In this document: piece after piece, positions 1-64,000 of the stretch
Layout: each line of letters opens with the position of its first letter
Numbering within the stretch: position 1 is the stretch's first letter
Origin: Bilabrum cf. latius
Taxonomy: Eukaryota
Assembly: GCA_965178125.1 (NCBI GenBank)
Contig: OZ237742.1
Span: forward strand, 868,001-932,000
Length of the DNA: 64,000 nucleotides
Reading direction: 5' to 3'
Made by a program: the position numbers and the translations under genes
Notes under the pieces: generated by a model
Told to the model about the DNA's origin: nothing
The model's input: only the letters and a program-made list of their open reading frames with translations
Databases searched by the model: none

Positions 1-464
1 GCGGTCTCATGGCGTCAAGCGAGGAGGATGCCATGTCCGCAGGGTCTGATATTGGCGATGAGCTGTCATGCGCAGACATAGATGAAACATCATGTGACGT
101 TGGAGAAGAGCTGGGAGAGAAGGAGGGCGCCAAGCTGGGATGGGAGGCCGGGTTCAGGGTCGGAGGGTACGTGGGTGGCGAGATCGGCAGGCGGGCGGGA
201 GCAAAGGCTGGCACTGAGCATGGCAGTGAAGTAGCATACAACATCGCTTCCGATCACTTCGATGGAAGTGACAATACATGTATGGGCGAAGCAAGTGGGT
301 GGGCCTAGGAAGGCTTTCTGGACAAGCAGGGCAAGGACAAGGCGTGGCTGGCGCAGCTGTGCAAGGACAAGCCGTGGCTGGATTACAAAGAGATTGTGTG
401 GTATTGGGATGAGCAGGAGAGAGAAGAGAAGCAGTCCGAGGAAGCCCCGTCCAAGGAAGCGTGA
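1..464 (+). CDS. Tandem-array glycine-zipper protein, copy A (5' truncated by the window edge); TAG at 306 read as Q
   Basis: The frame of ORF 9..308 continues through TAG into EGFLDKQGKDKAWLAQLCKDKPWLDY...SKEA-TGA, matching the other copies. Confidence 0.85.
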
Positions 465-1149
465 TGGGCTCACTGGCACCTTGGGATGCAGCAGCCTGCG
501 TTCCATGACCGGTCTTGCACTGGCCAATTCTGTACAATGTGGTAAACTACTCGCCATCCTTGCCCGAGCAAGGTCCCTCGATCTAGCACCTCACCACCTC
601 ACCCATAGCCACAGCATATCAGCGGCCTACTCCCTCCACCTGCTGGTGGTGTGTGCCAGAGGCAGGCCCTCAGCGCCTCGACTTGTTGAGTGCACACGGG
701 ACGCCAAGGACATGGAGGAGGAGGATGATACCCTTGCAGGGCTGAGGCTGGTCATTGCTAGCCACTGTGCAGCCGCGCCAGTGCCAGTCCGCATCAGGCT
801 CACCGGCCAGGCCGGGACCAGCCAGCCAGCCAGGCAGTCCAACAGCTCGGCGGTAAATGCACGCAACAACGCCGAGCGGAGCGAGGTCCTCGAGCCGTCC
901 CGAACACACACCACTGGCAGAAGCCAAACCAGAGACTGTGAGTGTACAAGAAACGATTTCGATTCATATCATTCGATTTGGTCTGAATGCTCCATCTGTT
1001 GCCTAGAATCGAATCACAGTTGAATAGAGATGATCTGCTGCGACTTGATGATGCTCGCTCCTCGCCGATCCTCGCAGTGCCTGTGTTATCCCACCACAGG
1101 CAAGCTACTTGCGATCGCGTCCTTGTCACGTTGTCGAAATAGCATCATC

Positions 1150-2358
1150 ATGCGGATCGGCATCGACACTCTAGCCCGACACGCCGGTCGAAGGATGGCT
1201 CAAGCAATCAAGGGCAGGACAGCCAGCGGCATGATGATGATGCCTCGCCAGCTCTGCATGCGGTCCATCGCCGGATCGGCCAGAGCTCTCCATACCATTG
1301 ACACGCCCCAGCATGACCCGCACACCGAGCCACATCTAGACTCGCAAGACGCCCAAAGCCCGGTCGTCGACCTCCCAAGCCCAGGCAGCCAGGACCACGT
1401 GATGCAGGCGGCCAGCCAGGCCCTGGGCTCCCTGCAAGAGGCATCAGCCAGCGCCAGCGAGGCTGTGGCACGCATGGATGCATTCGTCGCCGCCGCCGAG
1501 ACAGCCGCGCCCGCCCATCAGGCGCTGGCGGCGGCCGAGGAGGCGGTGCGGGCGTCGATGAAATGCATGGAGCTGGACGGGAAGGCGAGCATGGCGGTTG
1601 ATCCAGGTGCGGCCAGCTCTGTGGGCCAGTATGTGGATGCGCTGGGCCCGGCGGAGGATGCGCTGAGGCAGGTGCGTGCGTCGGCAGAGAAGGCGGGCGC
1701 TGCTGCGGATGCGATGCTTCGTCACATGGAGGGTCTGGGCATGGAGGCGAGCCGGGCGGCGGGGGAGGAGGCCGGCAGTGGGGTGCTGTCTTGGGAAGAT
1801 GGGGACGAGGATGAGAAGGAAAAGGTAGAGGAAGAAATCAATTCAGCAATTAACGATGTATTGATGCTCAAATGCGAGCAGCGAGGATACGAGTGCGGTC
1901 TCATGACGTCAAACGTGTTTCATGCCTAGGATATTGGGTCTGATATTGGCGACCAGCTGTCATGCGCAGACATAGATGAAACATCATGTGAGGTAGGAAG
2001 AGAGCTGGGAGAGAAGGAGGGCGCCAAGCTGGGATGGGAGGCCGGGTTCAGGGTCGGAGGGTACGTGGGTGGCGAGATCGGCAGGCGGGCGGGAGCAGAG
2101 GCGGGCGCTGAGCATGGCAGTGTAGTAGCCTACAATGTTGGTTGGGAGCGGCGCTAGGATTGCAACAAGGACTTTATGAGTGCCGGCGAGTCGTCCGCTT
2201 TCAAAGGTTGGCATGATAAGCAGGGCAAGGACAAGGCGTGGCTGGCGCAGCTGTGCAAGGACAAGCCGTGGCTGGACTACGAAGAGATTGTGGAGTATTG
2301 GGATGAGCAGGAGAGAGAAGAGAAGCAGTCCGAGGAAGCCCCGTCCAAGGAAGCGTGA
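1150..2358 (+). CDS. Tandem-array glycine-zipper protein, copy B (~402 aa; possible mitochondrial presequence); TAG at 1927 and 2155 read as Q
   Basis: ATG 1150 (MRIGIDTLARHAGRRMAQAIKGR...RALHT) stays in one frame to TGA 2356-2358, with only TAG interruptions. Confidence 0.85.
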
Positions 2359-3043
2359 TGGGCTCACTGGCATCTTGGGATGCAGCAGCCTGCGTTCCAT
2401 GACCGGACTTGCACTGGCCAATTCTGTACAATGTGGCAAACTACTCGCCATCCTTGCCCGAGCAAGGTCCCTCGATCTAGCACCTCACCACCTCACCCAT
2501 AGCCACAGCATATCAGCGGCCTACTCCCTCCACCTGCTGGTGGTGTGTGCCAGAGGCAGGCCCTCAGCGCCTCGACTTGTTGAGTGCACACGGGGCGCCA
2601 AGGACATGGAGGAGGAGGATGATACCCTTGCAGGGCTGAGGCTGGTCATTGCTAGCCACTGTGCAGCCGCGCCAGTGCCAGTCCGCATCAGGCTCACCGG
2701 CCAGGCCGGGACCAGCCAGCCAGCCAGGCAGTCCAACAGCTCGGCGATAAATGCACGCAACAACGCCGAGCGGAGCGAGGTCCTCGAGCAATCTCGAACA
2801 CACACCACTGGCAGAAGCCAAATCAGAGACTGTGAGTGTACAAGAAACGATTTCGATTCATATCATTCGATTTGGTCTGAATGCTCCATCTGTTGCCTAG
2901 AATCGAATCACAGTTGAATAGAGATGATCTGCTGCGACTTGATGATGCTCGCTCCTCGCCGATCCTCGCAGTGCCTGTGTTATCCCACCACAGGCAAGCT
3001 ACTTGCGATCGCGTCCTTGTCACGTTGTCGAAATAGCATCATC

Positions 3044-4252
3044 ATGCGGATCGGCATCGACACTCTAGCCCGACACGCCGGTCGAAGGATGGCTCAAGCA
3101 ATCAAGGGCAGGACAGCCAGCGGCATGATGACGATGCCTCGCCAGCTCTGCATGCGGTCCATCGCCGGATCGGCCAGAGCTCTCCATACCATTGACACAC
3201 CCCAGCATGACCCGCACACCGAGCCACATTCAGACTCGCAAGACGCCCAAAGCCCGGTCGTCGACCTCCCAAGCCCAGGCAGCCAGGACCACGTGATGCA
3301 GGCGGCCAGCCAGGCCCTGGGCTCCCTGCAAGAGGCATCAGCCAGCGCCAGCGAGGCTGTGGCACGCATGGATGCATTCGTCGCCGCCGCCGAGACAGCC
3401 GCGCCCGCCCATCAGGCGCTGGCGACGGCCGAGGAGGCGGTGCGGGCGTCGATGAAATGCATGGAGCTGGACGGGAAGGCGAGCATGGCGGTTGATCCAG
3501 GTGCGGCCAGCTCTGTGGGCCAGTATGTGGATGCGCTGGGCCCGGCGGAGGATGCGCTGAGGCAGGTGCGTGCGTCGGCAGAGAAGGCGGGCGCTGCTGC
3601 GGATGCGATGCTTCGTCACATGGAGGGTCTGGGCTTGGAGGCGAGCCGGGCGGCGGGGGAGGAGGCCGGCAGTGGGGTGCTGTCTTGGGAAGATGGGGAT
3701 GAGAAGCAGAAGGAAAAGGTAGAAGATATCATATTCGATAAAATCTATCACCGACTAGAAGTGAAGTGCGAGCAGCAGGGATACGCGTGCGGTCTCATGG
3801 CGTCAAGCGAGGAGGATGCCATGTCCGCAGGGTCTGAGATTGGCGATGAGCTGTCATGCGCAGACATAGATGAAACATCATGTGACGTTGGAGAAGAGCT
3901 GGGAGAGAAGGAGGGCGCCAAGCTGGGATGGGAGGCCGGGTTCAGGGTCGGAGGGTACGTGGGTGGCGAGATCGGCAGGCGGGCGGGAGCAAAGGCTGGC
4001 ACTGAGCATGGCAGTGAAGTAGCATACAACATCGCTTCCGATCACTTCGATGGAAGTGACAATACATGTATGGGCGAAGCAAGTGGATCGGCCTAGGAAG
4101 GCTTTCTGGACAAGCAGGGCAAGGACAAGGCGTGGCTGGCGCAGCTGTGCAAGGACAAGCCGTGGCTGGATTACAAAGAGATTGTGTGGTATTGGGATGA
4201 GCAGGAGAGAGAAGAGAAGCAGTCCGAGGAAGCCTCGTCCAAGGAAGCGTGA
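3044..4252 (+). CDS. Tandem-array glycine-zipper protein, copy A' (~402 aa); TAG at 4094 read as Q
   Basis: Same layout as copy B shifted by 1894. Its variable segments nearly match copy A where they can be compared. Confidence 0.85.
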
Positions 4253-4937
4253 TGGGCTCACTGGCACCTTGGGATGCAGCAGCCTGCGTTCCATGACCGG
4301 ACTTGCACTGGCCAATTCTGTACAATGTGGCAAACTACTTGCCATCCTTGCCCGAGCAAGGTCCCTCGATCTAGCTCCCCACCACCTCACCCATAGTCAC
4401 AGCATATCAGCGGCCTACTCCCTCCACCTGCTGGTGGTGTGTGCCAGAGGCAGGCCCTCAGCGCCTCGACTTGTTGAGTGCACACGGGGCGCCAAGGACA
4501 TGGAGGAGGAGGATGATACCCGTGCAGGGCTGAGGCTGGTCTTTGCTAGCCACTGTGCAGCCGCGCCAGTGCCAGTCCGTATCAGGCTCACCGGCCAGGC
4601 CGGGACCAGCCAGCCAGCCAGGCGGTCCAACAGCTCGGCGATAAATGCACGCAACAACGCCGAGCGGAGCGAGCACCTCGAGCCGTCCCGAACACACACC
4701 ACTGGCAGAAGCCAAATCAGAGACTGTGAGTGTATGAGAAACGATTTCGATTCATATCGTTCGATTTGGTCTGAATGCGCAATCTGTTGCCTCGAATCGA
4801 ATCACAGTGGAATAGAGATGATCTGCTGCGACTTGATGATGCTCGCTCCTCGCCGATCCTCGCAGTGCCTGTGTTATCCCACCACAGGCAAGCTACTTGC
4901 GATCGCGTCCTTGTCACGTTGTCGAAATAGCATCATC

Positions 4938-6131
4938 ATGCGGATCGGCATCAACACTCTAGCCCGACACGCCGGTCGACGGATGGCTCAAGCAATCAAG
5001 GGCAGGACAGCCAGCGGCATGATGACGATGCCTCGCCAGCTCTGCAAGCGGTCCATCGCCGGATCGGCCAGAGCTCTCCATACCATTGACACACCCCAGC
5101 ATGACCCGCACACCGAGCCACATCCAGACTCGCAAGACGCCCAAAGCCCGGTCGTCGACCTCCCAAGCCCAGGCAGCCAGGACCACGTGATGCAGGCGGC
5201 CAGCCAGGCCCTGGGCTCCCTGCAAGAGGCATCAGCCAGCGCCAGCGAGGCTGTGGCACGCATGGATGCATTCGTCGCCGCCGCCGAGACAGCCGCGCCC
5301 GCCCATCAGGCGCTGGCGGCGGCCGAGGAGGCGGTGCGGGCGTCGATGAAATGCATGGAGCTGGACGGGAAGGCGAGCATGGCGGTTGATCCAGGTGCGG
5401 CCAGCTCTGTGGGCCAGTATGTGGATGCGCTGGGCCCGGCGGAGGATGCGCTGAGGCAGGTGCGTGCGTCGGCAGAGAAGGCGGGCGCTGCTGCGGATGC
5501 GATGCTTCGTCACATGGAGGGTCTGGGCTTGGAGGCGAGCCGGGCGGCGGGGGAGGAGGCCGGCAGGGGGGTGCTGCCTTGGGAAGATGGGGATGATAAG
5601 GAAACGGAAGAGGTAGTGGAACAAATCAATTCAGCAATCGACCATGTATTGAAGCTCAAATGCGAGCAGCGAGGGTACGCGTACGGACTTGGGGCCTCAA
5701 GCGAGGAAGATGCCGAAGAAATTGGGTCTGAGATTGGCGATGAGCTGTCAAGCGCAGACATAGACGAAACATCATGTGAGGTTGGAGAAGAGCTGGGAGA
5801 GAAGGAGGGCGCCAAGCTGGGATGGGAGGCCGGGTTCAGGGTCGGAGGGTACGTGGGTGGCGAGATCGGCAGGCGGGCGGGCGCAAAGGCTGGCGCTGAG
5901 CATGGCAGTGAAGTAGCATACGAAGTCGGTGACAGTCTACGCTACGATGAGAACAAGCATTACATGGGAATTGGAAAGTGGTCCGCTGTTGAAGGTTGGC
6001 AGGACAAGCAGGGCAAGGACAGGGCGTGGCTGGCGCAGCTGTGCAAGGACAAGCCGTGGCTGGACTACGAAGAGATTGTGGAGTATTGGGATGAGTAGGA
6101 GGCGGATAAAAATCAGTCCAATGAGACGTAA
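4938..6131 (+). CDS. Tandem-array glycine-zipper protein, copy C (~397 aa); TAG at 6096 read as Q; ends at TAA
   Basis: TAG 6096 aligns with CAG in the other copies. The frame continues EADKNQSNET to TAA 6129-6131. Confidence 0.8.
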
Positions 6132-6279
6132 CAGCTTGGGCTGATATATCATCGGGTAGTTTTGGTTTGTAGACGCGCTATGCTTGTATGAGCGGGCAGG
6201 CGGATGCGATGTTGTTCTCAATATCAAGCGACGTGCAAGCTGTTCATGCCTAATACGAACGAGCTGTTCAAATACACCC

Positions 6280-7482
6280 TCATATGGCACCGCCCAGCAT
6301 GGTTTCTACAACAAGGAACAACACGGCGGCGTTCGGCACGACTCTGATGAGGTGAGCTGGCATGCCCCCGTAGAGACCAGCCATCCCCTCCTCCCTCGCG
6401 ACTCGGACCAGGCAGTGCGCCACCCCGCGGTACCTCGCCTTGCTCCCAGACTCCCTCTGTTCCCTCATTCTAGTGCGGATCACTTCCTGGGGATAAACCG
6501 AAGCCGCGGCCACCAGCTTGGCCCCCGCCCCGAGCACAACTGCCTCAAGCCCACCGAATCGGTGCGCGGCGCGCGCCTGGGCTGGGGTCATGCCCTTCGG
6601 TGAAAGAGAAGAATATCCAGCTGTAGTGGTGCTGGCAGTGGCAAGGCCACCCTCGGTCATGGACACGTCTGGGTACTTGACGTGCAGGTAGCCCGCCTTG
6701 AGCTGCTGGTACAGAGCGAACTGAATCATGGATTCCGCAGCCCCGAGATACGACGCCGTTAGGCCTCTATAGAATCCAGTTATACCTTCCTCTTTGTAAA
6801 TTGACTTGAACGCGTGCCACAAGCCAGTGTAGTTAGTTCGTTTAGCCGCGGTGGACAGCCATCTTCGCCGCAGTACTGCTAGAGGGCCGACACCATCACC
6901 GCGTATCCCCTATCGCCACGTTGAAACAGTTAAATGCTGAGAAGCACGCAATTGCGATGGTATCTGGGATTCTACTGCGCTTGAGCGGCACAGTCTGCCT
7001 GTAGCAGTGCTGAACGAGCGTTTGCTGTTGCCGCCCGCTTTACTCCATTTGGCTACGCCAAGGCTTTCTGCATCCTGCTAAAGCTATAATCGCGTCTTGA
7101 CAACCCAGATAGGAGACGTAGCTGTTGCTGCAGCAAAACTTCCGATGCACGCAGCCAATGCGTGCTGTGTTGTGCCAATGATGCCAACTGATGCGAGTGC
7201 TTGCTTGGTTTTGTTGTATGCGTAGAACTAGCAGGCCCGAGCAGGGCCTACTCCAATGATAGAAGCGCCAACTCCTCGAAAGAGGCCTATTGGCCCCTCT
7301 TGCTTGACGATCTATCGCAAGATTCGGTCAACGCGCATGTTCCTTACTTCTGCAGTCACTCCAGCGGATTGCTGCCTCGTCTTGACTATCTCCAGCCAGT
7401 TAGTGGATATTGCTGCAGCTGTTCCACCAATTAGGCCGGCAAAGAAGTGGTCCATGTCGGATGGCTTCTTGGAGGAGGCCAT
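6280..7482 (-). CDS. Mitochondrial carrier, Rim2/SLC25A33/36 (pyrimidine nucleotide carrier)-like, ~400 aa; 5 TAG=Q
   Basis: Three carrier repeats in one frame: TNWLEIVKTRQQ, SPIWVVKTRL*L*, YPQEVIRTRMRE, plus EG..GLFRG/GFYRG/GLYGG motifs. TAGs at 7312, 7228, 7084, 7078, 6910; TGA at 6280. Confidence 0.92.
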
Positions 7483-7617
7483 GGTGGAAGTGATGAGCCG
7501 CAAAGTGCAACCGCGGCATGACCGGAACCACCCGGTCTGGGCACATCCCCCTCCGAGGCTCTTAGTTGTGATCGAAGCAGCGTATGAGAAGCTATACGCA
7601 GCAAATGAATTCAAACT

Positions 7618-10600
7618 TCACATGCCTGGTGGGGCGCTGCTGGCAGCTGCGGACGCAGGTTTCGCCACGGGCACCTTGTCGTCCCCAGCTGCAGCAGCCC
7701 CACCACCTGCACTTGCTGATGCTGCCGGCCGTCCATCACTGTCCCGTCCCTTCAACTTTACTCCCTTATCCTCCACCTTACTTTCTACGTCTGGTCTCCC
7801 CGCTGCCTCCACCAGCCCAAATGCTCTCTTATTGTTGGCCTCGAGTTGGGCGAGCGGGACCCCCATCTCGATCCCTTCGAACCGAGCGACTGCTCGGTAC
7901 AAAGGGAGCACCAACGCGGTCGCAAATCCGGAGGAACTCCTAGGCTTGGGCACCGGGCCCTTTCTGTCATTCATGGGCCCGATGGGCAGCTCCCTCTCCT
8001 TCTCCTAGTCCCCCTGCAGCCAGAACTCCTGGGTCACCAGGTCCGTCCAACGGGTGTTGAGTGTCCAGTCCCTCGCCGGGTTGGAGATGTCAAAGGCGTG
8101 CAGGATGGCACCCATGAAAAGCGACTCGTCCTTCGAACCGAACTCAACGGCTAATTTTTGAGAGACCCCCTCGCCATCGGCGCCCGCCCCAGGACCCCCA
8201 CCCTCGCTTTCCCCTGCCTCCACTTCTGCTTCGATTCGATCCAGTGCGTCCTCCAGCGCGCCAACCATCTGGAAGTGCCCCGCGTTATCCGTGTGCAGAA
8301 CCATAGAGGTGATCAGCTTGCGGCACTGCGCGTGCGTGGAGGGGTCGTGGCACGCGTCACCGAGCACGTCGGCATCGGAGCAGTCCCTCATGAGGAAGAA
8401 GAGCGTGGCGCAGTGCATGTTCTCCAAGGGACTCTGGTCGTTGTACCTCAGAGCAAGGTCGTGCTGAGTCGCAGTCAGGAAGGGGTTGTTCACCCCGAGG
8501 TGGCCAGCGTCGTGCGTGGCTGCGGCCAGCACCATGCACAACGAGGACCGCGGGTTGATGTGTTCCCTCAGCTTGCCCCCGCACAGCCCAAATAGCACAC
8601 CCATGGTCACATCGGCAGCATGCAACGCGTTGTGGTAGGGATTGGCCCTAGAGTAGCGGCTCGCGATCTCGCGGCCGAGGTTCCGGGCCGTGGTCGGCTT
8701 GATCCCGAACTTGCCGGCACCAGCCACCTCCATGAGCCCGCCGTAGCATGCAGCGACCAACGTCTCGTGCCCCACGCTCCTCCCCTTGGATCGGCCACCC
8801 GCCAGTTCCTCCAGCGACCAAGACATGAATCGCATGCCCAGCTCATCGTCTTCCTCCCCGCACCACCCAGACGACGCCACGGCGTGCCCGGACGAGGCCA
8901 GCCGGTGCCCCATGGATTCCAGTCGCTCGATCGTCTCTTTGCTCCTTTGGCCCGGGCCATGCAAGCAAGACTGGTCCGGGACGTACGTCTCCTTCACCCT
9001 GTTCCACATCATCTCCGCAGCGCTCTCGTCGGATGCTGACAGCCCGTGCATCCGCAGGATTACCCGGTTGGCCTCAAATATGTCAAACCCAAGCCAGTTG
9101 TTCCATCCGGGGCTCAGCACCTCCTTCTCCTGCTGCGCGATGGGCAGTTCGTACTGCATCGCAGCATCCCGAAGGGCGGGCATGGCCATACTCTCAGTGT
9201 GGAATATGATGCCTTCCGCGTGGACGCGCACGGCAGTCGCGGAGGAGCGTCGCCTGTCAGACACGCTCGTAGTGGAGGAAGCCGACCCGCGCGCCGCTCT
9301 GCCGGTGGACGAGCTCCTGCCCATGGCTGCCTTGAGCCTTCGTTTCGTACCTGCGATGCCTTTCTGGTAATCCTTATCACCACCAGCAGCAGCAGTAGCA
9401 GCGGCATCGTCGTTGCCACCGGCGGTACCTTGGTCACCGGACTTGTTCTCTAGCCCCGGCGGCTTGCCTCCGCCGAGCATGCTGCCCATCCGCATCACCT
9501 TGCCCACCAACTTGCCAACTGCCCGGAACTTTTCCTTTCCCGACAGCCTCACGCCGTACAATACGCCCTTGGATTGCTGCGTGGAAGTCGTCTGCTGCTC
9601 GAGAAAGGAGCGGGTGCGGCTGTCGATAGCAAAGGGCATCGAGGCTATCTCCATGTCGAGCGACGATCTCTTCCTGTGGATGCGGGCCTCCGATAGGCTA
9701 TCGCGCCTCGTTCTCGGCGTTGCAACTTCGGAGGGAGCTTCCACGAGCGGCTGGGCAAAGTTGTAAGGTGTAGTGCCTGCAAGCGGTCCGGCGCTGTGGA
9801 ACGAGGAAGTCTTGGAGTAGGCGCGGCCCCCTGAGGAATCGATATACTCTGCCGCCAGGACGTTTACTAGTGCGGCGAGGAGAGCGACGTCTTCTCCCGT
9901 GAAGGAGAGAGCGCTGCTACTGCTGTTACCGGCTGCACTTTCGCTGCCGCCTTCTCGTGCGACATTGGGCGCTCGACTCTTGCGCATGCCTGTGCGCCCA
10001 TCCTGTGGGGACTGTCCAGTCTATAGACCATCTCCCTGCGAAGCCGCGGAAGAAGCAGCGGCCTGGTCGCCTGTGCTTGCCTCCTTCCTCTCTGGAATAT
10101 CCGCGCTCCTGGATGGTGGATGGGCGCGCACGGCATCCGATCGGCGGTATGACACGCCAAAATCGGACGTTCGTCGCGGTCCGCGCGGCCTTGTTTGCTT
10201 CCCTGGCCCAAACAGACTGTGCTACAGCACTGTGCTTGCGGACTGCTGGCGGGTCATGACGGACTTCGATCCGCCAGTACCCGCGCCTGCGCCTGCACAC
10301 CCGAGCGTTTCTTGCTCCTGCTGCATGCGCAGCCGGAGCAGCCGCCTAGGCGCGGCGCCTCCACTTTTAGGTTCCGTAATTGCACCCCTGGTGCTCCGTG
10401 GCGTCGTGCGACCGCTTTCACCACCCCCTAGAGAATGGGACGCAGGCACACTGGGGGTCGGTGTGGGCAAGCCAAGCGAGGGCACGCTCACCCGCCTTCC
10501 CTGCGCCGAGACGATCTCGATCATACCACCGAGCCCGGGCCTGCTGAAAGTAGACCTCGCATCCAACGAGCTGCCCCGGCTTGTTCCCTGGCCGGAGTCC

Positions 10601-11970
10601 TGCAGCAGCCGTCCCATCGGGATCGGCGGAGGCGCCAGACCCACAGGAGGCCCTGCCTCCGCCGACGTCGCACCTCCTCTGTTCCCTGGATCGTTGTTCC
10701 CTGAGGCCGGCACTGGAGCTGGCATCTAGCCCGGAGATACGTTGCCATCGAACACTGCTGCCGGTGAGGGTGTGTCCGTCCCTCTAGTATCCACGGACTA
10801 TCCATCCTACCCCGTGCCCATTTCTGCGACCAAACCGCACAAGTCGGCTAACCGTGCGACCACCCTGGCCAGAGCGGCAATGGCCGCGGGCCCTGCGGAC
10901 GGAGGCGCCCCCGCCAGGCCCCTAGAGTCCGCGCTAGCAGCTGCTGACCCGCCCCCTGACCCTCTTGCTCCGCGCCTGACCCCCAGTCCGGCTCCGGCTC
11001 CACCCTACCCCTGCAGTGCCAGACCATCCACGTCCACATCCACGTGAGTCGCACCGGCGTAATCCTCCGAGGCTGCTTCAGACCCGGGGGAGGAACTCTT
11101 GGGTCGCAATACTGCCTGCTACCCACCGCTCGCGGGCGGTTGCCGGGGTGACGGTGAGGATGAGGAGGGGGCTGCTGCTGCATGTCGTACCCCTCCTCCT
11201 CCTAGTGGGGTTTGCGCCGGGGATATCTATCCTTTGCCGGAGTGTCCTTGCAGCTGGACGCCAAGGGAGGCACACGAAGCGTCGTTAGAATTCAATGTAG
11301 TTGCATCGGCATCAAAAGCAAACGCAATGCCTTTCTTGTGTCTGGCGTCGTCGCTGCTATCGGTTGCGTTCGATCGCCTGCTGCCAGGTGTGCTCGCCGG
11401 CTCGTGCTCGTCCACTTCGCCGATCTCACCAAGACTCGCTCGCGTTGCAGAATGCTGTCCAATTGATGAAATTCGAGAGCGAGTCTAGTTTCGCGATGTA
11501 GCCAGCGGCACAGGAGGCTGCGCCGGGCTAGAGCAGTCCGCTTCGATCTAGCCCTCCCCTCGCATCAGCGTGGCTAGTCGTTCCAAGCGTCCATGCGCGG
11601 TTGCCGGACTTGGAGACACCGCTTCAAGAATCGAGGCAGAGCTTGCAGACCGCTTCAACTGACCAGATTCTTGTGGTCCTGCCAAAGTAAGCAAGCCGAC
11701 CTGTGCTTCGCGGGCGGCCTGCGAAGCCGCATCATCGTCAGAAAGCCCCTAGCGAATAAGTTCACTGGCACGAAGTGCAGCTGCTACAGCCTGAAGCACA
11801 TCATCGCCGATTGCGTCCCTCAACTGGGCCTCTTGCACCTGAACGCCTAGATGTGTCCCAAGCATGCTGGGCGAAGTGGCTCGCTTGGTTTCCTTCATAT
11901 GGCGCAATACTGCGCTGATTCGCCGAGCAAGCTATCTATCCCAGTCATCGCCTTCAGCAGCGCTTGCCAT
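7618..11970 (-). CDS. Class I cyclic-nucleotide phosphodiesterase with a long low-complexity N-terminus, ~1450 aa; 13 TAG=Q
   Basis: PDEase motifs YHNALHAADV, HDAGHLGVNN, SPLENMHC, HAFDISNP, EFWLQGD*EKERELPIGPMNDR. Single frame from ATG 11970 (in-frame TGA upstream at 11995) to TGA 7618, with only TAG interruptions. Confidence 0.9.
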
Positions 11971-12299
11971 AATTGGATCTATGGTCTGGTTGTTTCAACG
12001 AATAACAGTGTCTGGTAAACGCCATCACTAGAAAACCACACGTTACCACGACGTCGCACTTGCATGGTCGCACGCATACACAGCTTAGATTCATATCAGA
12101 CGTAGTTCTGGGCAGTACCAGTTTCTTCCATACTTTTACCGACACGGCCACGACCAGATCGTATGGGCCCTCATACCTCCGAGGGCCACGGCTCACATTG
12201 TCTGCCTGATGGCCGCAGCCAGAATGTGGCAACGTATTGGCCAGCTTGCCAGTGGTCCACGGCTACCACTCTAGTTTGCGATTGAAGGCTCGCCAACAC

Positions 12300-14033
12300 A
12301 TGGCCTCCCGGACCGCGGTGCCCCGGGTAGTGGCCTGGCCGGACCCTGACGAGTGGTAGTCTTTGCATCGGCTGGATCGTCCAGGACCGACATATTTCGA
12401 GAAGAGACAAACAATGGACAGGTATAAAACTCCAGATGAGCTTGCAAAAGGCTGGGGAATGAAGAGGATTACCCAAGAGTTAGCACATTTCGGTCTCAAG
12501 GTTGGTGGCGGTCTGATTGCGAGGGCGGAGCGTTTGTTGTATGTAGGTCAGCATGGAATCGAATTGGTACCCGACAAGGATCTCTCCAAAAGCATACGGA
12601 AAGCCATGAAGGACGGCGTGTCAAGATCTTAGGCTTTGGAGCTTCACGCATCACGAGTTTCCAAGGAACCCGAGGCAAAGCATGCACCGCCTCCTCCGGT
12701 GGTCTAGGAGCCACCACGATGTCCTTCGCCGAAAGTTGACGGCGCAAGAATCAAATAGGAGCATGTTTTCGACTCGGATCCGCTGGACTGCGCTGAAACG
12801 AGTCCGGCAGCGTACGAGGACGTCGCTCCGATGGTCCATGCGCTGCTCGAATCGTTGGGTACGCCGGCTGAATCTGCGCAGCTGTACGACCCATACTTTT
12901 GTGCGGGTGCAGTGGTTCGTCGATTGGGCAGGCTCGGATTTTCGAACGTGTACAACCGCAACGAGGATTTCTACCAGGTGCAGGCCGGCGGCAGGGTCCC
13001 ACCGCACGACGTCGTGGTAACAAACCCGCCGTACAGCGCGGACCACGTCGACAAGCTGTGCAGATTCTTGGCTGGGAATAGAAAGCCTTTCTTTTGCTTG
13101 GTACCGTCCTACGTTCTTCACCACCCTTCTTGGCAGCAACTCGTGGGCGGGTCATCTACGCTGTGCCTGCGGGGCACCACTGGCAAGCCAAGTGCCCCCA
13201 AGGATGCTCGCCGACGAGCAGGCGCAGCAGCCTCATCGCCCTCGTCAGCGGCGGCCCCGGATTCTTCATCGTCCGGTGCTGCCCCCCCTCTCCAAAAGGA
13301 TGGATTTTTCTTCATTGCTCCCAGGCGGCGGTACAGCTACTACGTGCCCAAGGGCATGCAAGGGGCATCGGGCGGTAGCGCCAACGGGAAGAAGAGGACA
13401 AACACGGGGCCGAGGGGTGCGAAAACAAGCCCATTCATTTCATTGTGGCTGTGCTGGGCCGGCGAGCACGCGAAGGAACTGGTATCGAAACCGTTTCGAC
13501 GCACACAGCCGCAGGACTCCACCGGCGCTGCCGCTGGCGGTGCTGGGGATGCTGCGCCGCGACCGCCCCCGACAGTCACTCAGTCTGTGCACGACTTGCC
13601 AAAGGGATTTCTAGGAGGCCTTTCTGCGGGGCTCTTGTCTGCAGACCTGAAGGTCCAGCAGTTCCAGGCGAGCGAAGTGTACGACAGCCAGCATGCATCC
13701 GCATCCAGCGCCGGAGTGTCGAGCGTGTCTTCTAGGATAGGTCCACCCAGCAGTGCAGCAGGCTCCAGCGGATCAATGCAATGCGAAGGTTCCTCCGGAT
13801 CGGCTGAAATTGCGGTACCGCGAGCAGCTGTGGCTGGCAGCAAGCGAGTGCGTGGCGCTGAGCACTTGCTTTCGGAGGATGCAGGGCCTGAGGAATCTGA
13901 CCAGCAACCAAAGAAGAGGCGAAAGAAGGAGAAGGACGGTAAGTAGGGGAAATCTAAGAAAGAAAAGAAGGCCAAGAAAGAAAAGAAGGCCAAGAAAGAA
14001 AAGAAGGCCAAGAAATCAAAACGAACCGACTGA
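12300..14033 (+). CDS. Putative N6-adenine (amino) methyltransferase with an N-terminal SAP-like (SF3A3/Sde2 C-terminal-type) segment and a Lys-rich tail, ~577 aa; 5 TAG=Q
   Basis: ITQELAHFGLKVGGGLIARAERLL (SAP-like); LYDPYFCAG (motif I-like, ~12888); VVVTNPPYS (motif IV, 13023-13034); (KEKKAK)3 tail. TAGs at 12357, 12630, 12705, 12756, 13944; TGA 14031-14033. Confidence 0.75.
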
Positions 14034-14071
14034 TCCGGATGCAAAGGCAGTCGCTTGAGCCCCCAGGATCG

Positions 14072-14149
14072 CCACGCTCCTAAGTATTGTTTTGAAAGCG
14101 CTCCACGCTCCTAAGTATTGTATCAGTGCACTGATTGAAAGCGCTCCAC
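14072..14149. repeat. Short imperfect direct repeats between convergent 3' ends
   Basis: ccacgctcctaagtattgt at 14072 and 14103; ttgaaagcgctccac at 14092 and 14135. Confidence 0.8.
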
Positions 14150-14183
14150 AACAAAACCGGCATCAAATCTATTACAATCCAGA

Positions 14184-16037
14184 TCAGTCAGACCGAGGAC
14201 CAGGAGCTGCACGCTGTTGCGCTGGCACTGCCCACATCGCAAGGGTCTGAATCCCTTGGTAAATATAGCCAAGCGGTGCAAACGTCGAGGCATTTTCATC
14301 TTCTGCGGGCTGACACACTCCAAGCATGCGAGCCGCCGCCCGGCGCGCCTCTCGAATCCGGCCGGTGGCGAGTCCATCCCTCAGCTCCTGCACTGCCGTC
14401 CTCGCCCTCGCACGGATCGGATCGCAGACCTCGTCGAACTCGAGCCGGGCCCGCCTGCAGGCCGCATCCGCTGACATCTTCATTCTGTCACGCACGGAGC
14501 TCGCTACCGCGCCCCCATTCCCACGGGAAGAGTGGCCGTCGGGCGGCGGCGGCGTGTCCCCAAATTGAAGCTACTCAACACCCCCAGCCCCACTTCCAGT
14601 CCCACCCCTAGTCCCACCGGTGGTGCTAGGCCTAGCAACACTCTCGCTGCACTGCCGGAGCGGAGCAGCAGCAGCAGCAGGAGGAGGAGGCCCCCGGGCA
14701 TAGTCGGGCAGCATCACTGCCGTCAGTGCAGCGGACAGCCCCGCGAATGGGCCCAGGCGGGCGGACCACTCCCGCAGCTCCTCACGGAGGTTGCGACCGG
14801 TGCCCCGCAGGCGAGTCAGGGCTGTGGAGGCGCCGGTGCGGACTCCATCCCAGAGGCACCCTCCCGTCGCCGAGCCGCGCCCCGCAGTCCCCTGTCCAAC
14901 AGACGGCCGCATCTCGCTCGTTACACCGCCCATGGCCTCGGCTGCCTCCCGCTTGGCTCTTGCTCGCACAGCCAGGGGGTGCGTGCGATGGTCGTGACCC
15001 ACGGAGAACATGAACACGCTGCGCGCGAGGTGGGGGCCTCTCCTCAGGACAGGAAGCAGGGCGAGACCAGAAGCGACTTTCAGCATCCATGGCACCGCCG
15101 CACTCTGGGGCGTTTCGGTGGGAAACGTTCCAGTGCCGATGTAGGTTGCCAGGTGTTGGCAGTTGCAAAATCGCAGATGCCACGAGACGGGACCTAGGCT
15201 CTTTCGCGCTCGCCGGAGGCGTTCTAGCCTTTCCTAGTTCGTCGGACACGCTTTGATCCCGGGAATTTTTCGGAACACGGCTGCTCGCTTCTTTTCCTGG
15301 ATTGATTGCACCATTACCCAGGCTGGTGTTGCCCCGTTCAGGACAAAGTCCAGCAATGCCAGCAGGCGCGGCGCGCGATTATTCATGTGCACAAAGTTGC
15401 CTTCACCTGTACCGGTTGGAAGGTTGCAATCGGGGCGATGCTGGTGGCGTGGTATCAATGAGAGACAGAGACTGATTCGCTGTTACTAATCGACACGATC
15501 GACTGGTGCGGGTGTGCTCACCAACATACATGACCCAATGCACTGGATCAGACGCAAACATATCCCCCGGCCGTAATATACAACCTTCATTCGGTTCATT
15601 CTATTCTGGTCTCATGCGAATGCAGGCATCGTCTCCAAAAAATGAATCCATGCTTCCATCACGATACAATATCTCGCGGGGCTAACACAAATACGCCGGA
15701 TCGCCCTCCGCCTAGTTTATGGCGTTGTCAATAATTTGAATCCACTTCTCTTGCTGGCGCTCGGATTCCCACCAGTACGGCGCCGGGACCACACTCGATC
15801 GATGAATCCTCCACATGTTTATTTTGGAATCTTCGGGATCTTCGCCAAGGGAGAAAGTTGTGCTCTTATTCAGCTCAAACATCATCGATATGGTGCCTCC
15901 CAATACATTGCCGATTAAGCTGTGTACAGTACGATGCAGACGGAGGTGCCATTGGTATGGTTCCGTACTTCTCGAGAGTGTGGCGCGGCGCCGCCAGTTT
16001 TTGAAGCAGTTGCACTAGCGACTTCGTTCGCAGTTCC
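14184..16037 (-). CDS. LRAT/PLAAT (NlpC/P60)-domain protein with a PH-like N-terminal part; intron 15407..15521; 5' end unresolved
   Basis: LRPGD...HWVMYVG|EGNFVHM (H-box, restored by a GT-AG intron) and WHLRFCNCQHLATYIGTG (NC motif). Upstream KNWRRR...QEKWIQIIDNAI resembles a PH domain. Six TAG=Q; TGA at 14184. Confidence 0.72.
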
Positions 16038-16742
16038 CTGCAATTGTTCATGGACGCTGCCGTTCTTACTGTTAATTTCTAGCTATGAGTAGAAGTGGTC
16101 ACACGTCTGCCCATTCCGAACGCGAAAGATCTGCCACCGGTGACGATTTCAAGGACATCGTGTTGCACGTTCCGACAGAACTCGTGCAGTAGATTCTGCA
16201 GGAGACTCCAGTGGAATCTGGCGTACAGAGAATGCTATAGCTTCAGGTATGACTTCCAATCTTGCTTAGCCGTCTTGCCAGCCTCTCTGAATTGAGGCAA
16301 AAGTCTTGGTACGTGTATCGCAATTTCTGTGTGGCTTTCTTGCTTTGCAGGGACTCAAGTCTGGAAAGCCGACGTTGGTTCTTGTAGAAAAGTAGAGGGG
16401 TGGGTCCTTCACGGAAGTTTCCCGCTACACAGGCTCGGAGGCGTTGCTGAAACGTTCTACTGTTGCAATTGACCGAGGCGCGGTTACCCCAGAACAGAAA
16501 GTTGACATTGCTTCAGTGAGCGTTTCAGATGCCAGTTACGAGTTTAGTTCCGACGAAAGCAACGCTGCTATGGGAGACAGCGTAGCTGCCGGCATCAGCT
16601 CGGGGCTGGCAGTCGACCACTGAGATGCGGCTTTGGAAGTTTTTGCGACGTCAGAGACGTCCAATTGCTCGTTTTGGGCTGCTTGACGATACAATGGGTT
16701 ACCTTGAGTATACAAGTATTGCAGCATCAAGCTGCTGGCCAG

Positions 16743-18251
16743 TTAATGCCCCCCGCGAGCGATCGCAGTTCGCTAGGCATACCGAAAGCAGGCAAGGTGC
16801 ACCTGCCTCGATCTGTTCCCCAGGTGCCCCAACCAGTGTGCCATCGGAGGCGCCACGTCCTCCCATGCAAGCCTGCCGCCCTGCCTGGCGATCATCTCCG
16901 CGGCTTGCTGCCTGCACCTGTCGTACTCGCCGTCGCTCGGCAAGCTATCCCTCCCGCATGTGAGCAGAACCTCCAGCACGGCCGAGTCCTGTTGAAACAT
17001 GCAGTATGCAAGCTGCGTCAACACTACTCCCCACGGCCCGCGTACGATGGCTTCCCCCGCCTCGTCCTCGTCCTCCTCACCTCCCAGCAGGGCTGCTCGC
17101 CGCACCAGGACCCGCGCAGCCTCCACGTGCCCCTGGCTCGCGGCCTCGTCCAGACACTGCTGCCCCATGGCACCCCAATCGAACTAGACGTCAATATCGT
17201 CAGAATACTCTGATTTGCGCTGTATGCCCAGGATGGCCTCCACCGTCCCGGCATCTCCCGTCTGGCACGCCGCCAGGCACGCCTCCCCGAGCATCTCGTT
17301 TCCAGGATGGGGAAACTACGGGTGCCACATGGAAACGAGGATAGAAAGCATGGCGCGTTGACCTGATCTGCAGGCGCACTGGATCAGAAACTCGAGCTTT
17401 GTGTCGTCAGCGTCGTACTCCTTCCTCGCAAGCAGAGCCAGCAGAAGTGCCTCGTGACCGCACTCCACAGCCGCCTGCAGACCTGATTGGATCAGGGAAT
17501 GAGCAGCCATGCCGCGCTCAGACGTGATATCCTCCGACGCGCCGCCGCCAGCCTCGCTGGACCGCCGGGGCCCTGCCTCGTCCATGGCTGCCTCGATGAG
17601 TTCCATGGCGATCTCGGTGTGGCCTGCCCTGCACGCGGTGAGGAGGGGTTCCTGCTGCATGCCGGTCACATACACGCTCCGATGTGGCTCAGGAGCTAAC
17701 AAGAAGGCTTGCACGGTATCTAGAGGTCCTAGTCTGCAGGCATTAAGGAATGCCTCGTGCAGAGCAGGCAGTGGGACTCCTAGCGCATCGCACTCGTGCC
17801 CGAGAATAACAGAAACCACGCCAGAACGGCGAGCAGATACTGCCTATGACAGCAGATGCGGTATTTGTCCACTGAACGTTTCTATCAAGGCCCGAGTGGG
17901 TTGTAGCAGGGGCATATCCGGGTCCATTAATCCGAGAACGGGATCCGGACCCCAGTGCTCTGGTTGCAAATCGACCAGATCGTGAGCACCTCGATCAAAG
18001 TTTGCGTCAGCATCACTATCAGATTCATACGTTTCTTGGTCGACCAGGGTTGTCACGACATTGAGCATGCGAGTCACAACGTCATCGCGACCAGCCTCGC
18101 ACGCATGGTTGAGGACCTCGGACACTGCACCGGGATTCCGGAGCACTGCCTCCGGATTCCGTTCCATGCCATCACAAACATCGCTGTATATGTTGTGGGT
18201 ACAAGCATGATGAAAGGCTTGCTCTTCGGCGCTGGGGTCAGCACCAGCCAT
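16743..18251 (-). CDS. Ankyrin-repeat protein, ~502 aa; 4 TAG=Q; ends at TAA
   Basis: Repeats LNHACEAGRDDVV, PLLTACRAGHTEIA, LQAAVECGHEALL, CLDEAASQGHVEAARVL lie in one frame across TAGs 17844, 17316, 17184, 16773. TAA at 16743. Confidence 0.8.
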
Positions 18252-19807
18252 GGATACGTGCTACGCCAGAACAGCTCTTTTGTTGGTATCTCCTGGGCGA
18301 TACAACACGATCTCGAACAGATCCTGCCAAAAAGGAGACCACCGAACCTTTTGCACACAGCTAGCAAGTAGAACGATTAATGCCGCGTCCAGGAAACAAG
18401 TTGAGAGAGTTGCGTTCTTTTGGTAAAAGAAAGTGCCACAGTGTGATAAGTGCACACTCAGGCTGTGGCACAACATCAGCAACTTGAAGCTGCAAGCAAA
18501 GGTAAGCGCATCATTGCCTGCAAGCTACTCCAGTAAGGTCATATGCACTGAAACCCAATGGTATGCGAACCACGTTGACCCCATCCTTTCAGCTACCGAT
18601 CCTGGCCGACCGAGGATGCGGGGTCGTGGCGTAGTGCCAGTGGCGCCGCGGCGGACTTGCTCCAGCGGACCGGCAGCACACTTCTGTGGTCATGCAGCCC
18701 GGTGCCACTCACGTCTCCGCTGCGCCTGGCACGTGGAGTCCCATCTGTTCTGACCATGTCCTCCACTTGGCACCGCACTATCGTTGCCCTGGCACTTGCT
18801 CCCTGTCACTTCATTATTCATCAGATACCCAAGGACGTTCACTAGAGCACGCGATAATTCAGCAGGTGCTGCTAATGGCGGCAGCTGGTTAGACAAGCTC
18901 AACGTCACGGGCAGTGATTATCGGTCGGCTGTGCGTAGACCTGTTGCGAGCAGGGACCGATTCACAGCTCCCACCGGTCAGTAAGGCAGTCTATGGTACC
19001 AACAGGAGAACATGGGTGAAGTACTTCTGAATCTAGCGAAGCAAATACTCCATGCAACGTAGTAATGTGCTTCTTGAGACTGCCTGGCTCCCCAAAGTGC
19101 TTCCCACACTCACTGCACTCGTGCTCGCGCTACCCAAGATGTACCATAGCAACGCACTTGCGAAGACAGGCACCACTTGCAAATATAGCCAGACACATAC
19201 TGCAACGATGCGCTGACTCCTAGACTAATGCTGCCCTTCGCCGCTTGTCAGTAATTACGTTCTGCGCACCCTTTCACTGCAAGGCCATCGGCAGCCCGGT
19301 GTCTCTTGCGACTTATTGACCCGTCGCTCCTCAAAATCACACTACCGACTCAACCAGCGACGAACTAATCCTCATCTTGCAAGCGATCCTGCCCAAAATG
19401 CTCTATATCTTCCGAGTCTGTGGCATCTCCCGCCCACTCTCGCTGGCATCACTAAAAAGCCACTCGCTGGCATCGCTGGGAGGGTCAATCAGTCACCTCA
19501 GGAGGCAACGCAGCCATCGCAGGAACCAACTGTATTTGATAAACGAGCAGCTGATAACAGAGTCAGGTTTGCAATCTGCTGATGAGCGGATTTAGCGAAC
19601 GAAGTAAAGTCATGTAGGCTATAATGTCTTGAGAACAAAGTAGTCCCAATCATTTTGCAGCACTAGCCAATAGCATGTCTCCGTACGCAGAAGAGCGACA
19701 GAAATGCTGGATTGAATAAATACGTATTTTGTGCGTATGTAAGGTTTACTTTGAATGCGAAACCGATCCGGCGTTGGGCGGGATAGCTGCCGGTAAGTTT
19801 CCAGCGA

Positions 19808-22800
19808 ATGGACAGCCATGCGAAGTTCACTGGTGGCAGATGGACTGCAGCAGAAGATTCTGCTCTAAAGTAGGGTGTTGCAAAGCTCGGTGCCAAGAAC
19901 TGGAAGGCTATTTCTTAGAATTTCTTGTCTGGCTAGCGTAGCGACGTACAATGTCTTCACAGATGGCAGAAAGTCCTGAAACCGGGGCTGGTGAAAGGTC
20001 CATGGACTCCTGAGGAAGATCAAATAATCATCAGCTGCCGAAAGATGGGAATGAAGAAGTGGAGCGAGATAGCGGAGAGGATTCCGTGAGAGCTTTGAGC
20101 GACCTTGGCGTAGATTCCATGGAACTAGGGCAGGCGTGACGGGGCTGTGATAGTGTGGCACTTGCACAAACAATGAACACGGTCGTTGCAGTAGCTTGGT
20201 TGGGTCGTTTTAGAACCTGCATCATCTGTCGCTTCCTTGGGTCAATCCGCTTTGAGTTGCACTTCGGCTGCATCCTCAACCACGCCCCGTTTTTTCCTTC
20301 GCAGAGGCCGACTTGGCAAACAAACCAGAGAAAGGTGGTTCAATCACCTTGACCCTTCCATCAACAAAGCGCCATTTACCGAGGAAGAAGACAGGAAACT
20401 CGAGGAAGCCCAAGCACGCTACGGTAAGCAAGGCTCTTCGGAACCTCGGCAGCAGTTGGTCCGTGCCTCTGCAGTTTGCACGACATGCGCTTGGTGCTAT
20501 ACTCTATATCTTGCGCCCATTCAATACGTAAGATCCTTCGCTTCTTGGACCAACTGGTTCCTGGCGCAGGCAATAAGTGGTGCGACATCGCCAAGATGCT
20601 CCCCGGTCGCACGGAGAATCAAGTCAAGAACCGGTGGAACTCTGCAATGCGGAAGAAGAGACACCTCATCCGTGCCCAGCTCGAAGAACGCGCGGCGAAC
20701 GGCGATGCCGCCGCCCGCACAGAGCTTGACAAGATGCTCGCTTCGCAGCGACGGAAGCGCGGAGGGAGGAGTGGCTCTCGCGGTGGCGCCACTCATCACA
20801 CCGTCGCCGCCCCTACCCTGCCCCCTCAGGCAGGACACCCAAATCAACACGGGACTCGGCGAAGCAGCGCCACCACGGCCTCGGAAGGCGGCGTCAGCCA
20901 CGGTCAGGCCCGAGCAGCTGCTCGCTCCGTAGTCGCAGGCGCTCGCATCGCGGCTGCCCGACTGCTCAGGGAACAGCGCGAGGGACGCAGCATACCGGGG
21001 GGGGAGTCATCGCGCGGGTCTGTGCCCCAGAAAACGCACGGGACACGGGGAAGGGGTCCAGGCGGCAGGGGGACGCAGAGGGGTGCGGGGTCGATCGCGG
21101 CTGTGCGCGGGGGCAGGGACGGATCCGTTGTTCTCTACGGCGAGGGCAACACGAGGCAGGTGATCCGTCCTGCAGACATGCCCGGTCCACACGGATCCAT
21201 TCGGGCCGTGTCGAGTGCCACAGAGGACGGTGGGTGGGGGGGGGGGCGACTGACCCCGGACCAACCCGAGGAGGAAGAGGGGGGGGGATACGAGGGGCGC
21301 ACGGTGACGGTATCCACAGCGGGTGCACACCAGCACAACGGTGTGATCGTGTACCAAAGCGAGGGTCACGGGACGATGGCCAACAGCGATGGAGAGGACG
21401 AGGAGCTGGAGGACGGGGAGGCCTTCGTGGAGCAGGCAAGGCGAGCAGGAGCGATGGACGGCACCGGCCCCGACCCATTCGCGCGAGCCGATGAAGCCGG
21501 TTACGCCCAGGGAATAAGGAATATGAGAGGCGGGCGCTTTGCGAGAACAGAGCACGCCCCAATGGGTGGCATGGGAGCGGATGCTGGCAGCAGCAGCAGC
21601 AGCAGCAGTGGGCCGGGTCACGACGGAAGGCCGAGGTCGGCCCCTGCTTCGGGGGGTCTTGCGAGGCCGGTGCTGCAGATGGAGGAGGCCTGGCAAGATG
21701 CCATGGCAGCTGAATCCAGGGCTGCTAAATGGGCGGGAACCGCCGCCACACCGACTGACAGGACGGGCATGGACGCTGTGAGAAGTGCGGGCGGGTCCTC
21801 GGGAAGAAGTCGAGCCAGCCAGTCGCCGCTCTAGTCACGGACACCACCGAGGGGAGGTGGAGGAGGCAGCGCCATGGTGCATCCCGTGCCTGGGTCGTCT
21901 GGCCGTAAGCAGGGTGCCCTTGTCTCGATGCCCGCATCTGGATCTGGACCGAGAGAGCAGGTCCTCGTCTCGATGCCCACAGCCGACAGCGCCCTGACGG
22001 ACCAGGGGGGTGCAGGCGGGCTGCCTGGGGCTGGCTTCCTTCCGGGAGTGGCCGGCCGCAGTGTGGTTGGCGCGCGTGCTGCTGGCAACGGTGCGGGATA
22101 TGGAGCGGAGCCCATGTCTGCGGGTGGCAGCAGCAGCGGTACAGCGAGCCGCACCGGCTCGAACGGAAATACCCCGCGCAATGCCTTCGGCATGACCCCG
22201 GCTGGGGGCAGCAGCGGCAAGGGAGGGTACTGGGATGCGGCATCGCCGGCGCTTGGAAGCGGCGGCGTCCTCGGTTCGAAACCCGCTGCGTTCGGATCTA
22301 AGGAAGATGCAGATACAGATGGCGCCGACGGTGAGTTTTAGTTCAGTTTCCGGCCAGAGCCGTACGTCGCCGCTGGTGGACAGCGAGCGCAGGTTCGTAG
22401 GGGCCGTCGGCGTCCTGCAGGCGGTGGCTCAGGCCCCGGTGCTGGCGGGGTTCCACCCACGCTGCCTCGGCACCTCGGCTCAGGCGATGGCGTGGGGGAC
22501 GGCTCGATGGAGCGGATGGATCTGGTGCCGCGCGGGGGCTCTGGTTCCGGAACAAGTCGGCGGGGCGGGGTACACAGCGAGGCCTCTTCGTACCAGGAGC
22601 CCATGGCCTCGACCTCGCTGGGGTCCGCGTCGCATGACTCCACCGGCGGTGGGTTCTATGCCCTTGAGACCTCAATCGAGACCATTAGCGATGCTCACGA
22701 TCGCAAGCGGAGACGGCCTGGCCAGAGCGGTGCAACCGGAGGAGGCAACGGGGGTGCGCCGTCACATGGAGGAGGAGGAGGCAGCGCCGCGACGCCCCAG

Positions 22801-24567
22801 CGCTCCGCCGCCATGCGTTCCAGGCGACCTGGTTCCGCAAGCGGAGGCGCCGCACGCATGGATTCTTCCGGCTCCGGGACCCAGGACGCCAACCGCGAGT
22901 TTGCTGAGGCGATGCGGCGGGCCGTGCCTGCCTCGCCGGGCCAGCAGCAGCCCATGACGCCAGATGGGTCCAGGTCCAGCGCCAGGATCGCAGCCAAGCG
23001 ATCGGGAGGTGGCAAGCACTCGGACTCTGGGACCCGACGGGGCAGCACCGACCTCAGGAGCATACTGCCCGGCATGGGCAAGGAGGAGGAATAGGAAGGC
23101 GAGGACGACGTGCCCAAAGTCACTAGGAGCGCGCCCGCTTCTGCCTCGAAATGGGGCAACGGCGGCCACCGGGGCGGCGAGCAAGGTGCAATGCACGATG
23201 ATGCGCAGGAGCAGCCCGCCGGCCGTGCCCGCGCCGGGTCACTCAGCGGAAGGAAGCGCAACCCGCGCGGAGAGATCCGCGGTGACGTCAGCGGGCTTTC
23301 ACCGAGCTTGGTGGGGCCCGATCGCAAGGTCCTGCGGAGGAAGCGTCCCGGCGGCACGATAGACAAGGGGACTCACATACACACCGCCCGCACGCGTGCA
23401 ATCGAGGAGTCCAAGTCGAGGCTGCACGGTGGGGTCGGCGGCGGCAGAGGGGCGCTGGATACCACTAGTGCTGCCGCCGCGACCCACCTGCTCCCGCCGG
23501 GCGTGGCCGGGGTCAGCGGGGAGCCCGAGGAGAACAGCCAGCCCAGCCCGGCACTGGAGCAGGTGCTCGAGGCCGGCCGCTAGCTAGAAAATCTGATGCA
23601 GCAGGCCATGCAAGGCGGTGGTGGTGGGGCTGGCTTCCCGCCGTCTGGAACAGGCGGCTCCAGCAACCGTCGTGGCGGAGCAGACCGGCAGCAGCGCCGG
23701 CAGCAGCAGCAGGGCGATGGCGGGGACGAGGACGAGGACGAGGATGACTTGAACGTGCTCCCAAGCGCTGGGATCGGCGTGGCCACCGAGGCGGAGGAGG
23801 AAGCCAGGTACCACCAGTACGACGAGGACAGGACGCGGAAGGGCGCATCGGGTGCGGGGCAGCGAGGCCAGCGGCGCGGTGGCGTGCGGTTGAGGCCTGC
23901 CTCAGTGCCGCAGAGGTACTCGTCGGATTTCTCCATCGGTGACAGGCTTGCCTCGGGCTCCATGAACAGCGATGTGCTGCTGGACGGCGAGATTGGAGAC
24001 CTATCTGCGAGCTTCACCCACCTGTCCGTTGACTCCAAGGACGACGGCAGCGGCGGCGGTGGCATGGTTATTCCAGGCGGGGCCGGCTTGGAGGTTGTGG
24101 GCAGGCCACTCAAAGTGCAGCACGAGGATGCGGGTTAGGGTGATAGGGGGATTTCCGGCAGCAGCCGTTCCAGGCGACGCGGTGCAGGTGCAGAAGGAGG
24201 CAGCGCGGGCCGAAGGTCGGGCAAAGTACTAGAGCGGAAGGTCATCAGCGACATGGGTCCTCCTGGGCGTGCCCACGTCGTTGAGCAGGTGTCGTGGCGC
24301 GCGGGAGGGTCCACGCACACGGGAGAAGTCGTTAGTGAGGCGAGATCATTCGAGGACAAGCACGTGCTGGAAGGGCTCTTTCTGCAGGACCCCGAGGAGC
24401 AGAGAGCGGGCGCGGGTCTCGCAGGGATGGCACCTGCCGCTGCTACGGCTGACAGTGACGCGGATGGGACGGGCGGGCCGCACGGCGATTCAGGTGAGAT
24501 GAAGCGTGGCGGTTTACTGGGCATGAACATCAACGACTCGCTGGATAGCGGAGGTGCGTTCGTGTGA
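19808..24567 (+). CDS. Three-repeat MYB (R1R2R3) transcription factor, join(19808..20085,20305..20423,20570..24567), ~1464 aa; 8 TAG=Q
   Basis: R1 GRWTAAEDSALK*GVAKLGAKNWKAIS*NFLSG*RSDVQCLHRWQKVL; R2 LVKGPWTPEED...GKQTRERWFNHL; R3 KAPFTEEED...[25 protein letters not shown]. Two GT-AG introns; TGA at 24565-24567. Confidence 0.92.
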
Positions 24568-24712
24568 TGGCAATGAGTTTCGCGCCGTGTTGCTGAGCTA
24601 CATGCATGTTTTCGTGTTGATCCATGGCGAAGACGAAGCAATGTACCCATGTGTGGATACTTGTCCGCGGCACCCACTCACCTACGGAGAGTCGCCTGAA
24701 GCCCTTCACGCG

Positions 24713-27700
24713 TCACCCCTCCAGCTCGGCTCTGAGCAGGCTCTCCTTGTCGATCTCAGCCCCGCGAGCACCCGTCGAGCTGCCTGCCCCGCTGGAGGGC
24801 CCGTCCGAGAGGAGTGCCCTCTTGAGCCTCTGCTTGTCCTGGGCGACCTCGTCCATCCGCTGCTCGATCGTCTGCGCCATGCTCAGGCGGAACACGTGCA
24901 CTTGCTTGGTCTGCCCGATCCGGTGGCACCTGTCCTCGGCCTGCGCGTCGTTGTGGGGGTTCCAGTCCAGGTCGTTGATGATCAGGCAGCTTGCAGCCGT
25001 CAGGTTGAGACCCACTCCGCCCGCCTTGGTGCTGAGAAGGAAGACGCTGACCGTGTCGTCTACGGTGAAGCGGTCGATCAGCATCTGCCGGTCGCTTCCG
25101 TTGGTGGATCCGTCCAGCCGCAAGTGGCCCACCTTCATGCCGTCCAGCACGTCCTCATAGATCGAGAGGATCGACGTGAACTGGGAGAACACGAGCAGCT
25201 TTTCCTTGCGCTTGCCCAGCGTCTTGACGCAGCGGCGGAGGAAGCCCGCCTTGCAGGACTGCAGCAGGTACGGCTTGCTCATCTTGGATATGTCACGCAG
25301 CAAAGGCTCCGACTCGCAGATCTGGTGGAGGTCGTAGTCCTGCGAGAAACAGGCGCATTGATGAGGCAAGAGAGTACGGGCGAAGTCGAAGCGAAGAAAC
25401 ATTGTGAAATGGGCTCGGCTTGTTGGCACAGCAAGCTTCGCATTCGTCTCACGCTGTAGCCCAGCACTTCCTCTGCGATGTTGGCCAGGCGCTTGTCGCC
25501 GCGCGCCCACACCAGCAGCTCCTTGGATGTGGAAGGCGCCGGCAGAGTCTCTGAGACTCGCCTGTACCTCGGGGCCAGCTCCGGAATCATGTCGTACGGT
25601 ACTGAGAGCGAAGCAGCCGTTGGCATGAGGGGGCATCGAGGGTGGCTGTGGGAGCAACGGGGGTCAGCGACGCTCGCTGTTGGGCAGCTGGCAGGCGGAT
25701 CTCCCGCCGATGTGCGAGCCCGCTTTGCAGGGGCTTCCCCTCTCTCTTGGGAGGTGGATGCAGGTGCTTTCGCGTCGGAATCACCGTCGTGCATGGCCAT
25801 GGCCACCATCGCCTCCTGCTTCTTGAACATCGCGTCTTCGTTCATGGAGCCCGCTGCAGCCGATGCAGCCGACCTGCGGGGCCGATGGCCACCCTGCTGC
25901 TCCTATAGCACCGTTGAGGCTGCCGCGCTTGAGGACGAAGAGGAAGACGAGGCTACGCTCGAGGCAGGCTGGACACCATCCGCTACGATTCCCGTACCTG
26001 ACGTCCCTGCGCCGGAGCGGAAAGCCGCCTCGTTGTTGATGGCTCGCTGCACTTCGATCCAGTTTGAGAGCGCTGGTACGGCCTCGAACGGGTTGCGGTC
26101 AGCCACCGCCTTGCGAGCAGCCGCAGTTTTCATGGACTGTGCCAGCTCCTGGTGCCTGATGATGCGAGCGATCAGCAGGCAGGTCCAGTCAGGGAACAGC
26201 GCCCTGGCCAGCATGGGATGGTTAGCGATCTTGCGGAGATTCATGACCACGCTCATGCCTGCAGGTCCAAAGTTAGATCCCCCGCGATCCATGCCAAGGC
26301 CGCACGGCGACCTGAAATCGCGCAGTGCGACACCTCCAGAATAGCCGAACGGCTTGTCTGGCTTCTCAACCAGCCCGGGGATGGGAGCTGTGACCCCTGC
26401 GATGAACATGGGGTCCTGAAGAAGCTCTCTCTTGGCATAGCCGTCCGACTGCGCTGCTGCGATGTGGCAGTCCATGCCTTTTTCAGTGAGCATCTTGGTG
26501 CGGGCTGATAGGACCCTTGTGATGGCGTACATCCTCTGCTGGACGGGAATGCCGGGCAGCACCATGGACTTGAGGATCTTGGAGGGGAGCTGCGAGGCAG
26601 TGGAGATCGGCTGGGATGGGGAGCAGCAAGTCGTTCGTTGCGCGCAATGGAGGCATACAATGCGGTGATGCCAGTTCGACTATCAAGCCCAGACTTGCAT
26701 GCCTGAGGCCGGAATCATGCAATAGTACAATAGGCACGTGTGATTTGCCTCACCGTCGAGAGCACCATCTTCTTTGTCCGCCTGAGTATGAACGGCGAGA
26801 GCGTCTTGCGGATGCTGTCCACCACGGAAACCGCGTCGTCGTCTCCAATCGACGATGGCAGCTGCGCTTGCAGCGATGCAGCGGCGCCCGCGACGACGGG
26901 CGTCTGGTTAGCGAGCGCTGCAGCTGCCTCCCTCTTCTTCCTGGCAGCGAGCTCCAGCACGAATGCCTCGTTGAGCAGAGCCCACTCGCTGGCAGCCTGC
27001 TTGGCCTGCCCAGCCACCCCTGCATCGTCATCATCCCCGTCGCCTCTGTTGGACTGAAACATGGCACCCGAGGACAGCCTCACGAGATCTGCCAGGGTGA
27101 ACTGCAGGAGAGTGAGCACCTCCACCAGGTTGTTCTAGATCGGCGTGCCTGTGAGCAGCAGCCGCTGCCTAGAGTGCACCCCGGCGATGCGGCGATAGCG
27201 GCGCGTGGCCGCGTTCTTGAGACCGTGTGCCTCGTCAAGGACCATGTAGTCGAACTTTCCCACTTTGGCCTGGAGTGCGCGGAAGCTGCCGTCATCCTCG
27301 AGCTGAGAGTATGTGGTCAGGATGACGTCGGGAAGGTGTCCCCTACTGAGAGAAGAGATGAACTTCTGCTTGGTCTGCCGACTGCCCCTGTAGGTCTGCA
27401 GCAGCAGTGAAGGTGCCCACCTATCGAACTCTTTCTGCCAGTTGCCCAGCGTGCTCGTCGGCACGATGACCAGGTGAGTGCCAGAGGAGGCCATGTCCTC
27501 GTCGACGTGCTAGAACACGGAAATCGCACTGCCCACGGCAGATTGCATGGACGGGAAAATAGATTTGCGCACCATGGCGGCCTGCTCCTCCCTGCCATGA
27601 GGCGGGGATTGCTCCAGTTCGTCGGCGATGGCTGCGATCCTCCGCGCCTCTTCAAGCCCGGCCGGGCGCCAGAAATCGCGCCGCCCATCCATGGAAGGAT

Positions 27701-28385
27701 CTCGAAAGAAAGGGGGAGGTGGTTGATGATCGAACATGGGTGGGCTCTGTGAGCCCGATTCGCCTGCAGCAGCGCCAGTGGCGCTGCTCCTGCCTCTCTG
27801 AGCAGTTGCTTTGCCTGGAGGCGATGGAGCAAAACGCATCTTGATAGAGGCATGCTTTACGGCTGCCAGCAGGGCAATAGTCTAGCAAGTCTTTCCTAAC
27901 CCCTGTTCGTCGGCGAGAATCCCATTGATGTGCATTGCTCTCGAGTGGTACAGCCATTTCAAACCTGTCACCTGGTGCTCCCTCAGCGACAGTCTCTCTT
28001 CTCCCCCGAAAGAATCTGGCAAGTCTGGCATCCGAAGTCTGTCTCTTGATGATTTAATTCGGCTCGAAATAACATCTGCTGTTTCAAGAATTGCTCTGGC
28101 GTCCTTTCTGGCAAGCGCAAGCCTGCGCTGCCGCTCCGCGTCTTCGTCGTCCGAGTCGGAGCTGGACGCCGAATCCTCGAACTCTTGCTCTTCTTCTTCT
28201 TCTTTTATTTGCTTTGAAACTTTCTTTCGCGGAGCCTTGGACTTTGACCTCACCTTGATCACCCTATCTCCAGTGCTCGTCCATCCAGCGTCTGCTAGCG
28301 ATTTGGCACCTGCTTTCTCAAGGTTCGATCCACTTTTCTAGACCTCTTGCTTCTCAGCGGTAGAATCGCGCACAATAGCTTCCAT
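24713..28385 (-). CDS. SNF2-family chromatin-remodelling ATPase, SMARCAD1/Fun30-like; complement(join(24713..25339,25453..26589,26754..28385)); 5 TAG=Q; start codon tentative
   Basis: NGILADEQGLGKTC*TIA, LVIVPTSTLGNW, LDEAHGLKN, LLTGTPI*NNL, PFILRRTK, MNLRKIANHP, LVFSQFT, LRLDGST, FLLSTKAGGVGLNL, DWNPHNDAQAEDRCHRIGQ. Confidence 0.92.
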
Positions 28386-28547
28386 TGAGATGCAGTTATG
28401 ATGATTTATTTGACTGAGCGGGTCAAACTACGACAAAATACTGTGCGAGCAGCTGCGCGATTCTCGGCAAGGCGGTTGCAACCAGCCAAATCCACGGACG
28501 GGCCAAAATCAAGATTCGTTCGTTCGTTCGCAGGCAGATTCCCATGC

Positions 28548-31193
28548 TTATCCATGGACGTGTAGCACCGCCTCTACGTCGCTGCGGCAGACTGGACACG
28601 TAGTTGCCATGCTTGCAGCTAGTCGGTCCGCGCACCGCGGACACAGGCACAGATGCCCACACGGGACCGTTGCTACAGACCGCGGGGCACTCAGACACAC
28701 AACACAAGGAGACTACGCAGCCGACGCCGAGTTTGGCGATGCCGGTCGCGGACTTTCTAGGTCTGCGGCATCGTAGGACGTGCTGGGTTCGTCTCCAATG
28801 TACCTAGCGAACGGCCCGCCCGCCGTGCCCCTGCCAGCGGATTCAGCCGTCGACCCGGGTCTGACCGCAGCACCCTGCACTGCACCCACCCCTTCCGTCG
28901 CACTCGACCCCGCACCGGTTCTAACCTAAGGCTCAGTGCCCAGCCCCCTCTGCGATTCCCAGCAGAACTCCTGCAGCTTCCCCACCTCCTGTCGCAGCCT
29001 CGCGCACAGCAGGACGGCTTGCGACAGGGACACAGGCGTCTCTATCCTGCTAGGGGTATGACCCAATGCAAATGCCCCCGCGAGGGCTGCCCTGCCCATC
29101 ATCTCTCCGGTGGCACCTCCAGTGGTCGCGATCTCGCGCGCCCCTGCCGCGACCGCCCGCCGCAGCCGACGGGCGTGCTCGCTAGGGACCAGCTCAGTCA
29201 CGAGATCGTCCACGGCAAGCGAGGCATGCTGCCCAAACGAGACCGCCCGCCTGCGCACCATGTCCACGGCTTCCGCTCCCCGCGCAGCCAGAGCAACGGG
29301 GCTGCTGCACGCGGGCTACGATGCTGCCGCGGACGAGCTTGGAGCATCGATCGAAGGCTGGTTAGGCGCACAGACACTCGCAGGCCTCCTGCCAATACTC
29401 AATCGCGCTGGCAATGCAGCTCCGGACTGCTGTAGAGGGCTACTTTCGGCGAAATCGTCAGCGCTCTCAATCGCTGTACCTTCGTTCGATCTATCGCCTG
29501 CCGTGGCTGCAGCAGGCGCGCAAGGTGCACCGCTAGCCGAAACGCGCGTGCCCTCTCTGCTTCCGGGCCCCCTTGCTACCCAGTCCGAACGTTCGCCGGC
29601 TTGCGACCCAGTGCCCTGACCTGCAGCACTTCTAGGGCGCTCCTGATTTGCGCCCTAAGCCAGCCTAGCTCCGCTCGAGCAGTCGCTCGTACCGCTCTAC
29701 GCCCTGGATGCAGACCCACGCTCTGACATGGAAGGCCTGCCCGCCGATGGGCTTCGGACTTCGCTCGACGATCCCCCGACATGATCCGATCTCACGTCAT
29801 GATCCGATCTCGGGCCCCACCGTCCCTCAGCCCCTCGCACCTCAACCCCATTTCTCGCTCCGAGTCCGCGCCCCCTCCCCTGCAGCAGCCTCCGCAGCAC
29901 AGAGGCCTCATCGGCTCGCATGGCCGCCCTCGTCCCACGGATGGCACACACCGCCCTCTGCACCTCTTGCCTCAAGGCAGCCTCGGACTGAGCAAGCCGC
30001 AGATAGGACAGCACGAAGCGTGCAGCCACCACGGCTAGACCGACGTAGAAGAGCAGCAGCAGCAGGTGAGGGAGCGTCCAGTCCCTGAGCCAGCCAACCG
30101 CGGAGGCTCCAGCAAGGCACAGGAGCCAAGGGGCCGAGGCCCTGTGCTTCGCTAGCAATCGGAGCGTGACGAGTGTGGGGAACACGCGTGCTCGACTGAC
30201 GAATGCGGCGGAGAACACGCAGAGCCTCAGAGTGCTGGCAACTGTGACGAGTGATCCGACCGTCCGCGGGTGAGCGCACCCCGTGCGTGCCACCTGGCCA
30301 GCTGCACTCGTCACACTTAGGCAGCCCCCAGAGCCAGCATCGGTACTGTCATCTAAATGAACACCCTGCAACGAGTTGCTGCCGTTGGAATCGGCTGACT
30401 GTGGCGAGCCCGCGGCCTCCTGTCCATTGCTGACGCGCTGGTCGACCACTGTGCCCGCAATGGCGCCTGGCTGTGCGACCGCACCGGCGTGCTGAGCGGC
30501 AGATGATTCTACAGATTGATGCACCAGCCTTGCGAGTAGTACCAGCCCGTCGAGCGCGGCTCCAACCGCGACCACTCCAGCTGCCTCGCCGTCAAACCCG
30601 GTTGCGGCGCTCCACAGCAGCGCGAGCCATAGAAAGTGATCCCTTATTGATGCAGGGCTTGACGTGGGGTACCCTTCGCTATTGAAAAGTGCGATCGACT
30701 CGACTCCAGGTGCATCTCCACCTGAGCTCCTGGCTTGCTCAAAGTGTTTCTTTCTCAAAGCTTGGTCCATGCGAGTTTCTGCGCTGGACAGCACCAGGCA
30801 CACCAGAAGGGTTGGCAGCCATACCACGGCCGCCCAGTTGTTTGCCTCAGATACTTGCACAATATGGCCCGGCATCAAACCGCTCCCCCCGAGGACAACA
30901 GGTATGTCGTGCCACAGAGATCTCGCATAGTGCTGGACGAAGGAAGGGGACACGCCGACAAGCCATTTCAAAAAGTCCAGGGCTAGCGACTGGCCCGCTG
31001 AGCTGAAAAAGCTAATGCAAAGCAAGAGTCCCACGCATGAACTCATGGCTACTGCACGACAGACACGAAGAACGTTTCGAATTCTGTGCAAGCAGCCAGG
31101 GGTTCCCGAGGAAACCCCCAAATCCAGAAAACATGACCCATAGCTGCCAAAAATTAGGAGAAACAGTGATGTGATACCAACTAAACGTTGCAT
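28548..31193 (-). CDS. Multi-pass membrane protein with a C-terminal C3HC4 RING finger (putative E3 ligase), ~881 aa; 5 TAG=Q; ends at TAA
   Basis: Hydrophobic N-terminal segments. The frame continues through TAGs 29697, 29655, 29316, 28926, 28713 to CVVCLSAPRSVATVPCGHLCLCPRCADRLAASMATTCPVCRSDVEAVLHVHG-TAA. Confidence 0.85.
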
Positions 31194-31317
31194 TCGCTGA
31201 ATACGCGTATTTGTAGATCAGTTGCTGTTTGCACGCTTTCTACGGAACCAGCCTACCCACAGATTGCGCGGCGCCTCGTGTCCACTGGTCGGCGAACGGT
31301 CATCTTGTGTCGGCAAT

Positions 31318-32708
31318 ATGGCTGCCGTTGCGGATGGAGCAGCAGGATCCGATCCAGCAAAGGCTGAATTCAATCCGTTTGCTGGAAGGAGTCTTCGGAT
31401 AGCTCTCGGTCTAGATGGCTCAAAAATTGCAAAGCATGCTGCGGATGTTGTGCTCGCTCTTGTTGGCAACCATGCCGGTGACGACAAAGTTGACACCGTC
31501 ACAATCACAGATTCAACAAAAACATACCTTCCGTACGATATGAGGCCTTCAACGATTAGCGATTGGGCTGAAGTTCACTTTGTGTCGAGACTTGCCCGGA
31601 AATAGTACGAAATCAACTTGATCCCGAAGCGATCTGGAGAATCCACTAGGGATGCGTTGCTCAGAACAGTAAATTCAACTGATGACCCCGCTTTTGATTT
31701 GCTCTGTGTCGGAATGGTGGGCCGGAAAGGCCCGAAGGATGATGTTGCGGTGATGGGCTCAACCGCAGACGTTGCTCTGAGGGGCGCCAGGTGCGCAACA
31801 CTGATTGCAAAGTCAGCAAAGATTAAGGAAGGCAAGCCACATGTATTCATGATCTGCGTGGATGGCAGCAAGGCAGCGAAAAAGGCAGTAAACTTGGCCT
31901 GCGGAGTGGCAGGTCCCAAGGACACTGTCGTGATCGTTCACGCCGTCGATCGCAGCAGCCAACCAACGATAGGAAAGCCCTTCCGAGCTGCGGCTGTCAA
32001 GGCATCGTTTGCTACACTCGTTGAATCCGACGTGAGAGAGAGATAGTGCATGGTGGGATACATGCGGTATCATGACCCTGTTGCGACGCGTGCCTTTGCA
32101 CCAACCGTTGCGAGTCTTGCTTATCGCCAATGGCCCATGACGTGGCCAAGTCAGACAGAGAGAAAACAAGAGCTGCAAAAGCATGAATACCGCATGCAGT
32201 CTGCTGGATCGAGCTTGGTTCCAACTCACGCCCCCATGTAACCCCCCCATGCCAGCACACGTGCTTCGCTCCCTGCCTCACTCGCCCCCTCTCGCAGTCC
32301 CGCGTCAAGTACGAAGAGATCGACGACGACAATTCGGAGCCGATATCCGAGCTGCTGTCCGACCACGCCTACGACCTCGAGTGCGATTTCCTGGTCATGG
32401 GCGCGGACGGCATGGGCTCCTTCATCAGGGGCCAGGCGCACTTCGGGTCCGTCACGGAGGCTCTCATCGGGAAGGCCAGATGCCACGTGCTCGTCACCAA
32501 GGAGGAGGGGAAGAAGTATCCAATCAAGACCAGTAGCGAGTACCAGCTTGGGTTCATTGGCAGGGGCGTGGATCGCGTTGACACAGGGGGGGGCAGCGCA
32601 GGAGAGGCTGCAGTGGCCAAGGGAAAGGGACCGCCGGCCGGCGGCACGGCAGCAAGCGAGGATGCTGAAGGCGGCGATCCAGGGGCAAAAGAAGAAGGTG
32701 AAGACTGA
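31318..32708 (+). CDS. Tandem universal-stress-protein (USP) domain protein; join(31318..32031,32298..32708); TAG 31603=Q
   Basis: IALGLDGSKIA...LLCVGMVGRKG...MGSTADVALR; second domain MICVDGSKAA...DFLVMGADG...FGSVTEALIGKARCHVLV. GTGAG...CGCAG intron. Confidence 0.85.
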
Positions 32709-32967
32709 TGTGGGGAGCCTCTGCCAGCGACTTGCTTCTTGTTTGACTCTAGCTTGATCAAGGTTTTCGTTGCACACTGTAATTCATCGTAGCCGATTTC
32801 CCTGGCTTTGCGATTTCCCTGGTTTTCCCAGATCAAAACATTCCAATCAATAGCAATGAGCAATTAAAAGTCGTCCACAATAAGGAGAAGCAACAGCGAA
32901 CGCTGGCAGCCATGCCACCAGTACGTCGACCTCTGGAGCAGCTGCTCCGTCGCACCCGGGCTGCTGC

Positions 32968-35103
32968 TCACCGAAAGGTCTTGCCATTCTTGAGGTTAGG
33001 GCGGAGCAGCACAGAGATATCATGCACGGTCTCATTGGACTGCGTGTTCGTGTCCCCGGTGAACTCCGTTGGGATCGCGCTGACGCCCGTGTCTGCGAAT
33101 GCGTTCATCCGACCGTCCGTGAAGTACGCGCGCTTATACACTCCAGTGAAACTGCTCGGCTGGCTGAGCCTGTCCCAGACAGAGCGAGGCTTGTTGGCTT
33201 CCCCGGCAAGGGTGGGCGTGTAGTAGGGCGATCCGAACTTGGCGTGCGAGCGCCCGCGCGCAGACCGCGCCATCGCTGCGCGGCCCTCCTGACCCCTCCG
33301 CCTGGCCTGCGCAATCTGCGCGCTGGGATCGTACCGCATGGGCAGGGGCGCGTCTCGGAAGGACTACCCCCTGCGAATGGCGGGGTACAGGCCCTCTTTG
33401 GTCATGTGCACCGGCTGTGGGGCGCCATGAACGTCCGCTACCAGCGGGCCAGCCAGCGGGTGGTGATCGTGCCTGTACCCCGGCACGCCGCGCATTCCTA
33501 CTGCGGAACCGCCAGCGCCCCCCGTGCTGGTTGCCCCCTTGGAGTAGTCCACATCGATGTCATCGTAGTACCCCGTGCCGACAGGGGCACCCCCGGGGGT
33601 CTAACCGTACCCCAGCCCCTGGGGTGGACCCCCGTAGTGACCCCCCATCGTGGGGTCAACCCCGCTCGTCATGCGGAGGCCCCTGGGAGCCCCCATGGGA
33701 ACCGCAGCAGCAGTCGGCACCGCAGACACGCCAGCAGTGGGCAGCGATGGCCCACCTGCCCCGCCGCCTCCATGCCCTCCAGCACCAGCCGCAACTGGCC
33801 TCCTTGAGGCGGCAGGAGAGCCATAGGCCCCTGCATGGCCGGTGGTAGAGGCATCCGCCTCGAAGGCCGCCACTCGCGGGTCCATGTGACGAGTGACCCC
33901 AGGGGTGACCACCTTGCCGCCCCCAAGGGCACCTTGCGGCAAGGGGGGCGGGGGCACCCCGTGCCCGTAGCCCATGGGCCGCCTGGCCCCAGCACCGCCC
34001 CTCGTTGTTCCCTGAGAATGGGTCCTGTGCTCGGCCGCCTGCGCGCGCTCCGCACGGGCCATGTCTCGTCGGGCGGATCTGCCGGGGGAGAACAGGAGCT
34101 CCTTGCGTGTCTGTGCGCGGCGCCGCGCCGACGCCGGAACCGGAGGGTCGTGCAGCGTCGGGGAATGACCTAGGGTGGCACCTGCGCCGCGCACTGAGTC
34201 CAGCGCTGCGGAACCGTCAAACGCGCCGGGGGTCGGATCACCGCCAGCGCCACCGTACGACGCCATGGATCCACCCATGGACTGGGCGGGTCCTGGGCCG
34301 TACGCCGCGCCTCCACGCCCATGACCGTGCCCGTGATCGATCGCCGGCGATCGGCCGTACGAGAAACCACCGTCTCCGCCAGCGCCAGCGCCAGCATGAG
34401 GCCCAGCGTGTGGGTGTGCCCGGCCATCGCCCCTGTCGGTCTCCTTTCCACCCATTGAGTGACCATGACCGTCGCGGACAAATGCCCTGGGCCCAGCTTT
34501 AGAGTGGGTACTACCAGGCCGGGAGGCGTATGGTGCCCCTCCCATGTGACGAGTGGTCTGCGCGGCCTGCTGCCTCTTCGCCATTGCGGCTTGCACGCCC
34601 AGCGCTGGAGGGGCGTGAAAGACGTGGTGGGCGAGCAGCATCGAAAATGCGGTCGCGGGATCTTCATCCCTGTACTTAGCCGCAGCCATGGCACTGAGCG
34701 CGTCCAGGAACTGCGAATAGGAGAGCCTTCGCGCTCCCTTGGACTTGCACTTGGTGAAAATCAAGTCGATTTCCGTTCTGTCCAAGAACCCGTCGAGCAG
34801 GCCGGGACATTCCCTTGCGAACTTGGAGAAATTAACATTATCGATACTGTCCTCGCTCTCTCCTTTTCCGCCAGTCCGTCCGAACTTGCAGTAGTACTGG
34901 AACACCAGCTACAGCTGAGCATTCGCATCCAGTGGGAATACTGGCAGCTCAGACGATTCTACGGCAGATGGCTCGCCTCGACGGCCAGTTCTAGTACGTC
35001 TAGCTGCTGGACTAGACCTGCGATGACAGCATTCGAGGGGGCGGGCGTTCAAAGAGTGCTTCACCAGGCACTTGCAGTGGCGCGTACGGAAGCTCAGCTG
35101 CAT
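32968..35103 (-). CDS. p25alpha/TPPP-domain (microtubule-associated) protein; 3 TAG=Q; start uncertain
   Basis: [18 protein letters not shown]...[27 protein letters not shown] (p25alpha) and C-terminal [17 protein letters not shown]. Frame joined across TAGs 34909, 33601, 33364; TGA at 32968. Confidence 0.8.
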
Positions 35104-35724
35104 TGAAGCAGCAGCGACGCGCCTCACTAGGCAGACTTGTTGAAATGGGGTCTTGTTATATGTGAAATGTCTCTAATCACTTCGTCGGTCCCTTCGTTCG
35201 GGTATCCACGGAAACTTGACACGCCGTGCCTGCGCCAAGCAAAGTTGCAGTTGAGCAAAGTACCAAACATTGAAGCAGAAGAGCATCGCACTGGCAGATG
35301 AGGAGTTGCATGTTACGGAAGAAATACACCATGCGTTCAGTCAAGTATGGCTTTTGTTCCCAGGGGCAGCTCAACTCACATACTTGCACGGGCTTCGCCA
35401 GTCGAGGCATTGATACCCGGCCCTGATCTGAATCGCTCTGCATACACGCCAGTGTATGAATTAACATCGTAAAGCCGGTCAAATACGGAGCCACTAGCGG
35501 CAGACATAGCTTTTGGCAGCAGTCAATGTCGTCGAGCACCTGCGCCGACTCACATGTCGGTTCGCTCTTATTCAATATTTTCGGTCTCAAAATACACGCT
35601 ACAATCATCTTCCCGTTCGTTGATGATTCAAGTTCAAGGGACCACAACAGCTCAACTTGACCGCTTGTTCTCGTGCTTGGATAGTATTATAATAGCATAC
35701 TTGGTTTAAGCAAGTTGACCAAGG

Positions 35725-38700
35725 ATGGCGCAAAGCACCCTGTTTGATGCAGGAGAAACGTCCCAAGCCGCCCCATCCGGGTTTCTGTCTTTTGGTAGTG
35801 AAGGCAGTTCTATGAGGCATGGATCTCGAGTTGGTCTGGATAAACCAGCGTCAGTTGGTTCATCTTTTGCATTGGTGCCACGACGAACCCCACTTGGAGC
35901 TACTGACAGGAACGCTAACCCTGCCGCAGCGACGGTTCAAGTTGGGAGCACCCCTGGTACGTTTGGGCAATCTTTCGCAGCAGACGGTAAGACTCATCAA
36001 GATCAGTTTGTAACTGTAATATGTATCGTTCCTCTGCCCGACCCGCACTGCCGAAAGCGTTCTCGTACATGATGCGCAGGAGCTGAATCTCTCCTCGGAT
36101 CGGACAGCCGCTTGCGACAAAGCCTCCCTGGAGTCTCTCCCGTCGGAGGCAGCAATTCTGACTAGAGCAAGGGAATCATGGGCATAAGCACCGTGCAACC
36201 GTAGCGAGCACACGCATCGACCCGCCAGCACGGGCCTGCGCGGGCTTCCCCAGGAGCCACATCGGGCCGCGAGAGAGGCGCTAGCAGCGGAGGCACTGGC
36301 AGCGGCACTCGCAGCGAAGGAGTCGCGAGCACCGATACCGGGAGGCAGCGACGACCCGTGCGTCGCTCTCTGGGCACCTTCTCTGGCGCATCTGAAAGCC
36401 CGCTGCAGGCAGCTGACCTGGCAGCAGCTGCTGCCTCCTCCTTCGTCTCCTCGTCCACGCCCTCCCCCGACTAGCCCAATGCAGGGGCAGACACACCAAC
36501 CGCCGCGACAGCCAGTGTCCGAAATCGCCAAAGCATGGCTGCTGGATCATCATCCCAGTCAAAGCGCAAAGAGGGGCACAGTTAGCATAAGCAGCCCCTG
36601 CCCCACCACGCCCCGCTGCAGACCCCGCAGCCGTCGCACAAGGGCTCGTCGAAGCGGGAGCAGTCCCTGTGCCGTTCTGGCATTAGCATTGACTTGGAGC
36701 AGGCGCACAGGCCCTCTGCAAAGGTAGTGGCTAAGTTTAGCTCCAGGCTGGTGGACGACCTCAAGGACTCCAGGATGGGCACGCCGGTGGCTCCGGATGG
36801 GTCTGAATAGGAGACGCCAACGGTTGTTGGAGCCGCCACCTCTCCCATGCCGGCAGCTGCGAGACCCAGCCAGTCGCCAATGAATGGTGGTATGGATTCA
36901 TCACCGTCACCATCGTCTGTGGGTGAAAGCCGCCACGGCAGGCTTGCAGGTGATGGTGATGCTGGGGACAGCCTGGGGCGGTCTGCCCTGCGAGCCAGCC
37001 AGCTGCAGTCGGTGCTTGCAAGCAGCGGCCGCGACCATGAGCACGAAGGGCAAAAGCAAGACGTCTCCGGCGATCAGTAGCTTTTCGAGGGGACATGGAG
37101 TAGTGACCAGGACAATGAGGAGGAGGAGGACGAGGACTAGAGCACAAGCGTAGGGAGCTGGAAGAACGTAGGACAGTCTCTGGCTGCTGCAGGACTGAGT
37201 GCAGAGGCAGACGCAGCCGATGTGCTAGAGCAAGGCGACTTCAGCGGGAGCCTCGGGCCGGGCACCGGCTCTGCAAGCGCTGGAGTGCGCGCGCGAGAAG
37301 GGTTTGGCAGCGCGGGCAGCAGCAGGGCACAGACCCCGCAGCCGCCCCAGAACGAGTACCTCTCCACCGTGCTGGAGGCCACTGAGGACGGGACACAGGG
37401 AACGAATGGATCGGTATCCAGGGCACACATGGGCGGGGGTGATAGCACAGCGGCAGGCTTCGAGGGAGAAGCCTCCCGCCAGGGCCGTTCCACCCGTCTC
37501 CCGCTCGGTCCTACGGAGCGCAGCGGCATGGGCTTGGACCGTTCAGAGGGGCTCCTTCGTGTAGGGCATCACTTGTCTGCTGTCGGATCCCTGCCAGGCT
37601 AGCTGCCAGAGAGCAATCAACGTCTTGCTGGCTAGTACCGTGACGAAGGTGCAGGCTTCGATCAGCAGCAGCAGCAGGAGCACCTTGAGCAACAGCACAT
37701 GGCAGAAGAGAGCGAAAGCGAGAGCGATGGTCAAGATCCCGAGTCGGACAGCGGCAGTGAATCGAGTGGACTTGATGCTGGGCTCGATGCCATCATCCGA
37801 CAATCCAACGCGTCTTCCTCCGCTGCAGACGCAGACGCAGATGCCGATGCCGTGTCCGGTGGCGGTGGCATTCAGGACCACGATGGTACTCGTGAGGCTG
37901 AGAGCACTGGCGAGCGTGAGGAGGACAGCCACGGCAACTGGGCAACTAGCGGAGATACGAGTGGCACACACGGCGGCGTGGACAACGCGGCAAAGACCGG
38001 CCACATGGTTGCATCCGATAGCGATGGTCAGCAAGCGGACAGCCCTCGTATATCGGAAGCACAGCCACCGGTCCCTTCACAGAACCAGGTAGAGGGCTCG
38101 CCGTCTGCCAGGAGTAAAGCTCACAGTCTTGCGCAGGAGCTCGCGCAGCCCGCCACACAGTTCGCGAGCGACCGACTCAACCCAAGCGAGGATGCCACCG
38201 CCAGGGAGAGAGCCAGGGCAGCCCATGCCGCTGCCAAGAAGGAGCAGGCTGCGAGAGAACGGGCGGCGGCAAGGGCGCAGCGTCGCGGACATGCAGTGTC
38301 GCGGGGAAGAGGAGCATCCAGAGCTGGGGTGCGTGGTCGCGGTCGCGGCCGTGGCCGTGGCCGTGGCCGTGGCAGAGCAGGGGTAATGCAGCCGAATCGG
38401 CCAGCAGTGCTCGTCCCCACCACTCCCGGAACAGAAAGATCACTCCGTCAGTTTGAAGCGGACGTGCGCAGGATGGGAGTCACGTTCTCACCGGAGGTGT
38501 CCAAGCAAGCATTGGGCGTGCCTGTAACAGTCTCTGAGGCACCAGCAAACCAAGAGCAAGCATGCAACAGAATTGCGAATGAAGAGGCACCCAGCACACC
38601 AGAGTCCTCTGCCAGATCACGGAGCAGACGGGCGGCTGCTGCTGGAGAGCATTTGAACTCGATTGGACCCGCTTCCTTGCCCACGGGAGGCAACGATGAA

Positions 38701-41700
38701 TCAATTGGCCAGTCGACCCTGCCGCCATCGCTACCGGACGCGACCCGAAGCATGATCCCGGCCGATACCCCGCGCACTGCCGCCACCAACGCACGAGCGC
38801 TCCGGGATGCTGCCCGTAGCAGGCCGAGCACAGCGAATGGATCAGGGAGCAACCGGTCCATGCAAAACTAGGAGCACAAGCGCTCCTCAAGCGGGACCGC
38901 GAGAAGAAGCCTCGAGGCAGATCCCAGGCCCGAGCAACGGCAGGGTGGTGATGCCATGGAGCATGCAGCTGCTGGCCCAAGCAAGCGTGCGGTCCCCGAT
39001 GCAGCCGACTAGAACGGTCAAGGCGATCTGGCACAGCAGCCGAATCCATCCCAGAGCGATTCGTGGCAGTTCGCTCCCGCGGATCCTCAGGCCCTGTTCG
39101 AGGACTCCTTGATGGATTTTGGTCACAGAGCCAGCGCGATCGTGGCGGCAGCGAAGAGCCCGGAGCCGCCGCACCAGGCGGGCATGAGGGGCGTTCAGCT
39201 ATCCCTGGCTTCGTCCTCGGTCCGTAAAACAGGTCATGGGAATGGTCACGGCGCAGCAACGAAAGAAAGGGCTCAAGCATCGGCGCCGCAAGAGTTGCCG
39301 AAGGCCTTGTCCGCAACCAGCCCAGCGAACGGGCCGAACGAACAAGCAGCCGATGGCAGCACCCAGGTAGATGACGACGAAGACGAGGATGAATTCGTCT
39401 CTGGTGAGGCTGCCGCCAGGCGCATGGAAGACGAGGAGCGCAAGCGGGAGCAGGAGCGGGAGACGAAGGAGCAGGAGCTCGAGGAGGAGCTCATCATCAC
39501 CAAGGCAGCGCTGGCCAGGGCGGAAGCGAGGGCGGCCAAGGCGGAGGGCTCCTTCTCTGGAGCTGACGCTGGCAGCGGTACCGCTGCCTCGTGCACGCCA
39601 TCGGGGGTGTCGTGGGCCTTCGGGCCCGACGTCGCTCCAGCGCCAGGCACTGGCACAGGAAACACGACCGCGGCCTTGGAGTCTGCCGCGCGATCCCTCG
39701 ACCGATCCAACGGTGGACAAGAGTTTCCTAGGGAGAGGATGAATGTACCAGGTCGCACGCCCAGCATGACACCCCTGTTTGCCGCCCACAGTGCGCCCCT
39801 CGGTCGCATCTCGGGCACCAATACGGGCAATGGAACGCCTGCCACTGCGCCTCGATTCGGCCAAGATGGGCTGCGGAGCCCTTCTGGACTCGATGCGCGG
39901 GACGGTATGGAGCCTCTTGCAAGGCGATCATTGGACGCTGGGACGCGTGCTCAGCCACCTGCCACATTTAGTATGAGCAGCTCTGCAGGCAGCCAGACGG
40001 GCAGTGGGACAGGTGCGTACGAGAGCGCGAGGCAGCACTGCGGCACATCTGACCCCGACCGGTGCGACACGGTGGAAACTATCGAAGAGCGCCCGACAGC
40101 GTCTACTGTTGCAGCTGCAAGCACGAGCACTATGTCATCCACATCCGACTAGGCCAGCGAGGTAGGACACCGCGCGATTCCCGCACACGGTCGCTCTCGG
40201 CTCGACGGGCCTTAGGTGTTGACGGTGCCGGCCCGACGCGAAGGTCATTGCAGCCAATCCACCGATGAATCCGGGCTATCTCAGGACGACAAGCATCGGC
40301 CACGAACTGCCAGCTAGGGAGCTTCTGCCCTATGTCCACCCCCGAGATTCATCCGCAAGGCGAGATTGGAACAAACGGGAGCCACAGACAAGAAATTGGG
40401 CGCCTCTGTCACTTGCATTGACCAACGCGACATGGGGCACGCCCACACAGCTTCAAGTGCTGGTAAGGAGGCACACTTTGGTGGGTCCAGCACCGTAGAG
40501 GTTGCCGACAGTCCCACGACTTCGACATAGCCGGAAACGCAACCGCCACAACTGGGCCAGCCCCGGCCCCGGGCCCGGGTGCGAGATACGCACGGATCCG
40601 GCGATACCACCAAGCCTCCGGCGGTAGCCAAGTCTGGTTCACCGGAAGTCGCTGGGCCCGTTGCAGCTGCAGCGTCCACGGCACCTCTGCTTGGCAGGCC
40701 TGCGACAGTGATGTCGGAAGAGGCCAGCAAGGCGGCTGCATCTGGAGGTAGACCTGTGGCGCGCAGTGGTTCCATACTACAGCAGCAGCAGCAGCAGCAG
40801 CAGGTACGGCAACAGTCCCCTCGCATTCGGCTGCTGCTGCCAAAGAAGCTTCAGCGATCAGGCGCCAAGCTTGCCCTGGCTGGCGGCGGCGGTGCCCAGG
40901 CCCGCAAGGTCGTGCCTCTGCGGCTGTCGACTGATGGGAAACCCGGGACGCCTCCGATGCCTTTCTCCCTACAGGCGGTGCTTGGTGTTGAGGGCCTCGC
41001 TGCAGGAGGCGTGTCGAGCCTCCAGCTCGCAGTGATGCAGGGTGCCGTTGCGACCGGAGTAGCGCTGCAGGTAAGCCCATCTGTTCTGGAGTCGTAGTTC
41101 CCTGCTGGATCTGGCAGTGGCACCGCGTCCTGGACCGAGGTTGCGCTGGTTCTGGCGGGCAAGCTAGATTCTGGCGCCGTGGGGGGCATCCAAGTGAGCT
41201 CGAAGGGCGGCTGCATCCATGCATTTGTTTCGGTCACGGCCACGTTCAAGGGATCAACCGTTGGACAGACATTCTGTGTTCCGCTGGTTGTCGATCTTGG
41301 CACTGGATGCGCAGCTGGTGCCGACTCTGGAGGTGCATCAAGCAGGACAATCAAGAGCGGTGGCGTGGCGCGGTCGATTGGCATCCAGGGCAAGCGGGGC
41401 ACTGGGACGAACGCAACAGCCCCAGCGGCGCGCCAGGCACCGCGACCTCCAACCGAGCACCTGCACGCAGTTCCAAGCTCCGCAGTCTCCATCCAGACAG
41501 CGTCAGCGACCGCTGTCACTCAACCTGCGGCATCCTCTTGTGGTATGACCGAGCCGCAACCTACCCCTGCGGTAAGCATCGCACCTCCTGCAGGCCAGCA
41601 GGTGGAGCAGCCGCCCGCAGAGGGCAAGCCGGAGCGCCCGCGCAGGCCGAGGCCGAACCGCGTGGGGCCTCCAGGATCGGGACCCGAGGCCTCCGGTGTG

Positions 41701-44700
41701 AACCACACACAGTACTAGGCTCGACCACCAGTCCCTGCAGCAAGCCGTGAGGTTGTCGGCCCTGCGGCTGCCAGTATGCCGGGTGCGGGCCGGTGCACGC
41801 AGCACAGCCCACACAGGGTGTCGGCAACCCGAAATGGTCGCGCGCCGCAGCCGCAGAATCAGCAGGCAAGCAAGCCTTATGGTGCCGTGCGTGCTGATCT
41901 TGCACCCGGTGTGTCATCGGCCACGGTTGCGGCTCGCAGGACCGCCCCTGCCAGAGAGGAGCATTCGCAAGCGAACCATAGGCCCGGTCCTTTCAAACGA
42001 CACGCAGTTGATAGCGGCACACAGTGCGATGTCCAAGCAGCAGGGACTGTCACACGCACACGCAAATCAGTCGGCGAATCAGCAGCAGCGACAAGTAGTG
42101 CGAGCTACAAGAGCTATAGGGACGAAGGCACTCAGATGACGCCTGCGAAGCCTAGCAAGCCCAGTGGCCAGATGGGCCGTACCAATCGTGCAGACGCAGG
42201 CACCGTGAGCGAAGTTTAGAGCCGGGCTGTCGGCAAGGAAGAGGAACCTAGTGCGATGATTGCTCTCCCGCACACGTCCAGCAACACCGCAGGCGGTGTC
42301 GCCGCAAAATCGAGCAGAGTGTCTGGGTCACCGGTTGCTCGTCATGCCCGGGTGCTCCGCGCCCATGATGACACGGTGGACTCCACGCCAGCCTCGCCCG
42401 CGCAGCCGGTGCTTAGTCGCTCCGGTAGGGAGGTTCTAGGTCAGAGCGTCAGCGTCCCAGATGACAAGCGGGTCGTTTCTTCTCCCGTTGATGCCGTTCG
42501 CGGGCTCCTTGGGAAGACATCGCAGGAGCATCCCGATCACACAGCTAGCGGGGACTCATTGCCTATTGCAGGATCTGGATCTGGATCTGGATCTGGAAAG
42601 CAGGCCAAGCCCGCCGTAAACGCTGCTCCGCTGGGAGTGGACGGACCTAGGCGAGTGTTGCCGCAGGATGACTCGTGTGATGCGGCAGAGGGCGAGTCCC
42701 TCATGTCACCAGTCACCAGGTTTGTGAACGGCATCGCCTCGGCTCTTGCAAAAAGACGAAATGCTTCTGTTGCGCCCCAGCACAAGCACGGCGACGCAAG
42801 CCAAGGGCAAGATCCTGACGAGGCCAACTCCATCTCATTCGAGAACACGAGCGCTGCAATGCAAGGGCAGCAGCAGTCCTCTCATGAAGAGACTGGCACT
42901 GATCGAGCTGAGGACGACAAGAGTCTGCAAGAGCCGCTGGAGGACATCCAAGACGACATTATCGATGAGAAGGACACGTCCAATGTCACTGGTGATGTCA
43001 CTGCTCCGCCTTCCGCGGAGAGGCCCAGCCAGTCCGTCGCCAAGAGCTTGGCCATCATCGTGGAGAGGGCGAGGAATGGGAGGGCCCGGCCATTGACCGA
43101 CTCAGAGGGCGAGCACAGCAGCATCCGCGAGGGGCACATCGATCAGCTCTCGCCCATTGCGCGCCACGCACCTACCCCTGGTGCTGTTGCTGCGTAGCGC
43201 AAGGAGCTCGTGGGCCTCCCGGCCGACCGAGTGATGGCGCGCGACCTCGAGCGCGAGATGGAGGGCGTGGGCTCCATCGAGCACGACCTCGAGGACGTCC
43301 GGAGCCGCAAAGGCACATCCAGCACGGACAGCCTGCCGCTCCCCAGGGAGCCCATCCGCGTGTCGAGTACTACCGGCGCCTGTAGCCAGCAGGCTGCAAA
43401 GCCTGTCGAGCAAGTAGCGGCAACTCCGCCATCTGCGGCATCAAGCCGACCCAGCTCTGCCCAGAGCGACGCACGGAGGGGAATCGCATCGGCCATGAAG
43501 CACGTGCAAGAGGCCAGAGATGCGCTCCATACCCAGCCGAGCAAGAAGGCCGCGCGTCACCACGCCGTACAGTCCTCAAGGCGGAGGCCAAGGCACGTGG
43601 TACCTGCTCTCAGGATTGATGCCGACAAGCAAGGCGGCAGAGGGCGCACTCCGGTCGAAGCAAGGATGCTGCACGGCGGGGCTGCTGGGGGACACCTGAG
43701 CGCTCTTGGCAGGCTGCAGACGCCGCCGTCACCCACCCGCCAGGGTAGGAAGAAAGCAACCGTTAGAGGTCATCGGACCGGGGCGAAATCCTCCAATCGA
43801 GGGAAGGATCTAGCCACAGCGGGCAAGGAGGGAGCTAGTAGAGTAGTGAGGTCTCCTGTGAGGTCGACGGTCGGCCGACAAAGTACTTTTACTGGTCAAT
43901 CATCGCCTGGGTCGTCGCATGACAGGCAGCAGAATGGACCGCAGGCACAGCAGCGACAGCAGCGCAGGCCCTCCCCTCTGCGGCGGTCTGTCGCTTCGAT
44001 CGCGCGAGTGTACGGCGGTAGCTCAGCAGCTGGCCGCCCAAGGTCCCAGGCGCGTCCGTCCGGCGCGCGCCCCCCGCTATCGCCGCGCCCCACAATGCAG
44101 CGCTCCTCGTCTCAGACTTCCCTGGCATCCAGATCCGTGGGATCCAGGTCAACCGTGTCAACGAAGCCATTGCGTGCGAGTCCCAAGTCCAAGTCGCTGG
44201 AGAGGAGCATGGCTAGGAACCGGTCCTCGTAGCTGTCCGGCAAGCGTGGCTCAGGTCAAGGCGCAAAGCGAAAGGGCACAGGCAAGAAGAGCAGCAGCAG
44301 CAGCAGGCGGAAAGGAACGAAGGGCAAGGCTAAGGGCAAGACTGCGTCTCGGGTGAAGACAAAGAAGTCTTCTGAGGAGTCATTGGTCACGGCTGGTAGT
44401 GCGGAGACCTTGGTCCCTTCGCCCAACGTCTCGAAGAAGGAGAGTGGCACAATTGCTGTCCACGAATGGGCTCCTGCACAGAGGTCTCTATCGCTTTCAA
44501 GGAAGCTGGAGGGCGAGCTGGACGCTGTCTCGAAGCGGGATGGGCAAGTACGAGACGGTGACGAGTCTGCGGATGGCGGACACCACAGCATCTCCCTGAA
44601 CATGAATGATGGCGCGAGCGAGCAAGGACCCGGATTTCATCAGCAACAGCACGTAAGTGAGTCAGCCGAGTCAGCCGAAGAGGGCAGTAGCGCGGATGAA

Positions 44701-45849
44701 GTGGCCGAGGTCAACAGGTTGGTGCGCTCCGCAGTGGACACAAGCTGGGCATCGGTCGCAGGCCACAGCGCCGCAGACATGCGTCGGAGCCATGATGCCG
44801 CCCATGCACCCGAGGGCAACCGGGAGCAGCCCGCAGCAGGCGACGGCCGGCCGCCTCGCCCAGATGCGAGGCAGACTCATGGTGGCCGACCACCGCTCGC
44901 GAATAAACTGCGAAGCAACTCGTAGGAAAGAATGAACGGCTCCCATCAGTCGGACGTCTCCGAGCCTTCCGGCTCGCATGGCGCGGGTCATTCCCAAGAG
45001 CAGCAGTCGCAGGACAGCAGCCGCAGCGTGGGCCAGATCTTGGCCGGGGTGGCAGAGAGCCCTGCGTCTCTGTGGGGAGCTGCAGATGCTTTCAGGAGCC
45101 CCGTGGAGAGGGCTCGTGCCGCAGCCGAGCGGCGCCGTGTAGACCAGCGATAGAAGGAGCCCACAGTACGCGTGCCTATGCATGAGTCAGCGGCTGGCCG
45201 GTAGGACAGCAACCGGTCCCACGCGTCGGCAGACTCCAGCAGCCTCCATGCCTCGAAGATATCTGCTCCACCGGCAGCACACGCGGGTATAGACAGAATG
45301 AGCACAGTGAGCAGCCAGCACCACACACTTGCAACGATGGATGACACCCTTGCTGAGGCCGCCTCAGTTAGGTCACAGGCCTCCAGGGTGCTGGGGTCCG
45401 CAATCAGGCAGCAAGCACACGGGCGCCCAGCGCAGGCGACTAGCCTGAGAAGGCTCGAGTTCCCGCAGGTGCCTGTAGGCACCAGCGCCTAGAAGCGCTT
45501 TAGGCTCAGGAACTCCAGCGGGCACTCGTTGATCGTGCGTGCTCGCATCGAGCCAGCTGCGGATGGCGAGCTGCGGCAGGTGCCAGGTGGCGCTGTGTCT
45601 GGGACCGGCAGCTTTGAGGTGGCTCAGCGCCATGCCGAAGTAGTGCTACCCCCGCACTCGTTCTGCCTGATCCCTGTCAGCTTCAACCCGGGGTCCGGAG
45701 GTGAAGGTGCTCTTGATGGTGGAGTTCAACGCAAGGTGGCAGCAGTGCTGCGGGTGTGGAGTGCTGCTGCAAGGCCAGAGGAGCAAGAGCTGGTAGCTCG
45801 CAAGGGTGTACGGCTGGGAGCTGTGGCTTTGCTTGTGGGGCGTTGGTGA
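35725..45849 (+). CDS. Giant low-complexity protein (~3343 aa) with a C-terminal ASH (ASPM/SPD-2/Hydin)-like domain; join(35725..35986,36080..45849); 24 TAG=Q
   Basis: Fourteen ORF-track fragments share one frame, and the gaps contain only TAG. A 93-nt GTAAG...GCAG intron removes the single TGA. The C-terminus LEFPQVPVGTSA*KRFRLRN...LPPHSFCLIPVSFNP is ASH-like. Confidence 0.8.
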
Positions 45850-45982
45850 TGTCTAGCTCGCGTGAATGTGGCAAAATAAAATTGATTCACGTTGGTATTC
45901 GTTTGACTATGTCCTCGACTCCATACAGTCACACCTGTGGTCCTTTCCGCACGCCCTGTGGTCCCAGCATCAAATACATCAT

Positions 45983-47815
45983 TCAGTTTCCGCCGCCCTC
46001 ATTTGCTGCCTACTGCAGCACCTTCACGCACTCATCATGACCACCTGCCCGGGCTGCTTTGAGTGGTGTGCCAAGCTGCAGCACACCATCGGGCCTTGCG
46101 ATCTACTCGCGCATCTGCAGACTGCCTGCCAGCATGCCCAGTCGTAACCTCTTGGCCAGCTCCAGTCTGGCAGTGCGAGCAGGAACTTCTGGTACAACCT
46201 TGCCTAAGCGGTTACGACACCTGATTGTTCCATGCCCATCAACAGTTGCTTGGTTTTCCTTCCGATTCACATCGCCAACCCACAAATCAAACACCCCACC
46301 GGCCCCCGACCTCCGTTATCTCCTCCGTGGGTCCTCCAGCACGATGCCTCCCTGGTCCAGCATCAATCCACGCCCTGCCTCCCCATCGCTCTGCACCTCA
46401 GCCCCAACGATGTCCTCCTCAATCTCCTCAACGTACAGGCAAGCCACCTTAATTCCCTCCACCGACCGCATCCTATCCGAAAGGTCCATCCAAGCCTCGC
46501 CCCTGGCCAAATCGGAGGGTAGCTTGCCTCTCTCATCTGCCTACACTGCTGCCGCGAGCCGACGTAGCCGTGCTTCACCCTCCACCCACCAGCGACTCAG
46601 ATCAGCAACGCGAAGACCACTCACGTCTGTTCGAGCAACATCGGCTTGTTGTTTCCTTGGCCCGACGTGGGATTCATCGGTATTCAAGCCCGACCCAAGC
46701 TTGCCCTGCAATGTATCTCCGGCCACAAGTCTTCCTGTATGGCTACGGTCATCCTCGTCTTGCTCCTCATCGAGCTGGCCCTTCTCCTTCTCCTTCTCCT
46801 GCTCCTGCTCAATCATCTCGAGCGCAGGAATCGACCCACCAGCCGCCTGGACTGCCCGTGCATCCACCCCAAGCAACTCGTCCACACAATCAGAATGCCC
46901 GCTCTCTGCCGCCCAGTGCAAAGGAAGCTGTCCACTACCTCTGCCAAATACCTGCCTGCGCCACGTGTAGCTCTGAGCCAGTGGGTCTGCACCGCATGCA
47001 AGGAGGAAGCGAACCAGCCCCCGGCAACCGGCACCCGCGGCCCAGTGCAGCGGGGTCGACCCGTTCGCAGCAGGTGCGTTGCATGAAGCACCGCTTGCTA
47101 CCAGGGCGATGGCACACGCCGGGCCATCAGAGAGCTCATGTGCAGCGACGGATTCGAATACAGCACCAATCGTGTTCTACTCCATTAACTGTTGGCTGGC
47201 TATGCTGGCCGCGCGCTGCCACTCCTGCATTGAATTCTCAAAGGCGTATGAGTGCTCCCCATCTTGCACCTGCGCTGCTTCGCAAAGAGCATGAAGGGGC
47301 GTAGCTCCATGGTCTGGATCTGTGCCCATCGCAATGGTCTTGCGTAGGTCGGAGCCTCCTTGCGCCTGAGCGGCCTGAAGGACATCGTGCACATTCTACC
47401 GAGATCCAGCGCGACAACTATTCCACAGATCGCGCTGGAGCTTTCGAGTGTTCTCATCGGTTCTAGTTCTATCGGAATCAAGTTCGTTCATGCCCCTCCC
47501 AGGCAGTCTCGGTGCTTCCATTGCCGAATTTTCCAAGCCCTTGCTTCGAATTTCTGAAAATTCCGATAAATTTGTACTTTTAAGTTGGTCTGTATTTGCC
47601 CCCATGGCTCTCATGACTTGCTTAGCATGGTCTAGAGGGAGCCACACTCGTTTGGCCGCCGCGCTTCCAGGAGATTGCATGGAAACTCTAACCCTCCGAC
47701 GAACGGATAACATGATATCTGTTGAATTGCTACAAAAATTTCTATGCTGCCGAGCCATGCATGATCTCATCGGACTTGTGAAAGGAGTAGGCTGGTCTGT
47801 GCTTTTTGGCATCAT
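45983..47815 (-). CDS. Ankyrin-repeat protein; the 3' end is either TAA 46316 or TGA 45983; start uncertain
   Basis: GATPLHALC, NGSTPLHWAAGAGCRGLVRFLLACGAD, GQLPLHWAAESGHSDCVDELL, RGKLPSDLA. A further GTPLKAARAGGHDECVKVL lies downstream of an in-frame TAA. Confidence 0.72.
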
Positions 47816-47898
47816 TGGCTCTCGTTCTCATCTGCCACTTGTCCCCGGTCAGCCTGCCTATCCACCCTACACAGCACGGAGCATGTCACACACGATAG

Positions 47899-49377
47899 TC
47901 ACCAGTCCATCCAGAAAAAGTACGGGATGTAGGTGTCCATGCGCCCTGGCTCAAACAAAGTGCCGAACTTGACCGTGTTGCACACCCAGCTAAATAGCGT
48001 GCGGTCTTGACCCCCAGCAGCAGCTCTAGATTTAGCACAGGTTGCGTTGGACTCTTTGTCGCCTGTAGCCTCGTGACGCTCCGTGCTGTGCCCTGCCTCA
48101 GAAACCGGAACTACACCCGGGTGAAACTTGGGCGCGTAGCAAAAGTATGTTGAGGCGTCGTTCCACGGAGGTGGGATGGTGGCGACGGTGACGGGGTCTT
48201 GCCAAGGCCCCTGCGGCCCGTTCGCAGACACGTGCATCTGGACCTGGCTGCCGAAGAACGGGATGGATAGCAGAACGTGCTCGCCCTGGAGCAAATGCTC
48301 CTTCTTGAACTTTGCGGCACTCGCTGGGCGATACACCACGCTGGATTCAGGAACGGCGTCAAAGAGTCTGTCGAGGGTAGAGGGGTCCAGCGGCCCCTTG
48401 CCGACCGGGTGCATCACACCGTTGGACAGGAACGTTGCCTCGGATAGGTCGCATCGAGACAGGGCATCTGCGGTGACTGCACCCAGCACTGCCACGTGCT
48501 GGGCGTTGGAGTTTCCTCGCAGCTTTTCTCCCGCTGCCGCAGCTCTGCTACCAGTGCCAGTGATGCTAGCATACCTTGTCCCAGGCTGGCGGACTGCACT
48601 CTGGTAGGAGCGACCGAACCTGACGCGGTCCACCGCCGCGCTCGTCCCTGGGGGGCTGTAGTCGCCGATCATGTACAGGGGCTGGCTCTCGCCCTGTACC
48701 GTTGGCGGGACTACTTTTCCGTTGATGAGGCTCGTGTCCTGAGGAAACAAGGCGGTGCTCCACATGAGGCCGTTTTTGCCGGTCCATGGCAGGTCGCAAG
48801 TCGAGTAGGTCCAGCCTTCCGGCAGCCCGTTCGATGTCGGCGGACCTGGTGGATTCGCGCCCTGGCGAATTCGGATATTAATTACAGTTGTTGCGACGTT
48901 TGCAAACCCTAGTCCTCCGGATGAGGCCCGCACTCGATCGGAAAGCAGCAGGATCGAACTTGCAGTGCCTGAGCTACCTACAGGAAGAGCAGCTACCGGC
49001 CACAAAAAGTCAGTCGTGCTGTTGCTGAGCAAAAAAATGGGATCGGGGCTACCTGCCCCACGGGAGATGTTCCAGCTCCAGTTCATTCTGTCAGAGCCGC
49101 CTGTCATCCACCCCGCAGTATTGTGAGGCATCGAAGAGCCATCCCCGACACGCTGCCTATGCGCCTGGTCAAGGGGGCCTATGAATGAATCTGCAAAGAG
49201 AAATAGGGTGCTCTGCTGCCGGTCGTCGAGCACGATTGAAGTGTCAGAGTCTCCGCCCGACCAGCCTGCGGTGCTTGTCACATTGGTTGCTGCCTGCCAT
49301 GCTGGCGAGGGCTATACTGTCAGGCTACGTGCCATACGCAAACCACAATACAGTACAGATGCCTGCAGCAACAGCAT
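47899..49377 (-). CDS. Secreted DUF4185/DUF5005-like beta-propeller (putative glycoside hydrolase), ~492 aa; TAG 49312=Q
   Basis: Signal-like MLLLQASVLYCGL; GWSGGDSDTSIVL...TLFLFADSFIG; FLWP; GPQGPW; YFCYAPKFHP; YIPYF. TGA at 47899. Confidence 0.65.
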
Positions 49378-49643
49378 ACTCGCACCCTACCTCAAGAAAA
49401 TGGATACTTGGGCCGGAAAGCGTCGGAATGAGAATGAGAACAATTTGTTGGAATCGAACACAATCTATCATCTGGGGAAGCCAAGCAATCACTTCAAAGG
49501 CTACGCGCCAAGCAAGCTGCGGCTTTCGCCGGAGCTTATGGCAGCAGTCGGCCGAAGTCGTCCGCTGACACGTCAGTTGAGAGAGGTTGTCAGCAGGATC
49601 TCTGTTCACAGAGCCCGAGCCAGGCGGGGGTGTGGGTGCATCT

Positions 49644-50609
49644 TCATGCGAACGAGATGGTCTGGAACTCCATGTCCGGCGGCACCAGCATGCGGATGAA
49701 CTCCTCGTACGATATCACGCCGTCCCTGTCCCTGTCGTTGAGTTCGATATACTCCTTGAGCTTCTCCTCGTTTTCTCCCTTGAGCACCTCCCGCACTTCG
49801 TCGATCCCCAGCACGCCATCGCCGTTCACGTCGTACTGGCAGAAGGCCCACCAGATGTTGTTCTAATGATTGATCATCTGCAGCTCCGCAGTGGCTTGGA
49901 TGAACTCGTCCAGATCCACCAGGCCGTCACCATCCGCGTCGATCGTAGTCATCAGGTCCTTTACACCCGATGCAGCCGTCACCAGGCCCATCTTCCGGAG
50001 AGCGTCCGACATCTCCTCCACGCTGATGCACAGGTCAGTGTTCCGGTCGATGGCATGAAACTGCGCCCGAAGCTTCTACAGATCCTCGGCTGACAGCGTG
50101 GAAGACACCAGGCGGATGGCCTCCCGTCGCAGCTTGTTGTTGGCGTTGAAGTTGCGCATGCTGGTGACGATGTTGGTGTCGAGCGGCACATCAGGCGCCA
50201 CGCCGTCCGACCTAACCCACGGATGGTTCAGCGCCTGCGCGATGGTGTACCGGCGGTACGGCTGTTTCTCCAACAGGCCGCTCACGAGCTCCCTCGCGGG
50301 AGCGGATATCTTGTTCCAGGCGCCCCCGCTGAAATTGAGCGTGTCGTTACGGATGGACCGATACACGTCCTGCGCCTTGGTGGCGCTGGCACCGAATGGG
50401 ACCGTCCCGGACAGCAGCAGGTACAGGTTCACGCCTAGCGACCACACGTCGCAGGCAGACGTGTACCTCCTCTGAAGCACCTCGGGGGCCAGGAAGAAAG
50501 CGGATCCTACGCCGTCCGTCATGATGTCATCCACTTTGTCGATCTTTGTGGCGAGCCCGAAGTCAGCGATCTTGAGGTGCGCCCTTCCCTCCGTGCTGGC
50601 GAAGAGGAA

Positions 50610-50642
<33 letters not shown>

Positions 50643-52409
50643 CCTCGAGTGGCACCACGCGATGCCCTCCAGCATCTGGCGGAACAGGAACGATGCAACC
50701 TTCTCACTGAAGTGGCTGCTGCGCATCACGTACTTCATGAGGTCGCCGCCGCTGCAGTACTCCATCGCGATGTACACGTGCATGTCGTCCTCAAGCAAAT
50801 CCTGCACCTCGACCACGCTGTCGTGTCCCCGCACGCGGTTCATGATGTCGGCTTCGTGATGCCCGTTGCTCTTGCTGTCCTCCACCACCTTGCTGCCCGC
50901 GAACTTGCCCCCTAGTGCCTTGCCTGCCTTGCCTGGCGTCTCCTTTCCGTCTCCCGCGCCACCCTTGGCTACCACTTCAACTCCAGCACCTTCCCCGCTC
51001 TTCTTCTTGTCCTTGTCTTTGTCCTTGTCCTCGTCCCCGGCGCCATCGGTGAATCCAGTCGCGGCTTTCTCGTCCTCGCTCGGCTTGTCGCCGTCCTTGT
51101 CCTTTCCCTTGCCCTTGCCACCCGCAGCGGCACTCTATTTGACCGCCGCCAGCGCCGCCGCCTTGGTGGCTGCATCCAGCGTGCCCTCGCCCTCCGATGC
51201 CCTCCGCGTGGCAGCCGCGTTGGCGAGCTGCATGGCCCTGCGGGCCACCGTCGACGCCCGGACCACCTTCCGTGCCGCCTTCTTCGCGACTGACCGCACG
51301 TCCGGCTTGATCTTCTTGATGGCAAAACGCTGGCTCTCCGGCCCGTCTGCGATTTTGTATGCCCTCCAGACCTCGCCGAAAGACCCCTTACCAAGGATTT
51401 TCTCAAGCTTGTACACGTCGTTGATCGAGCCCCCGATTCGCTTCAGCGGTACGCTGCCCGCCGTGCCCGTGCCGTGCTGGGGATCGAACTCGGGCAGCTG
51501 GGCCTCGCCGTAGTCCTTGAATGGGACGGCCCCTGCTTCACCCTCCGCCTCGCCCTCGCCCTCGCCCTCACCCTCACCCCCGGCTGCTGTTGCATCAGTG
51601 GCATCACCGTCGCCACCAGCACCGCTCGCGGCTGCGTTCCCTCTCTCCTCTGCTGCAGTGCCAGCCCCTTTCTCAGCAGTCGTTCTGCTACTGGCATCCT
51701 CATCCGCCCCACCCTTCGCGCCCTCCTCTGCATCCCCATCGCCAGCGCCTGCTGCACCAGCTGCGCTTGCATCGCCACTCCCATCGCCCCCTTTCTCGCC
51801 GGTTCCCGCGACACCAGCACCGGACCCGTCGACATCCCCTGGTGACTCCTTTGTCTCTTTCATGGCATTTGCGCTGCGCCCGTCTCCAGTTGTAGCAGAG
51901 CCACCGGCGGCCGCTGTTGATGGCTTCGTCGGTGATGCAGATTCATCTCTCGTTCCACTCGAGCCGCCCGGTCCGGCTGCCCGTGGCGCGTCGCTGTCAG
52001 TGGCCGCAAATGGTTGTTCTCCTCCTCCAGATCCTCCAGTGCTACTCTAAATCTATTGACGGCCGGAATCGCCCATGGGCGTGCTGCCAGGCAATTGCTG
52101 TGGGATCCCCTTGACTATCCCAGTGCTCTACTGTTGCTTTTTGCCCCCATCTGATCTACTTGTATCAGTAATTTTGGGCTGCACATGCCCTTCATGTACG
52201 GCCTGGCCTTCCTTGCTGACCCCGGCTTCATACGATCCACCTTGACGCAGTGTCGAGTTCGGTGCTGGATCAGACTGGCCAGGACCTGCAAAACGGGATG
52301 GAGCTGCATACAATCAAAGTTAAAGCAAACATTGTAATAATGCCAAGAGGAAACACTCATCGTGCGCACACTCACCGACTGCGACCTGCGACGAGCTCCC
52401 ACACCCCAT
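49644..52409 (-). CDS. CDPK: Calcium-dependent protein kinase (kinase + 4 EF-hands) with an N-terminal MGCGSS acylation motif; complement(join(49644..52285,52376..52409)), ~891 aa; 6 TAG=Q
   Basis: LGKGSFGEV, FAIKKI, HRDLKPDNFL, IADFGLA, APE, DVWSLGV; EF-hands DRNTDLCISVEE, DADGDGLVDLDE, DVNGDGVLGIDE, DRDRDGVISYEE. 90-nt GTGAG...GCAG intron. Confidence 0.92.
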
Positions 52410-52730
52410 TGTGGTGCAGTCTGGATCGCGATCGCACCCTCTTGACGTTCTTGGCGATCAGGTCCTATCAAACCTGATGCTAAGACAATCTGTCTGCTAA
52501 TCCGGACCCGATACCAGCTCGTAGGCGTCGATTCGGGAAATGCGGTGCTGATTGCTGATCGCCACGCGCGAAACGGACAGAAGTTGTGCGACCGTGCGGT
52601 GCATCGTGAAACGCACGTTACTTCACCTCGCCAAAAGCAGATTTGTAAACTCCACGAATGCGTGCCTTTCCCGATAACATACGACGATAAATTCGAGACA
52701 CCGCACGAAATACAACTCACTGCGATAAAC

Positions 52731-55700
52731 ATGTTCAATCGCCTCCTCTAGGTTGCCCCTGTCCGGTAGAATATCCTCAGCTTCATTCTAGACTGTGCTG
52801 GCACGGATGACATTGCCCTTGCTGCAGTGTGCAGAGACATTAGATCGCACCTCTGCAGTAGTGAGGGGTATAGGGATCGATGCGGAGTACTCATTGGGCT
52901 GAACCCTGTTTTGTGCGCTGCTGGGCCTGTATCAGATGGTAGCTCCATCGAATCTAGTTTATAGGCGGCTGACTGGCTCTCGGCAAGGCTGCGGGGGTCC
53001 TACGCGGATCTTAGAAGCATCATTCACTTATTTTGTGGAGATCCTCGCGGTACTGTGTGCGCTGGAGCACCATGGGGCGTGTTGATACATCTAGTGCCAG
53101 TACCGCGAGGCATAGCACTGGTTCGCGACACTCAAAACCCCAAGCACAAAGCAACCGGCGCTGGAGCCAGTGCAGAGTAGGGATGGAGAAAGGAGCTATC
53201 TACTCGAAACAACAAAATTGGGCGGAAGAAACTTGCGAGCCATTTGGCTTCGGCACGCAAGGACTTCAACCGATTCGGTATTTGGAACCAAAGCCTGTCG
53301 CAGATCCTGGCAGCCACCGACGGTCGAACCCTCGACTCCGAGCTGCTAGGCCTAGCCGATCGATACGCCAATACCAGCGAAAAGTTTGAGCCGGATCCGA
53401 GCGCCGAGCACCTGCTCAAGCTTGCGAGGCTGGCGAGGCGCTCGGCTCTCGCCTCCTCTGGGTGGTCGACTCTAGGGGTAGGATCCACCGCCCCGCTGCA
53501 GGAAGTATAGCCGGGAAGCTCTGAGCGCAGCAGTGGAAGTAGCGGCGAAGATGTCTCTGAGTCTGGCGAGCAGGCGAAGGGTGGAGTAGAAGCAGAAGCA
53601 GAAGCAGGAGCAGAAGCAGGCAGCAGCAGCACCTCGGGACCTGCATCGGCTCACCCGGACCACTCAGACGATTCAGTACGTAGCGAGGACGTCGGCATAG
53701 CCCTAAATCCGTGGTCAGAATGGATCGCGCAGGATCTTCAATTCGTCGGGCTCATCAGAGCTGTGCCAGTGTCGCCGAAGGCAGACCAGAGATACAGCCT
53801 TGCTCGTGGAGCTAGTGATCGCCCTGCAGTATCAGCAGACTCCAGCTTCGGTGTGCAGGGCAGCTCTACAATCAATTCTACCGCATCGAGCAAAACGAAA
53901 CCCAGCAGTATCTCTGCCATGGGTATACCACTCCCCCAGTTGAAGCTTGTGCTCGAAGCCAGAGACAGCGAGTCCCCTGCGTGGACCAAGGGCTTCCCCT
54001 GCATCAGCACTCTGCACGCACCGTGCGAAGGGGTCATGCCACCTCTCCCGCCGAGGGAGCAGCGCGACGTCCGAATGAGAAGGTCCCGCCCCATGCGTGG
54101 GCTCAGCGGTGTTATGCTTGAAGATGCTGTCGAGGCATGCCAGGATCACTAGAAGAGAGGCGAGAGCGCGAGCCACAATGAAGCCAAGCGAGATCAAAAA
54201 GACCCCAGGCACATGTTTGACGCTGGAATCTTTTGGTAGCGCAACAGCCAGCTGCTCCCTTGTGTTCGAACAGCGGCCAGACTGCTGTTCCGCCCGCGCA
54301 CGCACGAGGAGCGGCAGCAGTGCGCGGGCGGTCGCAGGCCTCGGCCATCCACGTGGACCCGGCTGCCCCTCCGTGCGAGGCGCGCGCTGGGCCTCGTGGA
54401 TGACAGGCCGGGCGGGCGGCTTTTCATTTCGCCGTATTCTGCGCACGGGACCGAGGTGGTTCGTGTGATGCTGTCTGTGATCGAGCTGGACGAGCAATTA
54501 GGGCGAGCGACCCCTTCCGAAGCAGCGGCAAACTTGGCGCTGAGGGACAACGACTCGTCTCCCTTGTACGATTTCAGTCGAGGATCGGACGCTTCGTCGG
54601 CTGCGATTGAGATTTCACCGGGCAGTTTGGCTCCTTCGACGACGTCGCATTCGGTGCAGGCAGCTGCCGTGCCTGCAGTGCGAGGCTTGGCAGGCGCCGG
54701 AGCACCGTCGGGCTCACTGGAAGGGGCAATCCAGCCGAATGGATCGCCAGGCGAAGAAGGCAATGTACCCTTCGTGCCGTTTTCATCTAGAAAGAGGGAT
54801 GCGTACAGGCGTGCTGGCATCGGCGGGTGCTTAGCAGCGCCAGACATCGACTCTGTTCCGCCTTACCTTGGCCACGGCCGCATGATTCGGCTGCGACTAG
54901 TAGGTATTAAAGAACAAGGAGATCCCAACGTGCCCGCAGGCCGTATCACATTTACGGCAGACCTTGGGGAGCTTTGGCTCCCTGATCCCCATGAAGCCGG
55001 AGTGCCAGAGGAGAAGAGCAGCCGCAGGGTGAAGAAGCGCCGCTTCGATGACCGAGGCGCGCACCCTGCGTCAGGTGCTGGACGTTTTGATGAACACACG
55101 TCTGACGCATCAAGTAATGCTGCAGATTAGCAGCCAAGCGCTGCAGGGGATGCAGCAAGGTCAGGCTCATCTGTACTTTCCTGGCAAAGCATCGGTTTCT
55201 CGGACAAGGGCGATTTGGTGTACCACCACGACGCTCCAATGCTCGTGGGCCGGCCCACCCCTACAACGTTCATGCACCTGCACGGCTTGCGGCCCAGACC
55301 ACCCCCCGTCCTTCCCGATGGCATGCATGAAGTGCTCAAGTGGAGCATGCGCGTGCAGCCGCAGTTCCAAGGCATGGCGCTGGCTCGCAAAATCAAGATG
55401 CCTGCCCCTGGAGTGGAGGGGTATGGTGAGGGCGAAGGTGATTTGTACAAGCACATGCGCGAAGTGGCGACCACCCGCCCTATTTTTCAGGTCGTGGACG
55501 AGCGCATGTCCAATTTTTTTGCTGGGCATGAGCTGTACAATGAGCGAATCCTCACTGCGATCAAGGAGTTCGAAGGATAGTCCGAGGACATGCAGGAGTA
55601 CATGGTACGGCCTGTGCAGATGATCGCCCGGGTTGAGGCGGTCCAGAGCTTCAGCAACTCTAACAAGTACGACTCTGAGCCGGTGCACTCCTCGTACTTC

Positions 55701-57389
55701 GACGTGAAGCGGGCGGCCGAAGGTGTCATAGAGGGCACCGTTCCTGTCTAGGGCCACAGAAAATACGCGTGCAGGCTGGCCGGTCAGTTGAACGCCAAAG
55801 CCGGAGAGTGGGACCCCATGTGGTGCCCTGGAATGCTGCAGTGGGAGGAGCCGGACGAAGGAGACGAGCGTCCCAGGAACACGTTTTAGGTCGTTTGGGC
55901 CGCACCATAGGACAAACCTGCGCATATTATGTCATTCCGGGCTCTGCAAATGCTACCCGAGGAGTCGCTGGCAGTAGATCTGGACGTGCGGGTCCTCGGT
56001 AGGTCGAGCTCACTGGGCGGTCCCTCGACGTCAGGAGCCGCGGCGGCCGCAGCGGACACTCCCACGTAGCCGAGATCGCAGGCGCAAAGCATACTAAATT
56101 CTGGGTTCGCCAAGGACTTTGCACGGGAAATGCAGGCTGCGGAAAAGCAGGCAGCCCTGGCACCAGGCGAGGGTTGTGAAATTGGCGAGCCAAGCGTAGG
56201 CTGTCTCCCTTGGTACACGCTCTTCGAGCAGCCGCACAGGCCTACCCAGTACCATACTAACATGTTTCGGTTCATGCGATGCTACCAGCAGTGGATCGAG
56301 CCCAGCGTACGAGTTCGGCCCCCGGACCCGCTGTTTTCCATGGGGAAGTGCAAGGGTGACTTGGCTGGGCACGTGCGCCAGCTCAACAAGGTGCGGTCCA
56401 CTCGGCAGCTGCCTGCCACCAACTTGAAAGGGTACGGCGACAACGGCACGGCGTGCGTCGCGAGATACGTCGGAGCCCCTTTCGTAGCAGCCGCATCGTC
56501 GGGCAATGCGCTTAGCTGCGTGCCTTCGTCGCCGGCTGATACGCACCGGGCCGTGGTAACCGCCACACGCAGTCTTATTACGGGTGCACGTGGCACGGGA
56601 TCGAGTGGAACACTGATGATTAATAATGGTTTCGTGGGCTGGATACTCCGCGCAGGAATTGACGAAGCCAACATTCACGGTCGGAAGGACCACGTGGACC
56701 AGTGCAAGGAGGCGGACGAGGCTTTCGAAAAGGACTGCCAAGCTCGTTACTCGAGCGAAGGAAAGACCGACCTTGGTGCGGGTGAACAAGAAAGCGAATC
56801 GGACGATGCTCCAGGCGATTTTGATGAAGCAGCTGGCCGAAAATTTGGTTCCGATAGTGACGCCGCTGGTGAAGAAGCGAAGGCCTCGGATTCACAAGGC
56901 GGACGAGCAGGTGCGAAGTCACCAGCAGGCTCCCAAAAGCGAGCCGCATTGCATGCTGTGAAACGACTGTTACCCCACGGTGCCTCGCGGCATTGGCGAG
57001 ACAGTAGGGCTTAGAGTTCTTCAAGACTCGTGGGTAGGATGATCGGAGAGGCGGCGCTGGGGGTGGCACATGCTAGACATGAGACTGCCATGCGCGTCGT
57101 TGAGCGAGCACTGGAGGGGGAATCGGACATGGGCAAGCAAGCGTGCGTCCTCGCTCTAGTGAAGCTCGCTTTTAGGATGACAACTGCGATGCATGGCATG
57201 TTTCAGCCACTCAGCAGGAGCACGGCTGCCACGGCAAATGCCCAGCTTGTGCAGCTCGTGCTTGGCTCTGACATTGCATCGGCCCAGTGGTCGGGCCCTG
57301 CGTACCTGTGGAAGCCCTCGACTCTCGTTGGCTCCGCTCCAGCGGACACGATAACGCACGAGCGGAGTTTGTACCACGATCTGGAATGA
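52731..57389 (+). CDS. Large protein (~1552 aa) with an F-box-like N-terminus and a Cyclin-D1-binding (FBXO31/DUF3506)-like domain; 14 TAG=Q
   Basis: NILSFILDCAGTDDIALAAVCRDIR (F-box-like); RLFISPYSAHGTEVVRVM...LVGIKEQGDPNVPAGRITFTADL. One frame with only TAG interruptions, ending at TGA 57387-57389. Confidence 0.7.
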
Positions 57390-57517
57390 CAGGTTGTGGC
57401 TTTGGTCCAGGTGGCCTGCAGGCACAGCCCTACAGGTTGTGGCTTCGGTCCAGGTGGCCTGCAGGCACAGCCCTACAGGTTGTGGCTTCGGTCCAGGTGG
57501 CCTGCAGGCACAGCCCT
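57389..57517. repeat. 3 x 43-bp tandem repeat
   Basis: acaggttgtggctt(t/c)ggtccaggtggcctgcaggcacagccct at 57389, 57432 and 57475. Confidence 0.95.
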
Positions 57518-57633
57518 AGGCTGTCACGGAACTTGTGTATTGCGGCTCCACCGTTAATGTATTGAACCAGGAATGGCACGTGTTGACAATATATAAGCCA
57601 TTAAAACAAGACAACACTAGATCTCTACACGAT

Positions 57634-60519
57634 TCACTCAACCTGACCTGCCCCAAGCACCAGCACCTTCTCGGCCTCCTGCGACGCAGCGCTGCCCGCC
57701 ACACCCGAGCCGGCCCCTTGCTCTAGCCGTAGCTCAAAGGTCAATCGCACCCGCCTAGTGGCTCGCATTCTACTCCGAATCGTACGGGAGGTGACACCGC
57801 CATGCCCAGGGCTCTGCTCTGCACGTTCTGCCCTACGAGCCAGCATCGTCGCGTGCTCCACGCTGACACCACCGAAGGGGTCCATGCGCTTGCGCTTGCG
57901 AGCCGCCGCACGGCGCGGGCTGCCTCTTGGTCCAAGGTCTTCATCTCCGTCTTCCATCGCCTGAGAGGATGCATTTGGCTTTGGACGGGTTGGCGATGCA
58001 GGCGCGCGTCCAGCGGCGCTGGCGGCGCTTCGGGCTTTGTTCTTTTGGCTCTTAGGCTGCTGCCTGCTACGCCTCGAGGGCGCAGCGCGGCCTCGTGACA
58101 GACTTGTCCCATCATTTTCCATGCTACTGGACCCATTGTTTCCCACATCTGGTCTCTCCTCGGCGTTCTCGTCCTCATCCTCAGCGTCGCGACCGTAGGT
58201 TGATCGCCCTAGGCCAGCCCTGCAGTACGCGAACGCTGCCTCCTCGATCAGTGACCAGGTAACTTCGGCCAGCTCCGTCGCTTCGTGCGGCTTGATCATC
58301 GACCTCCGGGAAAAATTCTTTGCAACAAGCTGCATGCAGGTCTTCATGAAGTGTGATTGGCGCATGCTACGGAGCGCAACGGCAACATCAGAGGCAGAGC
58401 GGGCAGCTAGTCGCTCTGTACCTTCAAACACGACTGACGCATCATCTGGCCTAGATTTATGACGGTCAGGCTATACCATGGTGCTCTTGCTGACGTTTGC
58501 AGCCGCCCCATCGCCCGAAACTGCTCTACGTGAGCTGCTGCGAGTGCGCCTGCGTGCCCCGGTCTGTTTTGGAAGGCAGTCTGCATCTGAGCTCACGGCT
58601 TTCATGGGATCATCAGCTGAATTGGACGCTGCGGACTTGCCATGGATGAGATGTCCTCCCAATGAGGGGGGTTGCCGGTGGATCGCACGCGTGCCGTACA
58701 GCCTCATCTGCAGGGCGTGCTCTGGGTGTCTCAGGGCAGCGTGCACAGCCTCCTCGCAGACTGGATCTGCCACCAATAGACCAGCCACGCACCACACCGC
58801 AGTTCTGGCCAGCCGGAGCTCGTCATAGCTGACGCAATCCATGCTGGATCTGTCCTCGATTCCGGCTTCATCACGTTCTTGCTGCAGCCCCACCAGCAGC
58901 TCGAACGCCCTCCGAATGGACCAGGCCAGGGGGGTCATCTCCTCGTCTGCCTCTTTATCCTTACCACACAAGCTGAGATCAGCCACAGACTCGAAACAAG
59001 AATCGGGGTCTGCCCCGGGGAACGACACCTTGGGCGGCGTGCTTCGACCCTGTCCGAGGCTGGCACGAATCCTGTCCAACAGTTGGCTGTTGGTGGACGA
59101 GTGGGCACTACCGTGAACAGAAACCGGTCCCAAGTGCTGGCTAGAGTCCGATACAGAGGCCGACATGCTGGAGCCTGCGCTGCCCTGGCTGCTGCTGCTG
59201 GATTCCTGGCTTGCAGTCGCGCTGGAGGACTCTGCGGCTTGCGATCTCGCCACGATGGCCGTTGCAGGTTGCGCAACCCCAACTGCCGTATGAGCACCGC
59301 TGTGGCCCGGAGCCAACTTCACGCAGCCGGGGCGCTCCTTCCACTCGCCCAATAGCATGCCCAGCACGTGAAAATCGTGTCGCCACGCTGCGTTGTGCAC
59401 GGGTGTGAATCCCTTCGAATCCGACGAGTTGATCAGCTGTGATCTGGCTGCGTTGTAGGCGCACAAGTCATCCGGATTCCCAGAGTCGCACCAAGAGAGC
59501 ATCCAAGTCATCACACTGAAATATCCTGAGCGGGCGCACATGTTGAAAGCGCAGTTCCCGTCAAACTCGGCAGACGCATGCGACAGCTGCGCCACTCGCT
59601 CGAGCACCCCGGCTGCTTCCAGGGCCTCGCTGGTTGCAGTTTCGCTCTGGCTTTGGGGCGAGTCTCCATTTAAAGTAGCCCTTGCCGTGCGATCAAGGGA
59701 AGCTGCGGCTCTGCTGGAGCTGGCGCTTGCGCTTGAGCTGGAGCTACTGGCGGTACCGGTTCTGGCGTGGGGGTTGCTGCCGCCGCTTCTGCCAGATAAT
59801 CCGTCGCTGGCGCTTGCTCTGAATGCCTCAATCGTGGATGTTGGGCTGGACGTCGCATTTAGTGCTGGCGTGGCTAGGTTCGTACCCCTGCTTCTAGCCT
59901 GCAGTCCGCGTCCCGACGCGGATGACCCTTGGTCACGGGATGACGCGAGCGGCTGATGGGCCAGTCGCAGTCTCGCAGGAGGCATGGACTCCAAATAGTA
60001 CCCGCTCGAGGTAAGCTACCTACGCCGCGCTGGAGAGCCTATTCCAATCAGTTTGGTTGCCGTGGAGGTCTTCACTGGGAACTCAAGCGCCTATCGTGCC
60101 ACCTAAATTGAGTCTCTCGGAGTACTCATCCTGCCATACTTGATGGAAGAGCCAAGCTTCCCTGTGATCTTCTGGCCGCGAATTGCCATCCAATAGAAGC
60201 GGTGCAATAGCCAACCTCTTCTACGTTGCTTATCGGCGTCTTGGCGACGCCACGCGCGCTGCAGAATTTTTCTAGGATTGGCCCGCAGGCGGGTGCTCAC
60301 CCGTCGACTCGACTGTGCGCGAAGCGACTTGCTAGCGCGCCCATAGGTCGAAGGAAGATACATGTCTAGCTTGAAAGCCTCTGCTAGCTTGGCCCACAGC
60401 GCATAATGTGCCTCAGTCCCAAGCTGCAACTACTTGCTTGTCGAAGTTAGACTGAAGACGCTATCTGGGTCTAAAAACTGCATGATACCAAGCAAGGCGG
60501 ATGAGGGAAGTGATTGCAT
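57634..60519 (-). CDS. F-box + ankyrin-like repeat protein, ~961 aa; 5 TAG=Q
   Basis: MQSLPSSALLGIMQFLDPDSVFSLTSTSK*L...LWAKL (F-box); DSKGFTPVHNAAWRHDFHVLGMLL and DGNCAFNMCARSGYFSVMTWML (ankyrin-like). TGA at 57634. Confidence 0.75.
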
Positions 60520-60658
60520 GATAAATAAAAGAGGAAACGATCGTCCGTTCGCTGAGCCGTGCAAAAAAAGCCTTTTGTGTGTCAGCAAAGAACGTTCGTG
60601 TTGCCAACGAACCTTCACGCAAATGCTCTTCAATTTCTTCCAAATGCTCGTCAATTCC

Positions 60659-61789
60659 ATGCAAGGTCCGGAAGACGATGATATTGACAGAATACTGGAT
60701 GTATTAGATGGTGTAGGTTCTTTGGACGATATGCATACACATGCGCGTCGAGCTCCGAACAGCAGCAGTCGAACCTAGCATGCATCCAACGACTAGCAAG
60801 AACCAAAGCGGCCGTCTTGGCTGCAAAGCATGTTTGACGAGAGTGTGCAGATCACAGACGATGCAATAAAGTCTATTAGAAGTACTGCAGCTGTTCTTAC
60901 AGATGAATCCATGTTACGAGCAACATTTCGGGAAGCTGCAGGCACCGAAAAGCGCGGCTTCATTTGGGATAACGCCGCACCAGACCGACAATAGGATACC
61001 GATAGGCCTAAATATGATTCTTTTAGAAGATCAGAGGGCAGTGCGCCTGATCCGGGAAATGATGACGGTGCAGCGCCGAAATTGCCGATGCAATCAAGTT
61101 CGATCGATGCATCCAAGCACATGCAACCATTTGTTGCAGCAAGCACAATTGACTTTGGTAAAGGCCAGCAGTCTAGACATGCGACTACTAGCTCGATACC
61201 CCTGGGAAGCCCTAGCTCAATGCGGGTAGCAGGTGGGGCGATAAGCGGGCACCTGCCAGCGTCGGGTGCAGCGCGGCCTTCACGCAAGCAGAGTGTCGGA
61301 GGCCGAGGCAGTCGAGTAGCGGGCAAATCAGACGTCAAAAATCCATGGCCACGCTCAGCAGCCGCTGCTCGCTCCAAACGAGCAGGTGCCTCAGCACATG
61401 ATGCTCACTCGGCGGCATCGGGCGGGAAACCGCCTCGGCGTGACCATGCAGTACCACGACCTAGTAGATCGACGGGGCTACGGCGTGCAGAGGCCGGTGC
61501 GCATCGAAAATTGAAAGGTCTCTCGGCGGAGCGAAGGCGATTGGAGCAAGAGCGTCGGCAGCTGATGGACAGAATGGGCCTGCGAGCGGAGCAATTTTTA
61601 CCTGCTTCGGACCAAGCCGTGAGTGGTAGTGACGAGAATGGCGCTGCTAGGTTGGGATCCGAAAGGTCGCCTGAGGCTCCCGGGGTTGAGACCGAACTTC
61701 AGGCCGAAATTCGTCGGGCGAGGGAGGAGGCGAGATAGCATCGGTCAAGAGCTGACCGGCGTGCTGGCAAGACCACACGATCCAAGTGA
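60659..61789 (+). CDS. Hypothetical protein, ~376 aa; 4 TAG=Q
   Basis: ATG 60659 to TGA 61787-61789 in one frame with TAGs at 60776, 60794, 60992, 61736. Short coiled-coil-like segment; no domain recognised. Confidence 0.6.
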
Positions 61790-62060
61790 CAATGATTTAT
61801 TCCTGTCCCGCGCATATCTACGCTAGGGTGTGCTGCAGGCCGCCACAGGCCTTGACAATAATATCTGATTTAACGCTATCCCCCCAGAACAGCCAGACCA
61901 TCACTGGCTGGCGGCTATTTGCGGTGATTTTCTACGATTTGTTGCATTTATTAGGCTCATCTAGTCTCCAAACATCTATTTGCATAGCCCATTGCCTGGT
62001 TGTAGACCGAGAGGATCCAGATCTGCGTATTTTGTGAAGTAAGCATTTGTGGGGGTAAAG

Positions 62061-62878
62061 ATGGATCGCGGCGACGAAGCTGGTCGTCGTCTTTCTGCAT
62101 CGCGAGATCGAGAATAGGGCAGTTTTCATGGTTAGTCTGATTCTCGACGAGATTGGGGCCAGAGTCGGGATAGATCAGGGTATCCCGGGGCCCACGACCG
62201 CAGTAGGAGCGATTTGAGCAGAGATTCGCAGCAAGCAGGCAATAGCCGGTTTTCGAGAAGTGACCACTCTGGACCAGTAAGCCGAGATAATAATGCGCGG
62301 TATAGGCCTGCTCAGCGGGCAGGTGGACGTGTTAGGGACGACAGCAATCGGGGCATGGATGCTGCCCAGGACGGCAGATGGCATCATCACTCTCTTCCCA
62401 ATCAGGCAGCATCATCGAGAATGAGAATGACCGGGTATGGATACGTCCCTCTCCCCCCTCCCCCAATGCCGTAGTTCCAGGGCATGCGTATACAAGGAGC
62501 TGCTCCGCCCCCGCCACCGAATGGCGGTCGATTCTCGCAGGGAGCCAGCATGCCTCGAGGCGGCGCAGTGGGTGGCCAATTGGGCTTCGGTATGGGAATT
62601 CCTCCATAGTTGACACATGGCATGCCTAGTATGGGCATGGGCGGCATGCCAGGTATGGGGTCGGGCTTTGGAATGGGAATGGGAATGGGAGTGGGAATCG
62701 GCATGGGTGGAGCCTTCGCGATGGGCAGCGCTCTGTCACCTGCGAGCGGCTTCGGGGGGGGCATGGGAGCTGATGCGGGCCATAGAATAGAGCGAATGCA
62801 CTCCATCCAATCACGCGATGGCCTTCCGCGCGACTCGCGAGGCCAAGGTGAAGGGCGAGGGCAAGGGCCTGGCCATGC

Positions 62879-62921
<43 letters not shown>

Positions 62922-64000
62922 GTACACCAAGGAAGCAGCCCGCCGAGGAGAGGCCTTGTGGTTGAGCCGCCACCGCCACCTGCCGGGCAGGCAGAAGAAT
63001 TAGTGGCTAGAGCTGGCATGGCTGGCGGCGGAGCATAGGCCGGCGCGTCAGCCGCATCGTCGTCCTCCTCCTCGTCTGCCGCTGCAGCCGCCGGCAACGA
63101 ATGGAACCAGGCTCAGGCCGGCCAGGTGCCCTCGTCTGGCCACTACCAGACAACCGACCGCAGGCTCGGACCGGATCCGCAGTATCACGGTTACGGGGGG
63201 AACCAAGCCAGGCGGTTCTCGATGCAATCGAGCAACGGTGGCGTGGGTCCAGCTGAGCGCGAAGGGCAGCCAGGCAGCGTAGATCAAAGGGCTGCGGGGG
63301 GACTGCAGCCCGGACAGCTGCCGAACTTCCCGCTCGGTAACGGACCGTCGCACGGCCGGGCAGCGGACAGCAGGCGGGACATGATGGCATGGAATGTTGG
63401 CGCCGGTGAGTCGCGGCTGTCCGTGTGGGAGCGCCACCTGCCCGGCGAAGACGCGAGCGCAGCAGCTGGCGTTGCCACCATGCAGCCGGTGCCCCCAGCC
63501 AGACATCCCTCTAGACAGTCGTCGCATGGCAGCGAGTCGGTGGCGGTGCATGGCTGGAGGAGGAGGTTCATCCCGGGGCCGGACCACACCGTCGTTGGTC
63601 TCGACGGCGCCCTCATGGCCGACACGCAGATCAAGTGGAAGCAAGGTCTACTTCTGGTAAGGATGCTCACGGTGCTCCGATGGGGTATAACACCCCTGCT
63701 GCTACGCCTCCCTCGGTCCCTCGCCGGCCCCATCATTTTTTCTCTCTCTGCTTGCTGTCTCCCCTACTGATATCGCAGCCTCAGCAGCTGCTTGCAAACG
63801 GAGTGTGGCAAGCGCACTGGCGCATCGGAGGGGGTACCTTCTCCGAGGTGTATGCCTTGCGTAACACCAAGACAAGGACCACTCTCGCTGCAGCAAAGGT
63901 GGAGCGGGCTGGACAGAGGCCCACGGTGGAGCTTGAGTCCGTTGTGCTAGCCTATCTGCAGAGGTACCCGTTCTTCCCAAGGCTCTATGGCCTCGTGTGA
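62061..64000 (+). CDS. CK1-group (tau-tubulin-kinase-like) protein kinase, 5' part, with a long Gly/Met/Gln-rich N-terminus; intron ~63657..63778; continues beyond the window
   Basis: WRIGGGTFSEVY...AAAKVERAGQRPTVELESVVLAYLQRYPFFPRLYG (kinase subdomains I-IV). Five TAG=Q upstream. The final GTGTGA probably starts another intron. Confidence 0.72.
62880..62918 (+). repeat. (CAG)13 polyglutamine microsatellite
   Basis: Uninterrupted CAG run in the kinase reading frame. Confidence 0.95.

What the first reader, a model, noticed from the sequence alone, without database searches (positions are those of the whole stretch)
1..64000. Non-standard nuclear genetic code: UAG = glutamine, with UAA and UGA still stops
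Seen: every gene model in the window contains in-frame TAG (about 120 by manual count), after which the same frame and domain continue. Gene ends fall at TGA (18 models) or TAA (3 models), and none requires TAG as a stop. Established: most eukaryotic code variants reassign UAA and UAG together. UAG-only reassignment (NCBI table 15 pattern) is rare; examples I know are the fornicate Iotanema spirale (Gln), a rhizarian (Leu) and some ciliates. Inference: this GC-rich protist does not look like a ciliate and resembles a bicosoecid stramenopile, so it may be an independent, possibly undescribed reassignment. It would need a tRNA-Gln(CUA) and an eRF1 that ignores UAG but still reads UAA.
Basis: partly seen in the sequence, partly recalled or inferred. 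Interest (0 to 1): 0.96.

Follow-up and report, generated by a model that had tools for sequence, protein, structure and literature searches.

The report
UAG codes glutamine in a bicosoecid relative
This GC-rich protist, whose nearest named relative is the flagellate Cafeteria, reads the stop codon UAG as glutamine while still stopping at UGA and UAA, a rare code variant for which I found no published report in stramenopiles.

Summary
Across 21 gene models (about 18,000 codons) there are 123 in-frame TAG codons and no in-frame TAA or TGA. Sixteen models end at TGA and 5 at TAA; none needs TAG as a stop.

- **TAG means Gln.** Of 13 TAG codons in the four gene regions compared with homologs, 9 fall in well-occupied alignment columns. 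Three of those columns are near-invariant Gln (119/120, 116/120, 110/120). Pooled log-odds decoding gives Gln +16.2 against Glu −3.7, and 0 of 10,000 random column sets reach that score.
- **The TAGs are real.** Contigs from four studies agree with the window over 20 kb apart from one substitution and one single-base deletion. Spliced contigs, which must be RNA-derived, carry TAG unchanged.
- **A relative shares the code.** A metagenome contig with an 82%-identical CDPK has 8 in-frame TAG in the neighbouring ORF. TAG pairs with CAG four times in conserved context. That ORF ends with TAA exactly where the window's ortholog ends with TGA.
- **Placement.** Cafeteria is the best named hit for three of four genes, and a single-gene tree groups the window with bicosoecids.

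The code equals NCBI table 15. Eight literature searches found no stramenopile case. The tRNA-Gln(CUA) and eRF1 could not be examined.

The parts
1..64000 (.). Whole window: GC-rich (about 60%), compact eukaryotic nuclear DNA. It holds 21 gene models with 123 in-frame TAG, no in-frame TAA or TGA, and ends at TGA (16) or TAA (5).
6280..7482 (-). Mitochondrial carrier (SLC25A33/36 / Rim2-like) with 5 in-frame TAG. The TAG at 7084-7086 lies in a column with Gln in 119/120 homologs, and the TAG at 7078-7080 in one with Gln in 67/120. The TAG at 7228-7230 lies in a Tyr/Asn column. The TGA stop at 6280-6282 coincides with the homologs' C-termini.
24713..28385 (-). SNF2-family ATPase in at least 3 exons (SNF2-rel_dom 26715-28385, middle ORF, Helicase_C 24713-25663). 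The TAG at 27882-27884 in the GLGKT-x-Q motif has Gln in 116/120 homologs. The TAG at 27135-27137 in the TGTP-x-QN motif has Gln in 110/120. The gene ends with TGA at 24713.
49644..52313 (-). Calcium-dependent protein kinase (Pkinase plus 4 EF-hands) with 6 in-frame TAG. The TAGs at 50076-50078 and 49863-49865 are CAG in the 82%-identical ortholog on L001, in identical context. TGA stop at 49644-49646.
47899..49467 (-). 522-aa ORF of unknown family with 3 TAG in the stop-to-stop frame. Its ortholog on L001 has 8 in-frame TAG, 2 of which pair with CAG here. The window gene ends with TGA (47899-47901) at the same alignment column where the ortholog ends with TAA.
19808..24567 (+). R1R2R3 Myb gene of 3 exons (19808-20085, 20305-20422, 20569-24567; GT..AG introns), 1464 aa, with 8 in-frame TAG. 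The three at 19871, 19916 and 19934 lie in exon 1, which contigs of runs X5 and X6 join to exon 2 with no differing letters. TGA stop.
16085..16623 (+). Small spliced gene (144 aa; intron 16247-16350, GT..AG) with in-frame TAG at 16190, 16238 and 16393, on both sides of the intron. A spliced contig of X5 covers it with 0 differences. TGA stop at 16621. It is convergent with the ankyrin gene.
16743..18689 (-). Ankyrin-repeat gene with 6 in-frame TAG, ending at TAA (16743-16745). The transcript contigs end 5-45 nt past this TAA, and the DNA beyond belongs to the convergent + strand gene.
28548..31217 (-). RING-finger protein with 5 in-frame TAG. The C-terminal zf-C3HC4_3 domain ends 6 residues before the TAA stop (28548-28550).
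7618..11994 (-). Cyclic-nucleotide phosphodiesterase with 13 in-frame TAG in the ORF. Only one lies in the catalytic domain, in an uninformative column. TGA stop. A contig of X5 covers 8220-11967 with 0 differences.
36073..45849 (+). 3258-codon ORF with 24 in-frame TAG and no TAA or TGA. The off-frames of the same stretch hold 7 TAA each. Low-complexity protein with a weak Cep192_D4 match at its C-terminus.
1024..6131 (+). Three tandem paralog copies (1024-2358, 2918-4252, 4797-6131; 90.5-92.5% identical). The TAG at 6096-6098 in copy 3 is CAG in both other copies. Copies 1 and 2 end with TGA; copy 3 ends with TAA 5 codons earlier.
46316..47827 (-). Second ankyrin-repeat gene with 3 in-frame TAG and a TAA stop (46316-46318).

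Best explanation
The organism is a GC-rich heterotrophic stramenopile whose nearest named relative is Cafeteria (Bicosoecida). Its nuclear code reads UAG as glutamine, efficiently and without ambiguity. UGA is the main stop codon and UAA a minor one. This is the NCBI table 15 pattern.

Shown here:
- UAG is frequent inside conserved genes.
- It is present unchanged in DNA from independent studies and in spliced transcripts.
- It sits at positions where homologs have Gln.
- It interchanges with CAG between two related genomes.
- UAA and UGA mark the gene ends.

Inferred from established mechanism (PMC5304391, passages read): decoding needs a tRNA-Gln with anticodon CUA, which pairs with UAG but not with UAA. 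That anticodon is one base change from the normal CUG. It also needs a glutaminyl-tRNA synthetase that accepts this tRNA, and an eRF1 whose N-domain no longer recognises UAG but still reads UAA and UGA. Read-through by a leaky near-cognate tRNA cannot be the mechanism, because single ORFs hold up to 24 UAG.
For: 1. ORF structure. The longest ORF rises from 691 to 3258 aa when TAG alone is read as sense. Pfam domains lie in these ORFs.

2. Meaning.
- I compared four gene regions with homologs: 120 for the carrier, 77 for the PDE, 150 for the CDPK and 120 for SNF2. TAG was entered as X. Of the 13 TAG codons, 9 lie in columns at least 50% occupied.
- Gln counts in those columns are 119/120, 116/120, 110/120, 67/120, 22/145, 19/118, 16/150, 7/76 and 0/119.
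- Pooled log-odds is Gln +16.2, with Glu next at -3.7. None of 10,000 random 9-column sets reach this score (the maximum was 5.8).
- The same procedure decodes 55 of 60 sense codons correctly.

3. Relatives.
- L001 is a metagenome contig with an 82%-identical CDPK. It has 8 in-frame TAG in the syntenic neighbouring ORF.
- In conserved context TAG pairs with CAG 4 times, 2 in each direction.
- P0001 is the closest carrier relative, and it has Gln at both TAG positions of the VKTRL-Q-L-Q motif.
- In the tandem paralogs one TAG pairs with CAG in both other copies.

4. Not an artefact.
- Contigs of runs from four studies were laid on window 6200-26199. They show only one substitution (25473 C>T) and one single-base deletion (22232), both in the low-depth run X8.
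- Neither difference is at one of the TAG coordinates worked out. The other TAGs of the stretch were not cross-checked one by one.
- X5 and X6 contigs join across four GT..AG introns and carry TAG at 19871, 19916, 19934, 16190, 16238 and 16393 with 0 differences.

5. TAA and TGA are stops.
- There are 0 in-frame TAA in 17,095 codons against 116 TAG. The lowest NNA/NNG ratio in these genes is 0.16, so at least about 19 TAA would be expected if TAA were sense.
- Reading TAA as sense adds only 597 codons at ORF margins.
- The window's 522-aa ORF ends with TGA at the same column where its L001 ortholog ends with TAA.
- The carrier's TGA stop matches the homologs' C-termini. The CDPK match runs to residue 596 of 598 against 613 of 614 in the top hit.
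- The ankyrin gene's TAA is followed by a convergent gene.

6. No sign of ambiguity. TAG is not depleted near stops: 2 TAG lie within 20 codons of a stop, against about 2.6 expected from the densities (my arithmetic).
Against: - Only 64 kb plus one 4-kb relative contig could be examined, so the count of informative TAG columns is small (9, of which 4 clearly favour Gln).
- One well-occupied TAG column (carrier residue 85) is Tyr 61 / Asn 46 with no Gln. Four others are mixed.
- Between the window and L001, TAG pairs with GAG three times and with ACA, GGA and CCG once each. All of these are in diverged stretches.
- Three of four paralog comparisons were uninformative.
- No tRNA gene was found in the window or on L001, and no eRF1 was available, so the decoding machinery is wholly inferred.
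- Runs X5 and X6 are not on record as RNA. That their contigs are RNA-derived is my inference from four GT..AG joints that the X1 and X8 contigs do not show, and from uneven depth.
- The TAA-as-stop evidence is partly circular, because the ORFs were delimited by TAA. It rests on 5 gene ends and one orthologous stop position.
- There is no protein-level evidence.
Confidence: 0.9

Rival explanations
1. Both UAA and UAG are reassigned to Gln (NCBI table 6, the common eukaryotic variant). In-frame TAA is simply too rare to be seen in a GC-rich genome, and UGA is the only true stop.
For: - The genome is GC-rich, and TAA is the rarest of the three triplets (178 against 496 TAG and 797 TGA in the window).
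- After 3 of the 5 terminal TAA the frame stays open for 110-197 codons before the next TGA.
- UAA and UAG usually share a meaning (PMC11687900, passages read).
Against: - There are 0 in-frame TAA against 116 TAG in 17,095 codons. Even the most G-biased codon pair (TTA/TTG, ratio 0.16) predicts about 19 TAA, and the Gln pair CAA/CAG (0.38) predicts about 44.
- Off-frame TAA density in the same DNA is 3.46 per 1000.
- The L001 ortholog ends with TAA at the column where the window gene ends with TGA.
- The TAA of the ankyrin gene at 16743 is followed by a convergent spliced gene.
- Paralog copy 3 ends with TAA 5 codons before the TGA of copies 1 and 2.
Confidence: 0.03
2. UAG is ambiguous. It is sense inside genes but also terminates some genes depending on context, as in Condylostoma, karyorelicts or Blastocrithidia.
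For: - Such codes exist (10.1101/2022.04.12.488043 and PMC4967479, abstracts seen in the listing).
- For most of the 21 models the true C-terminus is not independently known, so a TAG stop followed by a short open tail could go unnoticed.
Against: - None of the 21 models needs TAG as a stop.
- Where the C-terminus can be checked against homologs (carrier, CDPK, the 522-aa ORF, RING), it lies at TGA or TAA.
- TAG occurs as close as 10 and 11 codons before the stop, and it is not depleted in the last 20 codons (2 seen, about 2.6 expected). Ambiguous codes show such depletion (PMC11687900, passage read).
Confidence: 0.05
3. The in-frame TAGs are not translated as written. They would be assembly errors (C>T), pseudogene lesions, intron sequence, or sites edited back to CAG in the mRNA.
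For: TAG differs from CAG by one transition. The best DNA holder (X1) may be the very sample the window was assembled from.
Against: - Contigs from three further studies (X5, X6, X8) agree with the window across 20 kb, apart from one substitution and one single-base deletion, neither at a TAG codon located.
- Spliced contigs retain 6 TAG with 0 differences.
- There are 123 TAG in 21 genes with intact domains and no in-frame TAA or TGA.
- A separate metagenome relative has its own, different in-frame TAGs.
Confidence: 0.01
4. UAG is a sense codon but codes for an amino acid other than Gln, such as Glu, Leu, Tyr, Ser or Lys, as in other UAG reassignments.
For: - Carrier residue 85 is Tyr/Asn in the homologs.
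- CDPK residue 526 (numbering of the query) is Glu in 56/145 homologs.
- TAG pairs with GAG three times between the window and L001.
Against: - Pooled log-odds is Gln +16.2, Glu -3.7, Tyr -15.6, Leu -18.4, Ser -14.6 and Lys -14.7.
- Three near-invariant Gln columns lie under TAG.
- TAG pairs with CAG in every comparison made in strictly conserved context.
Confidence: 0.01

Closest known systems
Iotanema spirale (Fornicata) nuclear code: UAG = Gln, UAA a stop (Panek et al. 2017, PMC5304391; passages read)
   Same: Only UAG is reassigned, to Gln, and UAA is retained as a stop. The organism is a non-ciliate flagellate. The predicted mechanism is a tRNA-Gln(CUA) plus an altered eRF1.
   Different: The supergroup is unrelated (Metamonada against Stramenopiles). 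That paper describes UAA as the dominant stop, whereas here TGA dominates (16 of 21) and the genome is GC-rich. Iotanema's eRF1 carries a T32G change in the GTS motif; the eRF1 of this organism was not seen.
Ciliates with UAG-only to Gln: Protocruzia tuzeti and two phyllopharyngean lineages (McGowan et al. 2024, PMC11687900; passages read)
   Same: The codon table is the same (NCBI table 15 pattern). UAG is widely used as sense and UAA is kept as a stop.
   Different: These are ciliates with GC content of 27-54%, and UAA is almost always the preferred stop. Here the organism is a stramenopile with 60% GC and a preference for TGA. The window has ordinary spliced nuclear genes.
NCBI table 6 (UAA and UAG = Gln): many ciliates, Ulvophyceae, hexamitid diplomonads, Streblomastix, Amoeboaphelidium (listed in PMC11687900, passages read)
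   Same: A stop codon is reassigned to Gln, and UGA is retained as a stop.
   Different: TAA is not a sense codon here: 0 in-frame against at least 19 expected, and it occupies gene ends.
Rhizarian exLh and a ciliate MAG (UAG = Leu); Scotinosphaera (UAG = Ser) (PMC5304391 and PMC11687900, passages read)
   Same: The meaning of UAG is uncoupled from that of UAA in a nuclear genome.
   Different: The amino acid differs. Leu and Ser score -18.4 and -14.6 here, against +16.2 for Gln.
Cafeteria roenbergensis, the nearest named relative (Hackl et al. 2020, PMC6972860; passages read)
   Same: It is the best named hit for the carrier (36% identity) and the PDE (45%). Its protein also sits in the 90%-identity cluster of the top CDPK hit, which is 59% identical to the window. 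It is a GC-rich, compact bicosoecid genome with few introns.
   Different: The passages I read of that paper mention a non-standard code only for the mitochondrion (UGA = Trp), and its nuclear genes were predicted with ordinary pipelines. The reassignment therefore seems to post-date the split from Cafeteria. I did not test Cafeteria DNA myself.

Membership tests
UAG = Gln with UAA and UGA as stops (NCBI table 15 pattern) | In-frame UAG is frequent in conserved, intact protein-coding genes | tested here: met
   123 TAG in 21 models, and all models carry at least one. Pfam domains are continuous across them.
UAG = Gln with UAA and UGA as stops (NCBI table 15 pattern) | UAG aligns with Gln in homologs | tested here: met
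   Gln +16.2 against Glu -3.7 over 9 columns. Three columns have Gln in 110-119 of 120 homologs. 0 of 10,000 random sets reach the score. TAG pairs with CAG in relatives.
UAG = Gln with UAA and UGA as stops (NCBI table 15 pattern) | UAA retained as a stop and not used as sense | tested here: met
   0 in-frame TAA against at least 19 expected. 5 of 21 gene ends are TAA. The ortholog's TAA lies at the window gene's TGA position, and a convergent gene follows one TAA. The sample is small and the test partly circular.
UAG = Gln with UAA and UGA as stops (NCBI table 15 pattern) | UGA retained as a stop | tested here: met
   16 of 21 ends are TGA. The carrier and CDPK TGA stops coincide with the homologs' C-termini.
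UAG = Gln with UAA and UGA as stops (NCBI table 15 pattern) | UAG is present in mature mRNA, neither spliced out nor edited | tested here: met
   Spliced contigs of X5 and X6 carry 6 TAG with 0 differences. That these contigs are RNA-derived is inferred from the GT..AG joints.
UAG = Gln with UAA and UGA as stops (NCBI table 15 pattern) | A tRNA-Gln with anticodon CUA is encoded | not testable with these tools
   No tRNA was found in the window (ARAGORN, Rfam) or on L001. No genome is held.
UAG = Gln with UAA and UGA as stops (NCBI table 15 pattern) | The eRF1 N-domain is altered so that UAG is not recognised | not testable with these tools
   There is no eRF1 gene in the window, and no genome or transcriptome could be searched.
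UAG = Gln with UAA and UGA as stops (NCBI table 15 pattern) | Gln is found at UAG positions in the proteins | not testable with these tools
   This needs proteomics.
UAR = Gln (NCBI table 6) | UAA is used as a sense codon alongside UAG | tested here: not met
   0 in-frame TAA in 17,095 codons, and TAA lies at gene ends.
Context-dependent stop/sense codes (Condylostoma, karyorelicts, Blastocrithidia) | The reassigned codon also terminates genes and is depleted just upstream of true stops | tested here: not met
   0 of 21 models end at TAG. 2 TAG lie within 20 codons of a stop, against about 2.6 expected. Statistical power is low with 21 genes.
Bicosoecida / stramenopile affiliation of the organism | Orthologs group with bicosoecid sequences | tested here: inconclusive
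   Cafeteria is the best named hit for 3 of 4 genes, and an oomycete for the fourth. In the carrier tree the window plus P0001 is sister to Cafeteria plus Bicosoecida sp. CB-2014, with support 0.86. This is a single-gene tree only, with no 18S and no phylogenomics.

The most novel reading that the evidence does not exclude
This would be the first nuclear genetic-code change in Stramenopiles. It would be a clade-level trait, shared by at least two species-level lineages related to Cafeteria, in which UAG became Gln on its own. It arose in a GC-rich genome where TGA, not TAA, is the main stop. That setting is the opposite of the AT-biased, UAA-dominated genomes of the other UAG-only cases. Loss of UAG stops through AT pressure (the codon-capture route) is therefore an unlikely path here, and an ambiguous-intermediate route driven by a tRNA(CUA) is favoured. 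Because close relatives with the standard code can be cultured (Cafeteria), the steps of a recent stop-codon reassignment would become open to experiment.
Probability: 0.55. Interest if true: 0.82.

Novelty: new member of a known kind. Interest (0 to 1): 0.78.

Why it matters
UAA and UAG almost always share a meaning in nuclear codes, and only a handful of lineages break this rule (PMC11687900 and PMC5304391, passages read). A further independent case in a new supergroup adds a data point on how eRF1 can tell UAG from UAA and on how readily tRNA-Gln(CUA) arises. It also comes in a GC-rich, TGA-terminating genome.

There is a practical side. Gene callers that use the standard code truncate the genes of this organism, all 21 of which in this window carry TAG. 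This fits with none of the three searches against public protein collections listing a protein the window itself encodes, and with the closest carrier relative (P0001) being an N-terminally truncated prediction. Its DNA also turns up in runs filed under several different organism labels. Mis-annotation and unnoticed contamination are therefore likely, and annotation should use table 15.

Tried and rejected
- Whole genome: none is held. Genome-wide Codetta-type statistics and searches for the tRNA and eRF1 could not be run.
- tRNA search: ARAGORN on the window and on L001, and Rfam at gathering threshold on the window, each gave 0 hits.
- PDB sequence searches with the CDPK and the carrier identified the families, but the printed alignments did not cover informative TAG columns.
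- PDE domain: only 1 of the ORF's 13 TAG lies in the catalytic domain, and its column is mixed.
- Paralog test: of 4 TAG in the three tandem copies, only 1 lies in a well-aligned stretch, where it pairs with CAG in both other copies.
- The look-up of sequencing runs: no RNA holder is listed. The RNA origin of the X5 and X6 contigs is my inference from spliced joints.
- The long-range joints (skips of 1-16 kb with sides of 20-21 letters) I took as repeat or low-complexity artefacts and did not use.
- The other loci from the metagenome scan (L002-L012, 25-36% identity) are distant kinases and were not analysed.
- The Fisher test of TAA in the ORF core against the margins (p = 4e-14) is circular, because the cores were delimited by TAA. 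I do not lean on it.
- Literature: eight searches and passages of PMC11412368 and PMC12817076 gave no report of a nuclear UAG reassignment in a stramenopile. The library lacks most subscription journals, and supplements were not consulted, so a published description may exist.
- No structure prediction, complex prediction or protein-atlas search was run, because none bears on the question.

Full report
**What the window is**

The 64-kb window is 55-66% GC and holds no tRNA or other Rfam family. Under the standard code the longest stop-to-stop ORF is 691 aa. With TAG alone read as sense the longest are 3258, 1647, 1458, 1379 and 1256 aa. Reading TAA as sense instead leaves the top of the list unchanged.

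The TAG-containing ORFs carry ordinary eukaryotic domains:
- a 3',5'-cyclic nucleotide phosphodiesterase
- a mitochondrial carrier
- a calcium-dependent protein kinase with four EF-hands
- an SNF2 ATPase with Helicase_C in a downstream exon
- two ankyrin proteins
- an R1R2R3 Myb protein
- a C-terminal RING protein
- p25-alpha, Usp and SDE2-like proteins

I arrive at 21 gene models, which fill about four fifths of the window.

**Check of the observation**

In-frame TAG numbers 123 in about 17,970 codons. Every model has at least one TAG, and one ORF has 24.

In-frame TAG density is 6.75 per 1000 codons, near its off-frame density of 8.64. In-frame TAA and TGA are absent, though off-frame they occur at 3.46 and 16.99 per 1000.

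Gene ends are TGA in 16 models and TAA in 5. The difference comes partly from the SNF2 gene, whose first ORF ends at an exon boundary and whose true end is the TGA at 24713. No model needs TAG as a stop.

**What TAG means**

I collected homologs for four genes:

| Gene | Homologs |
|---|---|
| Carrier | 120 |
| PDE | 77 |
| CDPK | 150 |
| SNF2 | 120 |

I aligned them with the window proteins, with TAG entered as X so that the alignment could not be drawn towards Gln. Thirteen TAG codons fall in the four query regions, and nine are in columns at least half occupied.

The results column by column:
- Three columns are near-invariant Gln. These are the carrier signature VKTRL-Q (119/120), the SNF2 motif GLGKT-x-Q (116/120) and the SNF2 motif TGTP-x-QN (110/120).
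- A fourth column is Gln in 67/120.
- Four columns are mixed, with Gln among the commoner residues.
- One (carrier residue 85) is Tyr 61 / Asn 46 with no Gln.

A pooled log-odds decoding gives Gln +16.2 nats, Glu -3.7, and every other residue below -11. None of 10,000 random sets of nine columns reaches the Gln score (the maximum was 5.8). The same procedure decodes 55 of 60 sense codons correctly; the five misses are near-ties on few columns.

**Evidence from relatives**

This is a 4,084-bp contig of 58% GC that encodes a CDPK 82% identical to the window's over its whole length. Next to it lies the ortholog of the window's neighbouring 522-aa ORF, so the arrangement is syntenic.
- The L001 CDPK has no in-frame TAG, and at the two TAG positions of the window's conserved region it has CAG, in identical sequence context.
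- The L001 neighbour ORF has 8 in-frame TAG. Two lie in conserved context, and both are CAG in the window.
- The remaining pairs (GAG three times; ACA, GGA and CCG once each) lie in diverged stretches.

P0001 is the closest carrier relative. It shares the window protein's lineage-specific insert and has Gln at both TAG positions of the VKTRL-Q-L-Q motif. Among the three tandem paralogs at 1024-6131, the one TAG that lies in a well-aligned stretch is CAG in both other copies. So at least one further lineage uses TAG as sense, and TAG and CAG interchange as synonymous codons would.

**Are the TAGs real, and are they in the mRNA?**

Fifteen of the 16 listed runs, from ten studies, hold part of the stretch, and seven of them hold at least half of its sampled words. 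None is on record as RNA. I laid contigs of four runs from four studies on window 6200-26199.

Over these 20 kb the only differences are one substitution (25473 C>T) and one single-base deletion (22232). Both are in the low-depth run X8. Neither is at one of the TAG coordinates I worked out; I did not cross-check the other TAGs of the stretch one by one.

The four runs fall into two kinds:
- X1 has flat depth and no spliced joints. It may be the source sample.
- X8 is likewise unspliced.
- X5 and X6 have very uneven depth. Both join across the same four short introns with GT..AG ends: 15403-15517 on the minus strand, 16247-16350, 20086-20304 and 20423-20568.

I therefore take the X5 and X6 contigs to be RNA-derived. 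This is my inference, not something on record.

The spliced contigs carry TAG unchanged:
- The Myb gene, once spliced, gives a canonical R1R2R3 domain. Three of its TAG (19871, 19916, 19934) sit in exon 1, inside the contig that joins exon 1 to exon 2.
- A small 144-aa gene has TAG on both sides of its intron (16190, 16238 and 16393) in one spliced X5 contig with 0 differences.
- X5 contigs also cover the carrier and most of the PDE with 0 differences.

Assembly error, editing and splicing-out are thus excluded for this stretch.

**The status of TAA and TGA**

In 17,095 codons of 19 ORFs there are 116 TAG and no TAA. The A-ending to G-ending ratio of the other codon pairs runs from 0.16 to 0.97, and CAA/CAG is 0.38. 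A sense TAA would therefore be expected about 19 to 44 times or more.

This count is partly circular, because the ORFs were delimited by TAA and TGA. The independent points are these:
- The ORFs so delimited hold complete proteins of up to 3258 codons, while each off-frame of that stretch has 7 TAA.
- Reading TAA as sense adds only 597 codons at ORF margins.
- The 522-aa ORF ends with TGA in the window and with TAA in L001, at the same alignment column.
- Paralog copy 3 ends with TAA 5 codons before the TGA of copies 1 and 2.
- The RING domain ends 6 residues before a TAA.
- The TAA of the ankyrin gene at 16743 is followed within about 120 nt by the TGA end of a convergent spliced gene, and the transcript contigs stop 5-45 nt past that TAA.

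The TGA ends of the carrier and the CDPK coincide with the homologs' C-termini.

TAG shows no depletion just upstream of stops: 2 lie within 20 codons, against about 2.6 expected from the densities. This speaks against a context-dependent code, although 21 genes give little power.

**Who is it?**

The best named hits are Cafeteria roenbergensis for the carrier (36% identity) and for the PDE (45%). The top CDPK representative, at 59% identity, belongs to a 90%-identity cluster that contains a Cafeteria protein. For SNF2 the best named hit is an oomycete.

A FastTree of the carrier family puts the window plus P0001 (support 1.0) sister to Cafeteria plus Bicosoecida sp. CB-2014 (support 0.86). 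It remains a single-gene tree, so I call the placement probable, not settled.

**Mechanism**

Shown:
- UAG is translated inside genes, since intact conserved proteins require it.
- It stands for Gln.
- It is present in spliced mRNA.
- UGA and UAA end the genes.

Inferred, following Panek et al. 2017 (PMC5304391, passages read):
- A tRNA that reads UAG but not UAA must have the anticodon CUA.
- The glutaminyl-tRNA synthetase must accept this tRNA, because GlnRS uses the anticodon as an identity element.
- eRF1 must have lost UAG recognition while keeping UAA and UGA. In Iotanema a T32G change in the GTS motif is the candidate, and in the rhizarian exLh an L69A change.

None of these three components could be examined here.

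**Comparison and novelty**

The code equals NCBI table 15. According to McGowan et al. 2024 (PMC11687900, passages read), nuclear UAG-only reassignment to Gln is known from these lineages:
- Iotanema spirale
- Protocruzia tuzeti
- two phyllopharyngean ciliate lineages

The same paper lists UAG as Leu in a rhizarian and a ciliate MAG, and as Ser in Scotinosphaera.

No stramenopile is listed. Eight full-text searches found none. The Cafeteria genome paper mentions a variant code only for the mitochondrion (PMC6972860, passages read). The library lacks most subscription journals, supplements were closed, and the runs date from 2025, so an existing description cannot be excluded.

The case differs from the known ones in lineage and in setting. 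Here the genome is GC-rich and TGA is the main stop, whereas UAA dominates in the other UAG-only lineages.

**Verdict**

- Confidence: I put 0.9 on UAG = Gln with UGA and UAA as stops.
- Novelty: a new member of a known kind.
- Interest: 0.78. It is a clear, publishable genetic-code variant in a new supergroup, but it is not a new kind of code, and its machinery is still unseen.

Noticed in passing
window 1-6131 (+): Tandem triplication of a unit of about 1.9 kb (copies 1024-2358, 2918-4252 and 4797-6131; 90.5-92.5% nucleotide identity). It encodes a 444-aa protein with no Pfam family and an Ala/Glu-rich C-terminal half. The window starts inside a further upstream unit.
   Followed up: partly
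window 15403-15517 (-), 16247-16350 (+), 20086-20304 (+), 20423-20568 (+): Four short GT..AG introns (104-219 nt) shown by spliced contigs of two runs. Most genes in the window appear to be intronless or to have few introns, and coding sequence fills about 80% of the window.
   Followed up: partly
window 16621-16745: Convergent gene pair. The TGA stop (16621) of a + strand 144-aa gene lies about 120 nt from the TAA stop (16743) of the minus-strand ankyrin gene. Their transcript contigs overlap by about 13 nt (16698-16710).
   Followed up: partly
window 36073-45849 (+): A 3258-codon low-complexity (Ser/Ala/Gly/Gln-rich) ORF. Its only hint of a domain is a sub-threshold Cep192_D4 match at the extreme C-terminus (E = 6e-4, below the gathering score).
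   Followed up: no
window 50400-50800 (-) (CDPK) and 6700-7000 (-) (carrier): Lineage-specific low-complexity inserts lie inside conserved folds. One of about 130 aa, rich in Ala, Lys, Gly and Asp, sits in the kinase N-lobe of the CDPK and is also present in L001. One of about 100 aa sits between carrier repeats 2 and 3 and is shared with P0001.
   Followed up: partly
window 6200-12100 (runs): The same DNA (43-100% of the sampled words) is held by runs filed under four different coded organism labels from four studies. Smaller shares occur in runs labelled as algae and protist metagenomes. The organism may often be co-cultured with, or contaminate, other samples.
   Followed up: no
window 23542-24208 and 18873-19539: Local depth spikes appear in all four runs (for example 39 against about 15 in X1). 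Many loose ends and short-sided long-range joints lie around 23710-23750 and 17050-17080. This fits short GC-rich, low-complexity repeats shared with other loci.
   Followed up: no
protein P0001 (Logan prediction): The closest carrier relative is predicted only from an internal Met onwards. It lacks the first carrier repeat, and its contig is only 1302 nt. This could be a truncation at an in-frame TAG by a standard-code gene caller, or simply the contig end. I could not check it, because the tool that fetches encoding contigs is closed.
   Followed up: no

What the first reader, a model, noticed from the sequence alone, without database searches (positions are those of the whole stretch)
27135..27884. 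Two conserved Gln of SNF2 helicase motifs are both encoded by TAG
Seen: minus-strand DEQGLGKTC-TAG-TIA (27882) and LLTGTPI-TAG-NNL (27135). Established: the SNF2 consensus is DEMGLGKTxQ (motif I) and TGTP(I/L)QNN (motif III). This identifies the amino acid as Gln rather than Leu, Tyr or Glu, in a gene whose other motifs are all intact.
Basis: partly seen in the sequence, partly recalled or inferred. Interest (0 to 1): 0.8.

Follow-up and report, generated by a model that had tools for sequence, protein, structure and literature searches.

The report
TAG encodes glutamine in this eukaryote
A chromatin-remodelling helicase gene uses the normal stop codon TAG at two positions that are glutamine in almost every relative. 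The same happens in genes across the whole window, so this unidentified GC-rich eukaryote reads TAG as glutamine, a rare but already known kind of genetic-code change.

Summary
On the minus strand, TAG occupies 27884-27882 (GLGKTC-TAG, SNF2 motif I) and 27137-27135 (TGTPI-TAG-NN, motif III).

Evidence that these two TAGs mean Gln:
- Among 146 phmmer representatives the columns are Gln in 137 of 145 and 141 of 146 sequences. None has Leu or Tyr.
- An orthologous metagenome contig (L001) has CAA at both sites.
- A 98%-identical relative has Q at the second site.

The gene is an intact three-exon Fun30/SMARCAD1-type ATPase of about 1131 aa, with 5 in-frame TAGs and a TGA stop.

The effect is window-wide:
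- Reading TAG as sense lengthens the longest ORF from 691 to 3258 aa.
- Sixteen long ORFs carry 110 TAGs.
- All 16 end in TGA (12) or TAA (4).
- TAA never occurs inside nine gene-sized ORFs.

L001 also carries in-frame TAGs. In 24 TAG-versus-sense codon pairs between the two sequences, 8 are Gln against a 4% background (P about 3e-6).

This matches the UAG-to-Gln code of NCBI table 15, known from Iotanema and a few ciliates. Here it sits in a 60% GC, intron-bearing eukaryote with no close named relative. Four things were not tested: transcripts, peptides, a tRNA-Gln(CUA) gene and eRF1. I rate it a new member of a known kind.

The parts
24713..28385 (-). Fun30/SMARCAD1-type SNF2 ATPase gene. 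The inferred model has three exons, about 1131 codons, 5 in-frame TAGs and a TGA stop at 24715-24713.
   Evidence: Pfam SNF2-rel_dom E 7.4e-49 on exon 1. Helicase_C E 3.2e-21 on exon 3. Best solved relatives are SMARCAD1 (9jao) and Fft3 (7xyf). Stop codon. No RNA evidence exists for the model.
26754..28385 (-). Exon 1 (544 codons), from ATG 28385. It carries TAG codons 16, 168, 292 and 417.
   Evidence: Translation. Relatives P0124 and P0272 start or align at the same Met region. The GTGAGG donor follows at 26753.
27882..27902 (-). Motif I (Walker A) GLGKTC-Q, with the Gln encoded by TAG at 27884-27882.
   Evidence: The column is Q in 137 of 145 homologues. It is CAA in L001. It aligns to Q in SMARCAD1 and Fft3.
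27129..27152 (-). Motif III TGTPI-Q-NN, with the Gln encoded by TAG at 27137-27135.
   Evidence: The column is Q in 141 of 146 homologues and E in 5. It is CAA in L001. It is Q in the 98%-identical P0122.
27225..27236 (-). Motif II, DEAH box.
27510..27512 (-). In-frame TAG, codon 292, at the end of a lineage-specific insertion.
   Evidence: It is Q in the 97%-identical P0125 but CAC (His) in L001. The column is variable.
28338..28340 (-). In-frame TAG, codon 16, in the non-conserved N-terminus.
   Evidence: The relatives P0124 and P0272 have D here.
27510..27863 (-). Insertion of about 117 residues between motifs I and Ia. It is absent from Fft3 and SMARCAD1. I judge it coding, not an intron.
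   Evidence: Gap in the PDB alignments between query residues 176 and 300. The region is open in the same frame and recognisably similar in L001. It is covered by the ORF of P0125.
26590..26753 (-). Inferred intron 1 (GTGAGG...CAG, 164 nt). An alternative acceptor would start exon 2 at 26610.
   Evidence: The reading frame changes between conserved exon 1 and exon 2, and the GT/AG boundaries are present. The same break occurs in L001. No splice junction was seen in reads.
25453..26589 (-). Exon 2 (379 codons). It holds the SNF2 linker/brace region and a low-complexity insert, with one TAG at 25905-25903.
   Evidence: 48% identity to L001 over 432 aa. No Pfam hit of its own.
25340..25452 (-). 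Inferred intron 2 (GTGAGA...CAG, 113 nt).
   Evidence: Sequence. The frame shifts between conserved flanks, and L001 has a stop codon just upstream of the homologous exon 3.
24716..25339 (-). Exon 3 (208 codons). It holds Helicase_C with motifs IV (25195-25178), V (25033-24998) and VI (24943-24911). It has no TAG.
   Evidence: 78% identity to L001 over 215 aa.

Best explanation
The window is nuclear DNA of an unidentified GC-rich (60%), intron-bearing eukaryote whose genetic code reads UAG as glutamine. UGA (the majority) and UAA still terminate, as in NCBI table 15. The SNF2 gene is a functional Fun30/SMARCAD1-type chromatin remodeller. Its two catalytically placed Gln residues, in motif I and motif III, happen to use the UAG synonym, which makes up about 14% of Gln codons here. 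Shown: the TAGs are in the DNA, they are in frame, they are window-wide, and they are Gln-equivalent by homology. Inferred from how such codes work elsewhere, not shown here: a tRNA-Gln with anticodon CUA decodes UAG, and eRF1 has lost efficient UAG recognition.
For: 1. Site identity. TAG168 and TAG417 align to Q in SMARCAD1 and Fft3. Q stands in 137 of 145 and 141 of 146 phmmer representatives at those columns, with no L, Y or W.

2. Orthologue L001 (metagenome contig, 58% GC, syntenic SNF2 and Myb genes). It has CAA at both sites. It carries its own in-frame TAGs, four of which in SNF2 face CAG in the window.

3. Codon-pair statistics. In 1782 aligned codon pairs, 24 are TAG-versus-sense pairs. 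Of these, 8 are Gln, against a Gln background of 4.0% (binomial P = 2.9e-6). The BLOSUM62 sum is best for Q (37), then R (15) and E (14). Ordinary CAR-Gln codons are themselves conserved in only 60 of 144 cases.

4. Near-identical relatives. P0122 (98% identity) has Q at 417. P0125 (97%) has Q at 292, and its ORF stops where the window has CAG (Q340). The ORFs of P0124 and P0272 end exactly after GLGKTC.

5. Window-wide pattern. ORF lengths jump only when TAG is read as sense. Sixteen ORFs of 500 aa or more hold 110 TAG against 493 CAG and 192 CAA. All 16 end in TGA (12) or TAA (4). TAGs are spread along the ORFs.

6. Recognisable genes that carry TAGs. These are PDEase, CDPK, a RING protein, p25-alpha, Myb, ankyrin proteins, a mitochondrial carrier and Usp. 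The CDPK TAG in INH-TAG-NNIWW is Q in all 10 closest relatives.

7. TAA. There are no TAA codons inside nine gene-sized ORFs (11,024 codons, 81 TAG). About 32 would be expected if TAA were used relative to TAG as CAA is relative to CAG. The RING protein ends at TAA six residues after its C-terminal RING domain.

8. Independent assemblies from two other studies show the same letters.
Against: - No transcript, peptide, tRNA or eRF1 evidence was obtained. No whole genome is held, no tRNA gene lies in the window or in L001, and no RNA run was listed.
- Sixteen of the 24 TAG-versus-sense pairs are not Gln: R 4, S 3, G 3, and K, I, D, H, T, E one each.
- TAG292 faces His in L001 and sits in a variable column (A in 61 of 88, Q in 3 of 88). 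TAG16 faces Asp in relatives.
- At three TAG sites in PDE and CDPK, Q is not the commonest residue across distant homologues. In PDE the column is R 25, K 23, Q 14 of 82. At CDPK site 746, Q is 5 of 86. At CDPK site 817, the column is E 27, Q 17 of 86.
- That the relatives' ORFs end in TAG specifically is inferred from ORF ends. It was not read from their DNA.
- The TAA argument rests on one 64-kb window.
- Contigs of run X6, possibly RNA but probably DNA, run unspliced through both inferred introns.
Confidence: 0.85

Rival explanations
1. Both UAA and UAG encode Gln (UAR to Gln, NCBI table 6, as in Ulvophyceae, hexamitids and many ciliates) and only UGA terminates. On this reading TAA is missing inside genes only because the genome is GC-rich.
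For: TAA is rare everywhere: 352 observed against about 1004 expected from base composition. After each TAA that ends a long ORF, a TGA follows within 13 to 198 codons, so read-on cannot be excluded from ORF structure alone. UAR to Gln is the commonest stop reassignment in eukaryotes (passages seen).
Against: There are 0 TAA against 81 TAG inside nine gene-sized ORFs, where about 32 TAA would be expected from the CAA:CAG ratio of 0.39. Four of 16 long ORFs end at TAA. The RING protein ends at TAA six residues after its C-terminal RING finger. The third tandem paralogue ends at TAA within a few codons of where its two sisters end at TGA.
Confidence: 0.07
2. UAG is ambiguous: it is read as Gln inside genes but also terminates some genes depending on context, as proposed for Condylostoma, karyorelictids, Blastocrithidia (for UAA) and Amoebophrya sp. 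Kv.
For: This was not excluded, because only about 20 genes were examined and no transcript 3' ends are available. Such codes exist (passages seen).
Against: Every one of the 16 long ORFs and the 15 gene models checked ends in TGA or TAA once TAG is read through. TAGs occur in all tenths of ORF length, including the last. The SNF2 C-terminus ends at TGA at the homologous place in both the window and L001.
Confidence: 0.05
3. The code is standard, and the UAG codons are converted to CAG in the mRNA by U-to-C RNA editing.
For: TAG and CAG differ by a single T/C. Every DNA-level observation here (TAG facing Gln, TAG/CAG interchange between relatives) would look the same under editing. No RNA data could be laid.
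Against: Known stop-removing U-to-C editing (organelles of hornworts and ferns; recalled, not checked here) also removes UAA and UGA, whereas only TAG occurs in frame here. These are nuclear, intron-bearing genes. In the analogous Amoebophrya case the stops were reported as not edited out (passage seen).
Confidence: 0.03
4. The TAGs are inactivating mutations or sequencing errors, so the SNF2 gene and its neighbours are pseudogenes.
For: Under the standard code every large gene in the window is interrupted.
Against: Only one of the three stop codons interrupts the frames. There are no frameshifts apart from the two GT-AG introns. Protein-level conservation with L001 is 59-78% in SNF2 domains, with all motifs intact. 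The same letters appear in contigs from other studies. There are 110 TAGs in 16 ORFs and not one in-frame TGA.
Confidence: 0.01

Closest known systems
UAG-only to Gln nuclear codes (NCBI translation table 15): the fornicate Iotanema spirale and the ciliates Protocruzia tuzeti, Hartmannula sinica and Trochilia petrani
   Same: UAG is read as Gln while UAA and UGA stay stops. It is recognised by in-frame UAG at conserved Gln columns (passages of PMC11687900; passages of PMC5304391).
   Different: Here the genome is 60% GC and UGA is the main terminator (12 of 16 ORFs). In the two phyllopharyngean ciliates most C-terminal alignments ended at UAA. The organism has no close named relative in the three protein searches. 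Its long contiguous GC-rich DNA makes a ciliate unlikely, although no placement was done. Neither tRNA(CUA) nor eRF1 was examined here, whereas eRF1 was examined for Iotanema.
UAR to Gln codes (table 6): many ciliates, Dasycladales/Trentepohliales/Cladophorales green algae, hexamitid diplomonads, Streblomastix, Amoeboaphelidium protococcarum
   Same: A stop is reassigned to Gln, and UGA is kept as a stop.
   Different: TAA is not seen in frame here and ends 4 of 16 long ORFs. Amoeboaphelidium genomes are about 40% GC according to Table 1 of PMC10608142, so this is not that organism.
Amoebophrya sp. ex Karlodinium veneficum (all three stops contextually translated)
   Same: A protist with in-frame stop codons in essential genes, probably including UAG to Gln.
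   Different: That genome is described as AT-rich and uses UAA, UAG and UGA in frame (passages of PMC12005148). Here only TAG is in frame and the DNA is GC-rich.
Fun30 / Fft3 / ETL1 / SMARCAD1 / plant CHR19 subfamily of SNF2 chromatin remodellers
   Same: These give the best solved-structure matches (9jao SMARCAD1 at 3e-35, 7xyf Fft3 at 5.3e-35). The names that sources give to the best long homologues are SMARCAD1 and CHROMATIN REMODELING 19. All helicase motifs are present.
   Different: This gene has an insertion of about 117 residues between motifs I and Ia and a long low-complexity insert in exon 2. Pfam reported no CUE-type N-terminal domain. Identity to any named member is 50% or less in the Helicase_C exon.
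TAG to Gln recoding in crAss-like and other gut phages (code 15)
   Same: The codon takes the same new meaning (abstract seen in the listing, PMC9523058).
   Different: Those are phage genomes that use suppressor tRNAs in a standard-code host. This is a eukaryotic nuclear locus with spliceosomal-type introns.

Membership tests
UAG to Gln nuclear genetic code (NCBI table 15 type) | In-frame UAG codons in many unrelated, otherwise intact protein-coding genes | tested here: met
   There are 110 TAGs in 16 ORFs of 500 aa or more. ORF lengths rise from a 691 aa maximum to 3258 aa. Pfam domains were found in at least 10 TAG-bearing ORFs.
UAG to Gln nuclear genetic code (NCBI table 15 type) | UAG falls at positions where homologues have Gln | tested here: met
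   Q in 137 of 145 and 141 of 146 homologues at the two SNF2 sites. CAA at both sites in L001. Eight of 24 TAG-versus-sense pairs are Gln against a 4% background. All 10 closest CDPK relatives have Q at one site. Variable columns do not contradict this.
UAG to Gln nuclear genetic code (NCBI table 15 type) | UAA is retained as a stop and is not a sense codon | tested here: met
   There are 0 TAA inside nine gene-sized ORFs (11,024 codons). Four of 16 long ORFs end at TAA, and the RING protein ends at TAA just after its C-terminal domain. This rests on one window only.
UAG to Gln nuclear genetic code (NCBI table 15 type) | UGA is retained as a stop | tested here: met
   Twelve of 16 long ORFs end at TGA. 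SNF2 ends at TGA at the homologous place in the window and in L001.
UAG to Gln nuclear genetic code (NCBI table 15 type) | A tRNA-Gln gene with anticodon CUA | not testable with these tools
   No whole genome is held. ARAGORN found no tRNA in the window or in L001.
UAG to Gln nuclear genetic code (NCBI table 15 type) | eRF1 altered in its stop-recognition motifs (GTS, NIKS, YxCxxxF) | not testable with these tools
   eRF1 is not in the window, and no genome is available.
UAG to Gln nuclear genetic code (NCBI table 15 type) | UAG is present in mature mRNA and Gln is present in the protein | not testable with these tools
   No RNA holder was listed. The contigs laid show no splice joints. No proteomics is available.
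SNF2 family, Fun30/SMARCAD1 subfamily | SNF2-related N-terminal ATPase lobe with motifs I, Ia, II (DEAH) and III | tested here: met
   PF00176 E 7.4e-49. Motifs located.
SNF2 family, Fun30/SMARCAD1 subfamily | Helicase_C lobe with motifs IV to VI | tested here: met
   PF00271 E 3.2e-21 on exon 3. Motif coordinates.
SNF2 family, Fun30/SMARCAD1 subfamily | Closer to Fun30/SMARCAD1 than to the other SNF2 subfamilies | tested here: inconclusive
   The best PDB hits are SMARCAD1 and Fft3, but ISWI and Snf2 follow within about 10 bits. Source names of the best long homologues are SMARCAD1 and CHR19. No phylogeny was made.
SNF2 family, Fun30/SMARCAD1 subfamily | N-terminal CUE-type ubiquitin-binding motifs (recalled as typical of Fun30/SMARCAD1) | tested here: not met
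   Pfam at E 0.01 or better reported only SNF2-rel_dom, ResIII and DEAD on exon 1. The feature is recalled and is not universal in the subfamily, so this weighs little.

The most novel reading that the evidence does not exclude
The window comes from an undescribed, deep-branching eukaryotic lineage. It is known otherwise only from unnamed metagenome and assembly contigs, and it is less than 50% identical to any named organism in three conserved proteins. On this reading the lineage evolved a UAG-only to Gln code independently. It would be the first case in a GC-rich genome with UGA as the main stop, and the code would be shared by at least two divergent members (the window organism and L001). 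That would put a new, non-ciliate origin of table-15 coding on the tree, in a compositional setting opposite to the AT-rich genomes where stop-codon capture is usually discussed.
Probability: 0.45. Interest if true: 0.72.

Novelty: new member of a known kind. Interest (0 to 1): 0.6.

Why it matters
Nuclear codes in which UAG and UAA have different meanings are very rare. The passages read list only Iotanema, Protocruzia, two phyllopharyngean ciliates, a rhizarian (Leu), Scotinosphaera (Ser) and one oligohymenophorean.

A further case in a 60% GC, intron-bearing genome, shared by a second divergent lineage in metagenomes, would do two things:
- It would add an independent data point on how UAG can be captured without UAA.
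- It would test whether low GC is needed for stop reassignment.

There is also a practical consequence. Standard-code gene callers shatter this organism's genes. The public protein collections hold its SNF2 only as fragments of 108 to 245 aa. Any annotation, BUSCO score or taxonomic binning of this genome will be wrong unless table 15 is used.

Tried and rejected
- **Expression.** No RNA holder was listed for the SNF2 stretch. The four runs laid are contigs with no splice joints. X6, guessed to be RNA but probably DNA, runs unspliced through both inferred introns. Nothing can be said on expression.
- **Whole genome.** None is held, so a tRNA(CUA) gene, eRF1, rRNA and a genome-wide codon inference could not be attempted.
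- **tRNA and Rfam scans.** Scans of the window and L001 found nothing.
- **In-frame intron idea.** I first suspected that residues 176-292 (27863-27510, GTAAAG...TAG, 351 nt) were an in-frame intron, which would make TAG292 a splice acceptor. I rejected this. The region is open, in frame and similar in L001, L001 has no matching donor, and ORF P0125 covers it.
- **Other TAG sites.** The TAG sites in PDE and CDPK were checked against 88 and 120 homologues. The columns are variable and polar, so they are not diagnostic. A PDB search for the mitochondrial carrier did not align the RL-TAG-L-TAG site.
- **Organism identity.**
  - Amoebophrya sp. Kv is rejected: it is AT-rich with three in-frame stops.
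  - Amoeboaphelidium is rejected: its genomes are about 40% GC.
  - Ulvophyte codes are UAR to Gln or UAG to Ser.
  - The best named similarities are only 30-47% and taxonomically mixed: green algae, Chromera, apicomplexans, Cafeteria, chytrids, animals. Cluster look-up gave no names. The lineage stays unplaced, and I built no tree.
- **Earlier notes of this scan.** There are none for this genome, its relatives or these words.
- **Literature.** The searches found no paper in the held library that describes a GC-rich non-ciliate eukaryote with UAG to Gln. Subscription-only papers are not covered.
- **Related loci.** Of 22 loci returned by the search for related loci, 21 are short matches of 27 to 41 residues to unrelated SNF2-like genes and were not used.
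Full report
**What is in the sequence**

On the minus strand an ORF starts at ATG 28385. It reads through four TAG codons before a GTGAGG splice donor at 26753. Codon 168 (27884-27882) is the residue after GLGKTC. Codon 417 (27137-27135) sits between TGTPI and NN. The other two TAGs are codon 16 (28340-28338) and codon 292 (27512-27510). Under the standard or bacterial code the frame falls into pieces of 151, 123, 124 and 139 aa.

**The gene**

- With TAG read as a residue, exon 1 matches Pfam SNF2-rel_dom at E 7.4e-49.
- Its best solved relatives are human SMARCAD1 (9jao, 3e-35) and S. pombe Fft3 (7xyf, 5.3e-35).
- Downstream, two frame changes coincide with GT...AG boundaries: 26753-26590 (164 nt) and 25452-25340 (113 nt).
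- This gives a three-exon model of 544 + 379 + 208 codons ending at TGA 24715-24713.
- Exon 3 is a Helicase_C domain (E 3.2e-21).
- Motifs Ia, II (DEAH), IV, V and VI are all present.
- The names that sources give to the best long homologues of exon 3 are SMARCAD1 and plant CHROMATIN REMODELING 19.
- The model is inferred. No spliced read was seen.

**Which amino acid**

In the PDB alignments both TAG positions face Q: GLGKT(I/C)Q and TGTP(V/L)QNN.

I took the 146 non-fragment representatives returned by an exhaustive phmmer search, out of 150 listed. The four top rows are fragments of near-identical relatives and were set aside for separate use. I read off the residue aligned to each site:
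- Position 168 is covered by 145 sequences: Q 137, M 5, S 2, E 1.
- Position 417 is covered by 146 sequences: Q 141, E 5.
- No Leu, Tyr, Trp or Lys appears at either site.
- Positions 16 and 292 lie in variable sequence and say nothing. At position 292 the column is A in 61 of 88 and Q in 3 of 88.

**Relatives at the DNA level**

One scan of metagenome contigs returned 22 loci. Twenty-one are short matches to unrelated SNF2-like genes and were dropped.

L001 (5969 bp, 58% GC) is a true orthologue. It carries the same SNF2 gene tail-to-tail with the same Myb-type neighbour. L001 has CAA at both motif sites. It also carries its own in-frame TAGs, about ten in SNF2 alone.

Taking only the four true coding-frame alignments gives 1782 aligned codon pairs, of which 24 are TAG-versus-sense pairs:
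- The partner is Gln in 8, Arg in 4, Ser in 3, Gly in 3, and K, I, D, H, T, E in one each.
- Gln makes up 4.0% of the aligned residues, so 8 of 24 has binomial P = 2.9e-6.
- Summed BLOSUM62 scores favour Q (37) over R (15) and E (14).
- Ordinary CAG/CAA Gln codons in the same alignments face Gln in only 60 of 144 cases, and face TAG in 8. TAG therefore behaves like one more Gln codon in a fast-evolving protein.

**Near-identical relatives at the protein level**

Four fragmentary ORFs from public assemblies match exon 1 at 78-98% identity:
- P0122 (98%) runs through position 417 with Q.
- P0125 (97%) has Q at position 292, and it ends exactly where the window has CAG (Q340).
- P0124 and P0272 end exactly after GLGKTC.

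These ORFs were evidently called with TAG as a stop. The pattern therefore implies TAG/CAR interchange between close strains, in both directions. I did not see their DNA, so the identity of the stop at each ORF end is inferred.

**The whole window**

The window is 60.3% GC.

| Reading | Longest stop-to-stop ORFs (aa) |
|---|---|
| Standard code | 691, 671, 514 |
| TAG as sense | 3258, 1647, 1458, 1379, 1256 |
| TAA as sense | 691, 671, 514 |

Sixteen ORFs of 500 aa or more (16,436 codons) contain 110 TAG, 493 CAG and 192 CAA. Twelve end in TGA and four in TAA. One of the sixteen, 24527-26419 on the plus strand, is antisense to SNF2 and probably not a gene.

Pfam recognises several TAG-bearing ORFs:
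- a cyclic-nucleotide phosphodiesterase (7621-11994, minus strand);
- a calcium-dependent protein kinase with EF hands (49647-52313, minus strand);
- a C-terminal RING protein, a p25-alpha protein, a Myb protein and two ankyrin proteins;
- an SDE2-like protein, a mitochondrial carrier (6283-7482, minus strand, 5 TAGs) and a Usp protein.

In the CDPK, one TAG (INH-TAG-NNIWW) faces Q in all 10 closest relatives, which are 50-71% identical and all unnamed. The other CDPK site and the PDE site lie in variable polar columns where Q is present but not the commonest residue. I report this as neutral rather than supporting.

**TAA and TGA**

When only TGA is taken as a stop, nine gene-sized ORFs contain no TAA at all. 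Together they hold 11,024 codons and 81 TAGs. In the other real ORFs TAA lies only at the margins.

If TAA were used relative to TAG as CAA is relative to CAG (ratio 0.39), about 32 would be expected. The RING protein ends at TAA six residues after its C-terminal RING domain. The third copy of a tandem gene family ends at TAA within a few codons of where its sisters end at TGA. I conclude that TAA is still a stop, but this rests on one window.

**Are the TAGs real?**

The SNF2 stretch is held almost letter for letter by contigs of runs from three studies. An X5 piece covering 26884-27945 and an X6 piece covering 27089-27276 show no differing letters over the TAG sites. X1 may be the window's own source.

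**Mechanism**

The shown steps end at "TAG is an in-frame codon equivalent to Gln". The following steps are inferred from the literature passages read:
- UAG can be decoded specifically by a tRNA-Gln with anticodon CUA without touching UAA.
- eRF1 is expected to have weakened recognition of the third-position G.

Neither gene could be sought, because no genome is held and the window and L001 contain no tRNA.

The rival readings are these:
- **U-to-C RNA editing.** It fits all the DNA-level data but would be expected to remove TAA and TGA as well.
- **UAR to Gln.** This is argued against by the TAA data.
- **Ambiguous UAG.** No gene examined ends in TAG.
- **Pseudogenes or errors.** This is effectively excluded.

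**What organism?**

The organism is unplaced.
- The closest CDPK relatives (50-71% identity) are unnamed metagenome proteins, and named ones are 37% identical or less over most of the query.
- The PDE's best named hits are a pedinophyte (36%) and Cafeteria (45% over 65% of the region).
- The Helicase_C exon is 50% identical or less to anything named.
- Known candidates were checked and rejected. Amoebophrya sp. Kv is AT-rich with three in-frame stops. Amoeboaphelidium is about 40% GC. Ulvophyte codes are UAR to Gln or UAG to Ser.

These word-indexed searches can miss relatives. This organism's own proteins are fragmented in the databases, so "no close named relative" is provisional.

**Comparison with what is known, and novelty**

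UAG-only to Gln is NCBI table 15. It has been reported for Iotanema spirale, Protocruzia tuzeti, Hartmannula sinica and Trochilia petrani (passages). The kind is therefore known.

Four searches of the held library found no report of it in a GC-rich non-ciliate eukaryote. On present evidence this is a new member of a known kind, shared with at least one divergent metagenome lineage (L001).

The main addition is that the SNF2 sites are the two most diagnostic instances of a window-wide code change.

Noticed in passing
window 27510-27863 (-): A lineage-specific insertion of about 117 residues lies between SNF2 motifs I and Ia. It is absent from Fft3 and SMARCAD1 but open and similar in L001. It would sit on the surface of ATPase lobe 1.
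   Followed up: partly
window 1-6131 (+): Three tandem copies of a gene with no Pfam match. The ORFs are 1024-2358, 2918-4252 and 3765-6131, with an upstream exon-like ORF repeated at 1-1023. The C-terminal halves are acidic and Gly/Ala-rich and end ...KDKPWLDYEEIVEYWDE. Each copy carries TAGs.
   Followed up: no
window 36073-45849 (+): A single 3258-codon low-complexity ORF with 24 TAGs. Its only Pfam signal is a sub-threshold Cep192 domain-4 match near the C-terminus (E 5.9e-4, 20.4 bits against a cut-off of 35.5).
   Followed up: no
window 49647-52313 (-): The calcium-dependent protein kinase has a long Gly/Ala/Asp-rich N-terminus. An insert of about 140 residues splits the kinase domain between the glycine loop and the rest. 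Its 10 closest relatives are all unnamed environmental proteins.
   Followed up: partly
window 6283-7482 (-): The mitochondrial carrier gene (Mito_carr, E 1e-61) carries 5 TAGs. Two of them are in ...VVKTRL-TAG-L-TAG-QD. From memory, the carrier signature often has Q at this position. The PDB alignment did not reach the site.
   Followed up: partly
window 24600-28500 (runs X1, X5, X6): Near-identical DNA turns up in runs filed under three different coded organism labels from three studies, and small shares of it in runs labelled protist and algae metagenome. The organism may be a cobiont, parasite or contaminant rather than the labelled species. This was not pursued.
   Followed up: no
window 24600-24860: In run X6 one 3459-nt contig that reaches in from the Myb-gene side has word depth of about 240, whereas the SNF2 pieces have about 5. 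This could mean that X6 is RNA with a highly expressed Myb-type transcript, or that a repeat is present. It is unresolved.
   Followed up: no
whole window: TAA is strongly under-represented on both strands (352 observed, about 1004 expected from base composition), and TAG is moderately so (933 against 1522). TGA is at expectation (1615 against 1522).
   Followed up: partly
L001 1-5969: The related metagenome contig keeps the tail-to-tail SNF2/Myb gene order of the window. It has introns at the same two places in SNF2, and its TAG codons are mostly at different sites from the window's.
   Followed up: yes
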